A stretch of 58,852 nucleotides of DNA from Parcubacteria group bacterium GW2011_GWC2_48_17 (lineage in GTDB: Bacteria > Patescibacteriota > Minisyncoccia > Phycocordibacterales > UBA10002), in assembly GCA_001003605.1 (NCBI GenBank), contig LCPL01000006.1:1-58852 (forward strand), given 5' to 3'. The notes under the pieces were generated by a model. That model saw only the letters and a program-made list of their open reading frames with translations. It was not told where the DNA came from and ran no database searches. This document shows positions 1-58,852 of this stretch, one piece after another; position 1 is the stretch's first letter, and each line of letters opens with the position of its first letter. Made by a program: the position numbers and the translations under genes.

Positions 1-81
1 AGGACGGGGGTTGTATCCCCCTTAACAAAGGGGGTGTCCGAGTCGGCGAGGACGGGGGTTGTATCCCCCTTAACAAAGGGG
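1..81. repeat. Left arm of DUF559 cassette: 48-bp tandem unit containing palindrome CCCCCTTAACAAAGGGGG
   Basis: aggacgggggttgtatcccccttaacaaagggg occurs at 1 and 49; reverse complement gacaccccctttgttaaggggga-acaaccc at 466-496. Confidence 0.85.
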
Positions 82-94
82 TTAGGTAATTGTT

Positions 95-544
95 ATGAAA
101 GTCTACTATAATCAACACCTCAAAGAACTGTCACGGGAACTCAGGAAAAATGGTACTCTTGCTGAAGTCTTGCTATGGAAAGAACTAAGGAACAAGAAGA
201 TGGGCTTTCAATTCATGCGGCAAAAACCGATTTTATTTTACATAGTTGATTTTTATTGTGCTCCGCTCAAACTTGCCGTCGAAGTAGACGGCGTAACGCA
301 TGATGCAAAAATGGAGAAGGATATGAAGCGACAGTGCGCATTGGAAAAGCTTGGAATTGCCTTTCTGCGGTTTTCCGAAGGAGAAGTGCGAAATAATCTT
401 GACGGCGTGTTGCTAAAAATTGCGACGTGGATAAAAGAAAGACAACCCCCGTCGTATCAGAATATGACACCCCCTTTGTTAAGGGGGACACAACCCTCCC
501 CGAATCAGAATTCGGTACTCCCTTTATTAAGGGAGATAAGATAA
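95..544 (+). CDS. DUF559 / Vsr-like endonuclease domain protein
   Basis: ELRKNGTLAEVLLW...FMRQKPILFYIVDFYC...VEVDGVTHD motifs; last ~30 aa read through the right repeat arm. Confidence 0.9.
   Translation: MKVYYNQHLKELSRELRKNGTLAEVLLWKELRNKKMGFQFMRQKPILFYIVDFYCAPLKLAVEVDGVTHDAKMEKDMKRQCALEKLGIAFLRFSEGEVRNNLDGVLLKIATWIKERQPPSYQNMTPPLLRGTQPSPNQNSVLPLLREIR
442..536. repeat. Right (inverted) arm of DUF559 cassette
   Basis: acaacccccgtc...gacaccccctttgttaaggggga...ctccctttattaagggaga, reverse complement of the 1-81 unit. Confidence 0.85.
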
Positions 545-556
545 AGAGAAACACCA

Positions 557-1519
557 ATGACCCCACGAACAAAAATCATTAGCGGAGTAGCGGCAGTCGC
601 CATACTGGGAGGCGGGGTTTTTTTCTTGCGTACCGGGCGCACGGAAATTAAGTATAACAGCATCACTCCGGAGCAGGCCTCAAAAGCGGCGGAGGTGCTT
701 TCTAAAGACCAAGACAATGACGGCCTTAAAGACTGGGAGGAGGAACTTTGGAACACGAATCCCTTAAACAAAGATACAGATGGAGATGGAACGGTAGATG
801 GCGAAGAGATAACCTTGGGGAGGGACCCTGTTAAAGCGGGGCCGGATGATGAACTTGACCAGAAAACCATTGAAGCAAAAACGGTTCCTGGCGGAGGGGA
901 CTGGACCGAAACCGACAGGCTGTCTAGAGAATTTTTCGCGAAATATCTCACAATAAAGCAGTCGGGAGTGCCGTTTACCGCCGAGGAAGAAGAAAAACTT
1001 CTCGCGGATTTCACACAAAGATATCCTGAACCGAGGGCGAAAAAAATCTTCACGGAAAGCGACATCGTGCTTGCGAAGAATGACGACGTAGCGTCTTTGC
1101 GCGCATACGGAAATGCGATTGGGACTGTGATAAACGCGCACAAAGAAAAAGAAGATGTGGAAAACGAGCTTATTATTTTTGAGCGCGCCCTAGAAAATGA
1201 AGACGCGCTGGACCTTCAAAACCTTGACGGCCGCGTCAAGCGCTATGAGAGCATACTTGCGGGTTTCAAAACAATTCCTGCGCCGCGAAACGTCATGTTG
1301 ATACATCTAGACCTTCTAAACTCCATTGAATCGATAAAAGAAAGTGTGGATGGGATGGCGGGTGCGCTCACCGATTCGGTGCGTGCGCTATCCGCGGCAA
1401 CCGCATATCCTGCCGCCATAGAAGATCTGACTAAGGCCCTGGATGATATCGCACGCTTTTTCGAGATGAAGCAAATAACATTTGGGAAAGATGAACCAGG
1501 GGCGATTCTCACGCAGTAG
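557..1519 (+). CDS. Membrane-anchored protein with bacterial TSP3-like Ca-binding repeat
   Basis: N-terminal TM; DQDNDGLKDWEE...DTDGDGTVDGEE motif. Confidence 0.75.
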   Translation: MTPRTKIISGVAAVAILGGGVFFLRTGRTEIKYNSITPEQASKAAEVLSKDQDNDGLKDWEEELWNTNPLNKDTDGDGTVDGEEITLGRDPVKAGPDDELDQKTIEAKTVPGGGDWTETDRLSREFFAKYLTIKQSGVPFTAEEEEKLLADFTQRYPEPRAKKIFTESDIVLAKNDDVASLRAYGNAIGTVINAHKEKEDVENELIIFERALENEDALDLQNLDGRVKRYESILAGFKTIPAPRNVMLIHLDLLNSIESIKESVDGMAGALTDSVRALSAATAYPAAIEDLTKALDDIARFFEMKQITFGKDEPGAILTQ

Positions 1520-1656
1520 CGTCTAGCGGATAGTAGAAAAAGAAATAGATGCATGAAAGCCGAAAACTAAACGCTAGACGCTTCTGCATATGTACATGAA
1601 GTCATAAGATACTCTTGGTTTTTATCCGAAAACTAAACGCTTTACGCTTTACGCTT
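1517..1656 (+). pseudogene. Internally deleted four-helix-bundle cassette (CTAAACG repeat family)
   Basis: MYMKS* (1590) joined to KILLVFIRKLNA, matching the first and last codons of 9349..9708; same repeat arms. Confidence 0.85.
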
Positions 1657-1664
1657 CTTCCGTG

Positions 1665-1710
1665 TTATCCACTTTGCGGGCACTGTTTATCCACAAGTCT
1701 CTGCTATAAT
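1665..1710 (+). promoter_or_regulatory. Extended -10 promoter with two upstream DnaA-box-like sites
   Basis: TTATCCACT 1665-1673, TTATCCACA 1687-1695, TGcTATAAT 1702-1710. Confidence 0.5.
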
Positions 1711-1728
1711 AAAGAGGATGTGAGAGGA

Positions 1729-3807
1729 GTGAGTACAAAAATTCTTCTCGGCTTTTTGATTGTAGCGCTAATCGCGCCTACTGTGTTTTTTGCGTACCCG
1801 CAAAAAGCGGAAGCGGTGGTGCCACTGTCGCTTGCGCAGTGCGGTATCGCCAAAATAACCGCGAAAATCGGAGCAGCGATATCGTCAATAACTTCCTTTG
1901 GGCAAAAGGTGCCGACAGTCGCTAGCAAAACTGATTCTGCCGTGGCAACTAGCGCGGCTGGAATGGACTGGGTGCAATGTTTTATGAAGGGACTGGTCAA
2001 AATTTTAGCGAAAACACTGCTTCATACCTTTGTTCAGTCCATAGTGAACTGGATTAACACGGGATTCCAGGGTTCGCCATCGTTTGTCACGAATCCCGAA
2101 GGATTTCTTAATGATGTTGCCGACCAGACGATTGGACGGATTATTGAGGATATTGACCCGCTCCTGTGTTCTCCTTTTCGGCTTGACATACGATTCGCGC
2201 TGGGACTCAATCTTTCGCTACGGAATAGACAGGAAATCCACTGCAGACTTTCTGATGTAATAGCCAATGTGCGCGGAGCTTATGATGGCTTTGTAACCGG
2301 GACTGTGGGGTCAGGGAATCTATCACGGTGGATTCATATAGCGGGGACGCAACAAAATAATCCGTATGGGGCCTACATGGCGGCTTCCTACGACATTGGC
2401 GCTGGCATCACCTCGGCCACGGGACAGCAAATTAAGCTCTTGGATTGGGGTAAAGGATTCAAATCATGGAGAAGCTGTAAGAGGTGGGGACCCAAGGTCA
2501 AAGACGAGAGCGAGAGAGTAATACGCAATGGCCCGTGTCTTGAAGAAGGTGAAATCAAAACCCCCGGCTCGGTCATTGTGGATCAAGCGAATGAATCGCT
2601 CAAAAAAACCCTTACCGAGCTTGAAGTTGCGCAGGAACTTGATGAGGTCTTCGGCGCGCTTGTCAACCAGCTTCTTTACCAAGTTATGCGGGCTGGAGGG
2701 GGACTTCTTGGTGCAAGCAAGGGAAGTACTTCGGGAGACTACGGAGGCAGAAGCGTCGCGGACTTGCTCGAAACCAACCCCGAAGAGGTGATGAGAGTTT
2801 CTACAGTGAAAGTTCCGGATGGCATAAATTGTAGACTGCGATATTATCCTGCGACAAAAGAAACCGCTCTGGGTAGCGGAATTTATGTTCCGGATGAGAG
2901 TAATACCGAAGTAGGCACTCAAGTTTGGACCGACAACCTCGGAGCGGGTAAGACGGTAGGTGTAGCTACTGGTGATGATCGTTCGCTCGTGCCGGCAAAG
3001 TATCTAAAAGAGGGTGATGAAGAAGAGATATCGGTGAAAAGGGCGGGAGGTGATACGTGGGCGAAGTATTTCGCCGGAGTTAGAACGGGCTGTAAAAACG
3101 CATTTAGCGCACTCGTAGACAAAACTTCGACTGACGGCCGTACAACATATATAGCAGACGCGAAAGGAAAAGAATGTATGGGTGATGAAGTGGGAGAGGC
3201 CAAGAAGACCTGTATACCACCGGAACCGCAAGAGCCGCCACAAGAAACGCCAGAAATGAGAGAAATACCTCTGGCGGGAATGGCGGGTTTGAATCAGTCA
3301 CATATTAATTACGATAGTGGTGGAAATATTGTGCATGGTCCGCTTAATGCCGCGGGTGGGTCCAGCCTTTCCGACACGGAAGACGGCATTGTGCCACATT
3401 GGTGGACAGCTTCATTCGCGAAAAAAGAAGAAATTGAAATTATACAGATTAGGTTCATGCCTGGATATTTGGTAGAGTCGCTCATAGTGGCCAATATTCC
3501 CCCTGTAAACGGGGTAAATACAATGGCAGGGATACCAATAACACGCGATGATGTCGCGGGTTCTGCAATTTATACTTATCCCGGCGCTACATCTAGCACA
3601 GGAGCAAGCGCCGCTTCTTCCGGTACGCCCGAAAGCTTGACCATTACTTTCACGCCGCCTGTAACAGGTAACGCCATAGCAATAATTTCAGACCCTGGAG
3701 AGCTTAAACTTTCGTCAGTAAAACTGTACCGCCCGGCTAAAGCTGCAGACGCCGTAACACCGACTACAGCTCCTCCGCCGGTTACAATAGAGCTACCTAC
3801 ATTATGA
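1729..3807 (+). CDS. Large secreted/membrane Cys-containing hypothetical protein of the T4SS-like cluster
   Basis: ORF 1615..3807; GTG at 1729 precedes a signal peptide (KILLGFLIVALIAP...AEA); ORF residues before 1729 come from repeat/promoter. Confidence 0.7.
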   Translation: MSTKILLGFLIVALIAPTVFFAYPQKAEAVVPLSLAQCGIAKITAKIGAAISSITSFGQKVPTVASKTDSAVATSAAGMDWVQCFMKGLVKILAKTLLHTFVQSIVNWINTGFQGSPSFVTNPEGFLNDVADQTIGRIIEDIDPLLCSPFRLDIRFALGLNLSLRNRQEIHCRLSDVIANVRGAYDGFVTGTVGSGNLSRWIHIAGTQQNNPYGAYMAASYDIGAGITSATGQQIKLLDWGKGFKSWRSCKRWGPKVKDESERVIRNGPCLEEGEIKTPGSVIVDQANESLKKTLTELEVAQELDEVFGALVNQLLYQVMRAGGGLLGASKGSTSGDYGGRSVADLLETNPEEVMRVSTVKVPDGINCRLRYYPATKETALGSGIYVPDESNTEVGTQVWTDNLGAGKTVGVATGDDRSLVPAKYLKEGDEEEISVKRAGGDTWAKYFAGVRTGCKNAFSALVDKTSTDGRTTYIADAKGKECMGDEVGEAKKTCIPPEPQEPPQETPEMREIPLAGMAGLNQSHINYDSGGNIVHGPLNAAGGSSLSDTEDGIVPHWWTASFAKKEEIEIIQIRFMPGYLVESLIVANIPPVNGVNTMAGIPITRDDVAGSAIYTYPGATSSTGASAASSGTPESLTITFTPPVTGNAIAIISDPGELKLSSVKLYRPAKAADAVTPTTAPPPVTIELPTL

Positions 3808-3874
3808 AGTATGAAGTACCCGCCAAACTTCGTCAGAACGAAGTTTAGTCGGGCAGGTGAATTATGAATTATGA
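3801..3874. repeat. TATGAA(G/T) heptamer arm with nested small hairpin
   Basis: attatgaagtatgaagta[cccgccaaacttcgtcagaacgaagtttagtcgggcagg]tgaattatgaattatga overlapping the stop codon. Confidence 0.75.
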
Positions 3875-3926
3875 CAATAGGAACTGCGAATGAAGTAAAA
3901 ATTGCGAAAACAACAAAAAACCAATT

Positions 3927-6900
3927 ATGCCTTTCCAGAAAAACAAAAAACCTCATATCGTTATAGGAGTGGCTGCAATGGTCCTAAGCGGAATTTTTGC
4001 GGGAATCATAGTTGGCCCGATTTTTCTCTTTGCTCAAGAGCCTGTGACGGAAGGTACGACACTCCCTGCCGACCCTAATACTGAGTCCGGAGTTCCCCCA
4101 GAAGAAGCGCGTGGATACAACCAATCTGGCGTATGGGGCGTACCAACCCCTGAAGAGCAAAGAGCGGCGCAGACAGGAGAATTCGGAACTCCTGAAGAGG
4201 AGGCGCGGAGAAACGAGGCGGCAGCGATAGCTGCAGCGGCGGACAAGAAAAGAGCGGCGGAAGAACTGGCGGAGAAATTCAAGTGTTGGGGTCCAATTGG
4301 CGGATTCAATATCACCGGATGCATGGCGATGCTCATGGACAAGGTTATGTGGCTTGCGGCGCGGACGCTTTGGATTGCCGGCGTACTCCTCAACATTACG
4401 CTCCATTACACCCTGAACCTCAATACGCTTCTGGAGAAACTCCCGATTGTGGACATCGGTTGGAAAGTGCTACGCGACCTTGCCAACATCGTCTTTATCT
4501 TCATCACGCTCTGGTGCGGCATTTCCATTACGCTCGGCATAGGCGACGGCGGCAAAAAGGCGTGGGGTTATCTCGCGCAGATGGTACTCGTGGCGCTGTT
4601 TATCAACTTCTCGCTTTTCATCACCAAGGCGGTTGTGGATGCTTCAAATATAGCCGCGCTACATTTCTATTCGCTGATTGTGGAGCCGGGAAAAGAAAGC
4701 AATTACGACAGCGGATTATCCGAAGCGTTTATGTACGGACTCAAGCTCGGAACGCTCTATAACAGTAAACAACTCGGAGCCGGCGGGAACATTGACGCGG
4801 ACAAACTTTTCATTGGAGGCGCGCTCGCCAGTGCCGGACAGGGGCCTACCTTTACCAACATCATCTTGATTGGCTTTTTCGGCTCTCTTTTCATCATTGT
4901 CACGGCGTGGGTGTTTTTCGCCGCGGCCATTATGTTTATCTACCGCGCCGTCACCCTCATCATGCTCATGATACTTTCGCCTCTCGCTTTTGTCGGGCTA
5001 ATTCTCCCCGGCGCATCGGGTATGGCGCACGCTTGGTGGAGTAAGCTCTGGAGTCAGGCGTTCTTCGCGCCGCTTTACCTCGCGCTCGCCTACGTCGTGG
5101 TGAAAACCCTCAACTCGGATGCGTTTCAGGAGGCGTATGCAAATACCAATACGGCCGGCGCTGGTTTTGCCGCCGCCCTTACCGGCACGGGGCCAGACAC
5201 CGTATACATCATCTTCAACTTCGTGATTTTGATTGGCCTCATGGTGGCATGCCTTATGGTCGCCCAGTCCTTGGGCGCCAAAGGCAGCGACATGGCCATG
5301 GCGGGGTGGCAGAAGATTAAGGGGGTCGCGGTGGGGGGTGTTGTGGGTGTGACCGGCGCTGCGGCCCGAGGAATCATCAAAGTGCCTTCTGCGGGAATAC
5401 AGGCTATGGGGAATGTCGGTAAATTGGCTCAACGGATAGGCAATATAGGATTCATGAAAGACACAAAATTTGGTAAAAAAATGAATGACTTTGGAACGCG
5501 TTTCCAAAGCACGGAAGGCATCGGGGCGAAAATGCGTAAAATCACCGGAAAGGCCGAATGGCTCGACCCGCGCTACATTGAAGAGCGCGCCGGCCAATCG
5601 AAGCTAGGAAATACTATGATAGGAAGAGCTATTCGCGGCGTGACGACGAGCGCTTTGGCCAACGTGAAAATTGGCGACAAATCCCTCCAAGAAGCGCACG
5701 AGGAGGGAGAGGAGATGGCGTCACGACGGCGGGAAATTGAATACGGCCACAAGGCACGGCAAAACGCCAACCAACTGGAACCCCTGCATGAAAAAGAAAA
5801 GAAGCTCCTTGACGAAAAACTCACAAAGGAAACACAGCAGAAAATAGCGGAAGAGAAACTTAAAGAGGGGCAGGCAAGTAAAGACCCGGCAAAAATCGCC
5901 AAGGCGGAAGAGGCGCTCGGCGCAGGATTCCTCAAGACGTCAGAAGCGTTGGCCGCCGCGGAGGAAAATCTTGAAAAAGCGAAAAAGAGCGGCGGCCCGA
6001 CAACCGCGGAGGAAGCGGCGGTTAAGACGGCCCAGCAGGCGGTGGAGGCAGAACGGGTAAAGGGAGGAGCTGCCGTGGAAACGGCAAAAGCAGAGAAGGA
6101 CATTGAGGAATTTGAAGCGAAAAGCCGAAAGATTATGGAACAGCATGCCGACGCCGTTCGGGTCGCGCTCGCGAGGATGTCCACCGAGGCCTTTCTTGAA
6201 CTTCCGAAGACATTCTTTGAGAATCCCGCGTTTATGGACAACACCGTGCTTGGAGAAGACAAGTACCTCGCGCTCATGAAAAGCGAGCACTTCACACGCG
6301 AGGAGAAGGAAGGATACACGAAAGCTCGCTGGAAGCGCGCCAAAGACACCGCGGCGCGCAGAAAGACGCGCAGTGAGAGCTTTCTCGCGGAAATGCCGGA
6401 GTACCAGAAAAAGGTAAAGGAGCGGGAGGCGGCTGAAAAAAGAGTAGCTGAGGGTTTAGAAAAATTTGTTGAAGGTTTGCAGGACGAACTTGCTGAGGCG
6501 GATCATGTTGTGGCAGACGCAAAAAGAGATTTGGAAACCGCCGAGCAAGATTTGGCATCGGCACGAGGTACAGCCAATATACAAGCCGCGCGCGACCTTG
6601 TACAAGATCAGAAAGATATCCTTAAACCAAAAGAAGATGCGCGCGCAAAATTTGACAAGGATATAGCGACTAAAAGGATGAATCTGGAGAAAAAAGAAAC
6701 GGGCATTCTCCGCGATGCATCTGGTGAAGAAATAAAGCTGAAAGCGCCGAAACAACCCGGCTGGGATGAGGCGCCGGACATCAGAAAGGCGCTCCGCAAC
6801 ATCTTGCGACCGGACGAGGTCATTAATCTCTATCGCTACGACCGCGAAGCGTTTGGCAATCCATTTATCGCCGACACCATCAAGCAAGGCACATGGAATG

Positions 6901-7691
6901 AAGTACGGCGGTCAGGACAGGTGGACTCAAACTCCATTGAGCAGGTGGCTCGCGTGCAGAAGCGCCATTACCTCAAAGACTCCTTGTACTTCGGAAGCGG
7001 CTTAGACCCCGTGGAAATGCATACACTTGAAGAGGAGAATCTGTCAGAGGCGTACGGAGTGCTCAATGAGCTCGGCGATGAAATGAAAAAGCTTGGTATA
7101 GAAGGGTATCGGAAGTGGATCGAAAACGGAGGGTTGCAGAAATTCCTCCAGGACAAGGGGCTGGAGAAACGCCTATCCGCCGATATCAAGGTTCAACTCG
7201 AGCGACACGACGCGGGTCTCGGTATGTACAAGATGACGGCGCCAAACCTCGCAAGCAACGAGTTCGAGATGATGCCAGGGATGCTTCGCGAACATCCAAT
7301 TTCGCTTAACTACTACGACCAAGCGAGCATCGCTCCGTTTACACATCGCGATATTGAAAATACTCTGCCTATTGCTGAATTCTACATTGAACAATTTAAG
7401 CGTGATGTTGAGGAGGGTGGCGGTGTCATAAGCGAAGGGAACCTCCGCATTCTGAAATGGTTCGTAAACGAAAACCAGGGACAAAGCTTTACCCAGTTTG
7501 AGATGGTTCGGGAAGACCTTAAGGACTGGTTTGAAATGATAAAGCGGCTTATCGGAAAATCTGGCCGCGCCATGACCACCAACAAATACGCGACATCGAA
7601 TGATGTTTACGCAGATATGGAGAGAAGAACGGGCAAGCCGGCGCACGACCCGTTTGAGAAGATTCGTTCAAAAACGGATAAACCAAGCTAA
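3927..7691 (+). CDS. VirB6/TrbL-like polytopic membrane protein with long coiled-coil C-terminus
   Basis: GWKVLRDLANIVFIF, LFINFSLFITKAVVD, LMILSPLAFV...WWSKLWSQAFFAP pattern; multiple TMs; cluster context. Confidence 0.7.
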   Translation: MPFQKNKKPHIVIGVAAMVLSGIFAGIIVGPIFLFAQEPVTEGTTLPADPNTESGVPPEEARGYNQSGVWGVPTPEEQRAAQTGEFGTPEEEARRNEAAAIAAAADKKRAAEELAEKFKCWGPIGGFNITGCMAMLMDKVMWLAARTLWIAGVLLNITLHYTLNLNTLLEKLPIVDIGWKVLRDLANIVFIFITLWCGISITLGIGDGGKKAWGYLAQMVLVALFINFSLFITKAVVDASNIAALHFYSLIVEPGKESNYDSGLSEAFMYGLKLGTLYNSKQLGAGGNIDADKLFIGGALASAGQGPTFTNIILIGFFGSLFIIVTAWVFFAAAIMFIYRAVTLIMLMILSPLAFVGLILPGASGMAHAWWSKLWSQAFFAPLYLALAYVVVKTLNSDAFQEAYANTNTAGAGFAAALTGTGPDTVYIIFNFVILIGLMVACLMVAQSLGAKGSDMAMAGWQKIKGVAVGGVVGVTGAAARGIIKVPSAGIQAMGNVGKLAQRIGNIGFMKDTKFGKKMNDFGTRFQSTEGIGAKMRKITGKAEWLDPRYIEERAGQSKLGNTMIGRAIRGVTTSALANVKIGDKSLQEAHEEGEEMASRRREIEYGHKARQNANQLEPLHEKEKKLLDEKLTKETQQKIAEEKLKEGQASKDPAKIAKAEEALGAGFLKTSEALAAAEENLEKAKKSGGPTTAEEAAVKTAQQAVEAERVKGGAAVETAKAEKDIEEFEAKSRKIMEQHADAVRVALARMSTEAFLELPKTFFENPAFMDNTVLGEDKYLALMKSEHFTREEKEGYTKARWKRAKDTAARRKTRSESFLAEMPEYQKKVKEREAAEKRVAEGLEKFVEGLQDELAEADHVVADAKRDLETAEQDLASARGTANIQAARDLVQDQKDILKPKEDARAKFDKDIATKRMNLEKKETGILRDASGEEIKLKAPKQPGWDEAPDIRKALRNILRPDEVINLYRYDREAFGNPFIADTIKQGTWNEVRRSGQVDSNSIEQVARVQKRHYLKDSLYFGSGLDPVEMHTLEEENLSEAYGVLNELGDEMKKLGIEGYRKWIENGGLQKFLQDKGLEKRLSADIKVQLERHDAGLGMYKMTAPNLASNEFEMMPGMLREHPISLNYYDQASIAPFTHRDIENTLPIAEFYIEQFKRDVEEGGGVISEGNLRILKWFVNENQGQSFTQFEMVREDLKDWFEMIKRLIGKSGRAMTTNKYATSNDVYADMERRTGKPAHDPFEKIRSKTDKPS

Positions 7692-7712
7692 CATCTTAAA
7701 GACTAGATTCGT

Positions 7713-9251
7713 ATGAACCCACAGCAACAACGAGAAAACTTTTTCCGCTTCATAGACGCCCTGCCGCAGGCAGTGGTGGATTCACTGTCGCAAAAAAATC
7801 TTGATATTATTGCCGTCTTGCACGAAGTTTGCGTGGCGCGCGAGTTTGTTCTCTATGAAATGGGAAACATTTGCGAAGGCGTAGTGCGGGTGCTTGCGGG
7901 GAAAGACTCGCCGAGCAATCTCTTGGCGTTCATCCAGCAAGATCAGAACATAGAGGAAGACAACAGAGCGAAAATTCCCGCACTTGCCTATGAAATCCAG
8001 CAGAAGATTTTTGACCCGGTGCTCCCGATTTTGAAGCAGGCGGGGTTTCCGATTAAAGAAGGAAAGGTGGCGGAGCCAGCTTCTAGCTTTCAGGTTCAAG
8101 GTTCTAGTCAGACAAAACTAGAAGCTAGAAGCCACCTGCCCGCCAAAGGCTTGGCGCAGGCGGGAAACCTAGCAGCTTCTTCTGTTGGACTAGAAGCTAG
8201 CAGCTTGAAGCTAGAACCTAATCATATGCGGGCATTGATGCGCATCGCCGCCGGAACGGCCTATAGCGAATTGCAACTTCGCGACGCTTTCGAGGACTTG
8301 CCTCCGGGCCTTCGCCAATCGCTCTCTTCGGTGGATACGGCAAACTCCATACAGGGAATCGCCAAGAAATATCTTCTCCATGTGGACCAGATGGCTTCTC
8401 TTGCGAGCGAAACCGGGCTTGTGCTTCTCGGACTTACGCACCCGGCGGACTTTATAGGAAATCTTGGAAAGCGCCTTCGTCTTAAAGAAGAGGAGGCGAG
8501 GGAAATCGCGCGCGAAATAAGCGCGGAGATTTTCGTCAAAGTCCGTGATTCGCTACGCGGACTGCACGAACCAAAACCAGCTTCTAGCTTTCAGGTGCTA
8601 GGTTCTAGCCAGAAACCAACCGAGTCCCCAAAGGTAGCGCCTGTATCTTCTTCTCAATCTTCTGCCACACTAAACGCTAAACGCTCAACGCTAACCGCTT
8701 CTTCCCGCTATCCGCTAAACGCTTCCCTTGAAACTCCGTATTCCCCACAAGCCAAGTGGAACACGGGAGAAAATATACTTTCAAAGCAAGCCCCGCAGAA
8801 GCAGGGCGACTTTGCGGGGCAAGCTCCCCAAAAAGAGGCGCCATTAAGCAGGGAAGGAGTATTGCGCGGCGTTGAAAACCCCAAATCAATTAAGAGAGAT
8901 TCTCCCCTAGAAGCTAACAGCTATCAGCTAAAAGCTAATCAGGTGGGGCCGACGGGGTGGAAACCGTCGCAGAATGAAGTAGGAAGTATGAATTATGAAT
9001 TAAGGAAGCCCTCGATTCCAACAGACTTACCAAGACCTCCAGCGCCGAAGCCACCAATCGCGCCGAAGCCATTCCAGCCGTCTGCTCCGGGAGAAAAACG
9101 GAGACCGAGTGATATTGGCCCATTATCTGTGCCGGAAAAACCGACGGACGAACCGAATGACTTTCTTGAAGAGAAATTGCAGCGGCCAGTAACCATGCCG
9201 AAAGAGGAGAAGCATTACTCAAGCGACCCCTATCGGGAACCGCTTGAGTAA
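7713..9251 (+). CDS. Hypothetical protein (duplicated helical domain, Pro-rich tail ending DPYREP) with in-frame repeat insertions
   Basis: Two similar helical segments; heptamer-repeat tracts at 8078-8219, 8579-8725, 8907-9005. Confidence 0.75.
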   Translation: MNPQQQRENFFRFIDALPQAVVDSLSQKNLDIIAVLHEVCVAREFVLYEMGNICEGVVRVLAGKDSPSNLLAFIQQDQNIEEDNRAKIPALAYEIQQKIFDPVLPILKQAGFPIKEGKVAEPASSFQVQGSSQTKLEARSHLPAKGLAQAGNLAASSVGLEASSLKLEPNHMRALMRIAAGTAYSELQLRDAFEDLPPGLRQSLSSVDTANSIQGIAKKYLLHVDQMASLASETGLVLLGLTHPADFIGNLGKRLRLKEEEAREIAREISAEIFVKVRDSLRGLHEPKPASSFQVLGSSQKPTESPKVAPVSSSQSSATLNAKRSTLTASSRYPLNASLETPYSPQAKWNTGENILSKQAPQKQGDFAGQAPQKEAPLSREGVLRGVENPKSIKRDSPLEANSYQLKANQVGPTGWKPSQNEVGSMNYELRKPSIPTDLPRPPAPKPPIAPKPFQPSAPGEKRRPSDIGPLSVPEKPTDEPNDFLEEKLQRPVTMPKEEKHYSSDPYREPLE

Positions 9252-9721
9252 GCGTTTAGCGATTAGCGTCTAGCGGTTAGTAGAAAAAGAGAAGAAATAG
9301 ATGCCTAATCATTATAACTAAACGTTAGCCGCTAACCACTTTTGTTATATGTATGCCAAATCATACAAAGAACTCATTGTCTGGCAAAAATCCATTCAAT
9401 TGGTGAAAGCTGTCTATGCCGTTTCTGAAGGATTTCCTAAAGCGGAAATGTATGGGTTAACTAGCCAGATGCGAAGAGCGGCCGTTTCCATTCCATCAAA
9501 CATCGCGGAGGGATATAAGCGCAAAAGCAGACTTGAATTTCTTCAATTTCTTTCTATTGCCGAAGCTTCTGCCGCAGAACTAGAAACTCAAGTAATAATT
9601 GCGAAAGATTTGTACTCGGAAATAGACTATAGACCAACCGAGCAGTTACTAGAAGAAGTCCAGAAGATATTGGTGATTTTTATCCGAAAACTAAACGCTA
9701 AACGCTAAACGCTGTACGCTT
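9250..9721 (+). mobile_element. Repeat-bracketed cassette 1 (CGTTTAG / CTAAACG arms)
   Basis: aagcgtttagcgattagcgtctagcggttagt pairs with actaaacgctaaacgctaaacgctgtacgctt; stop at 9251, next ATG at 9725. Confidence 0.75.
9349..9708 (+). CDS. Four helix bundle protein (23S rRNA IVP / Avd-like, TIGR02436-type)
   Basis: SYKELIVWQKS...FPKAEMYGLTSQMRRAAVSIPSNIAEG...ELETQ. Confidence 0.92.
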   Translation: MYAKSYKELIVWQKSIQLVKAVYAVSEGFPKAEMYGLTSQMRRAAVSIPSNIAEGYKRKSRLEFLQFLSIAEASAAELETQVIIAKDLYSEIDYRPTEQLLEEVQKILVIFIRKLNAKR

Positions 9722-9724
9722 CCC

Positions 9725-10138
9725 ATGCGATTCCAGGTTCCACAATTCATAAACATCGAGGATAAGATTTTCGGCCCACTCACTATACGGCAGTTCGTAT
9801 ATACGGTGGGAGGCGCCGGCATGGTCTATGTAGTCTACAATTTCCTTCCTTTCTACCTTGCCATCTTTATCATCTTGCCGGTCGCGCTTCTCACTCTGGC
9901 GCTGGCTTTCTTCAAACCGAACGGCAAGCCGTTTGTTTTCATGTTACAGTCGGCCATCACTTACGCGTTTTCTAACAGGCTATATATTTGGCGGCGAATG
10001 CCCAAGCAGATGACGCCTAGCGACGCGGTCAAGGAATTTTCCAAGGCGGAAAGCGTTGTGCCTTCTCTTTCGGAGAGCAAGCTAAAGGATTTAACATGGG
10101 CGCTTGATATCAATCAAAACGTCAAGACACGAAAATAA
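9725..10138 (+). CDS. PrgI family protein
   Basis: MRFQVPQFINIEDKIFGPLTIRQF followed by two TMs. Confidence 0.88.
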   Translation: MRFQVPQFINIEDKIFGPLTIRQFVYTVGGAGMVYVVYNFLPFYLAIFIILPVALLTLALAFFKPNGKPFVFMLQSAITYAFSNRLYIWRRMPKQMTPSDAVKEFSKAESVVPSLSESKLKDLTWALDINQNVKTRK

Positions 10139-10140
10139 AT

Positions 10141-10652
10141 ATACGAAAATACGAATTAAAACCTACGAATTGCTACGAATAAAGCGATGACAAAAAATAA
10201 CAGGACGAGTCTTAAAGTCATTCATCCAGAACTTTCATATACTATTACTGGTATCTGTTTCGCGGTACATAAGGAGCTCGGCCAATACGCGAGAGAAAAA
10301 CAGTACTGCGACCTGCTTGAGGATAAACTTAAGGAGGCAGATATGCCTTTTCAGAGAGAACTGCGTATTGGGGAGAGTGGGAATATCCTTGATTTCTTGA
10401 TTGATAACAAGATTGCTTTTGAGGCAAAAGCGAAAAAAATCCTGTTGCCGGAGGATTATCGACAGATTCAAAATTATCTTCAGATTGCTAACGTACAACT
10501 TGGTCTGTTAGTAAACTTCCGTGCCGAGCATATACTGCCGAAAAGAATTGTGCGCATTGATAGCGAATCGAACAGAAAATCACAAGTTGAGGTATAATCT
10601 TAATGCCTTATTCGTAGCAATTCGTATATTCGCATAATTCGTATTTTCGTAT
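10141..10652 (+). mobile_element. Repeat-bracketed cassette 2 (TACGAAT / ATTCGTA arms)
   Basis: atacgaaaatacgaatta (10141-10158) is the exact reverse complement of taattcgtattttcgtat (10635-10652); tacgaattgctacgaataa pairs with ttattcgtagcaattcgta. Confidence 0.8.
10187..10597 (+). CDS. GxxExxY family protein (PD-(D/E)XK-like)
   Basis: ELSYTITGICFAVHKELGQYAREKQY...DFLIDNKIAFEAK...QIQNYL...LGLLVNF. Confidence 0.88.
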   Translation: MTKNNRTSLKVIHPELSYTITGICFAVHKELGQYAREKQYCDLLEDKLKEADMPFQRELRIGESGNILDFLIDNKIAFEAKAKKILLPEDYRQIQNYLQIANVQLGLLVNFRAEHILPKRIVRIDSESNRKSQVEV

Positions 10653-11301
10653 GCCTGTAGCAGCTAAAGCTTCACAAGACTTCGTAAAGATAAAGGAAAT
10701 CCGTGATGGAATCGTAATCCTCAAGGATGGCGGGCTTCGCGCGATACTTATGACCTCGTCTATTAACTTTGCTTTGAAATCGGAAGAAAATCAGCAAGCG
10801 ATTATTTCTCAATTCCAAAATTTTCTGAATTCCCTCACTTTTTCCGTGGAGATAGTCGTGCAATCCAGGCGTTTTGACATCAAGCCGTATATAACGCTTC
10901 TTGAGGAAAGGGAGCAAAAACAAAAAAACGAGCTTCTACGATTGCAGACGCGCGAGTATATCGGCTTCGTCAAGAAATTTACCGAGAGTACGAATGTCAT
11001 GAATAAAACATTTTTTCTTGTTGTTCCATATTCGCCCGCGATTGTGGAGGTGCGCGCTGTCGGGGAAGGTATTGTTATGAAGGTCAAAGAAGGGTTCGGC
11101 AAAGCGAAACACACGGAAACGGAAAAAACGCATGGGTTTGAAGAGAGCCGCACTCAACTGGAACAGCGCGTGTCTATCGTTGAACAGGGCCTTATAAGGA
11201 CCGGGATACGAGTCGCGCAACTTGGCACTGAAGAGGTGGTGGATGTGTTTTATCAGTTGTTCAATCCGGGTGTGACGGAGAAAACGGTTCAGGAGGTCTA
11301 A
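10651..11301 (+). CDS. Conjugal-transfer TraC/VirB4 N-terminal-like protein
   Basis: IKEIRDGIVILKDG...SINFALKSEENQ...FLNSL pattern between prgI and virB4. Confidence 0.75.
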   Translation: MPVAAKASQDFVKIKEIRDGIVILKDGGLRAILMTSSINFALKSEENQQAIISQFQNFLNSLTFSVEIVVQSRRFDIKPYITLLEEREQKQKNELLRLQTREYIGFVKKFTESTNVMNKTFFLVVPYSPAIVEVRAVGEGIVMKVKEGFGKAKHTETEKTHGFEESRTQLEQRVSIVEQGLIRTGIRVAQLGTEEVVDVFYQLFNPGVTEKTVQEV

Positions 11302-11789
11302 CAGATACCAATCTGCAAATGAATACCAATCTACTAATACCTGCAAATAAGAAGCAAGAAACTGAACTCTTATATCCAGAGCTTTCATTTGATGTCGTCG
11401 GCCTCTGTTACACGGTACACAATGAACTTGACCGATTCGCCAAAGAAAAACAATATGGGGATTGTCTGGAAGAAAGATTGAAGGAAAAAGGCATGTCTTA
11501 TATTCGAGAGCTTAGAATTGGAAATACAAACAATATCGCTGACTTCTTAGTAGACAACAAAATCATTCTGGAACTTAAGTCGAAAAGATTTCTTTTGCGG
11601 GAAGACTACCTTCAAACACAGCGCTACCTTCAGGCAACTAGCATGAAATTAGGTATTCTAGTCAACTTCTCTGGGAAATACGCGCGTACCCACAGGATAG
11701 TGAGAATTGAATACTCCAGTAGAAAGCCCGACTAGAGGATTAGTAGGTATTTGTAGATTGGAATAGATTAGTATTATTGGTATCTGTTA
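11299..11789 (+). mobile_element. Repeat-bracketed cassette 3 (TACCAATC/TACTAAT arms)
   Basis: taacagataccaat (11299-11312, starts at the TAA stop) is the exact reverse complement of attggtatctgtta (11776-11789, ends on the A of ATG). Confidence 0.8.
11319..11735 (+). CDS. GxxExxY family protein
   Basis: LLYPELSF...VHNELDRFAKEKQY...ADFLVDNKIILELK...QTQRYL...LGILVNF. Confidence 0.88.
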   Translation: MNTNLLIPANKKQETELLYPELSFDVVGLCYTVHNELDRFAKEKQYGDCLEERLKEKGMSYIRELRIGNTNNIADFLVDNKIILELKSKRFLLREDYLQTQRYLQATSMKLGILVNFSGKYARTHRIVRIEYSSRKPD

Positions 11790-14700
11790 TGAGTTTTCTA
11801 GACCTATTCAAAAAAAAGCGGGGGGGGAAGGACATCACGGAGTTTTTGCCGGAGGAGATATACCAATCCGGCACGCTTGAACTCCAAGATGTGATAGCGC
11901 CATCCGCGCTCAAGGTACTGCCGAACTCCCTCAATGTGAGCGGCAAGCTCACAAGAACTTTTTTTGTGATTTCATATCCGCGGTTTCTCTCCGAGGGCTG
12001 GTTCGCCCCAATTATCAACCTGGACAAAGTCTTTGACATCAGTATTTTTGTGCATCCGGTCGACACCGGGAAGATTCTCCGTCAATTTGAGAAAAAAGTG
12101 GCGGAGGTGCAGAGTCAGATAGCTGACCGGGAGAAAAAAGGCATGGTGCGCGACCCGGTTCTTGAAACGGCGCATCAGGACCTCGAGAAACTTAGAGATG
12201 ATTTGATTCAGGCGCAGGAAAAGCTTTTTGACGTGGGGATTTATATCACAATCTACGCGTCGACGGAAGATGAGATGGACAAGACAGAAAGCGAGGTGAA
12301 ATCGATTTTGGAAAGTAAACTCGTTATTGTTAAACCAGCACTCTTCCAGCAGGAACAAGGGTTTAGGAGCACGACACCGCTCGGAAACGATGAACTTTTG
12401 GCGCACACAAAGCTCAATTCCTCGCCTCTCTCGAGCGTGTTCCCGTTTCTGTCATTCGACCTTACTTCAAACAAAGGAATCCTGTATGGGGTAAACAGGC
12501 ATAACGCCTCGCTCGTTTTATTTGATAGGTTTAGTCTTGAGAACTACAACTCAATTACGCTCGCTAAGTCAGGTTCGGGCAAATCCCTTTTGGGACATGA
12601 GCCTGTGCTGGTACGAAAAAGCGGGAGTGTTTCGCTTCGACCGATTGGCGACATCGTCGAAGAGACAATTCAGGAGAGGGGTGCTATGCATATCGACCAT
12701 GAATTGGAGGGCGTCATTGACCCTGGACTCGAAGTCTGGAGCTTTAACAAAGCAATGCGGGGGGAGTGGAGCAGAGTGACAGTTGCGGCAAGAAAGGACG
12801 CCCCGAAAGAATTGTACCGATTCAAAACTCGAAGCGGGCGTGTTGTGGAAACTACCGGCGACCATAACATGCTCCTCCTGCGTAATGGTGAAATCGTCGC
12901 GGCAAAAAGTGCAAACGTGTCTTTGGGAGAATATGTACCTATGCCACGAGAGGTGAAACAAGATGCCGCCCCCATGCTCACGCTCAATCTCTTTGAGCTT
13001 ATGGCGGATTCTGGCGTCTATGTTTCCGGAGCCGGAGAACTTATCGCTAAACATCGGCATATACTGGAAACGAAGGAACTTGACGCACGCTTTGACAAAT
13101 ATCTCTACAAATACGCGGCGGGACGGCGTATACCCATTTCTTATTTTCTGAAGATACTTGCCCGACTCGTTATCAAAACGACGGACGCGAGAGTGTCGAA
13201 ATGCCTCATCACGTCGGCAAGCGGAACTGAAAGATTGCTGGCGTTCTATATCGTAGAGTCTGCACTCGCAAAGACTCTTGGTTATTTGGCCTCAGAGGGA
13301 ACGATAGGACAAAAAGTCGCGAGCATAAGCAACACTGATCCCGTTGTAATACAAGATATCTGCAATGCGCTCTTATCTTTAAAAGTACAGTATTTCAAAA
13401 CGCTGAAAAGCGTAGTCATAAGTGATGTTGTATTCGTGAAATTTCTCGCGGTTATCGACATGAGGGAAAAATCTGCCACCAAACGAATTCCAGCCATTAT
13501 TTTTGAGAGTAGCAAAGACGCACAGGCATCATTTCTCGCCGCGTATTTCGAAGGAGATGGTGGCGTTGACGGACCTGTGGTTACGACCGTTTCAAAATCC
13601 AAGATGCTTATTTCCGATATAAGTTATCTGCTGTACTTTTTTGGTATTAGAAGCAGAGTAGCAGTGCGCCAAAAAATGATTCCCGGAAAATCGAAGGCCG
13701 ATTATCATTTGCTCACTATATCGGGGCAGGCTAATCTGGAACGATTTAAAAGCAGGATCGGCTTTGTATCGAAAAGAAAAAACAAGCTTTTATCGGGGCT
13801 CAAGCGTGCGGAAAATACGAATGTTGACGTTATTCCTGGATTGGCCACCTTATTCCGGGAAGTTGACGCGCTTCTTGGCAAGGCTATGCGTGGGCGGCGA
13901 AACTGGAGTCCTTTAAAGCGTGGTGTATTTAACCCGTCACCTCGGGAGTTGCGGCGAGTGGTCTTTGAAATCCGCGAGGTACTACGGGAGATTGAATCCA
14001 AACGATGCTTGTTTGAAACGCTCGCGAGACTACCGCGCGTAGAGGACATAGTCAGGACGGCAGAGCAGAGTAAGGCGGTCAATTCAGCGCTTTGGAAGGA
14101 ACTCGGTTCAAGTTGGGCGACGATGAAAAACGGAATGATTCCGGGAATAGTCAATGCGCGTCGCGCTCTTCAATGCATGGGTGTTCTCTTGCCAGAAACA
14201 GCAGAGGTCAGGTCAACGATTAGCGCGGGGTTTGCATTTTTAGGCGAGCCGATGAAGCATTATAATCCTTCTCTTCGCTCGGCGCTCTATGTCAGTCAGG
14301 AGGCTGATACTTCTTATGAAATGTTGGCGCAAGCCGCAGGCTTCATTGCCGCGCGTTATCGTTCGCTTTGCGGAAACATCCCTAGAGTACAAGAAATACT
14401 CGCGCGACTTGAACGGCTTGCAGAGGCTGACCTTGCCTGGGACGAAATCGTGGTGATTGAACCGTTCCAAAACGAGCGCGAGCGCTATGTCTATGATTTG
14501 ACGGTTGACAATGAAGTGTTTCTTGCGGGATATGGCGGCATGTTCGTGCATAATTCATATATGTCAAAGCTTGAGATTCTGCGGTCACTCATGTTTGGAA
14601 CGGATGTGCTTGTCATTGACCCTGAAAGGGAATACGAATACCTAGCGGAAGCGGCGGGAGGAAAATATTTCAATATCTCTCTCAATTCACCCCACCATAT

Positions 14701-15580
14701 CAATCCATTTGAGCTCGCGGCTCCGCGAGAAGACGAGTCAGCGGATGATGTTTTGCGGTCAAATATCGTCAATCTTGTCGGACTTTTTAGGATACTTCTT
14801 GGCGGCCTAACGCCGGAAGAAGACGGAATTGTTGACCTTGCTATAACGGAAACATACGCTCTCAAAGACATAACTCCCGAATCTGACTTCTCAAAAATAG
14901 ATTCTCCGCTGCTCTCTGATTTTGAACTTGTGCTAGCGGGGATAGAAGGCGGGGAGTCTCTCGTACAGCGCCTCTCCAAATACACGCGCGGCACATGGGC
15001 GGGGTTCATCAATCAACCGTCAAATATTGATATAAACTCGAACTTCATTGTCTTTTCGCTTCGAGATATGGAAGATGAGCTGAAGCCGGCGGCAATGTAT
15101 ATAATCATGCACTTCATATGGAACGCCATTAGAAAGGAACTCAAAAAGCGCATAATGCTCATTGACGAGGCCTGGTGGATGATGAAGTCCGAGGACACGG
15201 CTTCTTTCCTCCTAGGACTCGCGAAGCGGGGGCGCAAATATTTCTTGGGGCTGTCAACCATAACGCAAGATGTCGACGATTTTTTAAAGTCGCCATACGG
15301 ACTCCCTATTCTGACCAACTCCTCCATGCAGGTGCTCCTCAAGCAGTCTCAAACCGTCATTGACAAGCTTCAGCAAATTTTTGACCTTACCGACGAGGAG
15401 AAGTATCTGCTTCTGGAATCGGATGTCGGCGAGGGACTCTTTTTCGTCGGGATAAAGCATGTCGCCATCAAGGTTATCGCTTCGTATACCGAAGACCAGA
15501 TTATCACCTCCGACCCGTCGCAGTTGCTTTCTATCAAAGCGGCGAAAGAGGAGCTGAAGGCGGCCGAAGGCACTAGCTAG
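11789..15580 (+). CDS. VirB4/TraC-like ATPase, intein-containing
   Basis: Walker A AKSGSGK|S split by intein; VIDPEREY; Walker B MLIDEAW; RGRKY...ITQ. Confidence 0.9.
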   Translation: MSFLDLFKKKRGGKDITEFLPEEIYQSGTLELQDVIAPSALKVLPNSLNVSGKLTRTFFVISYPRFLSEGWFAPIINLDKVFDISIFVHPVDTGKILRQFEKKVAEVQSQIADREKKGMVRDPVLETAHQDLEKLRDDLIQAQEKLFDVGIYITIYASTEDEMDKTESEVKSILESKLVIVKPALFQQEQGFRSTTPLGNDELLAHTKLNSSPLSSVFPFLSFDLTSNKGILYGVNRHNASLVLFDRFSLENYNSITLAKSGSGKSLLGHEPVLVRKSGSVSLRPIGDIVEETIQERGAMHIDHELEGVIDPGLEVWSFNKAMRGEWSRVTVAARKDAPKELYRFKTRSGRVVETTGDHNMLLLRNGEIVAAKSANVSLGEYVPMPREVKQDAAPMLTLNLFELMADSGVYVSGAGELIAKHRHILETKELDARFDKYLYKYAAGRRIPISYFLKILARLVIKTTDARVSKCLITSASGTERLLAFYIVESALAKTLGYLASEGTIGQKVASISNTDPVVIQDICNALLSLKVQYFKTLKSVVISDVVFVKFLAVIDMREKSATKRIPAIIFESSKDAQASFLAAYFEGDGGVDGPVVTTVSKSKMLISDISYLLYFFGIRSRVAVRQKMIPGKSKADYHLLTISGQANLERFKSRIGFVSKRKNKLLSGLKRAENTNVDVIPGLATLFREVDALLGKAMRGRRNWSPLKRGVFNPSPRELRRVVFEIREVLREIESKRCLFETLARLPRVEDIVRTAEQSKAVNSALWKELGSSWATMKNGMIPGIVNARRALQCMGVLLPETAEVRSTISAGFAFLGEPMKHYNPSLRSALYVSQEADTSYEMLAQAAGFIAARYRSLCGNIPRVQEILARLERLAEADLAWDEIVVIEPFQNERERYVYDLTVDNEVFLAGYGGMFVHNSYMSKLEILRSLMFGTDVLVIDPEREYEYLAEAAGGKYFNISLNSPHHINPFELAAPREDESADDVLRSNIVNLVGLFRILLGGLTPEEDGIVDLAITETYALKDITPESDFSKIDSPLLSDFELVLAGIEGGESLVQRLSKYTRGTWAGFINQPSNIDINSNFIVFSLRDMEDELKPAAMYIIMHFIWNAIRKELKKRIMLIDEAWWMMKSEDTASFLLGLAKRGRKYFLGLSTITQDVDDFLKSPYGLPILTNSSMQVLLKQSQTVIDKLQQIFDLTDEEKYLLLESDVGEGLFFVGIKHVAIKVIASYTEDQIITSDPSQLLSIKAAKEELKAAEGTS
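12584..14554 (+). mobile_element. Intein with LAGLIDADG homing endonuclease (657 aa)
   Basis: Starts SLLGHEPV, block B TTGDHN, LGYLASEG and FLAAYFEGDG motifs, VYDLTV...FVHN|S end. Confidence 0.92.
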
Positions 15581-15672
15581 CGTTTAGCGTGTAGCGTGTA
15601 GCGGTTAGTTCAGATGAGGATTTCTTGGGCTTTCTTTTCATACTAAACGCTATACGCTAATCGCTAAACGCT
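15578..15672. repeat. Empty heptamer hairpin (CGTTTAG/CTAAACG family)
   Basis: tagcgtttagcgtgtagcgtgtagcggttagt ... actaaacgctatacgctaatcgctaaacgct, starting at the virB4 stop. Confidence 0.88.
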
Positions 15673-15684
15673 TCTTCAACTATC

Positions 15685-16155
15685 GTGCCTTCCCAACAAC
15701 AACCCAAAAAGCATGTCGTACCGACGGTTACTGCCGCGCTTATGCTCGCAACCGCACTCCTTTTTGACAGCCTACAGTTCGGAACAGACATAATGCACGT
15801 CATTCCTATCATCGGTACAATAGCGCAGTCTGTCGCGGATATACTTATAAGTGTGTGGGCTTGGCTTACTTTTTACTTGTGGTTTAAGATTCACGGAGTT
15901 TCTTTTATGCAGCCGAAACGATTTGCGCTGCTGAACGGCGGGGCGCTACTTGAAATGATTCCAATAGTCAACAGTTTACCGGCATGGACGCTTGCAGTCT
16001 TACTACTTATCGCAACCACACGCGCTGAAGAACTTATCAAAAAAATCCCTGGGGGGAGCAAAATCGCGGCTGTCGTTCAAAGAGCAGGAGGTGGCGTCCG
16101 CCGCCAGCCGGCGACGTCAGTATTGAAATCTACTTCGGAGATAACAGGAAAATAA
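15685..16155 (+). CDS. Membrane hypothetical protein of the T4SS-like cluster
   Basis: Three hydrophobic segments; EMIPIVNSLPAWT motif. Confidence 0.7.
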   Translation: MPSQQQPKKHVVPTVTAALMLATALLFDSLQFGTDIMHVIPIIGTIAQSVADILISVWAWLTFYLWFKIHGVSFMQPKRFALLNGGALLEMIPIVNSLPAWTLAVLLLIATTRAEELIKKIPGGSKIAAVVQRAGGGVRRQPATSVLKSTSEITGK

Positions 16156-16234
16156 GTTTGTTAAGCTGCTTCTCGATGGCGCCGAACAAATCGGCAAAGC
16201 GTACAAAGGCGGGAAACTCAAGATGAAGTAGTTC

Positions 16235-16297
16235 TTACAAGGTCGGACCTTGTAACGACTTCGAGGAAGTCCCGAGCATCAGATGCTCGAGACTTCC
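16235..16297. repeat. Two REP-like palindromes
   Basis: ttacaaggtc-g-gaccttgtaa and ggaagtcccgagcatc-a-gatgctcgagacttcc. Confidence 0.6.
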
Positions 16298-16501
16298 GAA
16301 TCGCATCTATATGGAAACAAGGCCGCTTCGGCAATATCGTGATGAGTATTTGAACCGCTTTTTGCCAAAACATGCCTGACAAAGATGTGGTCACAAGTAA
16401 AGAGTTCTTGGAGAAGTAGCGGCGGCCAGTCCATCTCTCGTGGACGCGGAGAGTTGGCACTCTGTGCATAGCCACTTCTGTGGTTTTGCTATACTATAGC
16501 C

Positions 16502-17506
16502 GTGCATTATAAACTTGCTGCGTTTGCGTTTCTCGCACTCATCTCGCTCGGAGCGCAGAGTCTTTTCGCGCAAACCGGAACAGCAGGAACCGAACTTTCC
16601 ATGATGGTATTTCCAGAGCATCCTCGGCCTGGAGACGCGATAGTCGTGTCCGTGGAGAGTTACAATATAGACCTCAACCGCGCGGATATGCGTTGGTTTA
16701 TAAACAACAAGCTCGTGAAGGCCGGGGTCGGTGAAAAAAGTCTTGAAACTGTCGCCTCGCGTGCGGGAGAGTTTATGGAAATCCGCGTCGCGGCGCTTGG
16801 AGAAAATGGCAGTGTTTATTCAGCGAGCATCTCATTCCGCCCGGCGGAGGTCAACCTCTTGTGGCAAACGGAAAGCTACACTCCGCCGTTCTACAAAGGA
16901 AAGGCGCTCATGCCGTATCAGGGCACGGTGCTTGTCGCGGCCGTTCCGTCCTTTACGAGAGGAGGGAGAGTTATGTCTTCAGAATCTCTTATCTACACAT
17001 GGAAAGAAGGGGATGATGTGATAGGCGATTCTTCAGGAAAAGGAAAGAGCTTGTTCGTCTTCCGCGGCAGTGTGCCGATTAGAGCCAAGACTATTTCGGT
17101 CCTCGTAGAGAGTCCTGACCGCACTATGGCCGCGGAGGCTTCAGTGGATATTGTGCCTGTCGCTCCACGCCTGCTTTTCTACGAGGAACATCCGCTCTAT
17201 GGCCTCCTTCTCTCGAAGGCGCTTATAGGAAACTTTCTCCTGAAAGGAGACGAGACTCGCATTAGCGCACTTCCGTTTTATTTTGAAACCGACACAAAGT
17301 CGAATAAAGACATCCTGTATGACTGGCAGTTGAATTATCAGGAGCTCCCGAATGAAAGAGGCCCGGCCTTGACGCTTCGCCGTATCGTAGAGACCGCTGG
17401 AAAGTCAAATCTTTTTCTTGAAGCGAGGAGCGCTGATGAGAACAAATTATTCCAGACCGCGGAGGAAAGACTTACAATTGAGTTTCCAGAGAAGAGTAGC
17501 TTCTAG
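16502..17506 (+). CDS. Secreted beta-rich (Ig/PKD-like) hypothetical protein
   Basis: Signal peptide ending LFAQ; SYTPPFYKGKAL; repeated Y-x-W strands. Confidence 0.7.
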   Translation: MHYKLAAFAFLALISLGAQSLFAQTGTAGTELSMMVFPEHPRPGDAIVVSVESYNIDLNRADMRWFINNKLVKAGVGEKSLETVASRAGEFMEIRVAALGENGSVYSASISFRPAEVNLLWQTESYTPPFYKGKALMPYQGTVLVAAVPSFTRGGRVMSSESLIYTWKEGDDVIGDSSGKGKSLFVFRGSVPIRAKTISVLVESPDRTMAAEASVDIVPVAPRLLFYEEHPLYGLLLSKALIGNFLLKGDETRISALPFYFETDTKSNKDILYDWQLNYQELPNERGPALTLRRIVETAGKSNLFLEARSADENKLFQTAEERLTIEFPEKSSF

Positions 17507-17715
17507 CTTTTAGGTTCTAGCTTCTAGCAATAAATCCAGCTTTTAGCTTCTAGGTTTTAGCTTCTAGTAAGAAGAAAATAACTATGAGCGCGCCAATCGC
17601 CAAATCATACAAAGACTTCCATGTTCTCGTACGGAGAGGTGGAAGATCTCTTCACCGAAGTTATGAAGATGCTCCATGTCCTTATCTCCAAACTAGAAGC
17701 TAAAAGCTAGAACCT
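17498..17715 (+). pseudogene. Internally deleted four-helix-bundle cassette (TAGCTTC / CTAGAAG family)
   Basis: MSAPIAKSYKDF (17584) fused out of frame to SYGEVEDLFTEVMKMLHVLISKLEAKS* (ends 17710); arms abut the upstream stop (17506) and ATG (17716). Confidence 0.85.
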
Positions 17716-19077
17716 ATGAAGCACGCATTTATCATCTACACTCTAGCCATTGTGGCCGTCCTCTCGGCAATGTGGGTAACTCCGCCGCCTGTTTACGCTG
17801 CCAATGTGAATTATGTTCCGCTCGCGCCGATTGATGTACCGGGCTCCGAGTTTACCTCAAAAGCATTCGACGAGCGGACTCCTGGGGCAGGGACTTCCGA
17901 ATGCCAAGCCCCAACCTGTTTCCCAAAGTACCTTCGCACAATTTACAACATTGGAATAGTTTTGGCGGGGCTTTTTGCCGTAGTTTCTATTGTGCGCGGC
18001 GGTTTTACGCTTATGTTCACCGATTCAATACTCGGGCACAGCGAAGGTAAAGGTATCATATTGCGCGCGCTCGGCGGACTTGTCATCGTTTATTCCTCCT
18101 ACATCTTAATGAACATGATTAACCCCGCGCTCGGCCGCGACCTTGACCTCGCGCTCCAGTTCCCGCGCGTTACCATCAGAACATGTAGCCAGCTGACGTC
18201 GCAAGAAGCGAGAGATAGGCCCGACTGTGGGGAGCTTAGTGTAATAGCAATGTCGCAGTATCAACATGATCTTTTAAGGAAGGCAGAGGTTGCAAACGGC
18301 GAATGGCGAGATAGAGAACTGGCAAGACTTGACAAGGAAATAGAAGATTTGCAGACAGAACTTGGAAGAATACCAAACGATGACGAGCACCTTGAAGAGC
18401 GCAACATTGTTAGCGGACTGCTAGCAATAAAACGAGCTGATCGCGCGGCACTACTGCGTGAAGGGACTGTGCGAGGCGCTGAAAACAAGACTGCCAAACT
18501 TTCTGAATTAGCGATTACGGAGGAAGAGTTTAACCGCCGCATCAGAGAAATCACACAAGGCACACAAGGCGGTGAGCCATCCGAGATAGCCAAGGCCCGC
18601 GCTGCATTTCAAACAATGATTGACACTGCACCGCTTTCGCCGTCGCAAATTGCTCAACTCAGAACTATGGAAGCTGACAGAATTACATCAATACAGAGAG
18701 GGGTGGCGCAGGCAGTTCTAGATAGGCCGCCAAAAAGTAGTGCTCTTGGCTTTGAAGTTGAAGACTGGATTGCAGTTGAAAAACAAGTCAGCGAGCAAAT
18801 CAAAGCAATTAGCGCAGAGCAAGGACGAATAATCCAGGAGTTGACCACTATAAAAAATAGTGCGGCCGATGCTGCTAACTCGTTGCTCGTAGCCGAGATA
18901 ACTAGCCGGGAGAAGACGGTGTGGGCCCAGACCTGTAACAACATTGCGCTGATTGCCAACCATTGCAAAGCGTTAAAATCTGAAGTTTTTAGAAAAACTC
19001 AGCATCCTCTAACGTGCGATGCTGTCCCTGCGGACATTAAAACACCGTGCATTGCTAATGGCGGCACAAAATTCTAA
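17716..19077 (+). CDS. TrbC/VirB2-like pilin domain protein with extended coiled-coil C-terminus
   Basis: YLRTIYNIGIVLAGLFAVVSIVRGG...GKGIILRALGGLVIVYSSYILMNMINP. Confidence 0.7.
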   Translation: MKHAFIIYTLAIVAVLSAMWVTPPPVYAANVNYVPLAPIDVPGSEFTSKAFDERTPGAGTSECQAPTCFPKYLRTIYNIGIVLAGLFAVVSIVRGGFTLMFTDSILGHSEGKGIILRALGGLVIVYSSYILMNMINPALGRDLDLALQFPRVTIRTCSQLTSQEARDRPDCGELSVIAMSQYQHDLLRKAEVANGEWRDRELARLDKEIEDLQTELGRIPNDDEHLEERNIVSGLLAIKRADRAALLREGTVRGAENKTAKLSELAITEEEFNRRIREITQGTQGGEPSEIAKARAAFQTMIDTAPLSPSQIAQLRTMEADRITSIQRGVAQAVLDRPPKSSALGFEVEDWIAVEKQVSEQIKAISAEQGRIIQELTTIKNSAADAANSLLVAEITSREKTVWAQTCNNIALIANHCKALKSEVFRKTQHPLTCDAVPADIKTPCIANGGTKF

Positions 19078-19381
19078 TCTAGTTTCATGCCCCGCCGAAC
19101 CAAAACCAGCATAGCGGTCGTTGTCGTAATCAGCAATGAAAAAGGACTTTGGTAGATAGGGAGGAAAACTAGTGAAGATTAAGAGCGGCACCGCAGGGGC
19201 GCCTGCCTGCCGCGTCGTCCGTGGCGCAGGTAGGTCAGGCCCGTGCCTGGCCGCACCGAATAACCCTGCGCAGGAGCGCAGGGTGTTCCCATTCGTAGGT
19301 ATTCGCAGATTCGTATCATGGACGGATTGGTATCTATGAACTGCGTTTTGCCGCCTGCTCTCTTCGTGATACAATAGCAAC

Positions 19382-19573
19382 ATGAAAACAACGCGAGGGT
19401 ATATCGCAGTGGACCCGAACATTTGCCACGGCCAGCCGCACTTTTCGGGGACGCGGGTTTTGGTGCATACCGTACTGGAACTCCTTGAAGCCGGAATCTC
19501 GACTGAAGAAATTACCGGACCGGAGTATTACCCGGGACTTACCGAAAAACACATCTCGGCAGCGTTCAGGTAA
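19382..19573 (+). pseudogene. DUF433 antitoxin, apparently 3'-truncated and orphan
   Basis: IAVDPNICHGQPHFSGTRVLVHTVLELL motif; ends inside the 3' end of convergent mazF. Confidence 0.7.
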
Positions 19574-19937
19574 ACATTGCGAGACCCAAACTGATTTCGA
19601 TAGCTTGATTTACTTTTGTCATCGTCCTAGGTAACACCGAGCCAAGCTTGGTAAGTAAGCGTACTTTGTCTACGGTACGGATATGGCCAAGTAGCACCAC
19701 CGAGCGTTTCTCCAACCCTCCTTCAGGCGGCTCAATTAGCACTTCGGTTGGATACACAGGCTCATCAAATTGGGAGGTCAGAGCGGCAACAATAGTTACC
19801 GGACTGTATCGGTTTCCGATATCGTTTTGAAGAATAAGCGCCGGGCGCGTCTTCTTGACTTCCGAGCCGATGGTAGGATCAAAATTCACAATATACACTT
19901 CTCCGCGTTTCGGAGTTGTTTTTGCGTTCCTTTTCAT
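19566..19937 (-). CDS. mazF: PemK/MazF family toxin
   Basis: KRGEVYIVNFDPTIGSEVKKTRPALILQND. Confidence 0.92.
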   Translation of the reverse strand: MKRNAKTTPKRGEVYIVNFDPTIGSEVKKTRPALILQNDIGNRYSPVTIVAALTSQFDEPVYPTEVLIEPPEGGLEKRSVVLLGHIRTVDKVRLLTKLGSVLPRTMTKVNQAIEISLGLAMFT

Positions 19938-19948
19938 ATCCGGTAGCC

Positions 19949-20191
19949 CTATTCGAGATTGAACCATTCCTCTGCGAGAAAGAGGTCCCGCTTGGTGTGT
20001 TTCTCGGCCCCTTTGCGAAGCAATTTTCTAAGATTGCCGTGGCTTGTTTTTTGTACATAGAAGCGCACCGCACGGTCAACGAAACCGCTCCGGTTCCCCC
20101 GAGGAGAGAGGCGCTCTAGTAAACGCACTGTCTCTTGGGGTAGCGTAATATCGATTCTCTTATATGTTTCTCTTACAAGGTGACCACTCAT
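19949..20191 (-). CDS. RHH antitoxin partner of MazF
   Basis: KRIDITLP...NRSGFVDRAVR...LAEEWF; directly upstream of toxin. Confidence 0.8.
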   Translation of the reverse strand: MSGHLVRETYKRIDITLPQETVRLLERLSPRGNRSGFVDRAVRFYVQKTSHGNLRKLLRKGAEKHTKRDLFLAEEWFNLE

Positions 20192-20300
20192 TAACGAATT
20201 ATACACACTGCACCTGTGTAGTGTCAATTTCGCGCAAGTAATTGTCACCTGGGGATGCAAAACATTGTTTTTGCGCTAATTTTTTGCTACACTGCGCTAT

Positions 20301-20480
20301 ATGAATCAAGCAACAAAAACCAAAACTGACAATCGCGCTATGCGTCTTTTGGATAGACTGGCAAGCGCGCAAAAAATACTTCCTGACAGTTGGATAAAAG
20401 CCGCAGGTATTATTCGCGACGCTAAACAGCGCCGTGATTTAGAACGCCATGTCAAAAAGATTCGTTCGGAATGGAGATAA
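20301..20480 (+). CDS. 59-aa VapB-like antitoxin (not in ORF track)
   Basis: MNQATKTKTDNRAMRLLDRLASAQKILPDSWIKAAGIIRDAKQRRDLERHVKKIRSEWR; 12 nt upstream of the PIN toxin. Confidence 0.75.
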   Translation: MNQATKTKTDNRAMRLLDRLASAQKILPDSWIKAAGIIRDAKQRRDLERHVKKIRSEWR

Positions 20481-20492
20481 TGTGTCCTACCT

Positions 20493-20864
20493 ATGACGCT
20501 GGATACCAACATCATTATTCTCTACTTGAATCGTGAGACGGCCATCGTTCGCGCGCTTGATGAAATACGGAAGCAAGGCGTATCGTTTATTCTCCCCGCC
20601 GCCGTTGAGGCGGAGTTTTTGTCCTTCTCGTCGTGGACGCCTGACCAACGTAGGACAATGGAAGAATTTCTGGAAGAAAATTTTGTCTTTGTTTCGCTTG
20701 ACCGACCGCTCGCACGTCTCGCCGCTCGTATTCGTGTTAACACAAGGATAAAATTTGCTGATGCATCAATCGCCGCAACGGCGCTTTTTACTAACACACC
20801 TCTTGTTACTCGAAATGTCCGTGATTTCAAAAAAGTTCCAGGATTACAGGTGATGACTCTATAA
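20493..20864 (+). CDS. vapC: VapC/PIN domain toxin
   Basis: LDTNIII...E...DASIAATA...LVTRN.RDF. Confidence 0.9.
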   Translation: MTLDTNIIILYLNRETAIVRALDEIRKQGVSFILPAAVEAEFLSFSSWTPDQRRTMEEFLEENFVFVSLDRPLARLAARIRVNTRIKFADASIAATALFTNTPLVTRNVRDFKKVPGLQVMTL

Positions 20865-21105
20865 ATCACACGGGATCATGCGACCCACTTTTCATCCGCC
20901 CGCCGGAACGAACAAAAAGAGATTTTTGAGCGCATAAGAAAAACCGCCAAAGCATTGCTTTAACGGCTTTCCTTGTTTGCCCCTTGCGGAGCGAGCCCGA
21001 AGGCACTTGTGATACAATACTAGCAACAGGAAAAAGAAAGCTAAGAGGTGTCTTGTGATTCAGTTATTCAGTCACATGTTATAAGTTATTCAGTTTCTTC
21101 TTCAA

Positions 21106-22308
21106 ATGTCCCGCAAAACCAAAACCATCATAGCTGTCGCCGTAGTTCTCTTGCTTATAGCGCTTGGTGTTTTCTTGTATTTTCTGTGGAATAAGAAGCC
21201 GGTTTCGCCCGACTTGGGTGGCACATTCCCTCCACCGACAGATGAAATCGCTCCGGAGGAAAAACCTCCGGTAACGCTCCCAGAAGAAGTCGCGGGGCCA
21301 TTTGAGCCGATACTGCGCCAGCTTTCCAAAGTGCCGATAGCAGGAGCCGTGCTCGGAGTAAAAAGCGGCGAGGCCGTCGTGCGCTATCAGGAACGCGCCA
21401 CGGGAAATATATATGAAATCGGGGCGGCGGGAGAGGGAGAGAAACGGCTTACGAATACTACGATTCCGAAAGTTTATGAAGCGCTTTGGAGCAAAACAGG
21501 CACCGAGCTTGTTTCCCGCTACGTTCGCGAGAATAGCGAGATAATCGAGTCCTTTTCGGCACGAGTCATTCCTGAATCGTCAGGAAAAGAAGGCGAGCTT
21601 CAGGGTGTATTTTTGCCTCGAGATATTTCAAGCGCCGCGATAGCGCCGGATGGAAAGAAGGTTTTCTATTTGCAAGGGGAGAACGGCGGAGCATCCGGCA
21701 TACAGAGCGACCTTTCCGGCAACGGAAAAACGAAGATTTGGGCATCTCCCGTCCGTGAATGGCTGGTGTCATGGCCGGCGGCAAACAAAATCGCGATTTT
21801 ATCAAAGCCCTCCGGTTTTGCTTCAGGAATGCTCATTTCGCTTGACCCTCTAAGCGGAGCGAGAACGCTTGTTCTACGGAATATCCCCGGACTCACGGCT
21901 CTTATGAACCCAGCTAAATCGCTGACGCTGTATTCGGCGAGCAGTGAATCGAACATTTCGCTCCACATGCTAGACACAGCAACTGGAAGAAATAGCACCG
22001 TTCGCACTACAACATTTCCGGAAAAATGCGTATGGAGCAAAAATGGGGAAAGCTTTTACTGCGGCGTTCCAAAGATAATTCCGCCGGGAACATACCCTGA
22101 CGTGTGGTACCAAGGAGTTATCGCGTTTGAAGACGAAGTATGGGGCATCACTCCTTCGTCTGGAGTAACGGATCGCGTGCTTGACATAAGCGGGAAGCGC
22201 GGAATCCCGATTGACCTTATAAACCCGGAGGTAAGTCCTGATGAAAAATTCCTCATCTTTACGGACAAAGAAAGCGGCACGCTGTGGAGTTTGCAGATGA
22301 AGCCGTAA
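21106..22308 (+). CDS. Membrane-anchored TolB-like beta-propeller protein
   Basis: N-terminal TM; APDGKKVFY, SPDEKFLIF propeller-like repeats. Confidence 0.7.
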   Translation: MSRKTKTIIAVAVVLLLIALGVFLYFLWNKKPVSPDLGGTFPPPTDEIAPEEKPPVTLPEEVAGPFEPILRQLSKVPIAGAVLGVKSGEAVVRYQERATGNIYEIGAAGEGEKRLTNTTIPKVYEALWSKTGTELVSRYVRENSEIIESFSARVIPESSGKEGELQGVFLPRDISSAAIAPDGKKVFYLQGENGGASGIQSDLSGNGKTKIWASPVREWLVSWPAANKIAILSKPSGFASGMLISLDPLSGARTLVLRNIPGLTALMNPAKSLTLYSASSESNISLHMLDTATGRNSTVRTTTFPEKCVWSKNGESFYCGVPKIIPPGTYPDVWYQGVIAFEDEVWGITPSSGVTDRVLDISGKRGIPIDLINPEVSPDEKFLIFTDKESGTLWSLQMKP

Positions 22309-22309
22309 G

Positions 22310-22769
22310 GCGTATAACGCAAAACGTGTAGCGTTAGCGGAAGAAAAGACTTGGCGTATAACGGGTAACGCACAATGGAAAACAAAACCTACCACGAGGA
22401 GTTAAAACAATTGATGAATGAGTACGTACAGAAAGTATATATATGCACTAAGAAGTTCCCGATGGAAGAGATATTCGGTGTAACCTCACAACTGCGGCGA
22501 GCCGCATTATCGGTTGTCTTAAACTACATTGAAGGATACGCGAGACAGCGAAAAGAAGTGTTGCGAAATTTTATCGAAATATCATACGGCTCTCTCAAGG
22601 AAAGCGGTTATTTAATTTGGTTCTCAAAAACTCAACAATACTTAAGCGAATCAGACTGCAAAGACCTTACCGCGCTCGGAGACAGAATTGGAAAAATGCT
22701 TTGGGGGATTCTGATGGGACTTAAGAAGAAATAGTTTTTCGTTACACGCTTCACGATACACGTTACACG
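22310..22769 (+). mobile_element. Repeat-bracketed cassette 4 (GTATAAC/TGTAACG vs CGTTACA arms)
   Basis: gcgtataacgcaaaacgtgtagcg ... cgttacacgcttcacgatacacgttacacgc, between two convergent stop codons. Confidence 0.72.
22375..22734 (+). CDS. Four helix bundle protein
   Basis: FPMEEIFGVTSQLRRAALSVVLNYIEG; about 80% identical to 34039..34398. Confidence 0.9.
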   Translation: MENKTYHEELKQLMNEYVQKVYICTKKFPMEEIFGVTSQLRRAALSVVLNYIEGYARQRKEVLRNFIEISYGSLKESGYLIWFSKTQQYLSESDCKDLTALGDRIGKMLWGILMGLKKK

Positions 22770-23278
22770 CTGTCCCCGATGTACTTAATCACCACTCTTC
22801 GTCGTTCTCCTTCGCCTATTGATTCGGTTTTGAGGTCGGTGGATTCCTGAAGGTAAGAGTGTATTACCATGCGGTCATAGCTCGACATTGGTTCAAGTTC
22901 AACACTTGTTTTGAAAGAGCGCGCCCTATCGCCCATGACTTTGGCCAAATTCTTGATGTTCTCGGCAGCCGTTTCCTGATAGCCGTTCACGTCAATGAAA
23001 AACGACATTTCTTTTTCGCCCGCGCTTTGAGAAACCGTTTCAGCAGAACTTCCGGCCGTTGCTTTCTTCGCGGCGTTTTTGGATGACACAATCTTCTTAA
23101 CTATGTGATTCAGCGCGAAGAGATTTGCTCCTTTTGTCCCTATGAGCATGTGCGAATCCGGCGTCTTCACGGAAAAACATTCCCGCCCGTCGGAGTGTTT
23201 GGTTTCTATGCTATCAACGCCCACATTCATGTGTTTTAGCAGGCCGATTATAAGCTCTTTTATGTCGTTTGAATCCAT
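22763..23278 (-). CDS. jag: Jag/EloR KH-R3H RNA-binding protein
   Basis: LIGTKGANLFAL (KH) and LEPMSSYDRMVIH (R3H); ATG at 23278, longer ORF is repeat read-through. Confidence 0.88.
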   Translation of the reverse strand: MDSNDIKELIIGLLKHMNVGVDSIETKHSDGRECFSVKTPDSHMLIGTKGANLFALNHIVKKIVSSKNAAKKATAGSSAETVSQSAGEKEMSFFIDVNGYQETAAENIKNLAKVMGDRARSFKTSVELEPMSSYDRMVIHSYLQESTDLKTESIGEGERRRVVIKYIGDSV

Positions 23279-23287
23279 AGTTTTATA

Positions 23288-23493
23288 AAATCCTAAATCC
23301 GAATATCGAAATCCGAAACAATATCTTGCGAAACTTCCAAAACACAAACCGACAAAAACCCAAACAAAACACAAATATTCCAAACCTATCAAACATCCCG
23401 TCTATACTTTGCCTTGTTTGTGAACTGTGTTTTGTTTGGCATTTTGGATACTGTGCTTTGTGTTTTAAGAAGATGCTTCGTGCTTCGAATTTT
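23288..23493. repeat. Nested empty hairpins (TCGAAAT family enclosing CAAAACA family)
   Basis: aaatccgaatatcgaaatccgaaa...ttcgtgcttcgaattt around caaaacacaaac...ttgtttggcattttggatactgtgctttg. Confidence 0.75.
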
Positions 23494-23494
23494 G

Positions 23495-24229
23495 TCACGA
23501 CTGCGGAACATTCTGCTGCGTTTTCGCTAATGACCTCCGCACAATAATCTCCTGCGCGATGGTAAACAGACTACTGGTTATAAAATAAAGCGCAACTGCG
23601 CCGGAGACGGCATAGGCAACGAAGGCCATAAATATCGGCAAAATATATTTCATTTGCAAATGCATGCCGCGCGCGAGGTCGTTTCCTAGCGACGGCGTGT
23701 CGGTTTTTGCGGGAGCGGGAGGCATGGCGAAATGGCCCTGCAAAAGCTGGGCGACACCGGCGAGAACCGCGAGGAGCAGGCTTTTTTCAAGGATATTGAT
23801 GCCGAAGAAGTGCATGTCGGGAGAGGGCGACGGCACGAACGAGTACAGGAGTGAAGCGTCCACGGAAGGTAACCCGCCCTTGTAAAATACATAATATAAC
23901 GCGATGACAATCGGAATTTGGATGAAGAGGGGAATAATCGCGGCAAACGGGTTGACTTTCTTCTCGCGATAGAACTCCAGAATCGCCTTTCCTTGCGCCT
24001 GTTTGTCGTTTTTGTACTTTTCCTTGATGCGGTTAAGGTCTCCTTCGTGCGCTTTCATCTCAAGCTGAAACTTAGCCGCTTTGTGGGAAAGAGGGGAGAG
24101 GAGGAGCTTCACAATGCAGGTAAGCAGGATAACCGCCGCCCCCACGGAGTGTCCGGGCAGAAGGCTAATCAAAAAAATAAGCCCGTTGTAGAGCGGGACA
24201 TAGAAAACGGTTTTAAGAAGCGCGAGCAT
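23495..24229 (-). CDS. yidC: YidC/Oxa1 membrane insertase
   Basis: KLLLSPL...YREKKVNPF...IQIP...ALYFITS; synteny with rnpA/jag. Confidence 0.93.
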   Translation of the reverse strand: MLALLKTVFYVPLYNGLIFLISLLPGHSVGAAVILLTCIVKLLLSPLSHKAAKFQLEMKAHEGDLNRIKEKYKNDKQAQGKAILEFYREKKVNPFAAIIPLFIQIPIVIALYYVFYKGGLPSVDASLLYSFVPSPSPDMHFFGINILEKSLLLAVLAGVAQLLQGHFAMPPAPAKTDTPSLGNDLARGMHLQMKYILPIFMAFVAYAVSGAVALYFITSSLFTIAQEIIVRRSLAKTQQNVPQS

Positions 24230-24255
24230 GCCCTCATTCTAGCCCAAAATGAGGA

Positions 24256-24412
24256 AAGCACAAAGTTCAGACAGACATACCAAAGCACAGTATCCAAAGG
24301 CCAAACAAAAACACCAAAACACAGTTCACAAAAATCCAAACGGACTGCATATTTGGTTTGTGCTTTGAAAAAGTCTGTGCCTTGTTTGGTTTTTTGTGCG
24401 GTTTGTGTTTTG
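24256..24412. repeat. Empty hairpin, CAAAACA/CACAGTA family
   Basis: caaagcacagtatccaaaggccaaacaa matches reverse complement of 23433-23461 and resembles 52096-52143. Confidence 0.75.
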
Positions 24413-24423
24413 GGCCTTCGCAA

Positions 24424-24753
24424 CTACAAACGGCGAACGGCTTGTTTTACCGCCATGAGAAACTCTTGTTCTAATTCTTTGAATGTAATGTCGAGGGCTC
24501 CTTTTTTAAGGGTTACGGTAAGCGTCTTTTGAGGTTGGAAAGGATGTTTTGCGATAATATGATACATCCTTCGCCGAAGAAGATTTCGGTCAACCGCTTT
24601 TTTGTAGGTGGATGCAGACACAATGACGGCAAATTTTTCTTTGCCGACAGGAACTCGTATGCAGCGGAGTGTGAGCCTTGGGGTGTGCACGAAAAACGTG
24701 CGCTGAAACTGTTTGAAGTCCTTGGTTGTTAGCCGTTTGGCTTTTGGCAACAT
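24424..24753 (-). CDS. rnpA: Ribonuclease P protein
   Basis: MLPKAKRL...KKAVDRNLLRRR RNR-type motif. Confidence 0.93.
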   Translation of the reverse strand: MLPKAKRLTTKDFKQFQRTFFVHTPRLTLRCIRVPVGKEKFAVIVSASTYKKAVDRNLLRRRMYHIIAKHPFQPQKTLTVTLKKGALDITFKELEQEFLMAVKQAVRRL

Positions 24754-24771
24754 GGGAACAACTGATTAACT

Positions 24772-24874
24772 ATTTAGCTTGCTAGCTTTTTAGGAAAGTA
24801 AAGAGAAAGATACCCAGTACAGAAGGTAGGACTTTTCTTACTAACAAGCTAATTAGCTAGAAAGCTAAGAAGCT
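24772..24874. repeat. Empty hairpin, TAGCTNNN octamer family
   Basis: tagcttgctagctttttagg ... ctaacaagctaattagctagaaagctaagaagct, overlapping the rpmH stop. Confidence 0.75.
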
Positions 24875-25017
24875 CTTTGTCGGCTTACTGTAAGTTTTTT
24901 TCTGCCCTTTCCCCGCCTGCGGGAGAGCGCTCTCCGCCCCCCAGGTGTGGCCATGCGAGAGAGAAATCCATGCGTTCTCGCTCGTTTTTTTCTTTTTGGT
25001 TTGTAAGTGAAGCTCAT
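24865..25017 (-). CDS. rpmH: 50S ribosomal protein L34 (not in ORF track)
   Basis: [50 protein letters not shown]. Confidence 0.95.
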
Positions 25018-25019
25018 AG

Positions 25020-25093
25020 ACGTGTAGCGTGTAGCGTGTAGCGAAGAATCTCCTAATTCTGAAAACTCTTGCGTTACACGTTACACGATTCGC
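25020..25093. repeat. Empty heptamer hairpin directly upstream of rpmH
   Basis: cgtgtagcgtgtagcgtgtagcg ... cgttacacgttacacgattcgcg. Confidence 0.8.
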
Positions 25094-25186
25094 GATTGTC
25101 CCCAATCTGTCCCCACATTATTAACATAAGGTCGTGTTTTTTACAAGTTTTGTATTTTCGTTATCAGTATATACTAGTATCGACTC

Positions 25187-25286
25187 AATTAGCTTGCTAG
25201 CTTTTTAGCTAGTTAGCTTTCTAGGAAGGAGACGGTACGCTAATAAGCTAGTAACCTGTAGTCGCAGACTAGCTAAACAGCTAATT
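25187..25286. repeat. Octamer hairpin directly upstream of dnaA
   Basis: tagcttgc-tagctttt-tagctagt-tagctttc ... ctaataagctagtaacc...ctagctaaacagctaatt. Confidence 0.8.
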
Positions 25287-25295
25287 CCCTAACCA

Positions 25296-26645
25296 ATGAA
25301 TGATATTAAAAAACTGTGGGAGGGCGCCCTCTTGGAAATAGAACTCTCGGTTTCCAAGGCTAATTTTACGACATGGTTTAAGGATACCTCTATAGCCCGT
25401 ATTGAGGAGGGGATAGTTTATCTTTCGGTGCCGAATACTTTCGTAAAGGATTGGCTTCTAAACAAATATCATAAGTTTATACTGCGTTCTCTCCGCAATA
25501 TTTCTGAACAAATCAGAGCGCTCGAATATACAGTTACCAAAGAAGATGTGCGTAAAAGGGAGCCGTTAGCCGTCCAAGTGGATTCTTCTTCGCTTACTTC
25601 CGAACTTCCAATTCAAGATTATTACGTGGATAAGGAAACCAACCTTAACCCGCGCTATACTTTCGACTCTTTTATTGTCGGGCCGTTTAACGAACTGGCG
25701 CACGCAGCCGCTTTGGCAATAATCAAAAGCCCTGGGATTACATATAACCCTCTTTTTGTGTATGGGTCAACTGGACACGGCAAAACGCACCTTATTCAGG
25801 CGATAGGAAATAAAATTAGAACTCTATTCCCAAACTACCGTATTTTTTACATGACGTCTGAAAAATTCTCGCAGGAATTCTTGAGTGCCATGCAAAATAA
25901 CCGCATCACTCAATTTAAGGAGAAATACCGCCAGTACGACTGTGTCATCATGGACGACATACAATTTTTCTCGGAAAAGGAGAGAAGCCAGGAGGAACTA
26001 TTCCATTTGTTCAATGAACTGTACGCGCACAATAAGCAAATTATCTTTTCTTCGGACCGGCACCCAAATTACATCCAAGGACTCGAGGAGCGCCTCAAAT
26101 CTAGATTCGCCGCGGGTATGACGGTGGATATTCCTCCTCCAGACAGAGAGTCGCGCGTATCAATTTTGAAGGCTAAGGCTCGCCTTATGAAGCTTAAGCT
26201 TGCTGACGACGCGGCCGAATACATATCAGCGGCTCTTGAGGGAAACATACGCGAACTTGAAGGAATGCTAAATTCAATTATGATGAAGACGGAGGTGAAG
26301 GGGGGGGAACTTGGCCTTTTAGAGATTAAGGAGATTCTAAAAAATACCAGCAAGCCCAAAAAAGCCTTATCCGCAAAGGAAATTACGAAAGTCATAGCGG
26401 ACTTTTACAGCATTGACGAAAACCACATCTACGAAAAGACTCGCAGGAAGGAGGTGGTAAAGCCAAGACAGCTTGTGATGTATATTCTTCGAGAAGACTG
26501 CCGCTTTTCATTTCCGCTTATCGGGCAGAAACTCGGGGGGAGGGACCACACGACTGTCATACACTCGTGCGAAAAAATCAGAAACGAGATTTTGGAAGAC
26601 CCGAATCTTCTTCAGGAAATAAACCAGATTCGCGCGTTGCTGTAA
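25296..26645 (+). CDS. dnaA: Chromosomal replication initiator DnaA
   Basis: YNPLFVYGSTGHGKTHL, DDIQF, GGRDHTTVIH. Confidence 0.98.
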   Translation: MNDIKKLWEGALLEIELSVSKANFTTWFKDTSIARIEEGIVYLSVPNTFVKDWLLNKYHKFILRSLRNISEQIRALEYTVTKEDVRKREPLAVQVDSSSLTSELPIQDYYVDKETNLNPRYTFDSFIVGPFNELAHAAALAIIKSPGITYNPLFVYGSTGHGKTHLIQAIGNKIRTLFPNYRIFYMTSEKFSQEFLSAMQNNRITQFKEKYRQYDCVIMDDIQFFSEKERSQEELFHLFNELYAHNKQIIFSSDRHPNYIQGLEERLKSRFAAGMTVDIPPPDRESRVSILKAKARLMKLKLADDAAEYISAALEGNIRELEGMLNSIMMKTEVKGGELGLLEIKEILKNTSKPKKALSAKEITKVIADFYSIDENHIYEKTRRKEVVKPRQLVMYILREDCRFSFPLIGQKLGGRDHTTVIHSCEKIRNEILEDPNLLQEINQIRALL

Positions 26646-26940
26646 AAACACGTCGCCTTATATCCTGTGAATAACGCGGGCGCAAGACGGTGAATAAATT
26701 GTGGGAAACTAAATCAAAAAAGAACAAGGTGAAATCTTCTGCGTCGCCATAAACATTACAACCAATGTCTATTCCGCCAAAAAATCACTACACGACAAAG
26801 GAAAATCACTTTATCAACTTATCCACACTCATCATCATCAATATTCAATATTATAAAAATAAAAACAAAGAATACTTTGCAAAACAACAATTTATAGATA
26901 AACACAACCACTTGATTTACTCATAAACACCCACAATCTA
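26646..26940. other. Probable oriC
   Basis: Between dnaA and dnaN; TGTGAATAA 26666-26674, TTATCCACA 26819-26827, followed by an AT-rich tract. Confidence 0.75.
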
Positions 26941-28041
26941 ATGAAAATAGAAGTTATTAAAGATAAACTTCAAATAGTGGTGGGAAAAGCGCAAAGATTG
27001 TCTTCTAAACATCTTTCACTTCCAATTCTTTCGCATGTTCTTCTTACGGCCAAGCACGGGTCTCTTGTTGTGCGTGCCACCAACCTTGATATGGGGGGGG
27101 AATATACTATTCCCGCAAAAGTAGACAAAGAGGGGTCTGTGGCTGTCCCGGCTGTGGTTTTCTCTTCCTTTATTTCAAACTTGGGTGGCGCGCGGAGTGT
27201 GATTTTGGACGCCTCAGACAACAAACTTACTATTTCAACAGAAGGGAATAAAGCCATTATTAACGGTGCAAGCAGTGATGATTTCCCAACTATCCCAAAA
27301 GCCGAGGGTTCATTTTTCTCCATAGACCCGCAGATGCTCCTTAAGGGATTTAAGTCTGTATATTACGCGGGAGCGCTCGGAAATCTGAAGCCAGAGCTCT
27401 CCAGTGTGTTTCTCTATCACGATAACGAAGAGTTTGTATTCGCCGCAACCGACTCTTTCAGACTTGCGGAAAAAAGAATCCAGTTTAAAAAAACAGCCAC
27501 AGCATTCCAGCCAGTTCTCGTACCAATTAAGAACGTGGCGGAAATTATCCGCATGCTAGAGGAGGAGAAAGACGAAATACGGGTCTTCGTGGCCAAGGGG
27601 CAGCTTTCAATCGAGGGGAACAACCTACTCTTCACCTCAAGACTCATAGAGGGTTCTTTTCCCGACTATAAACAGATTATTCCAAAAGACTCTGTGGCTG
27701 AGGCGGTGGTTCTCAAAGAAGACCTTTTAGGGGCGCTCAAGCTTACAGCGCTATTCTCGGACCGATTCAATCAGCTACATATCCATTTAGACCAGAAAAA
27801 AAAGCTTTTTGAGCTTTCGGCTCGAAGTGGCGAGCTTGGGGAAAGTAAATCATCAGTTCACGCGGCTTTGTCAGGAGAAACAGTCCAGAGTAATTTTAAT
27901 TATCGCTATATAGCGGACTGCCTGCCAGCAATTTCGGCGGACAGCATGGCTTTTAGGTGGAGCGGCGACAACCGCCCGCTTCTCATTGGTGGAGTAGGAG
28001 ATAAATCATTCCGGTACATGGTGATGCCGATGAACCGCTAA
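26941..28041 (+). CDS. dnaN: DNA polymerase III beta clamp
   Basis: ATNLD, AATDSFRLA, SRLIEGSFPDY, YMVMPM. Confidence 0.97.
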   Translation: MKIEVIKDKLQIVVGKAQRLSSKHLSLPILSHVLLTAKHGSLVVRATNLDMGGEYTIPAKVDKEGSVAVPAVVFSSFISNLGGARSVILDASDNKLTISTEGNKAIINGASSDDFPTIPKAEGSFFSIDPQMLLKGFKSVYYAGALGNLKPELSSVFLYHDNEEFVFAATDSFRLAEKRIQFKKTATAFQPVLVPIKNVAEIIRMLEEEKDEIRVFVAKGQLSIEGNNLLFTSRLIEGSFPDYKQIIPKDSVAEAVVLKEDLLGALKLTALFSDRFNQLHIHLDQKKKLFELSARSGELGESKSSVHAALSGETVQSNFNYRYIADCLPAISADSMAFRWSGDNRPLLIGGVGDKSFRYMVMPMNR

Positions 28042-28046
28042 ATTAA

Positions 28047-28187
28047 AATATCGAATATCTAATTTCGAATATCGAAAAAATACTTAAAACGCAACAAATA
28101 CCAAAGTAAATGAAAAAGCAATTTTCTTTTCACTTTCTTTTTTGGTATTCGACATTTTTCGAGATTAGGTATTCGAAATTCGAAATT
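28047..28187. repeat. Empty hairpin, TCGAA(A/T)A heptamer family
   Basis: aatatcgaatatctaatttcgaatatcgaa ... ttcgacatttttcgagattaggtattcgaaattcgaaatt. Confidence 0.8.
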
Positions 28188-28204
28188 AATCTTCTGTGAA
28201 GATG

Positions 28205-30817
28205 TTAGTCGGTAACACCAAACTTCACCGAAGCCCGCCCCTTGTTTTGAAAAATATCGTACGCAACAACCGTAAGCTCGTTTTCCGGAATAAGCGCAGA
28301 CGCAATCTCCGCAGGCAAAAAAGAAAGCTGCCACGGTTCGCGTGAACTTGAACCGATAAAGAGGTTGTTTACAAAAAAGTGGACTCGCGACACGGGGAAA
28401 CGAGACGACACGGCAATTTGCACTATCTTTTTGTCGTTTTTCCCCAGAATAGAACCCGATACAGGGTTAGTTATAGAAATTTGAGGGGCGAATTCAGGTC
28501 GGTGCAGGTCGTCGGCTTCAACCGGAACAGAAGCTTCTGCTTCATCCTGAAACCCTTGTTCGCCTGCCCATTTGCGCACCGCGTATTCCCAACGTTCGAA
28601 CTGGGGGTCTTCTTGCGGAGGTGTAGTTCTAAAAGCGGTGGGATTAGCTTTATCTATCCAATAAAGGGTTGAATGGACCTCTCGAATCGCGCGCTCCTCG
28701 CGTAATTCTGGAGGAGTGAACTCCGTGGCTCGTTTCTCCGACAGCTTATCCACGAAATATGTTTTTCCTCCCCGCCAAATACCGCGGAGTATCGGCGGAA
28801 GCGAAGCGTTATTTTTTTCCGCGGGCTTTTGGAAAACCCCGGGCTTTATACGCTGGAGCGCTTTATTCATAAAGGCGTTCCACATTGGCGCGACAATATA
28901 AGCCGCCACCTTATGCATCGCCCTATTGTCATTGTTGCCCGCCCAAGCCCCAACCACAAGATTGGTAGTATAGCCCACTATCCACGCGTCGCGAAAATCA
29001 TTGGTAGTGCCGGTTTTTGCGGCCACATCGCGCCCCGGGAAGTAGAGTGGAGAGTTCTCTCCAAACGCGGGCGTCCTCGCTTTATTGTCAGAAAGGATAT
29101 CTGTGATTGTGAGAGCCGTTTCCTTTTGGAGCACTTGCTCTTCCTTGCCCCGCCATTCCTCAATCAAATTACCATTCTTATCCTCAATACGAAGAATGCC
29201 GCTTTGCTCACGGAAAACCCCCCCGGAGGCGAATACCCCGTAAGCTCCGATTAGCTCGAGCAGTTTTACCTCTCCGCCGCCAAGAACTAAAGTAAGGCCA
29301 TATCTGTCGGTATTTTCTAGCGTGGAGAGTCCCATGTTCTTGGCAAGGCGAAGAGAATCTTTGAGGCCAGCAAGATACAGGACTTGGATAGCAGGCACAT
29401 TCACCGATTGAGCAAGAGCGTCGCGGAAAGTTATAGGACCTCGGTATTTGCCGTCATAATTCTCCGGCTTGTAACATTTATCGGCATTTTCCGGCTTTTT
29501 AGGAGTGCCGTCAGGATTGCACTCAGTTGAAAATTCTATTGGCAGGTCAAAAACTATGGTGTCTGGGGTAAATCCCTTTTCAAACGCAGTCGCGTACACA
29601 AACGGCTTGAACGCCGACCCTGGCTGGCGATGCGCTATCGCGACGTTAAAGTTACCGTCAATCCCCTTGTCGAAATAGTCGCGGGAGCCAACCATAACCA
29701 GTATTTGACCGGTCGTAGGGTCAATTGCGGTAAGGGCGGCGTTTTCAGCGTCGAATTTTTCCTTGTTCTCCAGCGCGTATTTTTTTACTATTTCCTCCGC
29801 GATTTTTTGAAGCTCATAATCAAGCGTCGTAATCACCCTAAAACCGTTTTCTTCAAGCGCTTCGCGCCCGTATTTTTCTTCAAGATACTGTCGGATGAAT
29901 ACGACAAAATGAGGGGCAAGAATGCCAACTTCGTTGTTTGGCTTAAAGAAAGAGGCGCATGCCGGCTTTCCATCGTCCTTCGGCGTTTTTGCCGTTGGAG
30001 GCTTTAAGGCGGAATTTTCGGCGTCTACAGAGGCAGTGGCGCAGATAATTTCCTTTTTTGCCGTTTCGTATTCTTCTTTTGTAATGAAGGCAAGCTCTTC
30101 CATGCGGCGGAGGACCAGATTTTTGCGCTCCTCGAGTTCGTCCCTATGATTGCCGTACGGCGAGAAATAAGTAGGAGCGTTTGGGAGAGCCGCCATGTAA
30201 GCCGCCTCGACAATCGTAAGCTCGCTCGAGCTCTTTCCCAAAAAAGCCTGTGATGCTTCCTCAATACCGTAGAGCGTTCCGCCGTACGGAATCTCATTTA
30301 GATACAGCGACAAAATAGTTTCCTTATCAAAAACCTTTTCAAGGCGGAGAGCCAGCGCCCACTCTTTTAGCTTGCGAGAAACTTTCTTCTCGTTCGTGAG
30401 CAGTGAATTCTTTACAACCTGTTGCGTAATCGTGGAACCACCCTGTCCGCCCAAAAGATTCCCCTCGAACAGATTAGTGAGTACGGCGCGGAGAATCGCC
30501 TTCACTCTGATGCCGTTGTGTTGCCAAAATTCGCTGTCCTCAATCGCCACAGTCGCGTTTTTGACGTTGCTGGATATTTCGCCATACGGAACTATGGTGC
30601 GTTGCGCACTACGGTGCAGGTCGTAGAGAACCACTTCACCGGTGCGGTCGTAAATCTTTGTTGATTCGCTCACCTTTCGAGTTTCAAATTCAGATAAACT
30701 TGGAAGCTCCCACGATGATACCCATAGAACAAAAAATCCCGCTCCAAGAAGCCCGAGGGAGAGCGTGAGCAGAAAAACGATACGAATAATGTGGTGATGT
30801 TTTTTCTGGTGTGGCAT
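28205..30817 (-). CDS. Class A penicillin-binding protein (PBP1A family)
   Basis: AIEDSEF, GGSTITQQ, RKLKE, QPGSAFKP, SVN, KTGT. Confidence 0.95.
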   Translation of the reverse strand: MPHQKKHHHIIRIVFLLTLSLGLLGAGFFVLWVSSWELPSLSEFETRKVSESTKIYDRTGEVVLYDLHRSAQRTIVPYGEISSNVKNATVAIEDSEFWQHNGIRVKAILRAVLTNLFEGNLLGGQGGSTITQQVVKNSLLTNEKKVSRKLKEWALALRLEKVFDKETILSLYLNEIPYGGTLYGIEEASQAFLGKSSSELTIVEAAYMAALPNAPTYFSPYGNHRDELEERKNLVLRRMEELAFITKEEYETAKKEIICATASVDAENSALKPPTAKTPKDDGKPACASFFKPNNEVGILAPHFVVFIRQYLEEKYGREALEENGFRVITTLDYELQKIAEEIVKKYALENKEKFDAENAALTAIDPTTGQILVMVGSRDYFDKGIDGNFNVAIAHRQPGSAFKPFVYATAFEKGFTPDTIVFDLPIEFSTECNPDGTPKKPENADKCYKPENYDGKYRGPITFRDALAQSVNVPAIQVLYLAGLKDSLRLAKNMGLSTLENTDRYGLTLVLGGGEVKLLELIGAYGVFASGGVFREQSGILRIEDKNGNLIEEWRGKEEQVLQKETALTITDILSDNKARTPAFGENSPLYFPGRDVAAKTGTTNDFRDAWIVGYTTNLVVGAWAGNNDNRAMHKVAAYIVAPMWNAFMNKALQRIKPGVFQKPAEKNNASLPPILRGIWRGGKTYFVDKLSEKRATEFTPPELREERAIREVHSTLYWIDKANPTAFRTTPPQEDPQFERWEYAVRKWAGEQGFQDEAEASVPVEADDLHRPEFAPQISITNPVSGSILGKNDKKIVQIAVSSRFPVSRVHFFVNNLFIGSSSREPWQLSFLPAEIASALIPENELTVVAYDIFQNKGRASVKFGVTD

Positions 30818-30843
30818 GGGAAGATAGTAGCATAACTAAACTG

Positions 30844-30927
30844 GAATTATGAAGTATGAATCTTGAATTATGGAAAGGCCAATTTTGGTTTCCCAACCCT
30901 AATTCATAATTCCCAATTCATTATTCA
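30844..30927. repeat. Empty hairpin, TATGAAT family
   Basis: gaattatgaagtatgaatcttgaattatgg ... aattcataattcccaattcattattca; near-copy at 40434-40523. Confidence 0.85.
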
Positions 30928-30951
30928 CCCGAGGTATGCTACCGTATACCC

Positions 30952-32175
30952 ATGTCCTTTTTTAGGAAAACTCAAAAAGTGCTTGTTGATGACGCAAAAA
31001 TACGCGAACTTCTTATACGCGGAGTGGGGCGTATATATCCGTCTAAAGAGGCACTTGAGGCAAAACTCAAAGCAGGGGAACGGCTCTCGATATACTACGG
31101 CATCGACCCGACGGGAGACACGCTCCATCTCGGACATGCGCTCAATCTTCTCAAGCTACGAATGTTTCAGGACCTCGGTCACGAAGTTATCATTTTGTAT
31201 GGCGGCTTTACTGCGCAAATCGGAGACCCGACAGACAAATTGGCCGCGCGACAGCCGCTCACCCCAGAACGAATTAAAAAAAACGCCGTCAATTATAAAA
31301 AACTGGTCGGTAAGATTTTGGATTTAAAAAAGGACAACATTCGTTTTTTGGATAACCAAGTATGGAGCAACAAACTTAAACCTGTCGACATGCTCAACAT
31401 AGCCTCGTACTTCACCACCTCGCAACTCCTTGAGCGCGATATGTTTCAGGAGCGGCTTAAGCGCGGCAAAGAAGTGCACGCGAATGAACTTCTCTACCCC
31501 GTGTTTCAAGCCTATGACGCAGTAACTATGGGTGTTGATATCCAAATCGGGGGCAATGATCAAACATTCAATATGCTAGCGGGACGGACGCTTATGCGTA
31601 AAATGAAGAACAAAGAAAAGTTTGTCATTGCGATGAGGCTTCTCGTAGATCCGTCAGGGAAGAAGATGGGGAAGACCGAAGACAACATGGTAACACTTGA
31701 AGACACTCCGGCGGATATCTACGGCAAAGTTATGAGTTGGTCTGATGCCATGATACTCCCGGGTTTTGAGCTGTGCACCGCTATTTCCCTGACGGAGATT
31801 ACTTTGGTAAAGCAAAGACTTGAGGATGGAGAGAATCCCAAAGAGCTCAAGATGCGTTTAGCGCGTGAAATTGTCGCACTCTGTCATGGAGGGGAGAAAT
31901 CAAAAGAGGCCGAAGAAAGTTTTGTGAAGACTTTTCAGGAAAAAAAACCGCAAGAGTTTGTGGACATACATTTGGCGGGGCAGACTATTTCAGACGTACT
32001 TGTAGCAAAAGAGGTGGTGAGCTCCAAGGGAGAACTTCGCCGGCTCATAGGCGAAGGAGCAATCACAAATCTTGATACCAATCAAAAAGTAGTGGAAACA
32101 TTCTTGACCAATCCACAAGCGGGCAAGTACCGCATCGGCAAGCACCGGTTTATAGAAATAAAACACTGTGAATAA
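30952..32175 (+). CDS. tyrS: Tyrosine--tRNA ligase
   Basis: GIDPTGDTLHLGH, QAYD, GGNDQ, KMGKT; stop codon supplied by the IS end. Confidence 0.97.
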   Translation: MSFFRKTQKVLVDDAKIRELLIRGVGRIYPSKEALEAKLKAGERLSIYYGIDPTGDTLHLGHALNLLKLRMFQDLGHEVIILYGGFTAQIGDPTDKLAARQPLTPERIKKNAVNYKKLVGKILDLKKDNIRFLDNQVWSNKLKPVDMLNIASYFTTSQLLERDMFQERLKRGKEVHANELLYPVFQAYDAVTMGVDIQIGGNDQTFNMLAGRTLMRKMKNKEKFVIAMRLLVDPSGKKMGKTEDNMVTLEDTPADIYGKVMSWSDAMILPGFELCTAISLTEITLVKQRLEDGENPKELKMRLAREIVALCHGGEKSKEAEESFVKTFQEKKPQEFVDIHLAGQTISDVLVAKEVVSSKGELRRLIGEGAITNLDTNQKVVETFLTNPQAGKYRIGKHRFIEIKHCE

Positions 32176-33174
32176 CGAAATGCACCAGACCACGATTAGG
32201 TGATACACTACAAGCGGCTCCCTAACGGGAGCCGCTTGTATGTTACTCACTGGAATAACAATCTATCACAACCTCAACACTATCGTAACACAGTTCTTCA
32301 GCGCACTCCAATTCAAGGAACGCGAACACTCCAAAGGTCGGAAACCAATCCTCACTAACTCCGAAGCCGTCACCTGCGCCGTCTTCAAGCAGAGACAGAA
32401 CATTGCCACAATAAAATCCCTCTATGACATCTTGGAACCCCCGCTCTCGTATCAGAAGTTCGTGGATGCCGTGAACCGCGCGGAGAAATATCTAGCCGCC
32501 CTGATTGGGGCAATCATGCGGATACTTGGAAAGGAGGCGCATGTCATCAAGTTCACCGACTCGACCGAGCTTCCCGTCTGTCTCCCGAAAAACGCGAGGT
32601 ATCATCGCACTATGCGAGGGTGTGCTGAATGGTCGAAAAGCTCCAAAGGCTGGTTCTATGGCCTCAAGCTTCACCTTTCTGCTGATGCGGAGGGGCGGGT
32701 GCTGGCGCTTCGCCTCACCCCAGGTAACGCTGACGACCGCGCCATATTCCGCAGGATGAATGAGAAACTGCGTGGCCTCTTTGTCGCCGATGCGGGGTAT
32801 GTCTCAAAGGAGCTTGCGCAGGACTTCTGCATCGAAGGTGAGCGCCTCCTCATTACCGCCGTTCGTGCGAACATGAAAAAGCTCGCCACCTTTGTGCAGG
32901 TTGCGCTCCTCAATCTGCGTATGCGGGTGGAGATACACTTCCGCATGCTCAAAGTCTGTTATGGCCTCGTCACGTCGTTTCCTCGTTCCGTTGACGGTTA
33001 CCTCACGCATTACCTTGCCGCGATTGCGGCGCATCTGCTCGCGTAATCAATTATCAAAAAGGTTTCTTCGTTGTTTCGTTCTTGAATCGTTAGTGTTGAG
33101 TGTTGTTTTCACAAAAGCCACAGACATCTGTGATTGTTCGTTTTACCTTTCAAATTGCATTTCGTTATTCAAAG
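32166..33174 (+). mobile_element. IS982-family insertion sequence, 1009 bp
   Basis: 19-bp TIRs ct(g/t)tgaataacgaaatgca (1 mismatch); 7-bp TSD TAAAACA at 32159-32165 and 33175-33181. Confidence 0.9.
32240..33046 (+). CDS. IS982-type DDE transposase
   Basis: DSTELPVC, GWFYGLKLHL, ADAGY, RMRVEIHF. Confidence 0.88.
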   Translation: MLLTGITIYHNLNTIVTQFFSALQFKEREHSKGRKPILTNSEAVTCAVFKQRQNIATIKSLYDILEPPLSYQKFVDAVNRAEKYLAALIGAIMRILGKEAHVIKFTDSTELPVCLPKNARYHRTMRGCAEWSKSSKGWFYGLKLHLSADAEGRVLALRLTPGNADDRAIFRRMNEKLRGLFVADAGYVSKELAQDFCIEGERLLITAVRANMKKLATFVQVALLNLRMRVEIHFRMLKVCYGLVTSFPRSVDGYLTHYLAAIAAHLLA

Positions 33175-33213
33175 TAAAACAGAATCCTTAATCTTTCATC
33201 CTTAATCTTTAAC

Positions 33214-33239
33214 AAAAACCGCCCCAAGGGGCGGTTTTT
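33214..33239. terminator. Bidirectional intrinsic terminator
   Basis: aaaaaccgcccc-aa-ggggcggttttt. Confidence 0.8.
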
Positions 33240-33241
33240 GT

Positions 33242-33358
33242 TTAGAGTGGGTCTATGTCATCGAATGTGTCCTCAAGCACATCTGGGTCAAGCTCTTTTT
33301 CTTCTTCGCCCTCCACGCCATCGGCAGCCGGCCCAGGAATTACTACGTCTTCATCCAT
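33242..33358 (-). CDS. 38-aa acidic microprotein (not in ORF track)
   Basis: MDEDVVIPGPAADGVEGEEEKELDPDVLEDTFDDIDPL*; ends at the terminator. Confidence 0.55.
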   Translation of the reverse strand: MDEDVVIPGPAADGVEGEEEKELDPDVLEDTFDDIDPL

Positions 33359-33454
33359 ATTTTTACTTAAAAATGCTAATACATAACGCTAGCGTCTCCG
33401 AATGTACCAATACTGTAAAACTTTTGCAAGCAACCAAAGCTGTGGATAGCCAAA

Positions 33455-33535
33455 TTAACCCACAACCGACTACCGGCAACCTACAACGGAGAAAAGACTT
33501 AATCGGTCTCGTGGTTGGTGGTAGGTTGTCGGTGA
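33455..33535. repeat. Heptamer hairpin (CAACCTA family) overlapping the ruvC 3' end
   Basis: taccggcaacctac vs gtaggttgtcggtg; RuvC tail HHRQPTTNH derives from it. Confidence 0.7.
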
Positions 33536-34005
33536 TGAACTGACGCAAGACACGTCAGCCCCACCGCTATCGCGTCATATTCGTCATCAAGACGCTTTGA
33601 TAGGGGAAGCGCGACGAGCTTTTTCACCATCTCGGCAACCTGTCGCTTGTCGCTTCGCCCGTAGCCAGTGACCGCAATCTTTATCTGGAGCGGCGTGTAT
33701 TCATAAACAGGTAGTTTTGCTCTGGCAATTTCAACCAAAATCGCGCCTCGAGCCTCGGCCACGGACATAACAGTTTTCTGGTTTGTTGTGAAGAACAATG
33801 TTTCAATCGCGGCCGCTTCCGGGTTGAATTCATCTATTACTTTTCGCAGTTCGCTGGCGATTTTCAAAAGACGCCGCGCGTGCGAAAGCCCCTTCATCGT
33901 TTGGACGCAGGCGGAGTAGAGAAGCATTTCCTTTTGTTTTGGCAGCTTCTCAAGAACGGCGATGCCGAGTCGTTCGTAGCCAGGATCTATCGCGAGGATG
34001 CGCAT
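33499..34005 (-). CDS. ruvC: Holliday junction resolvase
   Basis: ILAIDPG, IETLFF, VTGYGRSDK, DDEYDAIA. Confidence 0.96.
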   Translation of the reverse strand: MRILAIDPGYERLGIAVLEKLPKQKEMLLYSACVQTMKGLSHARRLLKIASELRKVIDEFNPEAAAIETLFFTTNQKTVMSVAEARGAILVEIARAKLPVYEYTPLQIKIAVTGYGRSDKRQVAEMVKKLVALPLSKRLDDEYDAIAVGLTCLASVHHRQPTTNHETD

Positions 34006-34495
34006 AACGTGTAACGTGAAGCGTATAACGGCAAAAGATTACTTCTGTTTTAACCCCGCTAAAATTCCCCAGAGCATTTTGCCGATTCGGTCACCAAGTA
34101 CGGAAAGTTCCTTATGCTCCGCTTCATTCAAATACTGCTGAGTACGCGAGAAGTAGATTAAGTAGTTACTTTCTTTAAGAGAGCCATATGAAATCTCAAT
34201 AAAGTTGCGAAGCACCTCCTTTCGCTGTCGGGCGTATCCTTCTATATAATTGAGAACCACCGACAAAGCCGCTCGTCGTAACTGTGAAGTTACACCGAAT
34301 ATCTCTTCTCTCGGGAATTTTTTGGTGCGTGTGTATACTTTCTGGACATATTCATCCAGTAATTCCTTGAGCTGTCCATGAAAATCCTTTTCTCCCATAT
34401 TTGTTTTGGGTTATCTTTTTATTCCGCTACATGTTATACGGTTTGCGTTACACCCCGTATTCTCCTGTTACGCGCTGCACGTTTTGCGTTATACC
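34003..34495 (-). mobile_element. Repeat-bracketed cassette 5 (same family as cassette 4)
   Basis: Minus strand tataacgcaaaacgtgcagcgcgtaac just after the yebC stop pairs with gttatacgcttcacgttacacgttATG (ruvC start). Confidence 0.78.
34039..34398 (-). CDS. Four helix bundle protein
   Basis: FPREEIFGVTSQLRRAALSVVLNYIEG. Confidence 0.9.
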   Translation of the reverse strand: MGEKDFHGQLKELLDEYVQKVYTRTKKFPREEIFGVTSQLRRAALSVVLNYIEGYARQRKEVLRNFIEISYGSLKESNYLIYFSRTQQYLNEAEHKELSVLGDRIGKMLWGILAGLKQK

Positions 34496-34497
34496 AC

Positions 34498-35064
34498 TTA
34501 CTCTGCATTTGTAAAAACTTCCTGCACATCTTCATTCGCTTCCAGCACTTCTACGAGTTTGTCTAACTTTTCAATGTCGGCATCTTCAATGGACACAGTT
34601 GTAGTCGCTCTCCATCTTTCATTATTCGTGGCATTCGCGTCTTTTATTTGTAGATTCGCATCGAGTCTCTCAAAAGCCCATGCCGCCGCGCCGGGAGAGG
34701 CAAGATTGCCCCCGTTCTCGGCAAGGAGATGCTTTATCTCCCCCGCGGAGCGATTCCGACTGTCGGTAAGCACCTCAATAAGCAAAGCAGTGCCTCCGGG
34801 ACCGTAACCTTCATACATAATCGCTTCCAGCGCGCCTCCTCCTTCCGTCGCTTTCTTAATCGCGCGCTCTATGTTGTCGTTTGGCATGTTCTCCTTCCGT
34901 GCCCGCTCAATCGCGGCACGAAGCGCCGGCGCGTCTTTATTTCCTTTGGCCACACGTGCTTCGTTCGTGATGAGTTTGGCATACTTTGAAAAAATCCCAC
35001 CTTTTACGGCATCAGTCCTTTCCTTCTGTCTTTTTATTTGGGTCCAACGATTATGCCCGGACAT
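34498..35064 (-). CDS. yebC: YebC/PmpR family protein (short form)
   Basis: MSGHNRW, YEGYGPGG, DVQEVFTN. Confidence 0.95.
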   Translation of the reverse strand: MSGHNRWTQIKRQKERTDAVKGGIFSKYAKLITNEARVAKGNKDAPALRAAIERARKENMPNDNIERAIKKATEGGGALEAIMYEGYGPGGTALLIEVLTDSRNRSAGEIKHLLAENGGNLASPGAAAWAFERLDANLQIKDANATNNERWRATTTVSIEDADIEKLDKLVEVLEANEDVQEVFTNAE

Positions 35065-35424
35065 AGCGAGAAGGCGTTTAGCGATTAGCGTATAGCGTTT
35101 AGTGAAAAATATAAGTGTAGCTTACAGCTTCTTGGAGCAAAGACAATTGGATTTTCAGGCATACATAAATAATGACTCAAAATAAGGGTATTTCGCGACT
35201 AGACAAAAGATAATTAAGATGTGCTTGACAGGATATATTGGGCATGCTATCATTTTGGCGTAAGCTTCAGCCTCCAGCAGTAACGGAATAGCACCTTCAA
35301 ATAAAATATAAAGACAATCTTTAGAGGAGAGAGTCTGCCACACTATACATAGAGCATTTTCGTCTATGTAGTAGCAAGTAGAAAGGCAACTCACGCACCT
35401 CTTTGGATTAAAGGGATTCGTAAG

Positions 35425-35997
35425 TTGCCTTTTTCGTTGGAAGAAGCCAGCCGCGCGCTTTACGCAGCGGGAGAACGCGAGCCGAATTTTATGGTTTGGT
35501 TCGGCATGCTCTTCGCGGGCGACCGCGGGAATTGCTGTGACGAGGCGGTGGTGGTTTTTGAAGACAACGCACTCGTCGCAATCGCAAGCATTGCTCCCGA
35601 GGGCGAAGCAGGCTCTGGCGAGCCGACGATTGTCGGCCTGTAACTGTCCACACCCTCTGTCATTCCCGCGCAGGCGGGAATCCAGTGTTACAGCCATTTC
35701 TTCTGGATTCCTGCTTTCGCAGGAATGACAACCATGGTCAGATTTCACAATGTGAATCAAGGGTTTTTCGTGAGGTGTGGAGAGTTACGTCGGCCTTTAC
35801 ACCTTGCCGCAGTTTCGTGGACAAGGTTTTGGCCGGGCGGCGATGGAAGCGGCTATCCGCCGAATGGTGGTACCAAAATCCGCGTGGACGCGCTGACGCC
35901 ATGAGCGCTCAAGATCATTGAGTCACTTCCGGATGAGATTCGCGCCGCTCTGGTCGTCCATGACCAGTCGGCGTTCGGCGGCTTTTTGCCGCAGTGA
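35425..35997 (+). pseudogene. GNAT acetyltransferase pseudogene disrupted by a MITE
   Basis: Removing 35640-35788 plus one TSD restores PTIVGLYTLPQFRGQGFGRAAM (motif A); further frameshift/stop downstream. Confidence 0.75.
35640..35788. mobile_element. 149-bp MITE carrying a GTCATTCC...GGAATGAC palindrome
   Basis: TIRs gtaactgtccacacc / ggtgtggagagttac; 8-bp TSD GTCGGCCT at 35632-35639 and 35789-35796. Confidence 0.85.
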
Positions 35998-36124
35998 TAC
36001 ATCCGCCGCAACGGATTCACTTTCAAACCGGATGAGCTTGTGCGGGAGCTCGTCCACCTTGTTGAGTCCATAATGTTAGAGATTACGGATTCATAGAGTT
36101 AACCTTCTGAAAACCTAGAAGTCT

Positions 36125-36316
36125 CCACAGGGCTACGGATCATTTGACGGAGTCCCAGTGCCAGAACTTTGTTCGGTACTGGATAGGCCGGGCAAGGAAG
36201 CAGTGTGAGTTAGATCGTTTCTGACCGCGCAAGCGAGAAGAAGCGCAAATCTCTCTCCTCTAAACACCGCTTTCTAGCCCGCATAATTTCAGTCAAGGCG
36301 GTCCGTAGCTTTGTGG
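36125..36316 (+). ncRNA. Putative 6S-like structured RNA (about 190 nt)
   Basis: Closing stem ccacagggctacgga/tccgtagctttgtgg, ttgac/gtcaa, central bubble, nested stems, GCAA tetraloop, T-run after. Confidence 0.5.
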
Positions 36317-36407
36317 CGGTTTTTTTAGGCCAAGATCTCTACACAAAAGATTTTCATCAAAAGCCCAGAGCAACTCTTGGCTTTTTCGTTTTTGTTTTTA
36401 AGAATTA

Positions 36408-36629
36408 TTACTTGAGCAGTTGCAGAAATCCTTCAGGCGGAAGTTTTGCGTCACGAATGATTTTTCGCAAAAGCCCGCGGCCAACAACAGGATAGTTTGG
36501 CACAGTGATTGGAGGTCGGTTTCCGTGATGTAATCGCATATGACTTCCTCGCTGATGCGAAAAAGTGTATCCTATTTTCTCAAAAGCACGCCTAATTTCT
36601 TTACCCGACAGAAGCGGTAATTGAGGCAT
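36408..36629 (-). CDS. hicA: HicA family toxin
   Basis: QRGSHMRL...ITVP...GLLRKIIRDA. Confidence 0.9.
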   Translation of the reverse strand: MPQLPLLSGKEIRRAFEKIGYTFSHQRGSHMRLHHGNRPPITVPNYPVVGRGLLRKIIRDAKLPPEGFLQLLK

Positions 36630-36631
36630 GT

Positions 36632-36886
36632 CTAAATTGATACCGTATGTAACCCTATTTCAACCGGACGATACCAACGTAGCGCCTGCTGGTTATTTTT
36701 TTCTTCAAGGCAGAGCTCAATTACTTCGCGAATGTTTTTTAATGCCTCATCAATAGTTTTTCCTTGCGTTACACAGCCACTGAACACCGGACATTCAACA
36801 ACATAAAAACCATCCTCATCTTTCTCAATGAGAACAGGGAGCTTTCTTTTTAAATCAAGGCTAATTTTCCCTTTTGTCCTTTTCAT
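36632..36886 (-). CDS. hicB: HicB family antitoxin
   Basis: YVVECPVFSGCVTQGKTIDEALKNIREVI. Confidence 0.9.
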   Translation of the reverse strand: MKRTKGKISLDLKRKLPVLIEKDEDGFYVVECPVFSGCVTQGKTIDEALKNIREVIELCLEEKNNQQALRWYRPVEIGLHTVSI

Positions 36887-36952
36887 AAAAATACAATATC
36901 ACAAAAAAGTCGATTACAAAAGTTTTTCTTGGGCAGTGGAGGACACCTTCTG

Positions 36953-37975
36953 TTATATCAACGTCTGGCGGAAGCCTTTGAGATGCTCGTATGCTTCCGG
37001 CGTAACACGGCGGCCGCGAGGCGTACGCTCCAAAAGACCGAGCTGGATGAGGTATGGCTCGTGTACTTCCTCAATGGTCGCCTCCTCTTCGGAGAGCGCG
37101 GCGCCGAGCGTGTTAAGGCCCACCGGCCCCCCTCCGAATTTTTCAATAAGTACGGTAAGAAGAGAACGGTCAGATGGGTGAAGACCGAGCTCGTCAACAC
37201 CGAGGAGCTTCAGCGCGTCAACCACCGATTCTTTCGAGAGCGCGCTCTTTTTGACCTGAGCAAAATCTCGCGCGCGTTTCAAAAGATAGTTCGCGGTGCG
37301 GGGAGTGAAGCGGCTACGGATCGAGATTTCCTTAAGCGCCCCGTCTTTCGAATCTATGCCGAGGATTTTTGCCGAACGCTTAAGGATTTTCTCGATTTCA
37401 GCCTCTGTGTAGTATTCCAAACGAAACGTTCCGCCGGAAAATCGCGAGCGCAAAGGGGAAGAAAGCATCGCGATGCGCGTCGTCGCGGCAATAAGCGTAA
37501 ACGGCGGAAGGTCTAGCTGTACTGTGCGCGCACTTGGTCCCTTGCCGATAATGATATCAAGACGCCCCGATTCCATGGCAGGATAAAGAATCTCTTCAAT
37601 CTGTTTCGATAGGCGATGCACCTCGTCTATAAAGAGTATATCCCCGGATGAAAGGTTGGTTAGAATAGACGCAAGGTCGCCAACGCGTTCAATAGCGGGG
37701 CCAGAGGTAATTTTAATCTGCGCGTTCATCTCTTTGGCTATAAGATGCGCTAACGTGGTCTTTCCGAGCCCGGGAGGTCCGTAAAATAGGAGATGCTCTG
37801 GAGCGTGTTCACGCTCCTTCGCCGCCAATAGAAGGATTCGCAGGTTTTCTTTGATGTTTTCCTGTCCAATGTAATCGTCCCACCTTGAAGGTCGCAGAGC
37901 TTGGTCCAAAAACACGTCTTTTCCTTCAGAAACAACGGACGACTCCGGTTTTTTCTTTGCTGTTTTCTGTTGCAT
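36953..37975 (-). CDS. ruvB: Holliday junction branch migration ATPase
   Basis: LRPSRWDDYIGQ, GPPGLGKTT, FIDEVHR, RTPRGR. Confidence 0.98.
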   Translation of the reverse strand: MQQKTAKKKPESSVVSEGKDVFLDQALRPSRWDDYIGQENIKENLRILLLAAKEREHAPEHLLFYGPPGLGKTTLAHLIAKEMNAQIKITSGPAIERVGDLASILTNLSSGDILFIDEVHRLSKQIEEILYPAMESGRLDIIIGKGPSARTVQLDLPPFTLIAATTRIAMLSSPLRSRFSGGTFRLEYYTEAEIEKILKRSAKILGIDSKDGALKEISIRSRFTPRTANYLLKRARDFAQVKKSALSKESVVDALKLLGVDELGLHPSDRSLLTVLIEKFGGGPVGLNTLGAALSEEEATIEEVHEPYLIQLGLLERTPRGRRVTPEAYEHLKGFRQTLI

Positions 37976-38181
37976 ATCGAAGATAGTCGTAGATCGTAGA
38001 TAGTCGTAGACTACTACTACCTACTACTGTCGCCCAATTGTACGGCTTAAGAGCCGGAATGTACAACGCGGAGCAAAACACAATAAAAAGCCTCTACAGA
38101 GGCATTTTTTGAGGACACGAGAAACCAAGCAAGCCCATCAGTCCAGATTCCCACTAGTGTAGGACAGTCAAGGAAAGTCGG

Positions 38182-38210
38182 TTGACATGAAATTATTTAT
38201 GTGCTAGACT
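38182..38210 (+). promoter_or_regulatory. sigma70-type promoter
   Basis: TTGACA-17 nt-TAGACT with no credible downstream CDS. Confidence 0.65.
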
Positions 38211-38214
38211 GCTG

Positions 38215-38700
38215 ACACCGTAGGAACAAGAAACCTATGGTGTTTTGTATAAAGAAAGGAAGCACCTCGTCACCGTTTTGGTCCGTAGAGTTCGGTTCCG
38301 GACAGAAATCTCTAAGCGATCAGCCCGTTTCGGCGGGTTTCAAACATTTTACCGAGGACGCTTTGGAACTTCGTTTCGACGATTCCCTCTGCAGCATTCC
38401 TTAGGTTCCATGTTAACTTTTAGTACACGTATTAAAAGTTTGATTGCTTAGAGATTCCTTTCTAGAACGATGACATCCGCCAAAAGCGGATTGCGACACT
38501 ACGAACCAGTCCGAATGGATGTATTCGTCCTGGCGGATGTCGCTTATTCGAATTTAAAAAGATTCTAAACTCATCCTACGCTCCTTATCGAAGCGCGCAA
38601 CCGCAGAATCACAGCGCGTCATTCAAACTAAAAAGAGTCAACAGGAACCAGTGACCGGTAACTGGAACGGGACAGCATGAAACGAAAAACAAATCTCTCT
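38215..38700 (+). ncRNA. Candidate large structured ncRNA, family unknown
   Basis: Many nested stems, two UUCG-capped hairpins, long-range closure; see findings. Confidence 0.5.
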
Positions 38701-38739
38701 TTGTCACAGTTATTCAGTTACAAGTTACCATTACGGTGA

Positions 38740-40413
38740 TTATTCGAGATTAATCACGCGCTCTAGCTCTTGGAGTGAAGTTACTCCGGTTAGCACTTTC
38801 AGGATTCCATCCTGTTGCATATTCGGGATGCCTTGCATAGCCGCGACTGCCGCAATTTCGCGTTCGCTCGGGTTTTCTCGGACGATTTTTTCAATAAAGC
38901 TGTCAGCAAGAATAGCCTCATACACGCCAGTTCGGCCTACATAGCCGATATTATTGCACTTATCGCACCCTTTAGCGGTCCAATACTTTTCTTTTTGGGG
39001 AATAGGAATGATTTTCGGCATTGTTTTAAGAACCGCTTCTATGCGTTTTTCGTCTATTTCCGGAATCGGCTTCTCCTCCCGGCATATTTTGCAAAGTTTC
39101 CGGACGAGGCGCTGAGCCATTGCTATTGTAATCGCGGAAACAATAATTTTCGGGTTTACACCAAGATCAACAAGGCGAGGAAATGTGCCGGCGGCGTTAT
39201 TTGTGTGGAGAGTCGAGAAAACTAAGTGTCCCGTAAGCGATGCGTTTATGGCGATACTGGCAGTTTCCGCGTCTCTAATTTCACCGACCATTATCACATC
39301 CGGGTCTTGCCTCAAAGCGGAGCGGAGTCCATTCGCGAAGGTGTATTTTTTCTCAACCTCTACCTGTGTTTGAGTAATTCCTTCAAGATGGTATTCAACA
39401 GGGTCTTCAATGGTAATAATCTTTACGCCAGGCACGTGCACTTTACGCAGGAACGCGTAGAGCGTCGTTGTCTTACCAGAGCCGGTCGGACCGGTCGTAA
39501 GAATCATGCCATTGGGTTTTAGTATCTCTCTTTCCACTACATCAAGTAGCACTTCGTGCATACCCAGATCCTCAAGAGGAACCGAAATGGATTTCGGGTC
39601 AAGCAAGCGAAGCACAATTGATTCGCCGTACGACCCGGGAAGTATGGATGTACGCACTTCAATCTTCGTGTCTCCTAAGTCAACGCTGAAACGTCCGTCC
39701 TGCGCCTCATTCTTAAGGTTAAGCTTAAGTCCCGATAGTATTTTAATGCGAGAATTCATCATGCCGTATGTTACCCTGTCGAACAAAGTAACAGGATGAA
39801 GGATGCCGTCCAAACGAAAGCGCAACTTAGCGTGTTTTTCCTCGGGCTCAATGTGGATATCCGACGCGTCGAGAGCGATTGCCGCTCCGAGAATGACTTC
39901 AACGAGGCGCGTAATCCTATTTTGCGTCTTAGAAATCACGACTGCGTCTATTTCCGGGACGACATCCAGTAAATGCTTTATATTCTTGGCGGCTTCCTTT
40001 ATTGCGTTAATGCTCATGTCTACTGTGCCAGCGTAGCTTTCTTGCGCGTGCGAAAGCTCTTTATAGTGTCCCCACACTTTTTCAAGACTCCTGGTTGAAG
40101 CCATATAAAGCTCTACTTGATATTCCGCTGTTTCGAGTTTTTTAAGCGCGGCCTGCACCTCAAGCGTGTTTGGAGTAAAAATAGCGGCACTCACTTTTCT
40201 GCCGTTGATGGCAAACAAAGCGATTTTCGCGGTCCGCGCTTCGGCTTCCGGGAGAAGTTGTAAGGCGTCATTTTCTACAGCAATTGTCGCAAGGTTCGCA
40301 TACGGCAACCCATGTTTTTCCGCGAGGAACTTGATAAGCTCTTCCTCCTCGCGCTGTTTTATTTCCACAAATTCTTTCTCCTTTCTTTCATCGTCAAATA
40401 CCACCATAGACAT
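38740..40413 (-). CDS. GspE/PilB family pilus assembly ATPase
   Basis: ASDIHIEP, GPTGSGKTT, LRQDPDVIMVGEIRD, tetra-Cys motif. Confidence 0.95.
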   Translation of the reverse strand: MSMVVFDDERKEKEFVEIKQREEEELIKFLAEKHGLPYANLATIAVENDALQLLPEAEARTAKIALFAINGRKVSAAIFTPNTLEVQAALKKLETAEYQVELYMASTRSLEKVWGHYKELSHAQESYAGTVDMSINAIKEAAKNIKHLLDVVPEIDAVVISKTQNRITRLVEVILGAAIALDASDIHIEPEEKHAKLRFRLDGILHPVTLFDRVTYGMMNSRIKILSGLKLNLKNEAQDGRFSVDLGDTKIEVRTSILPGSYGESIVLRLLDPKSISVPLEDLGMHEVLLDVVEREILKPNGMILTTGPTGSGKTTTLYAFLRKVHVPGVKIITIEDPVEYHLEGITQTQVEVEKKYTFANGLRSALRQDPDVIMVGEIRDAETASIAINASLTGHLVFSTLHTNNAAGTFPRLVDLGVNPKIIVSAITIAMAQRLVRKLCKICREEKPIPEIDEKRIEAVLKTMPKIIPIPQKEKYWTAKGCDKCNNIGYVGRTGVYEAILADSFIEKIVRENPSEREIAAVAAMQGIPNMQQDGILKVLTGVTSLQELERVINLE

Positions 40414-40433
40414 TCATTGTAACACCCTTTCCG

Positions 40434-40523
40434 ATGAATTATGAAGTATGAATACTGAATTATGGTACAAGAATATGGATTCTCCCTTCCTCCCATAATT
40501 CATAATTCCTTATTCATTATTCA
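40434..40523. repeat. Empty hairpin, TATGAAT family
   Basis: tgaattatgaagtatgaatactgaattatgg ... ccataattcataattccttattcattattca. Confidence 0.85.
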
Positions 40524-40540
40524 AGTGGGTATGGTAACCT

Positions 40541-40990
40541 ATGCCAATGCGTAGAGATGTCCACACACTAGAACAGTTCCAAGCCACCGCTCAAGATTTT
40601 GTACTTAGACTCAAACCATTACCCGACCGAGCGACAGTGGTTGGTCTTTACGGCGACCTTGGAGCGGGCAAAACAACTTTTGTGCAGGCAGTCGCCAAAG
40701 CCCTCGGCGTGGCGGAGACGGTTACCAGTCCGACCTTTCTTATTTTCAGACGCTACACGCTTCATGATTCGTGTTACACGAACCTAATACATGTAGACGC
40801 GTATCGGCTAAAGAACAGCGAGGAACTCCGCAAACTCCGCTTTGATGAACTTCTCGCCGACCCCCGCAATCTCATTCTTGTCGAATGGGCCGACAGAGTG
40901 GTTGACTTGCTCCCAAAGGACCACCATAAACTCCAGTTTGAATTCGTGGATGACATAACGCGAAAGATTTCACTTCGGAAAAAGTTCTAA
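40541..40990 (+). CDS. tsaE: t6A biosynthesis ATPase
   Basis: GDLGAGKTT, VTSPTF, HVDAYRL, VEWA. Confidence 0.95.
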   Translation: MPMRRDVHTLEQFQATAQDFVLRLKPLPDRATVVGLYGDLGAGKTTFVQAVAKALGVAETVTSPTFLIFRRYTLHDSCYTNLIHVDAYRLKNSEELRKLRFDELLADPRNLILVEWADRVVDLLPKDHHKLQFEFVDDITRKISLRKKF

Positions 40991-41064
40991 ACTCTAATTT
41001 CTAAATTCTAATCAAGTTCAAAACTCAAAACTCAAATTTCAAATACTTTTTTGAGCTCGGAATC

Positions 41065-41694
41065 TTGAATCTTGATGTGGAATTATTCAAACCTGATGTG
41101 TTGCCGAAAGTACGAGCGGTTTCCTTACTTGGTCTCCTCGAAATGGAGAGTAGAAACTACAAAGATATCACTTTCGCGATTGCGGCAGGGTTTGTCTGTG
41201 ACAAGAATCTTACCGTCGTTCTTACCGACAAGCTCTCTCATGAAAATCAAGAAAATCGTTACTTCCTCATCAACAACAGGTCTACAAATTCGCGTTTCGA
41301 CATCGGGCGTTTTCTTGGTGTATTGAAGGGGTGTGCCTTGTTGCGTGAACAGAGTTTTGGTTTGCTTCTGTCTGGAGAAGATTGTGTGGAGATAGAAGAT
41401 GACCTACTGCCAGCCCTTGATAGTTTTTTGTTTGGAACGCAAGGAGAGTTGAGGTTTTCTGGCGGAGCCGAAGGCTTGTTGTCGGACATAGTGGCGGAAC
41501 TGGTGGAGAAAAATCCGACGTTTGCCAGAGTGTTTCTCACACACATGTGGAAAAATGGGAAGACCGATGCATGGTCCCCACTTGCGGTGCAGGTGGTGGA
41601 CGAGTTTGCCTACAAGGCATTTGGTAAACTGCTCTCGGTGCCAGAGCGGGCGCGAGCGGTTTCTGAATTCCTCGACAAAAGGGCAACCGCCTAG
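41065..41694 (+). CDS. Hypothetical protein (start uncertain, begins in a repeat tract)
   Basis: 209-aa ORF followed by hairpin+T terminator at 41706-41736. Confidence 0.5.
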   Translation: MNLDVELFKPDVLPKVRAVSLLGLLEMESRNYKDITFAIAAGFVCDKNLTVVLTDKLSHENQENRYFLINNRSTNSRFDIGRFLGVLKGCALLREQSFGLLLSGEDCVEIEDDLLPALDSFLFGTQGELRFSGGAEGLLSDIVAELVEKNPTFARVFLTHMWKNGKTDAWSPLAVQVVDEFAYKAFGKLLSVPERARAVSEFLDKRATA

Positions 41695-41764
41695 TTTAGT
41701 CAGTCAGCCGATTCCATGACGGAGTCGGCTTTTTTATTTGCCAGTGAATGCTAGAATGACCTCT

Positions 41765-42394
41765 ATGCGAACATTCGCTTTCATAGACGCCTCCAATCTA
41801 TTCTACGGCGGCGAAAAAAGCCTCGGCTGGAAGATTGACTACGCAAAATTACTTGAATACTTGAGGAAAAAGTATGGCGTGAGCCAAGCGTTCTATTTTG
41901 GCGGCGTTGAGCTACACGATTTTCAGTTTAATTATTTGAAGGAAGACACGGTCCCCATTGCTTTGCTTACAAGGCATCTTTCCAGCCTACTCGAAAAAGG
42001 AATGGACACATTAACTGAAGCTGACATTATTCTTATCGGGCGGCATCTCCAGCGCGCGCGTTTCTACCGCAAACTTGCGTCATTCGGCTATACGCTCTTT
42101 CTTAAACCCGTAAAGCGGTATGAACAGGAAGATGGGACGCTTCGCCGTAAAGCCAATTGTGATGTTGAAATGACCTTTCGATTGATGAGAGAAGAAAGTA
42201 ACCTTGACCGAGCGGTTATTCTTTCAGGAGACGGAGATTTTTTGCCGGTACTCCGACACTTAAAGAAAAACGGAAAAGAAGTTATCATTCTTTCGCGCGG
42301 TTCGAGAACCGCAAAAGAGGTTCGCACATTTGCAGGAAGCAATTTTAGAGATTTTGAATATCTGCGGGAACTTCTTAAGATGGTAGGGAAATAA
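41765..42394 (+). CDS. NYN domain (LabA/DUF88) protein
   Basis: FIDASNL, KANCDVEM, LSGDGDF. Confidence 0.9.
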   Translation: MRTFAFIDASNLFYGGEKSLGWKIDYAKLLEYLRKKYGVSQAFYFGGVELHDFQFNYLKEDTVPIALLTRHLSSLLEKGMDTLTEADIILIGRHLQRARFYRKLASFGYTLFLKPVKRYEQEDGTLRRKANCDVEMTFRLMREESNLDRAVILSGDGDFLPVLRHLKKNGKEVIILSRGSRTAKEVRTFAGSNFRDFEYLRELLKMVGK

Positions 42395-42485
42395 ACAAAC
42401 GGCACCCATATAGGATGCCGTTCACGTCTAGTGTCGCCACTATATACCTATCTAAATAAAAGTCAAGCATCCTGAATCTTAAATC

Positions 42486-44960
42486 ATGAATCCCAAATTT
42501 TCTCCCAAACGCCTTGTTTTGATTGACGCGCACGCGGTTCTGCATCGCGCGTATCATGCTCTGCCGCAATTCAGCAATTCAAGGGGCGAACCCACTGGAG
42601 GGCTTTACGGCCTCGCGGCCATGCTTATAAAGCTCATCACGACCTTTCGGCCAGACTATATCGCTGCGGCCTATGACCTTCCCAAACCGACATTTCGTCA
42701 TGAGGCGTACAAAGATTACAAAGCCGGCAGGGCAAAAGCGGATGACGCGCTTATCTCTCAAATGAAGCGGTCGCGCGAGATTTTTAGCGCCTTTAACATT
42801 CCCATTTATGACAAAGAAGGATTTGAAGCGGACGATATTTTGGGTACGATTGTCGAGCAACTAAACGCTAAACGCTATCCGCCGGCTGGCGGACTAAACG
42901 CTGATATCATCATCGCATCGGGCGATATGGACACACTCCAACTCGTGGACGACAAGCGCGTACAAGTTTTTACTCTCAAAAAAGGCATAAACGATACAGT
43001 GTTGTACGATGAAGAAGCAGTAAAAAAAAGATACGGCTTTGGACCGGAACTTCTTCCAGATTTCAAAGGACTTTCCGGCGACCCATCTGATAACATCAAA
43101 GGCGTCGTTGGCATCGGAGAGAAAACCGCGACGGCGCTTATTACTGCCTTCGGTTCCATAGAGGAAATTTACAAAAAACTTAAAAGAGACGAGGCGGCCT
43201 TCAAGAAAGCGGGGATTAAAGAGCGGGTGGTGGAACTATTGAAAAAAGGCGAGGAGGAGGCGGAGTTCAGCAAGATGCTTGCGACCATTCACCGCGATGT
43301 GCCGATTAGTTTTCAATTACCGGAGAAAGAATGGCGCGAGGCGGTTCAATTGGAGAAAATTTTGAAATTGTTTCAGGAGCTTGAGTTTAGAACGCTGGGA
43401 GCGAGGGTTAGGGAGCTTTTGGAGAAAAATGGGACACGGACAGAAGGGGAGGGTGAAGCGGAAAGCGGGGCAGGAGGAAAGGAAGCCCCGCCGTCCGCCA
43501 CGACGGACGGTGAGGCGAGGGAGTTTTTATTCGCAACCCATAATCCGCGAGAAGTGAAAGAGCTCGGCATCATGCTCTCGCTTGTTGATTCCAATATCGC
43601 AAACCCCACTGCCGATGAAATCTTTCGGTTCACCGAGGCAAAAACGCCTGCCGAAGCGCGAGAGAAACTTCTGACCGAACTTAAAAAAAGAAATCTTGAG
43701 AAAGTCTGGGGCGACATTGAAAAACCGCTTATTCCGGTAACGGAAAAAATGATGACGCGCGGCATCTTGGTTGACATTCCATACCTTCACTCGCTCTCAA
43801 AAAAACATCACAAAACCCTTAATGAGCTTGAAAAGAAAATCTGGAAGCTCACTGGCGCGGAGTTTAATGTCGCTTCGCCGAAACAGCTTGGCGAAGTGCT
43901 GTTCAAGAAGTTGGGGCTGTCGGCGAAGAACCAAAAGAAAACTGCCAAAACAGGCGCTCTCTCTACCCGCGAGTCCGAACTTGAGAAACTCCGCGACGCG
44001 CACCCCATTATCCCGCTTGTTCTAGAACACCGCGAACTTTCCAAACTCCTCGGCACCTACATTGACGCACTGCCCTCTCTTGCCGACGGCGCGGGGCGGC
44101 TTCACACCACCTTTTTTCAAATCGGCGCGGCGACTGGCAGGATGTCCTCGCGCGACCCGAATCTCCAGAACATCCCGAATAAAACCGAACTGGGGCGGGA
44201 AATCAGGAAGGCCTTTATCACGGAGAGGCGGATGAAGCTCGTTTCTCTGGATTACTCCCAAATTGAGCTTCGGGTGGCGGCGTTTTTGTCGGGCGACAAA
44301 AAACTCATTGAAATTTTCAAACGGAGTGAGGATGTGCACACCAGCGTTGCGGCCGAGGTGTTTGGTGTCGCCGGTAACAAAGTGCACCCCGACATGCGTC
44401 GGAAAGCGAAGGTCATCAATTTTGGCATCATGTACGGAATGGGAGTAAATGCTTTGCGAGCGAGTCTTGGCGGTTCCCGTGAGGAAGCGCAAAAATTCCT
44501 CACCGACTACTTCACAAAGTTTAGCGGTCTTGCCTCTTACCTTCAAAAAACGAAAGAAGCGGCGGCGGGACAGGGCTACACCGAGACTTTTTTCGGAAGG
44601 CGCCGCTACTTTGACGGTTTTAACTCACCCCTGCCTTTTATCCGCGCTGGAGCCGAACGAATGGCAATTAACGCACCCATTCAAGGGACGCAATCGGACA
44701 TTATAAAAATAGCAATGATTCGGGCGGACGAGTTTTTACAAAAAGAAAAATTATCCGACCAAGTTTATCTTCTCCTGCAGGTCCACGACGAACTTCTGTA
44801 TGAAATGAAAGAGGAGCTTATCCAAACAGTCGCGCCGAAAATAAAAGAAATTATGGAGACTGTTCTTTCTCCCAAAGACACCAAAGGTGTTCCCCTCATC
44901 GCCGATATTGCGGTGGGGAAGAATTGGGGGGAGATGACAAAAATCGCGGATGAACGCTGA
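42486..44960 (+). CDS. polA: DNA polymerase I
   Basis: 5'-3' exo (EADDI, SGDMD, GDPSDNI) and polymerase (DYSQIELR, KVINFGIMYG, QVHDE). Confidence 0.97.
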   Translation: MNPKFSPKRLVLIDAHAVLHRAYHALPQFSNSRGEPTGGLYGLAAMLIKLITTFRPDYIAAAYDLPKPTFRHEAYKDYKAGRAKADDALISQMKRSREIFSAFNIPIYDKEGFEADDILGTIVEQLNAKRYPPAGGLNADIIIASGDMDTLQLVDDKRVQVFTLKKGINDTVLYDEEAVKKRYGFGPELLPDFKGLSGDPSDNIKGVVGIGEKTATALITAFGSIEEIYKKLKRDEAAFKKAGIKERVVELLKKGEEEAEFSKMLATIHRDVPISFQLPEKEWREAVQLEKILKLFQELEFRTLGARVRELLEKNGTRTEGEGEAESGAGGKEAPPSATTDGEAREFLFATHNPREVKELGIMLSLVDSNIANPTADEIFRFTEAKTPAEAREKLLTELKKRNLEKVWGDIEKPLIPVTEKMMTRGILVDIPYLHSLSKKHHKTLNELEKKIWKLTGAEFNVASPKQLGEVLFKKLGLSAKNQKKTAKTGALSTRESELEKLRDAHPIIPLVLEHRELSKLLGTYIDALPSLADGAGRLHTTFFQIGAATGRMSSRDPNLQNIPNKTELGREIRKAFITERRMKLVSLDYSQIELRVAAFLSGDKKLIEIFKRSEDVHTSVAAEVFGVAGNKVHPDMRRKAKVINFGIMYGMGVNALRASLGGSREEAQKFLTDYFTKFSGLASYLQKTKEAAAGQGYTETFFGRRRYFDGFNSPLPFIRAGAERMAINAPIQGTQSDIIKIAMIRADEFLQKEKLSDQVYLLLQVHDELLYEMKEELIQTVAPKIKEIMETVLSPKDTKGVPLIADIAVGKNWGEMTKIADER

Positions 44961-45009
44961 TGAAAACGCAGATTCACGCGGATGAGAAAGCGCAAAAATA
45001 ATGCTGTGT

Positions 45010-45175
45010 AGGACTTACGCAATTGGTGTCATTCCCGTGAAGCTTGTCCTCGCGAAGGCGGGGAACGGGAATCTAGGGCGTTAAGAAACGGCCAAATACT
45101 GGATTCCCGCCCCCGCCTCCGCTGGGGGCAGGCCCTACGCGGGAATGACAGAAAAGGACGAAATGCGTAAGTCCT
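45010..45175. mobile_element. MITE-like element with nested palindromes
   Basis: TIR aggacttacgca / tgcgtaagtcct; flanking direct repeat TGCTGTG; internal tgtcattcccg...cgggaatgaca. Confidence 0.7.
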
Positions 45176-45227
45176 GCTGTGGATAACAAATTTCCCAAAT
45201 CCTATCAACTGTAACTTGTCTCCAAAA

Positions 45228-46265
45228 ATGAAAAAACAAACAAAATGGTTAGCATTGGGATTCGGAATTGTCGCGATAATTGTTGTCGCGACGACTCTGC
45301 AAAGTTTAAATTCCTACAAATTATCGCGAGTCCCGAGTAAAAATTTACTCGCGGAGTCGTCGGCCAGCGCAAGTTCGCAAAAAGCTCAAGGTGACGTCAG
45401 GGACTTCAAAATTGACCTCTATGTATTAGGAGAAAAAAGTACGCTGGCGACGCCAGCATCCTGTGTCAGCGCCGACTATCTTAAAAAATATCCCCAGATG
45501 CCGAAAAAGTGGGCGGAGCGGACCAAGTGCGGACAAGTGTACATGAAAAACACAATTTACCAACACCAGCGCAATGTGGCTCAAGCCAGCGCTGATTGGC
45601 TTACTGACAACATCATAATGGTTAGAAAAAGCCTGAAAGAAATAATGTCGATTACGGACATTGAGGACCTGCCACCAGGCGGCATGATACCAACCGGCGA
45701 GATTGAAAATATGCCTGTCGAAGGAGCGAATCTCTCGGTGCAGTGCATAAAAAACGCGTGGGGCGACATAATCTGGGCTACAGCGCTGGCGGGGGAATAT
45801 CGGGAAGATTTTACCAAAGCGGCGGTGTATGTTCCTTTCTCCGAGGCCACCTTGGAAAAATTGGCGAAAAGCCGTGCTGACGGTGAGATGTCTTTGATAG
45901 AAGGTCTGGCGTTATCTCCAATATTCACTCTTATATCAGACAATTCCTTCGCCAACCGATCAAAACCAGGTCTGTTCCAATCGGCAAGCATCAGTCGCAA
46001 TGAAGGCGCTGATATTAAAATACGCATAATGGGAGGAACGCTGTGCAAGGGGTATGACATTAGCACTCCTCTGGGGGACGGCACAGTATGCCTTCCATTT
46101 GACCCATTGAATACAATAAAAGCGCGAACTAAAGACCGCCTGGGAACAATGACATCAATGCAAAGTAATTTCCAACGGCTGGTTACCAGCTACAAAAGCG
46201 CGATAACAAAATTGGAAAAATCAAACCCGACTTGTTTTGGGTCTACTCCAGATTTAGAGAAATAG
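45228..46265 (+). CDS. Secreted/membrane-anchored hypothetical protein
   Basis: N-terminal TM, paired Cys. Confidence 0.65.
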   Translation: MKKQTKWLALGFGIVAIIVVATTLQSLNSYKLSRVPSKNLLAESSASASSQKAQGDVRDFKIDLYVLGEKSTLATPASCVSADYLKKYPQMPKKWAERTKCGQVYMKNTIYQHQRNVAQASADWLTDNIIMVRKSLKEIMSITDIEDLPPGGMIPTGEIENMPVEGANLSVQCIKNAWGDIIWATALAGEYREDFTKAAVYVPFSEATLEKLAKSRADGEMSLIEGLALSPIFTLISDNSFANRSKPGLFQSASISRNEGADIKIRIMGGTLCKGYDISTPLGDGTVCLPFDPLNTIKARTKDRLGTMTSMQSNFQRLVTSYKSAITKLEKSNPTCFGSTPDLEK

Positions 46266-46363
46266 CTGACTTGGAAGCCGAACTCCAAGCTGGGTTTAAG
46301 TGATTCGGCGGCTGTGTTTTTTGAGCCAAGAGGCAATTTTTTCGCCATGCTACAATGGGCGGC

Positions 46364-47374
46364 ATGAAAAGAGAGAGGGTGCAACAAGAATTGGTTATCT
46401 ACCGTGATGCGAAGGGTGATGTAAAACTCCGTGCTGACGCAGATAAAGAAACGATTTGGGCGACACAGGCGCAAATTGCCGAGGTTTTTGGCGTTTTTTC
46501 GCAGGCAATCACCAGACATTTGCAAAATATCTATAAAGCAGGTGAACTTTCTAAGGTAGCAACTTGTTCCAAAATGGAACAAGTTCAAATTGAGGGTGGC
46601 AGGCGGGTGGTGCGGTCAGTTGAGTATTACAATTTGGACGCCATTCTTTCTGTTGGATACCGAGTTAATTCAAAACAAGCCACGGCATTTCGTAAATGGG
46701 CCACCAAAACGCTCCGTGACTATATCATCAAGGGTTACGCGATCAACTCCAAGCGTTTGCAAGAAGCACGGCAGACTGGCGTTAAAGAACTGACAAAAAC
46801 ACTTCAATTTATCCAAAGCGCCATTCGCAGACGGAAACTCGACCAAACGGAAGTGGACAGTCTGCTTTCAGTTATTGGCGACTATGCCAATGCGTGGCTC
46901 TTGCTTCAGAAATATGACAAAGACAAGCTCATTCTGCAAAGAGGGAAGGGAAAAGAGCGAGTGCGTTTTGAATATGTGTACGCGCACCCCGCGATTCATG
47001 CTCTCAAAAGGAACCTTGTTTTAAAAGGGGAGGCTACGGAATTATTCGCGAGCGAGCGAGACCAATCGTTTCAGGGCATCCTTGGGAACATCTACCAAAC
47101 CTTTGGCGGAAAGGAACTATACGAAAGTTTGGAAGAGAAGGCGGCTCATTTGCTGTACTTTATCATCAAAGACCATCCGTTTTCCGACGGCAATAAACGA
47201 GTCGGCTCGTTTCTCTTTATTTTATTCTTGGAGCGCAACGGAATATTATTTCGGAAAAGCGGGGAACGAAAGATAAATGACAACGCGCTTGTGGCTCTCG
47301 CGCTTCTTATGGCCGAAAGCAATCCCGATGAAAAGGATGCTTTGATTAAACTGGTTACAAACCTGCTTGCATAA
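46364..47374 (+). CDS. RhuM-Fic/Doc fusion protein
   Basis: TIWATQAQIAE...YNLDAILSVGYRVNS...FRKWA; Fic motif HPFSDGNKR. Confidence 0.92.
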   Translation: MKRERVQQELVIYRDAKGDVKLRADADKETIWATQAQIAEVFGVFSQAITRHLQNIYKAGELSKVATCSKMEQVQIEGGRRVVRSVEYYNLDAILSVGYRVNSKQATAFRKWATKTLRDYIIKGYAINSKRLQEARQTGVKELTKTLQFIQSAIRRRKLDQTEVDSLLSVIGDYANAWLLLQKYDKDKLILQRGKGKERVRFEYVYAHPAIHALKRNLVLKGEATELFASERDQSFQGILGNIYQTFGGKELYESLEEKAAHLLYFIIKDHPFSDGNKRVGSFLFILFLERNGILFRKSGERKINDNALVALALLMAESNPDEKDALIKLVTNLLA

Positions 47375-47437
47375 TTCTTATGCTTTATCTTTCTTTTTTC
47401 TACTTGCTACTAACTACTAGCTACTAACTTCTTTTTC

Positions 47438-48154
47438 ATGCTTTATTTCTTTCACGGCTCGGACAAAGACACAGCGCGCGAAAAGGCGGGCAAGCTCATC
47501 GAGAGCCTGCGCAAGAAAAAACCTGACGCGGAGCTTTTTCGCATTGACGCCGAAAACTGGAGCGAAGCCAAATTGCAGGAACTGACCGCCGGCCAAGGAC
47601 TCTTTAACAATTCCTTTATTGTCCAAATTGTTCAATTGCTCGAGAGCCCCGAGGCGAAAGAAATCTTTATAGACCGGCTGGAAGAAATAGCGCAGTCTCC
47701 TAATGTGTTTATATCGCTTGAAGGGGAGGTAGACAAGAAAACACTTCTCGCAATAGCCGAAGTTGCCGAAAAGGCGCAGTTATTTGAGAGTAAAAAAGAA
47801 AAGCAAAAACCTGACTTCAATATTTTTTCGCTCACTGATGCTTTCGGAAAACGGGATAAAAAAAATCTATGGGTGCTTTTTCAAAAAGCTGTGGCGAGTG
47901 GGGCAGTCCCGGAAGAAATACACGGCATCCTGTTTTGGCAGTTAAAATCCATGCTTCTTGCTTTCGGTTCTAAGTCAGCAAGTGAGGCCGGCATAGCTCC
48001 ATTCGTTTTCACTAAATCAAAGGGCTTCCTCAAAAACTATTCCGAGGAAGAGCTCAAAAGACTTTCTTCGAGATTCGTATCGCTGTATCACGACTCCCAC
48101 CGAGGCATTCATGATTTCGAAGTCGCACTGGAGCGGTTTATTCTCACATTGTAA
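47438..48154 (+). CDS. holA: DNA polymerase III delta subunit-like (short)
   Basis: MLYFFHGSD, GLF, FNIFSLTDA, LERFIL. Confidence 0.75.
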   Translation: MLYFFHGSDKDTAREKAGKLIESLRKKKPDAELFRIDAENWSEAKLQELTAGQGLFNNSFIVQIVQLLESPEAKEIFIDRLEEIAQSPNVFISLEGEVDKKTLLAIAEVAEKAQLFESKKEKQKPDFNIFSLTDAFGKRDKKNLWVLFQKAVASGAVPEEIHGILFWQLKSMLLAFGSKSASEAGIAPFVFTKSKGFLKNYSEEELKRLSSRFVSLYHDSHRGIHDFEVALERFILTL

Positions 48155-48240
48155 TCGCCATCGAATGAAATAAAAAAGAAGACCGGCCAAACTGGCGGGT
48201 CTTCGCGACGAAAGAACGAGGTTCAAATTATGAATGAAGC

Positions 48241-49324
48241 TTACTCAGCGATACTCCAGTTGAGAGTCTGTTCAGCCCAGAAAGGTTCCACCGTCCACGG
48301 TCCAACTGCGTAGCTGGGAGGTATACGGAACGGTTTTCGCGCCAACTTGATTTTTCTAGATGCCGGCGGCAAGTAATGGATTCTTCTGGCATTCCTTTAT
48401 GTTGATGAAGGTTTCAATCCCTGCGGCCGTCACGAACAGATGTTCAAGAGCATGCGCATAGAGGGACAGCAAAAACGGGGAAGTGTATGCTCCGCAGGAA
48501 CACTGTCCCAAATGGACATGCTTGGCATGCTCGGGATGCGGAGCGTCATCAGCACCAGCCATCACCCACGGAAGGTTTTCTGATACTAGTTGTACAAGCG
48601 ACGCTCGATCGGGCTCCGTTTTGATGGTTGGCTTACATTCCGCTCGGATGTCTCTGCGGGCTTTGTCCTCATTGGTTGCGAGGTGGTGAGCGGTTAGACC
48701 AAGAAAAAACCGTTCGCTCTTCGCGAAATATTTCCAATACGGCACACAGCGCCCGTCACTTCCGTGTTCCCAGAAAATTTGGGCCTCGGTTTCCTGCAGA
48801 AACATCTCGACGAACGGGAGGCATATTAATTCAGCGTCCCGGTCGCTGTACATGAGATTTGGATGCTCAAAATGCCCATGCACTTTCATTCCGTACTTAT
48901 CGCACCACTTCACCACGGGAAGCATTCTTCCCCACTGCTTGATTCCCTTCGTGGATTTCGTCGTACGCATGAAAGGGTACATTTTCCCGTCCACGATCCC
49001 ACGCTCTACACATTTCGCAATTTGCCCCTCGGTCGTTTTCTCTGTGAGCATAACGAAGGGAATAAAACTCATCGTGGCTTCTCCACGGACGAGCTCCTCG
49101 GCATTACCAATGTACTCGACAACTTGTTCAGCCGTCGCGAGGCCATCATTCGTGTTTGGTTGTGGGCCTATAACGTCGAAGCCTCCCTTGGCATTGTTTA
49201 GGACGAGCGCTTTGACGATTTCGTCTCCCTCTCGTTCGTGCGAATGAGTGTTTACTCCGGCCTCGACCTCGACTTCGTGAGGCATGTTTTGGTCGACCTG
49301 TGGTTTGGTATGTTCTGTATTCAT
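48241..49324 (-). pseudogene. pyrC: Dihydroorotase (E. coli-type) with frameshift near 48395
   Basis: HSHEREG, KMYP, EH, TAHHL, CKP, DDAPH; the true C-terminus (NARRIHYLP...PFWAEQTLNWSIAE*) is in another frame. Confidence 0.8.
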
Positions 49325-49423
49325 AATTCTTTGTCAAAACTTCCCCAATCCTCCTTGCACGTGGACAAAAAGCAACCCCACTCCGACGTTGTCGGGTGGG
49401 GTAAAGTACTTGAGTCCGGTACA

Positions 49424-50479
49424 CTAGCGCGATACCGTACTCAAGCGGCGAAAGCTCGACAGATACCCCGTTGTTCGTTGGCGGGCATACTTATGCGCTC
49501 CGCGGATCATCGGTCGCACCTGCGTCGGCGCAAGCATGGCAATCGAACCTGGAGAGATTGCATCAGCACCTGCGTCAAAGGCAAGGCGCGCGTCGTTTGC
49601 AGAGAGCAGTCCTCCTCCAGCGATAATTGGCTTATGGATTCCAAGTTGCCGTACTGCTCGTAGCCACTCCAATAGAAATGGTTTGAGCGGAGCACCCGAG
49701 AGACCTCCAGCAAAACCAGGAAATCGTTTCGCCATCGGTGACTCCTCTGGGTCATCTGTGCCAAAGAGCGCTTTCCAGTCAACCGGAGGAGTTTTTTCGG
49801 CCCAGCGAGGCTGTTTGCCAAACGGTAGCGTATTGCAGAAACAGACAGCGTCGCATCGGGGATGATTAGCGACGCGAAGCATAGAGCGCGGGTGTACTTC
49901 AGGGCCGAATTTCAATACAAGCGAGATTGACTCGGGGAGTACTCTTTCCGCCATTTCAAGTATCGGCACCGCCTCACTGATAAGGTCATTTGGGTCGAGT
50001 CCTCCGTTCGGACACGATAGATTTACTTGAATTCCCCAGTCAGCACAGAAATGCTCGTATTTTTTCGCGGCCGCAAGCCGGCGAAAAATGCCATCAAGCT
50101 CGGCTTGCCGTCCTGCAGACGTCGGCTGTAGTGACATCACTGAAATCTGAAAGGATTCAGTAAACTTTTGCCACCAACCGGCCTGAATCAGGAATTCTAA
50201 GCCAGGACCGCTTAAGCTAACCGCGTTTAGCCCGTACTGCTTACGCAGGTTCACGATGATGCATCTCGGGAACCACTTTTTTGGAGTAACGCCATCTTTC
50301 TTGAGCGGCATATTGCCCGGTCGCCCGAGGAATGTCGTGGTCTTAGTTACCTTTGTGGAGCCACGAAAGTCGAGACCAATGAAACAAAACGGCCAATGAT
50401 ACCAATATCCTCTTCCGTGAAAGTTGGTTACGCCCGATGCCTGTAGCACAGGTCCAAAATTAATTCCGCGTAGAATCAT
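49424..50479 (-). CDS. pyrD: Dihydroorotate dehydrogenase-like protein
   Basis: TKTTT...GN, NAVSLSGPG, VNLSCPN, CNT, GGLSG, IIAGGG. Confidence 0.8.
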   Translation of the reverse strand: MILRGINFGPVLQASGVTNFHGRGYWYHWPFCFIGLDFRGSTKVTKTTTFLGRPGNMPLKKDGVTPKKWFPRCIIVNLRKQYGLNAVSLSGPGLEFLIQAGWWQKFTESFQISVMSLQPTSAGRQAELDGIFRRLAAAKKYEHFCADWGIQVNLSCPNGGLDPNDLISEAVPILEMAERVLPESISLVLKFGPEVHPRSMLRVANHPRCDAVCFCNTLPFGKQPRWAEKTPPVDWKALFGTDDPEESPMAKRFPGFAGGLSGAPLKPFLLEWLRAVRQLGIHKPIIAGGGLLSANDARLAFDAGADAISPGSIAMLAPTQVRPMIRGAHKYARQRTTGYLSSFRRLSTVSR

Positions 50480-50551
50480 AGAATGAGCTTTTTGTTGAGG
50501 GTTGTGGTTGTTCCACACCTATCCTAGCTCTTGAAGCAAGAAACGCAAGAG

Positions 50552-51418
50552 TTATAGGTAAGAAGCCAGCGCTCGTCGCAGAAGTTCACGCTTTTCAATC
50601 GATTCTTTCCAAATACTGTTCGAACGATTGCCGTTTATCCGGAGTCCTTTGGAAAAGTTTATCTCTCGTGCAAAGCGTTCAATGTGTTCTCTCCGACTTA
50701 TGGTAATTTCACCATATTTTCTATCCACTCTACCTTCAATACTGAATTTTCTTAGCAGTTGCTGAATGAGATGTAAGATTTTGTTATTATGCTGATAACC
50801 GCGTATGGCTCGTCGATTGCCTATGAAATACACTGAACCCTCATCATCAAAAAAGGAACGCAAAAAAGCCCGTTGGAGTTCTCTTTCCATAGACAAGATT
50901 CCCCCGATTAATGTCTGAGCCCTCGCTTTAAAGAAATTTCCCAGTTCCACATTGTGATAGCCGAGTTTAAATACACCTGGGAGAGATTCGTATTTCTTCG
51001 GAGGAAATGGATACACTGTTTTCATGCACCTGCTCACATGGTTAAGCAATGCTGAACTTCTATTTGTGTATATGCATCCACTATATTTTATTTCTCCATC
51101 AAACATCAAATGCCCCACTAATGACACAAGAGCCGCATCCCACCGGGAAAAAGGAACTGGATGACGATTCATCCTACTTTTACCTCTCCTGCTCTTACTA
51201 TATTCAATGAATCTTTGTGTAGCCGCGTGGCGTATTTTCTGTTTTTGTTGGTTGGTCAAAAGAATATGTCGGATATGAAAATACACCGATGTTTTCGGCC
51301 GGTTAGTTCGAATCATTATTTGACTAAGCGAGCAACCTTGCTTTCTTAGTGCAATGCACTGATTTCTGAAAGATACCAAGGTACGATAATTGTACCTCCT
51401 TATTGCGTATCCGCCCAC
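50552..51418 (-). CDS. Free-standing double-motif LAGLIDADG endonuclease-like protein (start uncertain)
   Basis: LVGHLMFDG and FLRSFFDDEG; N-terminal HTH-like LRKQGCSLSQI. Confidence 0.82.
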   Translation of the reverse strand: MGGYAIRRYNYRTLVSFRNQCIALRKQGCSLSQIMIRTNRPKTSVYFHIRHILLTNQQKQKIRHAATQRFIEYSKSRRGKSRMNRHPVPFSRWDAALVSLVGHLMFDGEIKYSGCIYTNRSSALLNHVSRCMKTVYPFPPKKYESLPGVFKLGYHNVELGNFFKARAQTLIGGILSMERELQRAFLRSFFDDEGSVYFIGNRRAIRGYQHNNKILHLIQQLLRKFSIEGRVDRKYGEITISRREHIERFAREINFSKGLRINGNRSNSIWKESIEKRELLRRALASYL

Positions 51419-51480
51419 TAGGAATCGAACCTAGATCAATTGGTTAAAAGCCAACTGCTCTACCACTGAGCTATGGGCGG
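51410..51480 (-). tRNA. tRNA-Lys(UUU)
   Basis: CCGCCCA acceptor, GCTCAGTGGTAGAGC D arm, CTTTTAA loop, CTAGG-TTCGATT-CCTAG; CCA not encoded. Confidence 0.95.
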
Positions 51481-51556
51481 GTCAAATAGCTGTTAGCTTC
51501 TAGCTTTCAGCTGCTAGGTTATAACACAAAATACCCAAGAATAAAACTTTCCTGGT

Positions 51557-51961
51557 CTACAACGGCGCATCAAAAGCGACAGCGCCGGCGCCAGAGAGAA
51601 GAAGCGAAAGCGAGATAACGGCTGTGAGGAAAAACAAATGCCGGCGGTGTTCGATATGCGCCCCGTGCTTGCCTTTTAGATAATACGCCGCTAGAGAAAG
51701 CGCAAACGCGATTAGCGCGGCAATCTGTGTGTAAATACCCGCGATAAGCATGATGGCAATGACAATCTCCAGCGTGCCAAGATGGAGCGCGTAGCGAGTA
51801 CCAGGCCTAAGACCAAGAGCTTCAAATAGCGCCCCATGCTGGGCTTTTCCTTTTGTGAGCGTGTGGCGGCCAAAGTCAAAAAAGACGACTCCAAGGGCAA
51901 GACGCAGTAGAAACGGCGCGAAAAAGCTAAAGGTAAGAAGGTCTGGGAAAGGATTGAGCAT
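51557..51961 (-). CDS. DoxX family membrane protein
   Basis: LLRLALG...LE...G.YTQIAAL...SGAGAVAFD; ATG at 51961. Confidence 0.85.
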   Translation of the reverse strand: MLNPFPDLLTFSFFAPFLLRLALGVVFFDFGRHTLTKGKAQHGALFEALGLRPGTRYALHLGTLEIVIAIMLIAGIYTQIAALIAFALSLAAYYLKGKHGAHIEHRRHLFFLTAVISLSLLLSGAGAVAFDAPL

Positions 51962-51984
51962 ATCCTTATGATACCATAAAGAGG

Positions 51985-52143
51985 AAAACACAAAACACAA
52001 ACTGCACAAAAATCCAAACAAAACACAAACTATCCAAAACACAAACTAGTCCTTGATATTTCTGACTTTTGCCGTATGTCCGTTTGGCTTTTTGTGTACT
52101 GTGCTTTGGTACATTTGTTTGGACACCGGATACTGTGCTTTGT
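51985..52143. repeat. Empty hairpin, CAAAACA family
   Basis: aaacacaaaacacaaactgcacaaaaatccaaac ... gtttggctttttgtgtactgtgctttgg. Confidence 0.8.
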
Positions 52144-52172
52144 CTTTAACAATAGGGGTAACCATTTCAAAC

Positions 52173-52733
52173 ATGCCATATGACAAAAAAAGGGTTTACA
52201 TCATACTTCACAACATTCGTAGCATTCACAATGTCGGCTCCATATTTCGCACGGCCGACGCGATAGGGGTAACAAGAATTTATCTTACTGGCTACACACC
52301 AGCGCCAATTGACCGATTCGGCAGAGCTCGAAAAGATTTTTCCAAGGCTTCTTTAGGAGCGGAAAAGAGCATGCAATGGGAAAAGCGAAAGAATATCTCC
52401 GCGCTTCTTTTGGAGCTTAAAAAGGGAGGAACTCAAATCATCGCTGTAGAGCAAAGCGCTCATTCCATCGACTATAAAAAGGTGCGGGCGAAGGCGTCCG
52501 CGGCCGTTGTCTTAGGGAATGAAGTTACAGGAATCCCACTAAAAGTGCTTGAGTTATGCGATTGCATTGCAGAAATACCAATGAGAGGACGCAAAGAATC
52601 TTTAAATGTTTCCGTATCGGCTGGAGTAGCGCTATTTCGCTTCTTTGACTGTATCATCCCCCACTTTTCCGAAAAAGTGGGGGACTGCGGCGTTGCGAAT
52701 GCCGCTCATGCGAATATCCCTCGGTATCGCTAA
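52173..52733 (+). CDS. TrmH/SpoU family RNA methyltransferase
   Basis: HNVGSIFRTADA, LGNEVTG, IPMRGRKESLNVSV. Confidence 0.93.
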   Translation: MPYDKKRVYIILHNIRSIHNVGSIFRTADAIGVTRIYLTGYTPAPIDRFGRARKDFSKASLGAEKSMQWEKRKNISALLLELKKGGTQIIAVEQSAHSIDYKKVRAKASAAVVLGNEVTGIPLKVLELCDCIAEIPMRGRKESLNVSVSAGVALFRFFDCIIPHFSEKVGDCGVANAAHANIPRYR

Positions 52734-52742
52734 CTTACAAGA

Positions 52743-53669
52743 CTAAAAACTTTTCCGGTCGATAGTTCTCCCGTTCTCATCCAAAAGTTCTATAATCTCC
52801 CGCTTGTCTTTCCAAAGTCGCGTATTTCTGCCTAAGTAGATACGCCATTCACCCTGAAAGAAGCCACGGTCATTTTTGTAGTATGTTACGCACTGATTGT
52901 AACTAATCTTGCTAAAAATATGAGCCTGGCAACTTCCATCCGCTCGGAGCTTAGTCGGGACCGAAGAAGGGGGAACTTTGCATCGCCCCAGTGTCTTTAG
53001 GTAATCATAGCAAGCATCGCTAAGCGTGTTTGGCGGAAGCGGAAGCGGGTCGTCTACAGGGCGAGGGCATCGGAGGGGAAGCGATGGCACGAAATTCATT
53101 CCCTGCTCAAAATACCCCGTGCATTTATTTAGCTGGAACGATTGTCCGTTTGGGGAATGTCCAGATATGATGTACGCTTTTTCTCCAGGCCGTAGGGTCA
53201 CAATTTCGCCGCTCCCTTCATTAGCTGGGAAAGGGAGCTTCCATGCTTTAGGAATTTCCTCGCCCAAAAATGTCACCTTACTTTTAAGCGTGAGTCCGGT
53301 AATCGCGACATCATATTTATTTTTCGGAGAAGCTTGCAAAACCACATATTCTTGGCTTGGCCTAGTGTTTTTCCGCACGGAAACAATCTGGAGTCTCCCG
53401 CGGAGAAAAGATATATTCGGGTCAAGCGGCTGTGGCAGTATGGTTTCCGAGATGATATATCCACGAGGCAACCCCTGCATGGTTTCTCCCGCAGTTCTTT
53501 TTTCAGATACATTTTGTTTTACCGTGCTCTTTGAAGGAGAAGAAAGAGTGCGTGTTTGCGGCGTAGTTGTGGCAGTCCTAGTTCCGCGCTCCGGGCTCTT
53601 ATTCGCGCCAAATACCCACATGGCGCCCATAATCACGAGGAATCCGATAAACCACTTTATGTCATCCAT
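52743..53669 (-). CDS. Membrane-anchored Cys-rich hypothetical protein
   Basis: N-terminal TM; NKCTGY; multiple Cys. Confidence 0.7.
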   Translation of the reverse strand: MDDIKWFIGFLVIMGAMWVFGANKSPERGTRTATTTPQTRTLSSPSKSTVKQNVSEKRTAGETMQGLPRGYIISETILPQPLDPNISFLRGRLQIVSVRKNTRPSQEYVVLQASPKNKYDVAITGLTLKSKVTFLGEEIPKAWKLPFPANEGSGEIVTLRPGEKAYIISGHSPNGQSFQLNKCTGYFEQGMNFVPSLPLRCPRPVDDPLPLPPNTLSDACYDYLKTLGRCKVPPSSVPTKLRADGSCQAHIFSKISYNQCVTYYKNDRGFFQGEWRIYLGRNTRLWKDKREIIELLDENGRTIDRKSF

Positions 53670-53828
53670 CCCGTTAGAAGTAGGACGCGGACAAAGCCAG
53701 TTCTGCGTTTCCCACTGTATTAATTAGTAAATCAGTAAACATTGTTTTGCGCTGTGTATCTATGAGCGTTCGCGACTTCTAATGGGATCCATTCAAATAG
53801 TGTAACGCGAATCCTCCTTTGCTAAAAG

Positions 53829-55139
53829 CTAGACGCTATCAGCTATAAGCTTCCTAAGCTCTTCTTTCACAACGGTCGCATCATCCCACGGCTCTCGCTG
53901 GCCCATCGGACCCATAATATACGGGTCAGTTCCTTTTCCGGTTATCAGAACCACATCTCCAATGCTTGAACGCCGGAGCGCTTCGCGTATTGCCGCGCGG
54001 CGGTCAAGAATAAAGAGCGGCGCTTTGTTCTGCATGCCGGCGGCCATTTCCCTCACAATCTTTTCCGGGTTCTCATCGTAGGGGTCTTCGTTTGTGAGAA
54101 TAATCTCATCACAATATCTTTCCGCGATGTCTCCCATTACAGGACGCTTCCATGCGTCCCGCCCGCCGCCCGTGTTTCCAAGAACGCACCTTCGGTATTT
54201 CCCGGCATACGTTTGGTAGAGCTTTTCGAGTGAGTCCGGCGTATGCGCGTAATCTACAATGACGTCAAAGTTCTGTCCGGCATTGATTTTTTCCGCGCGT
54301 CCCGGAATTCCCACTACCTTTCTGATGCCGGATGCTGCCTTCTCTACTGGAATGCCGGCGGCCTTCGCGTACGCAAGCGCCGCAAGAATGTTATACATAT
54401 TGAACTCTCCGGGAAGCGCCGACTGAACGCGCGCCCCGTTCCAATCAAACGAAACGCCATCAGATGTAATTTGTGCGCCTCTCACGTCATTTTTGGAGAA
54501 GGAAATCTTTGTGCCGCCAAACACCTCCAAAAAACGCCGCGCCTCCTTGTCGTCACCATTCACCACGAGCAATTTGTTTGGTTTCTTTGACGTTTCAAGC
54601 GCCCGCGCGATTGATACTTTCGCGTCAACATAATTTTCATACGAGCCGTGCGATTCTATATGTTCCGGCGCGAGATTAGTGAAGATAAGCGCGTCAAGTG
54701 CGATAAACTTGTGGCGAAACTGCCGCGCTCCTTCCGAGGTCATCTCAATGACCGCATGCGTGCATCCTGCCTTGACCGCTTTTTTTAGAAAACGATGGAG
54801 GAAAAATCGCCCCGGCATCGTCATCTTGTGCAGATTCCGTTCCTTTTTATCGCCAATCTTAAAATGAATAGTGGAAACATGTGCTGTTTTGTAGCCCACC
54901 TCTTCCAGAATGGAGCTTACAAGTTCCACGACCGAGCTTTTGCCTTTCGTACCCGTCACCGCAATCACAGTGAGTCTTTGCGATGGAAATCCAAAAAGCA
55001 CCGCACCGAGCCAAGCGAGAAGGTAGTGGTAGGGAAGCTGGAGCTTTCTAAAAAGCGATTCAGGGAGGATTTTTCTGAGCCAAGAGAGGAATGATTCCAT
55101 GGCGGTAATCATAGCTTTTTCTTCTGCACTGCTATACAT
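53829..55139 (-). CDS. murE: Mur ligase (MurE family)
   Basis: VTGTKGKSS, EMTSEG, DYAHTPDSL, GGGRD, TGKG. Confidence 0.9.
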   Translation of the reverse strand: MYSSAEEKAMITAMESFLSWLRKILPESLFRKLQLPYHYLLAWLGAVLFGFPSQRLTVIAVTGTKGKSSVVELVSSILEEVGYKTAHVSTIHFKIGDKKERNLHKMTMPGRFFLHRFLKKAVKAGCTHAVIEMTSEGARQFRHKFIALDALIFTNLAPEHIESHGSYENYVDAKVSIARALETSKKPNKLLVVNGDDKEARRFLEVFGGTKISFSKNDVRGAQITSDGVSFDWNGARVQSALPGEFNMYNILAALAYAKAAGIPVEKAASGIRKVVGIPGRAEKINAGQNFDVIVDYAHTPDSLEKLYQTYAGKYRRCVLGNTGGGRDAWKRPVMGDIAERYCDEIILTNEDPYDENPEKIVREMAAGMQNKAPLFILDRRAAIREALRRSSIGDVVLITGKGTDPYIMGPMGQREPWDDATVVKEELRKLIADSV

Positions 55140-55298
55140 TGACTAATTCAGTGAGATATGGTATCCTTTTGCGAGCATTCCTGTTTGAGGGGCTTCCCGT
55201 AAGCAGGTCGTTTCAAAGCACTCAAATGCTTTGAAATAAGAGGTACAACGATTGTGGACCTACTCATAAACACGCAATCAGTTCGTTGCCAGTTAATT

Positions 55299-56033
55299 AT
55301 GAAAAAACTGCTGTTCGTCGGTTTACTCGCACTCGTGTCCCTCTTCGGGCCTTATGCCCGGAGCCAGGACATTCCCAAATGCTCATGGCAAGTCGAGCCT
55401 TCTTACCCCGAATTCAAGGAAGATATCGGAAGGGGACATTGGGAGGTCCGTGACATCCAAATTGTCTGGGATGACGACTCAAATCTGTTCGCTCACTCAA
55501 GTGAGGATGGGGGAATCACGAACATAGTGTTCCATACCATCGTAGGCGGACAGGCCAGCGTATTTGCCTTCCCTGCCAAGGACGAGAAGGAAAGGTTCTC
55601 CGCTCTCGAGCAGTGGAGAAAATTTGCGGAACGGGCGAGAACCCGCTGCCGTTTCCTGACGGAGGGCATGTACGTTGACACTGTGGCGTACGAATGCGTA
55701 GGGAAATCCCGAGTACTTCGGGATTGGGAATTCGGACGCGGTACAGAACACTTGGTTTTCAAGGACGGAAACCGATTAGTTGTCGTTTCCTTGGACGACT
55801 GGGAGGGAACGGAACCCAAAAAGGGAGAGAAGATATTCTTAGGGCGACATAAGGGCCACGACACATTCTTCCCCGTGGAGAAGGTTGGGGAGAAATACCT
55901 CATTGAGCCACGGACGGCCGAGGTCCTCGCCGAACTGGTTCGGCGGAAGGAGGAAGCACTCGCCGAGCCCAAAGAGGCACCGGTACCAACACTTCCAAAA
56001 ATCGTGGTGGAAGGCAGACTGCCGGAAAAGTAG
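55299..56033 (+). CDS. Secreted hypothetical protein
   Basis: MKKLLFVGLLAL signal peptide; terminator 56059-56090. Confidence 0.65.
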   Translation: MKKLLFVGLLALVSLFGPYARSQDIPKCSWQVEPSYPEFKEDIGRGHWEVRDIQIVWDDDSNLFAHSSEDGGITNIVFHTIVGGQASVFAFPAKDEKERFSALEQWRKFAERARTRCRFLTEGMYVDTVAYECVGKSRVLRDWEFGRGTEHLVFKDGNRLVVVSLDDWEGTEPKKGEKIFLGRHKGHDTFFPVEKVGEKYLIEPRTAEVLAELVRRKEEALAEPKEAPVPTLPKIVVEGRLPEK

Positions 56034-56126
56034 GCAGCAAAGCAGTCAGGATTTCACAGCGCAGGGTTCACGACGAACCCTGCGCTTTTGTTTGTGTCAG
56101 TTGGCGTTTAGTGGTACTTTTTCTGC

Positions 56127-57299
56127 ATGCCGATTAAGCTCACTGCGTTTGAACACAAAATTGCGAAACAGCTCGCCGCGTTAAAAAGGAAATCCGGCTC
56201 GCATTCACCGAGCCCCGCGATGCTTCGCGATGTTTCTGGCATAACAGTGAAGCATGATTTTTGCTTTCTCTCTAACCCGTATGCCACCGACTTGTTTTTG
56301 AAATACTGGAAGCGGGATTTTGGAAACAAAAACACGAGGAACCTGCACAAACTAGTGGAACAATATCCTTCTCAAAATCGCGTGCTTGCTGGGAAGCTTG
56401 AAAAAATAGTTGGAGTGCCAGCCCAACATATTTTCGTAGGGAACGGTGCAACCGAAATAATCCAAGCAATGCTTCAGAATTTTGCCAAAAGAAAAATACT
56501 CGTGCCGGTTCCCACGTTTTCGCCCTACCTTGAATTTGCCCCAAAGGGTGTGAAAACTGTCATACACCAACTTAGAAAAGAAGCCGGTTTCAAGCTTGAA
56601 GCCAAAAGATTTCTCAAAGATATTCAGCGAGAGAAACCAGATTCCGTAGTCATTATCAATCCCAGTAATCCTGATGGGGGATATGTGAGTGCATCCACGT
56701 TGAGGCAGCTTTTAGAAAAATTGCGTCATATAGGAATCGTTATCATAGACGAGAGCTTTATTCACTTTGCGGATAAAAATAAACGAACACCCCAAGACGC
56801 CGCAAGACTGGTGAATACATTCCCCAACCTTGTGGTTATCAAGAGTCTTTCAAAAGACTTTGGTATCGCGGGGCTTCGCTTGGGATACGGAGTGATGAGC
56901 AAACAACGAATATCAACTCTTCTTGCGAGAGGTTATTTGTGGAACATCTCCGGTTTTGGCGAATATTTTCTTAACCTTTTGAATAATCGTGGATTTATGA
57001 AGGAATACGAAAAAGCCAGACTTTTGGCGATACGGGAACGAGATGATTTCTTTACGCAACTTTCAACACTCAAGGGTCTTAAGGTCTATCCGAGCAGGGC
57101 AAATATGTTTTTGATTGAACTTCTCGGCGGCTCACGCGCGGAAGACTTTATGGTTACGCTTCTCGCGCGGTATGGTATCTATGTCCGGCTCTGTAAAGAT
57201 AAAATCGGACTTAATGGAGAGTTTATACGAATTGCTTCGTGCAAAGCGAAAGAAAATTTGAAACTTGTTCGGGCGTTAAAAAATATCCTATCCGAATAG
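56127..57299 (+). CDS. PLP-dependent class I/II aminotransferase (HisC/CobD-like)
   Basis: GNGATE, NPSNPDG, DESF, SLSKDFGIAGLRLG. Confidence 0.9.
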   Translation: MPIKLTAFEHKIAKQLAALKRKSGSHSPSPAMLRDVSGITVKHDFCFLSNPYATDLFLKYWKRDFGNKNTRNLHKLVEQYPSQNRVLAGKLEKIVGVPAQHIFVGNGATEIIQAMLQNFAKRKILVPVPTFSPYLEFAPKGVKTVIHQLRKEAGFKLEAKRFLKDIQREKPDSVVIINPSNPDGGYVSASTLRQLLEKLRHIGIVIIDESFIHFADKNKRTPQDAARLVNTFPNLVVIKSLSKDFGIAGLRLGYGVMSKQRISTLLARGYLWNISGFGEYFLNLLNNRGFMKEYEKARLLAIRERDDFFTQLSTLKGLKVYPSRANMFLIELLGGSRAEDFMVTLLARYGIYVRLCKDKIGLNGEFIRIASCKAKENLKLVRALKNILSE

Positions 57300-57328
57300 G
57301 TCAGAGTGGACACTGATATTCACAAGGG

Positions 57329-57508
57329 CTATTTTCCGCGCCTCTTCAAAATGTCTATGAACGCTTCTTCAGCCGTTTTGTATCCCTTGCTGTGTTTGAG
57401 CGTCCACTCGATTTCCTTTCGATAAAGGCGCCGATGTCGCAATTTCTATCCTTCTCGGCAGAGCGGACAACTTTTTCTTCCACTTTCAATTTTTCGGCTC
57501 TCATTCAT
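57329..57508 (-). pseudogene. 59-codon ORF with CPxC motif and one in-frame TAG
   Basis: MNESRKIESGRKSCPLCREG*KLRHRRLYRKEIEWTLKHSKGYKTAEEAFIDILKRRGK*, 9 nt after the ruvA stop. Confidence 0.45.
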
Positions 57509-57517
57509 ATTTTTGCT

Positions 57518-58081
57518 TTATTTACCAAGCATTTTTAAGGCGTGTTTGACCTTATCGCTAGTGCTTGCAATTTCTTTGGGAACATCACGAAGTGCTTCAC
57601 GCGCTTCGGCGTGCGAATAGCCGAGCGACTTCAGCGCCTCGAGCGCGTCAACCTCTTCTTTGAGCGTCGTGCTTTCCTGTCCTTTTCCAAGTTTTTCCTT
57701 TAATTCCAAAACAATCTTCTCCGCGGTCTTTCGGCCGATACCGGAGATTTTAGTTAAGTACGCAGTCTCGCCGGAAGTAATTGAGCGACGCAAGGTTTCT
57801 GGAGTTGCCACATTCAAGATATTGAGCGCTGTTTTCGGGCCAATGCCAGGGACTCCTAAGAGAAGCTCAAAAAGCTTCAAATCCTCTTCATCGAGAAAAC
57901 CGAACAACTCCTCGGTGTCTTCGCGCACCGCGTGATGAGTTTTTAACGTGGCGGACATGCCGGTTTTCAAACGTCGGAGCGTGTCTTCAGTAACGAATAC
58001 CCTATACCCAACCCCGCCCACGTCGACTATGATGAAGCGAACATTTTTTTCCACCACAGTTCCTGAAACATAACTTATCAT
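57518..58081 (-). CDS. ruvA: Holliday junction DNA-binding protein
   Basis: VGGVGY, LFGF, VPGIGPKTAL, GIGRKTAEKI. Confidence 0.97.
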   Translation of the reverse strand: MISYVSGTVVEKNVRFIIVDVGGVGYRVFVTEDTLRRLKTGMSATLKTHHAVREDTEELFGFLDEEDLKLFELLLGVPGIGPKTALNILNVATPETLRRSITSGETAYLTKISGIGRKTAEKIVLELKEKLGKGQESTTLKEEVDALEALKSLGYSHAEAREALRDVPKEIASTSDKVKHALKMLGK

Positions 58082-58232
58082 AGCTGTTAGTTGCTAGGTT
58101 CTAGCTTCTAGGAATAACAGAACCATTATACCTCATTTTCTTGCGTTATTTTTGCTTTCTTGTTATGGTGTTTGGGTCTTCAAGCTGACACGTTACTAAA
58201 CGCTATACGCTAATCGCTATACGCTTCTTACA

Positions 58233-58496
58233 ATGGCCATCACATCTTCAGCAAAAAAAGCTCACCGAAGCTCCGAGAGGAAGCGAGTGTTTAATCAGCG
58301 CCGAAAGCAGGCCGTTGAACAGATAGTAAAGAAAATCAAGAAACTTCTCGTAGAGAAAAAGGTGAAGGAGGCGCAGAAACTTATTCCGGAGGCCTATAAG
58401 GCTTTCGATAAAGCGTCCAAAGAGCATACAATACGGAAAGGCGCCGCTGACCGAAAAAAATCACGGCTTACTCTGCTCATTGCGCGAACCAAATAA
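58233..58496 (+). CDS. rpsT: 30S ribosomal protein S20
   Basis: SSAKKA.R...DKA...AADRKKSRL. Confidence 0.95.
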   Translation: MAITSSAKKAHRSSERKRVFNQRRKQAVEQIVKKIKKLLVEKKVKEAQKLIPEAYKAFDKASKEHTIRKGAADRKKSRLTLLIARTK

Positions 58497-58852
58497 TCAA
58501 CTGACAAATTGCACAAAAATCACCCCATGGGGTGTTTTTTGTTTCTTATGTGTTTATTAAACCATATCAGAACCTATTTTCAAAACAAATAGTCGGTACA
58601 TTCCGCAGGGCTTGCAAAGCAAGAGGGCGGAAATGTGCTACATCAAGCGAACGGCTCAAATGGGAAGAAATGAGCCGTTCAAGAAAAATGGACTCGGTTT
58701 TGCGAAACTATTTTGCGGGAGGGAGGATTCGCAAAACCGAGACTAATGTTTTTGAAATTCGGCAGGGTTTGGGTTTCCGCCCCGCAGGAGGGCGCGGGAG
58801 GAATGTGGGGCGGATTCTTTTTGGGAAAGGTTGGGAAGATTAGAAATTTCTA

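Follow-up and report, generated by a model that had tools for sequence, protein, structure and literature searches.

Hairpin-bracketed gene cassettes between stop and start codons in a Parcubacteria genome, and their likeness to rRNA intervening sequences

The contig LCPL01000006.1 of Parcubacteria group bacterium GW2011_GWC2_48_17 (GenBank assembly GCA_001003605.1) carries small genes wedged between its operon genes, which raises the question of what these genes and the inverted repeats around them are. The window analysed is the whole stretch of 58,852 nucleotides, positions 1 to 58,852 of the forward strand. An initial annotation, made from the sequence without database searches, had placed five cargo genes between inverted repeat arms, and arm complementarity, folds and family matches bear this out for all five. 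Three cargo genes, 9349-9708 (+), 22375-22734 (+) and 34039-34398 (-), encode the TIGR02436 four-helix-bundle (fhb) proteins that had been proposed there; they match PF05635 with E values from 2e-36 to 5e-24 and lie above the TIGR02436 cut-off. The other two, 10187-10597 (+) and 11319-11735 (+), are TIGR04256 GxxExxY genes, as proposed, with a PF13366 match (E ~1e-20) and scores above the TIGR04256 cut-off. The GxxExxY proteins are predicted nucleases, from their Pfam superfamily only. The cassettes are arranged as follows.

9249..9727, plus strand: cassette A, between a 512-aa gene (TAA 9249-9251) and prgI (ATG 9725); 5' arm 9250-9281, then a local hairpin up to ~9345; cargo fhb gene 9349-9708; 3' arm 9690-9721, overlapping the end of the cargo ORF
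10136..10653, plus strand: cassette B, between prgI (TAA 10136-10138) and a 216-aa VirB4-N-terminal-like gene (ATG 10651); 5' arm 10138-10185; cargo GxxExxY gene 10187-10597; 3' arm 10605-10652
11299..11791, plus strand: cassette C, between the 216-aa gene (TAA 11299-11301) and the VirB4 ATPase gene (ATG 11789); 5' arm 11299-11348, extending into the cargo ORF; cargo GxxExxY gene 11319-11735; 3' arm 11733-11789
22306..22771, plus strand: cassette D, 3' of a 400-aa gene (TAA 22306-22308), with the end of an R3H/Jag-like gene (22763-23392, minus strand) on its other side, in convergent orientation; arms 22309-22340 (5') and 22740-22771 (3') around the cargo fhb gene 22375-22734
34003..34500, minus strand: cassette E, between yebC (stop 34498-34500) and ruvC (ATG 34003-34005); 5' arm within 34418-34497; cargo fhb gene 34039-34398; 3' arm 34006-34033

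The arms are degenerate tandem repeats with a periodicity of 7-8 nt, much as first described. Tandem Repeats Finder called period-7 or period-8 arrays in the arms of four cassettes (9251-9280, 9691-9713, 10129-10155, 10620-10652, 22743-22769 and 34005-34030) and no array in the arms of cassette C (cargo at 11319). The arm pair of cassette A (9250-9281 with 9690-9721) is 84% complementary over 32 nt. Cassette B has two pairs, one of 18 nt at 100% (10141-10158 with 10635-10652) and one of 22 nt at 95% (10164-10185 with 10605-10626), and the 14-nt pair of cassette C (11299-11312 with 11776-11789) is fully complementary. These positions agree with the initial reading of the stem bases: a perfect 14-bp stem opened by the TAA at 11299-11301 and closing on the virB4 ATG, a stem 10141-10652 between the TAA at 10138 and the ATG at 10651, a stem ending at 9721 between the TAA at 9251 and the ATG at 9725, and a yebC stop near an arm whose partner ends at the ruvC ATG.

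Long-range pairs between the 5' and 3' flanks are kept in the whole-cassette minimum-free-energy folds of all five cassettes (11, 40, 18, 23 and 24 pairs). The outermost pair lies 0-8 nt from the stop in four cassettes and at nucleotide 18 in cassette D (cargo at 22375). On its other side, the distance to the last base of the start codon is 0-6 nt in the four co-directional cassettes, so the proposed stem base beside the stop and start codons was recovered at or a few nt from the stop and at or just before the ATG. For cassette B, the fold has z = -6.9 relative to 100 dinucleotide-shuffled sequences. In flank-only duplexes, z was -11.9 for B, -5.9 for C, -3.9 for D, -2.8 for E and -1.7 for A; for A and C, these flanks excluded the arm parts that lie inside ORFs. 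Only three stem pairs with a compensatory change were found among five orthologous cassettes.

The five cassettes are a minority form of a genome-wide element. The 1.03-Mb genome holds 12 such cassettes, with matching inverted repeat arms at all 12 of its fhb or GxxExxY genes, and about 174 cargo-less (solo) hairpins of the same build, which were overlooked in the initial annotation, real as its five cassettes are. In a survey of intergenic regions of 50-260 nt, in which a strong hairpin is one with z below -3, such a hairpin was found in 174 of 621 regions: 131 of 407 co-directional, 31 of 113 convergent and 12 of 101 divergent ones. The following lie in the window.

15579..15672, plus strand: solo hairpin directly 3' of the VirB4 gene; TAGCGTG / CTAAACG heptamer arms; z -6.7
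17511..17716, plus strand: solo hairpin at a co-directional junction; TAGCTTC heptamer array, 10 copies
24767..24859, minus strand: solo hairpin between yidC (ends 24229) and dnaA (starts 25296), adjoined by an 82-aa ORF from crude gene calls (24857-25105, minus strand)
28051..28176, unstranded: solo hairpin between the convergent dnaN and a penicillin-binding-protein gene; AATATCG / ATTCGAA arms; z -6.0
30815..30954, unstranded: strong hairpin in a divergent intergenic region

The arms of the genome's own cassettes match 110 of the 174 solo hairpins, and those of 12 foreign cassettes, in randomly drawn sets, match 84 on average and 99 at most, so that the genome's own arms resemble the solo hairpins only moderately more than foreign arms do. 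The sense strand folds better than the antisense strand by a mean of -1.0 kcal/mol (78 against 50 hairpins, p = 0.011), an advantage so slight that selection on the RNA stem itself is not demonstrated.

At the same junctions, congeners have either an empty spacer of 1-24 nt, a solo hairpin or a different cargo. The prgI / 216-aa gene / virB4 junctions, compared across relatives as slots A, B and C, and the yebC-ruvC junction are occupied as follows.

Slot A, 14 loci: cargo 6, solo hairpin 6, empty 0, other 2
Slot B, 19 loci: cargo 12, solo hairpin 1, empty 4, other 2
Slot C, 20 loci: cargo 9, solo hairpin 5, empty 6, other 0
yebC-ruvC, 19 loci: fhb cargo 2, spacers of 83-161 nt 8, empty (-4 to 24 nt) 8, and at one locus a 199-aa ORF of another kind within an 804-nt gap

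Weak folds (z = -3.0 and -1.5) were obtained for two of the solo hairpins in slot C. The 216-aa gene keeps the same C-terminal length whether the allele is empty or filled, and the element starts 0 nt after its stop. The initial annotation had the cassettes inserted between host genes and named empty sites as the check; several congeners, as well as other genera of the order, have empty, hairpin-less junctions, and the cargo of a slot differs between genomes. One cassette type, arms and gene together, occurs at three different sites, namely D, its paralogue E (arms included) and the slot A of a congener, with 79% mean column identity over arms and cargo. The arm family of cassette C recurs as a solo hairpin in slot A of L003, and L010 carries a cassette nested within another hairpin. 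As judged from these comparisons, related genomes gain, lose and exchange the elements at the DNA level, and arms and cargo travel as one unit. A mobile element appears to be the best reading of the cassettes; the label draws on comparative patterns only, because no target-site duplication was found at the cassette junctions inspected and no linked transposase was found.

The cargo is under purifying selection, with dN/dS of 0.08-0.16 in the four of ten pairs that have an estimable dS. It also follows the orientation of its host genes: the upstream gene is co-directional at 12 of 12 cassettes of this genome, and all 27 cargo genes of slots A, B and C lie in host-strand orientation. At 78 fhb loci from many phyla, the neighbouring gene is co-directional upstream in 68 of 77 cases and downstream in 62 of 74, the inverted flank score exceeds the direct one in 58 against 16 (p = 1.6e-7), the top upstream trinucleotide is TAG (296 against 112 for CTA), and a TAG-TAG spacing of 7 nt occurs in 141 cases. 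At 25 GxxExxY loci of the phylum (24 untied), the inverted score exceeds the direct one in 19 against 5 (p = 0.019), and no TAG periodicity was found there. A hairpin-arm build with TAG-containing heptamer arms is common to fhb genes of many phyla, and the arm motif varies with the cargo, with TAG heptamers at fhb genes and CGAAT- or CAGAT-type units at GxxExxY genes.

Intervening sequences of 23S rRNA with an S23p/four-helix-bundle ORF are known from Leptospira, Coxiella, Xanthomonas and Brucella. The likeness to them that had been pointed out at the outset is reinforced by the genome's own 23S rRNA, in which the helix-45 insert is a cargo-less hairpin built like the cassettes. In Coxiella, tandem heptamers reportedly precede the fhb ORF of the intervening sequence, as they do here, and RNase III cuts inside its stem (PMC4990558). 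The Coxiella ORF is reported to be decaying and probably untranslated, unlike the cargo described above. Shared with these intervening sequences are the long inverted-repeat stem around a PF05635 ORF in the sense of the host transcript, the forms with and without an ORF, and the sporadic presence among relatives. Unlike them, the five cassettes lie between protein-coding genes and not in rRNA helices, GxxExxY genes serve as an alternative cargo, and excision by RNase III is only putative.

On balance, the cassettes probably belong to the intervening-sequence (IVS) class known from rRNA, as palindromic elements that are mobile and co-transcribed. Such an element consists of two inverted arms, each of 3-6 degenerate 7-8-nt units, around a loop that is short in the solo form and otherwise filled by one small gene, fhb or GxxExxY. 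The elements occupy the few nucleotides separating a stop codon and the next start codon. Each would lack a promoter of its own and be transcribed as part of the operon; pairing of the arms in the transcript would give a stem of 25-45 bp by which the insert is folded aside, and RNase III, for which the genome has a gene, probably cuts this stem as in rRNA intervening sequences. The junctions of essential gene pairs may tolerate the element because of this folding or cutting together with initiation that is independent of Shine-Dalgarno sites. For copying to new sites, the leading guess is that the cargo proteins act on their own arms.

The alternative that survives best, although unlikely, holds that the hairpins are selfish palindromes acting at the DNA level only, comparable to MITEs or REPINs, which a trans-acting transposase copies as DNA hairpins, and that the RNA stem is without function. 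Candidates would be the cargo nuclease or two Y1 (IS200/RAYT-like) enzymes, and the stop/start position and cargo co-orientation would reflect insertions surviving in a compact genome. Short-motif arrays inverted at both ends are typical of transposon ends and count for it. The arm mismatches also fit, with no excess of G-U over A-C either on the sense strand of those loci, 34 of 78, at which the arms could be aligned and scored (44 against 47) or among the genome-wide hairpins (449 against 452), as does the unpaired spacer left outside the stems, the median of which (13 nt) is near that of ordinary tight spacers (10 nt). Grouping of the hairpins by repeat unit, into families of 19, 17, 9, 6 and 6, also favours it, and the genome has two Y1 transposase genes bracketed by their own perfect palindromes and one DDE transposase gene. 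However, family copies have the repeat unit in common yet are not near-identical, 80 of the 174 hairpins are singletons, the palindromes around the Y1 genes differ from the heptamer arms, and the absence of a target-site duplication speaks against it as well. Hairpins are scarcer in divergent, promoter-side regions than in co-directional ones (12/101 against 131/407), and the co-orientation of cargo with the host at 68 of 77 loci suggests that it relies on transcription of the host genes. A hairpin of this build also lies inside the 23S rRNA, where intervening sequences, as published, are removed at the RNA level (PMC4990558).

The DDE transposase gene (32240-33046) lies inside the interval for which the initial annotation reported no transposase, reverse transcriptase or target-site duplication; the first of these statements needs correction, while the lack of a target-site duplication and of a linked transposase stands. 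The sole reverse transcriptase gene is on another contig, and genome-wide neither it nor the Y1 genes adjoin any cassette. The hairpins are like REP/BIME/REPIN elements with their RAYT (Y1) enzymes in being intergenic palindromes of up to hundreds of copies, located after genes rather than in promoter regions, in a genome with palindrome-flanked Y1 genes; they differ in having arms of degenerate 7-8-nt arrays in many unit families that are not near-identical, and in sometimes holding a gene in the loop. No link between cassettes and Y1 genes was demonstrated in this genome.

The full model of the initial annotation, in which looping-out of the insert by the mRNA stem re-joins stop and start so that the ribosome restarts at the downstream ATG and coupling is kept, is improbable. 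The adjacency that it starts from is real: with start positions taken from crude gene calls, which is itself a point against the model, the median distance genome-wide is 2 nt from the stop to the stem and 7 nt from the stem to the start. The stop codon itself is paired in 40 of 131 hairpins, the YTATG start context (a mirrored stop overlapping the ATG) is enriched in 43 of 131 compared with 222 of 1236 genes (odds ratio 2.5, p = 1e-5), and several invaded junctions are tight pairs (split VirB4 parts, def-fmt, livH-livM). However, the stop codon pairs with the start region in only 17 of 131 solo hairpins, and the leftover spacer of 13 against 10 nt does not favour re-joining. Tolerated inserts abut both codons because the native spacers at these junctions are only 1-24 nt, and the adjacency would mainly be the geometry of these short spacers. 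A rescue of coupling at the RNA level is also opposed by the lack of G-U/A-C asymmetry in the arms, and an RNase III cut, if real, would separate both cistrons and lose the coupling. The genome does not use Shine-Dalgarno sites: similar motifs precede 6-12% of starts compared with 17% in random coding windows, so that an insert splitting such a site was rejected.

Slightly more doubtful still is a host origin of the hairpins, as regulatory structures that stabilise mRNA, attenuate or serve as processing sites. They are likened to REP/BIME elements or the RNase III sites between phage T7 genes, and would have grown in place by heptamer slippage, a process that has been put forward to explain the bacterial heptamer-repeat excess (PMC4692102), with cargo invading their loops later. 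The arrays do vary in copy number, neighbouring junctions often share a unit family (for example both sides of rplF, bS21 and yidC), and the cargo of cassette B sits at the apex of a hairpin homologous to the solo hairpin 3' of ndk, but the same arm sequences recur at unrelated junctions and in different genomes (for instance the cassette-C family in L003), arms and cargo move together, junctions in other genera and several congeners work without a hairpin, and the arms have no T-run terminator features and continue straight into the ATG.

Other known systems resemble the preferred IVS-class elements in part. The Correia elements of Neisseria and the enterobacterial ERIC sequences are small inverted-repeat inserts between genes of one transcript, and their RNA hairpins have been reported as RNase III or RNase E targets. 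Their terminal repeats are conserved and a TA is duplicated, whereas the present elements show no duplication, have a variable arm sequence and may enclose a gene in the loop. Free-standing homing endonuclease genes between conserved phage genes ('intronless homing') lack flanking inverted arms; the resemblance is in small putative nuclease genes wedged among conserved genes and patchy in relatives. The fhb proteins, which the initial annotation had described as sharing a fold with Avd of diversity-generating retroelements, give weak matches to bAvd and DivGenRetAVD, but the scores of 22-28 bits are far under the 80-bit cut-off, and no reverse transcriptase or template/variable repeat was found beside the cassettes. 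Intergenic tandem heptamers, as found here, are described from Xanthomonas (GGGAATC) and Nostoc (GGGGAYT), where they lie nearer to where the upstream ORF stops, with co-directional genes on both sides in most cases, are transcribed, form about 70 inverted pairs in one genome and are interpreted as G-quadruplex formers; the available part of that account makes no link to fhb or GxxExxY genes (PMC4692102). The units of the present genome are, unlike those, mostly not G-rich.

The window corresponds to contig C6 in a genome of 1.03 Mb and 29 contigs, and metagenomes containing matching DNA come from groundwater, soil, the subsurface and freshwater. Five cassettes are found in it, each with a cargo gene between inverted arrays (arms) of degenerate 7–8-nt units. 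The cargo belongs either to the four-helix-bundle family (fhb; TIGR02436/PF05635) or to the GxxExxY family (TIGR04256/PF13366).

Cassettes of the window, with arms and cargo (cut-offs 33.8 bits for PF05635 and 22 bits for PF13366)
9249–9727, forward strand: cassette A; arms 9250–9281/9690–9721 (84% complementary); fhb cargo 9349–9708 (PF05635, 124.7 bits)
10136–10653, forward strand: cassette B; outer arms 10141–10158/10635–10652 (18 nt, perfect); inner arms 10164–10185/10605–10626 (95%); GxxExxY cargo 10187–10597 (PF13366, 71.8 bits)
11299–11791, forward strand: cassette C; arms 11299–11312/11776–11789 (14 nt, perfect); GxxExxY cargo 11319–11735 (PF13366, 72.2 bits)
22306–22771, forward strand: cassette D; fhb cargo 22375–22734 (PF05635, 85.1 bits)
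34003–34500, reverse strand: cassette E; fhb cargo 34039–34398, reverse strand (PF05635, 87.6 bits)

The coordinates that the initial annotation gave for arms, stops and starts are reproduced by arm alignment and reading of the sequence. All five whole-cassette folds retain 11–40 long-range flank–flank pairs, the outermost of which coincides with the stop and start codons or falls close to them; cassette B folds with z = −6.9. Tandem Repeats Finder identifies period-7 or period-8 arrays in the arms of every cassette except the one at 11319, where it calls none.

The cargo families were assigned with Pfam and NCBIfam profiles, and all five genes exceed the curated cut-offs. The three fhb products score 123.8, 83.7 and 84.7 bits against TIGR02436 (cut-off 24), and the two GxxExxY products 68.2 and 70.1 bits against TIGR04256 (cut-off 35). 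Of the conserved fhb motif GxxRxxxSxxxNxxE, as given in PMC3936711, the R, S, N and E (R43, S47, N51 and E54) are invariant in an eight-sequence alignment. Both GxxExxY translations, read by eye, contain E-K-Q-Y and a D...E-x-K stretch, with a residue other than G at −3 from the E. The cargo is under purifying selection (dN/dS 0.08–0.16 in the four of ten pairs with estimable dS). The fhb proteins are not identifiable as DGR Avd, scoring 22.6–27.9 bits against NF033474 (cut-off 80), and the sole RVT_1 match in the genome (C10:7401–8006) lies away from every cassette.

All five cassettes are located between protein-coding genes and none lies in helix 25 or 45 of a 23S rRNA; an Rfam scan of the window returned only a tRNA. 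Cassettes A–C are hosted by a 512-aa gene, prgI, a 216-aa gene (10651–11301) and a gene for a VirB4-type ATPase with an intein (11789–15580). Cassette D lies between a 400-aa gene and a convergent R3H/Jag gene, and cassette E between yebC and ruvC. The 216-aa protein resembles the N-terminal region of VirB4 and TrsD/TraD, a match that points to a VirB4 divided into two genes in this lineage; judging from the relatives' sequences, the split seems to be present even where the junction is empty. The VirB4 intein (Intein_splicing, residues 291–922) contains a LAGLIDADG endonuclease domain (LAGLIDADG_3, 578–658). The yebC ORF (34498–35064, reverse strand) is short, at 188 aa, and aligns to the 245-position YebC model in two separate stretches, with a score under the curated cut-off.

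The genome as a whole holds ten fhb and two GxxExxY genes, and matching inverted repeat arms are present at all 12. A co-directional gene precedes every one of these cassettes and another follows in 11, with def-fmt, gap-rpiB and livH-livM among the split gene pairs. Hairpins of the same build without a cargo gene (solo hairpins) are far more numerous. With crude gene calls (1236 ORFs, 89% of the genome covered) and a strong hairpin defined by a minimum of 18 pairs and 50 nt together with z < −3, such structures occur in 174 of the 621 intergenic regions of 50–260 nt, distributed as 131/407 co-directional, 31/113 convergent and 12/101 divergent regions. About 174 hairpins in a reduced 1-Mb genome is unexpected for genome economy. 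The solo hairpin arms exhibit 7–8 nt periodicity. Grouped by their repeat unit, the hairpins form families with 19, 17, 9, 6 and 6 members and further smaller ones, leaving 80 of the 174 as singletons. The genome's own 23S rRNA contains an insert of the same hairpin build in helix 45. This gene (C23:1–7077, covered by loci L021 and L022) is much interrupted, with about 2060 model positions spread over about 7000 nt, and further interruptions include a 252-nt insert near model position 987–1011 and, around position 2651, a gap of some 2.6 kb.

Two extensions of this picture were rejected. Housekeeping genes (rplF, bS21, ndk, atpH-like, scpA, yidC) appear to be bracketed like cargo, and the bracketing test gave 12 observed against 2.3 expected at a score of at least 40 with a null drawn from the same repeat families, which weakens it; the apparent brackets are two complete local hairpins of one unit family. 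A single master cassette for each solo hairpin family receives modest support, the genome's own cassettes matching 110 of 174 hairpins versus a mean of 84 for foreign cassettes.

Relatives were searched for the 216-aa protein (40 genomes) and for RuvC (25), and the junctions upstream gene-prgI, prgI-216-aa gene and 216-aa gene-virB4 are termed slots A, B and C. Five of the 24 RuvC loci are without a co-directional yebC, and the yebC-ruvC spacers were assessed by length and by folding.

Junction states among relatives
Slot A (upstream gene-prgI), 14 loci: cargo 6, solo hairpin 6, empty 0, other 2
Slot B (prgI-216-aa gene), 19 loci: cargo 12 (9 GxxExxY, 3 divergent fhb), solo hairpin 1, empty 4, other 2
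Slot C (216-aa gene-virB4), 20 loci: cargo 9 (7 GxxExxY, 2 fhb), solo hairpin 5, empty 6 (gaps 2–11 nt), other 0
yebC-ruvC, 19 loci: cargo 2, 83–161-nt spacer 8, empty 8 (gaps −4 to 24 nt), other 1
L148, 819–1418, reverse strand: unrelated 199-aa ORF in the 804-nt yebC-ruvC gap of one congener

Every junction group exhibits the states cargo, solo hairpin or spacer, and empty, apart from slot A with its zero empty loci. The empty sites that the initial annotation had called for are found at slots B and C and at yebC-ruvC. Comparison of empty and filled slot-C alleles places the element directly after the stop and up to the ATG, and the C-terminus of the 216-aa protein is equal in length in both. 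Folding is weak for two solo hairpins of slot C (z = −3.0 and −1.5). Contig joints in four DNA runs connect 10160 to 10603–10627 and 11352 to 11739 with 8–34 other letters between; their short sides (20–45 nt) and the match of one insert to the solo hairpin that follows ndk in this genome itself indicate cross-mapping of paralogous solo hairpins, and the joints are not counted as empty alleles. The 199-aa ORF of L148 has, by eye, the look of an HD-type hydrolase. In five congeners (L146, L148, L149, L150 and L156) the RuvC match is broken into two segments by a few additional residues around position 136–141.

Arms also recur at other sites, alone or together with cargo. The cassette-C arm family is found as a solo hairpin at slot A in another genome, and at locus L010 a hairpin of that family encloses an entire cassette, arms included. 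Cassettes D, E and a congener's slot-A cassette have arms and cargo in common (79% mean column identity), with synonymous sites saturated or nearly so. The ten fhb copies found here compare with 0–7 in 20 congeners, 16 of which have one or more, and with 0–8 in 20 other genera of the order. Of the 151 genomes sampled from the phylum, 22 have GxxExxY.

The build extends well beyond this phylum. A scan of species-representative genomes with the fhb alignment kept 80 loci, 78 of them usable, from many CPR classes, Gammaproteobacteria, Planctomycetia, Flavobacteriaceae, Acidobacteria, Elusimicrobiota and others. The flanks match better inverted than direct at 58 versus 16 of the 78 loci (p = 1.6e-7). 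Within 70 nt upstream TAG is the top trinucleotide (296 vs 112 CTA), and downstream CTA ranks second (234 vs 89 TAG). TAGs stand 7 nt apart 141 times, 8 nt apart 29 times and 9 nt apart 11 times; at least three are in such register at 47 of 78 loci, and the unit reads TAG[G/C]NNN. Neighbours are co-directional upstream in 68/77, downstream in 62/74 and on both sides in 57/74, at median gaps of 37 nt (upstream) and 32 nt (downstream). GxxExxY loci of the phylum likewise have arms that are inverted more often than direct (19 vs 5, p = 0.019), built of CGAAT- or CAGAT-type units with TAG periodicity absent. At the same slots within the genus, the mean number of upstream TAGs is 3.0 for fhb type 1 and 0.5 for GxxExxY, in small numbers. 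Stops in all three frames are present in 117/156 inward fhb arms versus 74/156 outward ones. As three-frame stop signals the arms are clear at fhb loci, weak in the genome's own solo hairpins (p = 0.06) and absent in GxxExxY; the great excess of TAG over TAA and TGA is more in keeping with a recognition motif than with stop signalling in general.

The closest known relatives of the cassettes are the ORF-bearing intervening sequences (IVS) of 23S rRNA, whose hallmark, inverted repeats forming a long stem with or without a sense fhb ORF, is displayed here. For the Coxiella IVS, PMC4990558 reports tandem heptamers ahead of the ORF, cleavage by RNase III midway along the stem and a repeat number that varies among strains, and PMC11270868 reports 23S_rRNA_IVP ORFs and short presumed IVS inserts in CPR rRNA genes. 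In passages of PMC4692102, intergenic inverted heptamer pairs of Xanthomonas and Nostoc are interpreted as G-quadruplex formers, and in those of PMC3936711 an fhb gene between cmr3 and cmr2 is interpreted as cas-associated; such associations may reflect no more than wedged cassettes. A full-text literature search, with most subscription journals outside its reach, returned no paper in which fhb or GxxExxY genes sit between heptamer arms at the junctions of an operon, and none that treats GxxExxY as an alternative cargo or ties an arm motif to one type of cargo. The cassette observation is confirmed and much extended, and the elements are supported as IVS-type palindromic elements. One build, inverted 7–8-nt arms with a cargo-specific motif in solo and gene-bearing forms, probably inside transcripts, is common to rRNA and to junctions between essential genes, among them def-fmt, gap-rpiB, yebC-ruvC and the two halves of VirB4. 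Its presence around the fhb genes of many phyla supplies concrete substrates for binding and cleavage, making questions from the 1990s, the function of fhb (S23p) and GxxExxY and the spread of 23S IVS, testable.

A role at the RNA level is favoured by several features of the sequence: co-orientation of cargo and host genes, scarcity of hairpins in divergent regions, the rRNA element, an RNase III gene (C2:29632–30024) and the purifying selection on the cargo. The initial annotation had further proposed that the stem rescues translational coupling by bringing stop and start together; this part of its system is not supported, while its observation of the cassettes and the analogy with IVS are. 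G-U and A-C mismatches in the arms are equal in number, the sense strand has only a small folding advantage over the antisense, and five orthologous cassettes yield only three compensatory pairs. Geometry largely accounts for stems lying beside stop and start codons. The spacer that remains unpaired outside the stem has a median of 13 nt versus 10 nt in ordinary tight spacers. YTATG starts are modestly in excess. The genome does not use Shine-Dalgarno sequences, SD-like motifs occurring at 6–12% of starts versus 17% in the background, which disfavours a split ribosome-binding site in which the stem would carry GGAGG at 11291–11295 up to the start codon of virB4 (ATG, 11789). At hairpin slots the upstream gene ends in an SD-like motif no more often than in controls (24/131 versus 46/276, p = 0.68).

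How the elements move is addressed by a broader and rather doubtful proposal, in which the fhb and GxxExxY genes would be the autonomous forms of undescribed, phylum-spanning mobile palindromic cassettes that are excised as RNA within transcripts. Such cassettes would dispense with transposase, integrase and reverse transcriptase alike, the cargo protein recognising its own arms through TAG units (fhb) or CGAAT-/CAGAT-type units (GxxExxY) and also serving the far commoner cargo-less hairpins. They would inhabit rRNA helices and operon stop-start junctions, where RNA-level excision would render them harmless, and the inward TAG heptamers might additionally halt ribosomes in three frames. Filled and empty alleles exhibit no direct repeats at the element ends that would mark a target-site duplication. 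Near-identical copies, as in a MITE, were not found; the families have common repeat units, not near-identity. The genome encodes two Y1_Tnp transposases and one DDE transposase, none beside a cassette, and no sequence link between these genes and the cassettes was found.

The DDE transposase gene (32240–33046) matches DDE_Tnp_1_3 with E = 4e-34 and is separated from cassette E by about 1 kb, and the two IS200/RAYT-like Y1 genes (C21:8445–9256 and C8:29536–30339) are each flanked by perfect palindromes of their own. The strongest inverted-seed cluster of the genome scan is a G+C-rich repeat at 3–81 and 442–488 of the window, present twice in direct and once in inverted orientation about 400 nt off and unlike the heptamer arms. 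The region 22763–28041 corresponds to a replication-origin neighbourhood encoding Jag/R3H, YidC, DnaA and DnaN, and its yidC-dnaA stretch (24841–25224) contains several heptamer arrays and hairpins.

Follow-up and report, generated by a model that had tools for sequence, protein, structure and literature searches.

The small genes inserted between the host genes in this stretch of DNA, together with the inverted arrays of a short repeated word that flank them, behave as a single heritable unit subject to selection. Cargo and arms are passed on together and have moved together between genomes, the word tracks the lineage of the cargo rather than the host genome, the cargo proteins are under strong purifying selection, and the arm sequence itself, beyond mere complementarity, is conserved long past synonymous saturation. 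The account that we prefer as a whole, with modest confidence, adds that each cargo protein would recognize its own word array, giving a persistence like that of RAYT/REPIN systems. The window (the whole 58,852-nucleotide stretch analyzed) comes from a tiny groundwater bacterium, Parcubacteria group bacterium GW2011_GWC2_48_17 (genome G000).

Cassettes at gene boundaries

Five inserted cassettes (A–E) and two decayed ones are present in the window. In each, the layout is that of a small gene with an array of a 7–8-base word on its 5′ side and an array of the complement of that word on its 3′ side, and inverted word arrays flank 12 of the 12 cargo genes of the genome, ten of which encode four-helix proteins and two GxxExxY proteins. 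Cassettes A–E fit precisely into the space between stop and start codons of neighboring protein-coding genes and supply stop or start codons to them. The first three are made up as follows.

9252..9281, + strand: cassette A 5′ arm, AGCGTTT-type units (complement of CTAAACG), starting directly 3′ of the upstream host gene's TAA stop (9249–9251)
9349..9708, + strand: cargo A, four-helix-bundle protein (TIGR02436/PF05635), 119 aa
9691..9720, + strand: cassette A 3′ arm, (CTAAACG)x3.3 at 9691–9713 plus one degenerate unit
10129..10185, + strand: cassette B 5′ arm, TACGAAT/ACGAAAAT units, period about 8
10187..10597, + strand: cargo B, GxxExxY protein (TIGR04256; PF13366, PD-(D/E)XK fold family), 136 aa
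10605..10652, + strand: cassette B 3′ arm, ATTCGTA-type units
11299..11312, + strand: cassette C 5′ terminal inverted repeat, 14 nt, containing TACCAAT
11319..11735, + strand: cargo C, second GxxExxY protein, 138 aa
11736..11789, + strand: cassette C 3′ arm region, ATTAGTA/ATTGGAA/ATTGGTA units, with the terminal repeat at 11776–11789

Cassette A lies between an open reading frame (ORF) without a family match and a PrgI-family gene, its 3′ arm ending 4 nt 5′ of the ATG of the latter (9725). Cassette B follows the PrgI-family gene, whose end and stop codon are overlapped by its 5′ arm, and its 3′ arm reaches the start codon (ATG, 10651) of the host gene that follows, an ORF without a family match. 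That same ORF is the upstream neighbor of cassette C, the first three bases of whose 5′ repeat are its TAA stop; the 3′ region of cassette C stops at the ATG of a VirB4/TraG-like gene. Cargo B and cargo C are identical at 63 of 127 positions.

The family assignments of the cargo are clear. The four-helix proteins score 123.8, 83.7 and 84.7 bits with TIGR02436 (cut-off 24) and 124.7, 85.1 and 87.6 bits with PF05635 (cut-off 33.8), and cargo B and C score 68.2 and 70.1 bits with TIGR04256 (cut-off 35) and 71.8 and 72.2 bits with PF13366 PDDEXK_3 (cut-off 22). Cargo protein P0001 matches PF05635 at 2e-36 and, by sequence only, is homologous to the XCC0516 structure 2GSC (five chains, E 5e-23) and to 2RLD. 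The family motif is given as GxxRxxxSxxxNxxE in the accessible part of PMC3936711; its RxxxSxxxNxxE portion can be read from the translations as RAAVSIPSNIAE in the 9349 protein and RAALSVVLNYIE in the 22375 and 34039 proteins, the leading G being absent from all three. The available portions of PMC11270868 and PMC4990558 term the PF05635 family functionally uncharacterized.

In 61 of 168 cassettes the 5′ arm contains stops in all three sense frames, as against about 9% of shuffled arms. Because the period, 7, cannot be divided by 3, one stop triplet per word closes all three reading frames, and such all-frame stops may allow a cassette to occupy a gene boundary without giving rise to fusion proteins.

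A diverged pair and the decayed copies

Cassettes D and E carry paralogous four-helix genes, the former between an ORF without a family match and a convergent R3H-domain gene, the latter between YebC and RuvC.

22309..22373, + strand: cassette D 5′ arm blocks, at 22309–22340 (GTATAACG/CAAAACG/TGTAGCG units) and 22354–22373, starting right after the host TAA stop (22306–22308)
22375..22734, + strand: cargo D, four-helix paralog of cargo E
22740..22772, + strand: cassette D 3′ arm, CGTTACA/CGCTTCA/CGATACA units, with the stop codon of the R3H-domain gene (22763–22765) inside it
34003..34031, − strand: cassette E 3′ arm, abutting and including the ruvC ATG (34003–34005)
34039..34398, − strand: cargo E, paralog of cargo D
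34424..34497, − strand: cassette E 5′ arm blocks, inner 34424–34456 and outer 34466–34497, reaching the stop codon of the YebC-family gene (34498–34500)

The two proteins are identical at 95 of 119 residues, with a longest identical block of 47 residues (positions 31–77), and their genes at 251 of 357 nucleotides, distributed over the three codon positions as 97, 106 and 48 of 119; inside the block, synonymous differences affect 27 of the 47 codons. The maximum-likelihood dN/dS is 0.06, synonymous sites being saturated. Over alignable stretches the arms are nevertheless identical at 44 of 47 and 27 of 29 positions, and both genes have GTATAACG/GTGTAACG/CAAAACG/TGTAGCG-type units upstream and their complements downstream. 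A third copy of this lineage, in the congener G016, is 94/119 identical to both proteins and has the same arm units and no flanking genes in common with them, so that one cassette lineage, arms included, occupies different loci in the two genomes.

Three further elements in the window lack an intact gene.

1517..1660, + strand: gene-less deletion derivative of the cassette A lineage, about 80 nt remaining at the 5′ end and about 45 nt at the 3′ end
15578..15672, + strand: cargo-less palindrome, TAGCGTG x3.7 facing CTAAACG x4.3, between the VirB4/TraG-like gene and the next ORF
17497..17715, + strand: internally deleted, frameshifted cassette of the CTAGAAG lineage, 5′ array at 17497–17567

The first and last of these are demonstrably internally deleted cassettes. 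Element 1517–1660 repeats the ends of cassette A, with CTAAACG-type units at 1633–1655 and hardly any of the ORF left (its match at the 3′ end was identified by eye, as MAFFT misplaced that part). Of a gene that has a full-length relative in the same genome (C1:43034), element 17497–17715 retains just 11 codons from the start and, in a different frame, 22 from the end. The initial annotation had described the 22375/34039 pair, with its 95 shared residues, identical block, diverged third positions and common arm units, and had assigned CTAAACG to gene 9349 and its remnant at 1590, CTAGAAG to a remnant at 17584, and separate words to the two GxxExxY genes; each of these observations was recovered, the GxxExxY words being TACGAAT/TACGAAA at 10187–10597 and TACCAAT with ATTAGTA/ATTGGTA at the second gene. 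Its reading of two C-termini as encoded by the arm likewise holds: the last six codons and stop of cargo A (KLNAKR*) are read from the 3′ arm, and so is the end of the C-terminal frame of 17497–17715 (KLEAKS*).

Words track cargo lineage

On a protein tree of 163 four-helix cassettes falling into 35 word classes, 53 changes of word class are required, whereas 500 shuffles needed 126 on average and never fewer than 119. Protein identity correlates with arm 7-mer similarity both among 110 cassettes from many phyla (Spearman 0.47) and among 63 from the genus and order (Spearman 0.28), with 0 of 999 Mantel permutations as high in either case, although tree shuffles and permutations alike ignore relatedness among cassettes. 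An effect of the host genome on the arms was not seen among the 63 cassettes, where, below 30% protein identity, pairs from the same genome score 0.068 and pairs from different genomes 0.056. The pairing extends to the two cargo families, CGAAT upstream with ATTCG downstream occurring in 8 of 17 GxxExxY cassettes versus 2 of 185 four-helix cassettes. Across 39 measurable pairs the median NG86 dN/dS of the cargo is 0.09, with 38 of the 39 below 0.3. The earlier proposal of joint movement and co-evolution of the protein with its repeat, and of purifying selection on the paralogs, is thus supported: words are not distributed at random on the protein tree, and dN/dS is far from 1. In the literature searched, we found no publication stating this rule of cargo–word pairing.

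The arms themselves remain alignable past saturation of fourfold sites. In 967 pairs at 55–90% amino-acid identity, fourfold-site identity is 0.30, that is, saturated, yet the flank alignments of the same pairs exceed the 95th percentile of the null in 347 cases upstream and 315 downstream. Linkage and selection for a hairpin could by themselves account for the pairing of word and cargo, which we regard as an unlikely explanation but the most serious competitor. The arms would then form an IVS-like stem, acting as an RNase III substrate in the transcript or as a DNA cruciform, and the cargo would never touch them; any change in one unit would produce a mismatch in a multi-unit stem, so that pairing would freeze the word, which would track the cargo through physical linkage. 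Consistent with this, the arms are 86.5% Watson–Crick complementary (4258 of 4920 aligned pairs in 168 cassettes), those of cassette A form the terminal stem of its minimum-free-energy fold (z −2.0), the genome encodes RNase III (rnc, 253.5 bits), and S23p-bearing IVSs of Coxiella are, according to the available part of PMC4990558, excised by RNase III. However, the arms of D and E resemble each other more closely than the two arms of a single cassette complement each other (about 18 of 22 positions pair in D, in an alignment read by eye), and cassette D RNA folds no better than its shuffles (z +0.48). The stems of the 168 cassettes contain 144 sense G.U pairs and 164 A.C mismatches; with no excess of G.U, selection on the sense RNA is not indicated. 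Pairing alone would, moreover, permit compensated turnover of the word, but words remain recognizable past saturation of fourfold sites.

Arrays without cargo

Period-7 repeats in the genome exceed chance: 305 arrays were found, mostly between genes, compared with 8, 38, 25 and 24 at control periods of 5, 6, 8 and 9, and 3 in a shuffle. Cargo-less arrays carry mostly words of their own genome's cassettes. In G000, 202 of the 292 arrays that do not adjoin a cargo gene have the word of an arm of one of the 12 resident cassettes, while the same comparison with 12 foreign cassettes, made for 200 control sets, matched 85 arrays on average and 145 at most; in a cross-genome matrix of words the diagonal is highest in each row, with free arrays matching cassette arms of their own genome at 0.62, 0.49 and 0.52 versus 0.05–0.31 for those of other genomes. 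The words of 90 of 302 arrays are absent from resident cassettes and found only in those of congeners; arrays can therefore outlast their cargo. Among five related genomes, array density per 100 kb is 29 in G000 (ten four-helix cargo genes), 33 in G009 (six) and 11 in G021 (eight), and 4.0 and 3.9 in G012 and G018 (none), with no excess in these two over their period-6 and period-8 counts; G012 and G018 are smaller, with a third to half of each sampled, and G012, which has one GxxExxY match, is not free of all cargo.

The ruvC/YebC junction shows the range of states that a single boundary can take across the genus, from a 1-nt gap through five different gene-less word palindromes to a cassette or other inserts, the palindromes being found in five congeners where G000 holds cassette E. 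These palindromes, the outnumbering of the 12 cargo genes by 292 arrays away from them, and the 164 of 302 arrays that at the threshold used have no inverted partner within 1.5 kb (a count that also weighs against our preferred account) would suit an origin in which arrays came first: slippage would make boundary arrays, as in cyanobacterial-type heptanucleotide microsatellites, and selfish genes would land in existing palindromes. We consider this order improbable, because across phyla the word goes with the lineage of the cargo rather than with the host genome, the two congeners without four-helix cargo genes have no period-7 excess, two or more of the gene-less elements in the window demonstrably derive from cassettes by deletion, and the D/E lineage has kept its arms at different loci in G000 and G016.

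A purely coding explanation, in which the word is preserved by the C-terminal tail that the 3′ arm encodes and the 5′ arm only mirrors it, is very hard to credit: the 3′ arm does begin within the ORF in 42 of 168 cassettes, 25 of them with an overlap of 6 nt or more, so that part of the cargo–arm coupling is forced by coding, and KLNAKR and KLEAxx tails recur in relatives with CTAAACG and CTAGAAG arms, but the overlap is absent from 126 of 168 cassettes, including the D/E lineage with arms among the best conserved, and spans at most about three units of one arm.

Possible recognition of the arms by the cargo

It is plausible that the cargo protein binds its own cognate arms. The putative recognizer of each word array would be a pentamer-forming S23p/Avd-like four-helix bundle or a PD-(D/E)XK-fold GxxExxY protein, as predicted from homology, and the target of recognition would probably be DNA, or either strand, and not just the hairpin of the sense RNA. 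By analogy with RAYT transposases and their cognate REPINs, it may serve the persistence or copying of the cassette and its gene-less derivatives. Arm conservation past synonymous saturation, lineage-specific words within one genome and the lack of an array excess in the two sampled congeners without four-helix cargo genes all fit such binding, albeit indirectly. A strict dependence on the protein is weakened by the 90 arrays with words of no resident cassette, and by the fact that linkage and decay of old insertions predict most of the same patterns: with descent of free arrays from decayed cassettes, they predict both the tree signal and the match between free arrays and resident arms, as well as the lack of an array excess in genomes that never held cassettes. 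We also know of no documented nucleic-acid-binding or catalytic activity for PF05635 proteins, which counts against the preferred account.

Relation to known elements

The cassette is best read as an IVS-type element with gene-less derivatives and a RAYT/REPIN-like organization. Intervening sequences of 23S rRNA (helix 45 in Coxiella burnetii, and those of Leptospira and others) contain the same S23p/PF05635 protein family and the same plan, an element of about 450 nt with terminal inverted repeats around an ORF, such as surrounds every cargo gene here; the accessible text of PMC4990558 describes three tandem heptamers upstream of the Coxiella S23p ORF. A location within a helix of the 23S rRNA gene was rejected, as all five cassettes lie between protein-coding genes. 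The arms differ from those of IVSs in being whole arrays of a lineage-specific word, and the ORFs are under strong purifying selection, unlike the Coxiella ORF, which the same portion of that source reports as decaying and probably untranslated.

As far as the available portions of PMC3116915, PMC3337134 and PMC8266576 describe RAYT/REPIN systems, the resemblance lies in a gene flanked by inverted copies of a repeat family whose members are scattered through that genome, in different repeat families for different gene lineages, and in repeat populations tied to the presence of the gene. By contrast, the cargo here is either a small protein of the PD-(D/E)XK fold or a four-helix bundle with no catalytic activity known; the repeats consist of 7–8-mers in tandem instead of a single imperfect palindrome, and a genome carries several copies and lineages of cargo (ten plus two here). 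An identity of the cargo as an IS200/IS605-type Y1 (HUH) transposase was rejected, Pfam and NCBIfam scans giving only PF05635/bAvd or PF13366.

Heptanucleotide tandem repeats are known in bacteria, as cyanobacterial STRR and long heptameric simple sequence repeats. The genome-wide period-7 excess over neighboring periods (305 versus 38 at 6 and 25 at 8) recalls these, whereas the arrays described here occur in inverted pairs, are attributable to gene cassettes of the same genome and are not in excess in the two congeners that lack four-helix cargo genes. The Avd protein of diversity-generating retroelements belongs to a distantly related fold family, with weak matches to PF22296 bAvd and NF033474; an identity with it was rejected, since Avd-profile scores are far below the cut-offs (22–28 bits versus 80, NF033474 giving 22.6–27.9; 28–38 versus 40) and no reverse transcriptase domain was found among the 32 ORFs scanned in bases 1–36000 of the window. 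MITEs and Rickettsia palindromic elements (RPEs) differ in that the master copies here have no transposase and the arms are tandem word arrays. They are alike in having gene-less derivatives with inverted ends (1517–1660 and 15578–15672) and in that copies are read through in frame inside an ORF, here at 7713–9251.

Cargo genes and arms in the genome

The genome of GW2011_GWC2_48_17 (1.03 Mb in 29 contigs, of CPR type; the window is the entire contig C6) holds ten four-helix-bundle genes (TIGR02436/PF05635) and two GxxExxY genes (TIGR04256/PF13366), whose products reach the profile cut-offs for PF05635 and PF13366, respectively. All 12 of these cargo genes have a short-word array upstream and an array of its complement downstream; we call these arrays arms, and the gene with its arms a cassette. 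The words vary between cargo genes (CTAAACG, CTAGAAG, CTACCTT, GTCAATT, TGTAACG-type, CCAATAA, TACGAAT and others). Three of the ten four-helix-bundle genes and both GxxExxY genes lie in the flagged interval. Features of the window are:

9349–9708, four-helix-bundle cargo gene (cassette A)
10187–10597, GxxExxY cargo gene (cassette B)
11319–11735, GxxExxY cargo gene (cassette C)
22375–22734, four-helix-bundle cargo gene (cassette D)
34039–34398, minus strand, four-helix-bundle cargo gene (cassette E)
1517–1660, remnant of the cassette A lineage
17497–17715, remnant of the CTAGAAG lineage
95–544, DUF559 endonuclease-like gene
19566–19967, MazF/PemK-like toxin gene
20493–20864, PIN/VapC-like gene
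32240–33046, DDE transposase gene

The cassettes occupy the intergenic space exactly: the stop codon of the upstream host gene lies directly before or inside the 5′ arm (9249–9251, 11299–11301, 22306–22308 and 34498–34500), the start of the next gene lies at the end of, or inside, the 3′ arm (9725, 10651, 11789 and ruvC at 34003–34005), and one 3′ arm takes in a convergent gene's stop codon (22763–22765). Three cassettes are harbored by a type IV secretion-like cluster that includes PrgI (9725–10138), a weak TrbL-like match in 3927–7691 and a VirB4/TraG-like ATPase gene (11789–15580) with an intein that contains a LAGLIDADG endonuclease domain.

Repeat words follow cargo lineages

The initial annotation had proposed that protein and repeat travel and co-evolve as a unit. 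Relatives of the proteins of cassettes D and A were found at 139 loci in public genomes, of which 122 gave an open reading frame (ORF) of 90–170 aa with flanks (of the others, 14 were set aside for an odd ORF length and three for a missing flank); the inverted-arm alignment score was ≥24 in 100. Relatives of the cassette D protein, in many CPR groups, have CATGAAA/CATGTAA/CGTGAAG-type arms, and those of the cassette A protein have CTAAACG or CCCTAAA-type arms in CPR and CCTCACT-type arms in Desulfuromonadales. Arms of more similar proteins share more of their 7-mers, the similarity climbing from 0.03–0.05 at <35% protein identity to 0.34 at 55–65%, 0.64 at 65–80% and 0.82 at >80% (Spearman 0.47; none of 999 permutations as high; 110 cassettes including ten of this genome's own, 5,995 pairs). 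Four-helix-bundle genes are present in one to seven copies in 15 of 18 congeners, and a second data set of 67 cassettes from genus and order relatives, including two genomes of the same order (G021 and G027), of which 53 passed filters, gave a Spearman coefficient of 0.28 when combined with the ten own cassettes (0/999 permutations). The host genome had no effect among proteins of <30% identity, arm similarity being 0.068 when both cassettes came from one genome (98 pairs) and 0.056 when they did not (1,221 pairs).

On a FastTree protein tree of 163 cassettes, 35 word classes required 53 changes, the minimum possible being 34, compared with 119–132 in 500 label shuffles; these shuffles ignore relatedness, and the effect size rather than a P value is the message. 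The words are thus distributed non-randomly on the protein tree, which together with the permutation results supports the proposal. Cargo and arms are co-inherited, with lineage-specific words.

The individual pairings that had been read from the window hold as well. The proteins of cassettes D and E share 95 of 119 residues, including an identical block of 47, and their arms match at 44 of 47 upstream and 27 of 29 downstream positions in the aligned stretches. The 1590 remnant belongs with cassette A, retaining both cassette ends after loss of the gene (its 3′ end was matched by eye, the MAFFT placement being wrong there), and the 17584 remnant has 11 codons left from the N-terminal end and 22, in a different frame, from the C-terminal end of a gene whose full-length relative lies on another contig (C1:43034). 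The protein tails KLNAKR* and KLEAKS* are encoded by the arm units themselves. A third copy of the cassette D/E lineage, in the congener G016, is 94/119 identical to both and shares their arm units; the genes around it have no detectable counterpart in the present genome, so that related genomes carry the lineage at different loci.

GxxExxY cassettes

The two GxxExxY genes of the window, 63/127 identical in protein sequence, have, as proposed, words of their own, TACGAAT and TACCAAT, which differ by one base. GxxExxY matches occur in 35 of 251 genomes of the order. The sample comprised 18 of 30 loci from the order-wide search and one from the relatives search, of which 15 were stand-alone with flanks, one had too short a flank and three were long RecG fusions; the 12 loci left out were 11 seemingly long fusions, judged by open-frame length, and the window's own locus L244. 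CGAAT upstream together with ATTCG downstream was found in 8 of 17 stand-alone GxxExxY cassettes (15 from relatives and two own) versus 2 of 185 four-helix cassettes. A second, unrelated cargo family thus comes with a distinct word type whose period is about 8.

The GxxExxY/PDDEXK_3 domain of many genomes in the order is not a gene of its own but lies in frame between the DEAD and Helicase_C domains of RecG. Open frames of 521–907 aa were seen in 16 of the 53 GxxExxY matches listed, and in all three that were scanned with Pfam (L217, L218 and L224, in G247, G058 and G004) a RecG wedge or DEAD domain came first, PDDEXK_3 second and Helicase_C last.

Selection on cargo and arms

Third codon positions of cassettes D and E are heavily diverged, as originally noticed: only 48 of 119 agree, and synonymous differences affect 27 of the 47 codons of the identical block. 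Maximum likelihood (ML) gave a dN of 0.13, a dS of 2.1 and a dN/dS of 0.06 (the NG86 dS is undefined through saturation), indicating purifying selection. The same holds for cargo genes generally: among 98 pairs at ≥70% identity surveyed with NG86, dS was measurable in 39 and saturated or undefined in 59, the median dN/dS was 0.09 and 38 of the 39 measurable pairs were below 0.3. A second paralogous cassette pair within one genome (L154 and L161 on G005:C42), with proteins 92% identical, has an NG86 dS of 1.31, a dN/dS of 0.03 and nearly identical CTAAAAAGCTAA-type arms.

Selection acts on the arms as well as on the cargo. Across 967 cassette pairs with 55–90% protein identity, fourfold-degenerate identity is 0.30 and hence saturated; even so, best local alignments of the 130-nt flanks pass the 95th percentile of a null built from 202 unrelated pairs, a level that 5% should pass by chance, in 347 of these pairs upstream and in 315 downstream.

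Whether the arms act as RNA or as DNA was addressed through stem pairs. A sense-strand A·C pair is a G·U pair in the antisense strand, and the bias expected from selection for a sense RNA hairpin was not seen in 168 cassettes (144 G·U versus 164 A·C, P = 0.28; 4,258 Watson–Crick pairs and 354 other mismatches). A purely RNA-level reading was dropped as the main one because this test was negative. RNA folds lend weak support at best to a stable stem: the arms of cassette A pair at z = −2.0, a value equalled or bettered by 5 of 100 shuffles, and cassette D gains no stability over its shuffles (z = +0.48).

The two strands of the arms differ in composition, purines being enriched in the 5′ arm (A–T 1,655 versus T–A 1,072; G–C 1,003 versus C–G 528). 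In 61 of 168 cassettes (36%), versus ~9% of shuffled arms, none of the three sense frames of the 5′ arm is free of a stop, and in 53 (32%), versus ~7%, the same is true of the three antisense frames of the 3′ arm; in both arms the stops face incoming translation. A period of 7 or 8 distributes a stop triplet over all three frames, and a 7-base word that contains one such triplet blocks each frame in no more than 21 bases.

Free arrays largely mirror the resident cassettes

Repeats exceed chance: the genome holds 305 period-7 arrays, versus three in a shuffle, and 8, 38, 25 and 24 arrays at periods 5, 6, 8 and 9. With N runs removed, only 10 of 302 lie ≤250 nt from a cargo gene. An inverted partner is found within 1.5 kb for 138 of the 302, at <100 nt for 82 of these. 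Exact word matches to resident cassettes were found for 202 of 292 free arrays (arrays away from cargo genes), whereas 200 control sets of 12 foreign cassettes averaged 85 and never exceeded 145. Matching with one mismatch was uninformative (291 of 292, controls 277 on average), and exact matching was used instead. Likewise, in each of three genomes the arrays best match that genome's own arms (0.62, 0.49 and 0.52, versus 0.05–0.31 off-diagonal).

Period-7 arrays number 29, 33 and 11 per 100 kb in G000 (this genome), G009 and G021, and 4.0 and 3.9 in G012 and G018, a comparison of five related genomes that is no statistical sample. In G012 and G018, which have no TIGR02436 gene, period-7 arrays are no commoner than period-6 or period-8 arrays; these smaller genomes are 100% and 99% complete, 326 and 337 kb of them were read, and G012 has one GxxExxY match. 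Words absent from resident cassettes but present in cassettes of congeners occur in 90 of the 302 arrays, which counts against strict dependence on resident cargo.

An array region at 25021–25224 (CGTGTAG ×3.3, CGTTACA ×2.3 and a 16-nt TAGCT-type repeat) lies just upstream of dnaA (25296–26645), between rnpA and dnaA–dnaN, in what is likely the origin region.

Site turnover at ruvC/YebC

The ruvC/YebC junction, which carries a cassette in this genome, is a 1-nt gap in G007, G013 and G032 and about 20 nt long in G008. Five different gene-less word palindromes occupy it in G009, G006, G015, G004 and G010, that of G015 having GTAAC-type words like the cassette here. The site turns over, and gene-less derivatives of cassettes exist. 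Unrelated inserts measure 0.8 kb in G003 and G018 and 1.6 kb in G001, G002 and G014. The longer ones (L205–L207) contain an ORF of 483–490 aa; among the shorter ones (L203 in G003 and L208 in G018) are an ORF of 199 aa that has an HD-like motif and another of 118 aa, by eye a putative DUF559-like endonuclease, adjoining a small membrane protein gene.

A candidate role for the cargo protein

Each PF05635/TIGR02436 branch keeps its own repeat word, conserved beyond neutral decay, and this word is independent of the host genome and recurs in that genome's free arrays. In the reading we prefer, and hold to be just about probable, the cargo protein would recognize its own word array, and this recognition would help to maintain or spread cassettes and the gene-less elements derived from them, in the manner of RAYT and its REPINs. 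The main rival, in which linkage plus selection for a hairpin maintains the arms and the protein has no role, seems to us rather unlikely. Selection for pairing alone does not explain the arms, as the arms of diverged copies resemble one another more closely than the two arms within a cassette complement each other, and a host factor cannot explain at least nine different words in one genome. A DGR reading was rejected because Avd scores fall below the cut-off and no RT turned up nearby, among the 32 ORFs scanned in bases 1–36000.

Beyond recognition by individual cargo proteins, PF05635 four-helix-bundle proteins (S23p, related to Avd) and small GxxExxY nucleases may be sequence-specific readers of arrays of 7–8-base words, each maintaining and spreading its own repeat population. 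They would then constitute, next to RAYT/REPIN, a second class of replicator made up of protein and repeat, without a transposase, and would explain ORF-bearing rRNA intervening sequences and the heptanucleotide excess in bacterial genomes; we consider this tentative extension possible rather than probable.

Relation to known systems

PF05635/TIGR02436 is a very large family with solved structures for which we know of no function, familiar chiefly from rRNA intervening sequences, in which it is a passenger, and through its kinship with the DGR protein Avd; an excess of heptanucleotide repeats in bacterial genomes has long been noted. The cargo–word rule gives these proteins their first candidate ligand that is concrete and testable, and it connects rRNA intervening sequences, bacterial heptanucleotide repeats and the dense palindromic intergenic fillers of CPR genomes. 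For annotation, it explains small genes wedged between essential genes, borrowing their stop and start codons, in very compact genomes.

The cassettes are built like ORF-bearing 23S rRNA intervening sequences but are located outside rRNA. A Coxiella study describes excision by RNase III and, ahead of the S23p ORF, heptamers in tandem (PMC4990558). Two further papers call the domain functionally uncharacterized and record it in CPR rRNA inserts (PMC11270868), and report such genes wedged between cas genes, with a motif (PMC3936711). The accessible portions of these three papers do not contain the cargo–word rule, nor was it found in the literature searched, a coverage that excludes subscription journals and supplements.

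A 512-aa ORF without a Pfam match (7713–9251) reads in frame through several word arrays and palindromes (CTAGAAG-type at 8080–8220 and 8580–8610, CTAAACG-type at 8670–8725 and others at 8912–9002), its would-be in-frame stop units being altered, for example from TAG to CAG or CAA. These in-frame arrays resemble in-frame palindromic elements such as RPE.
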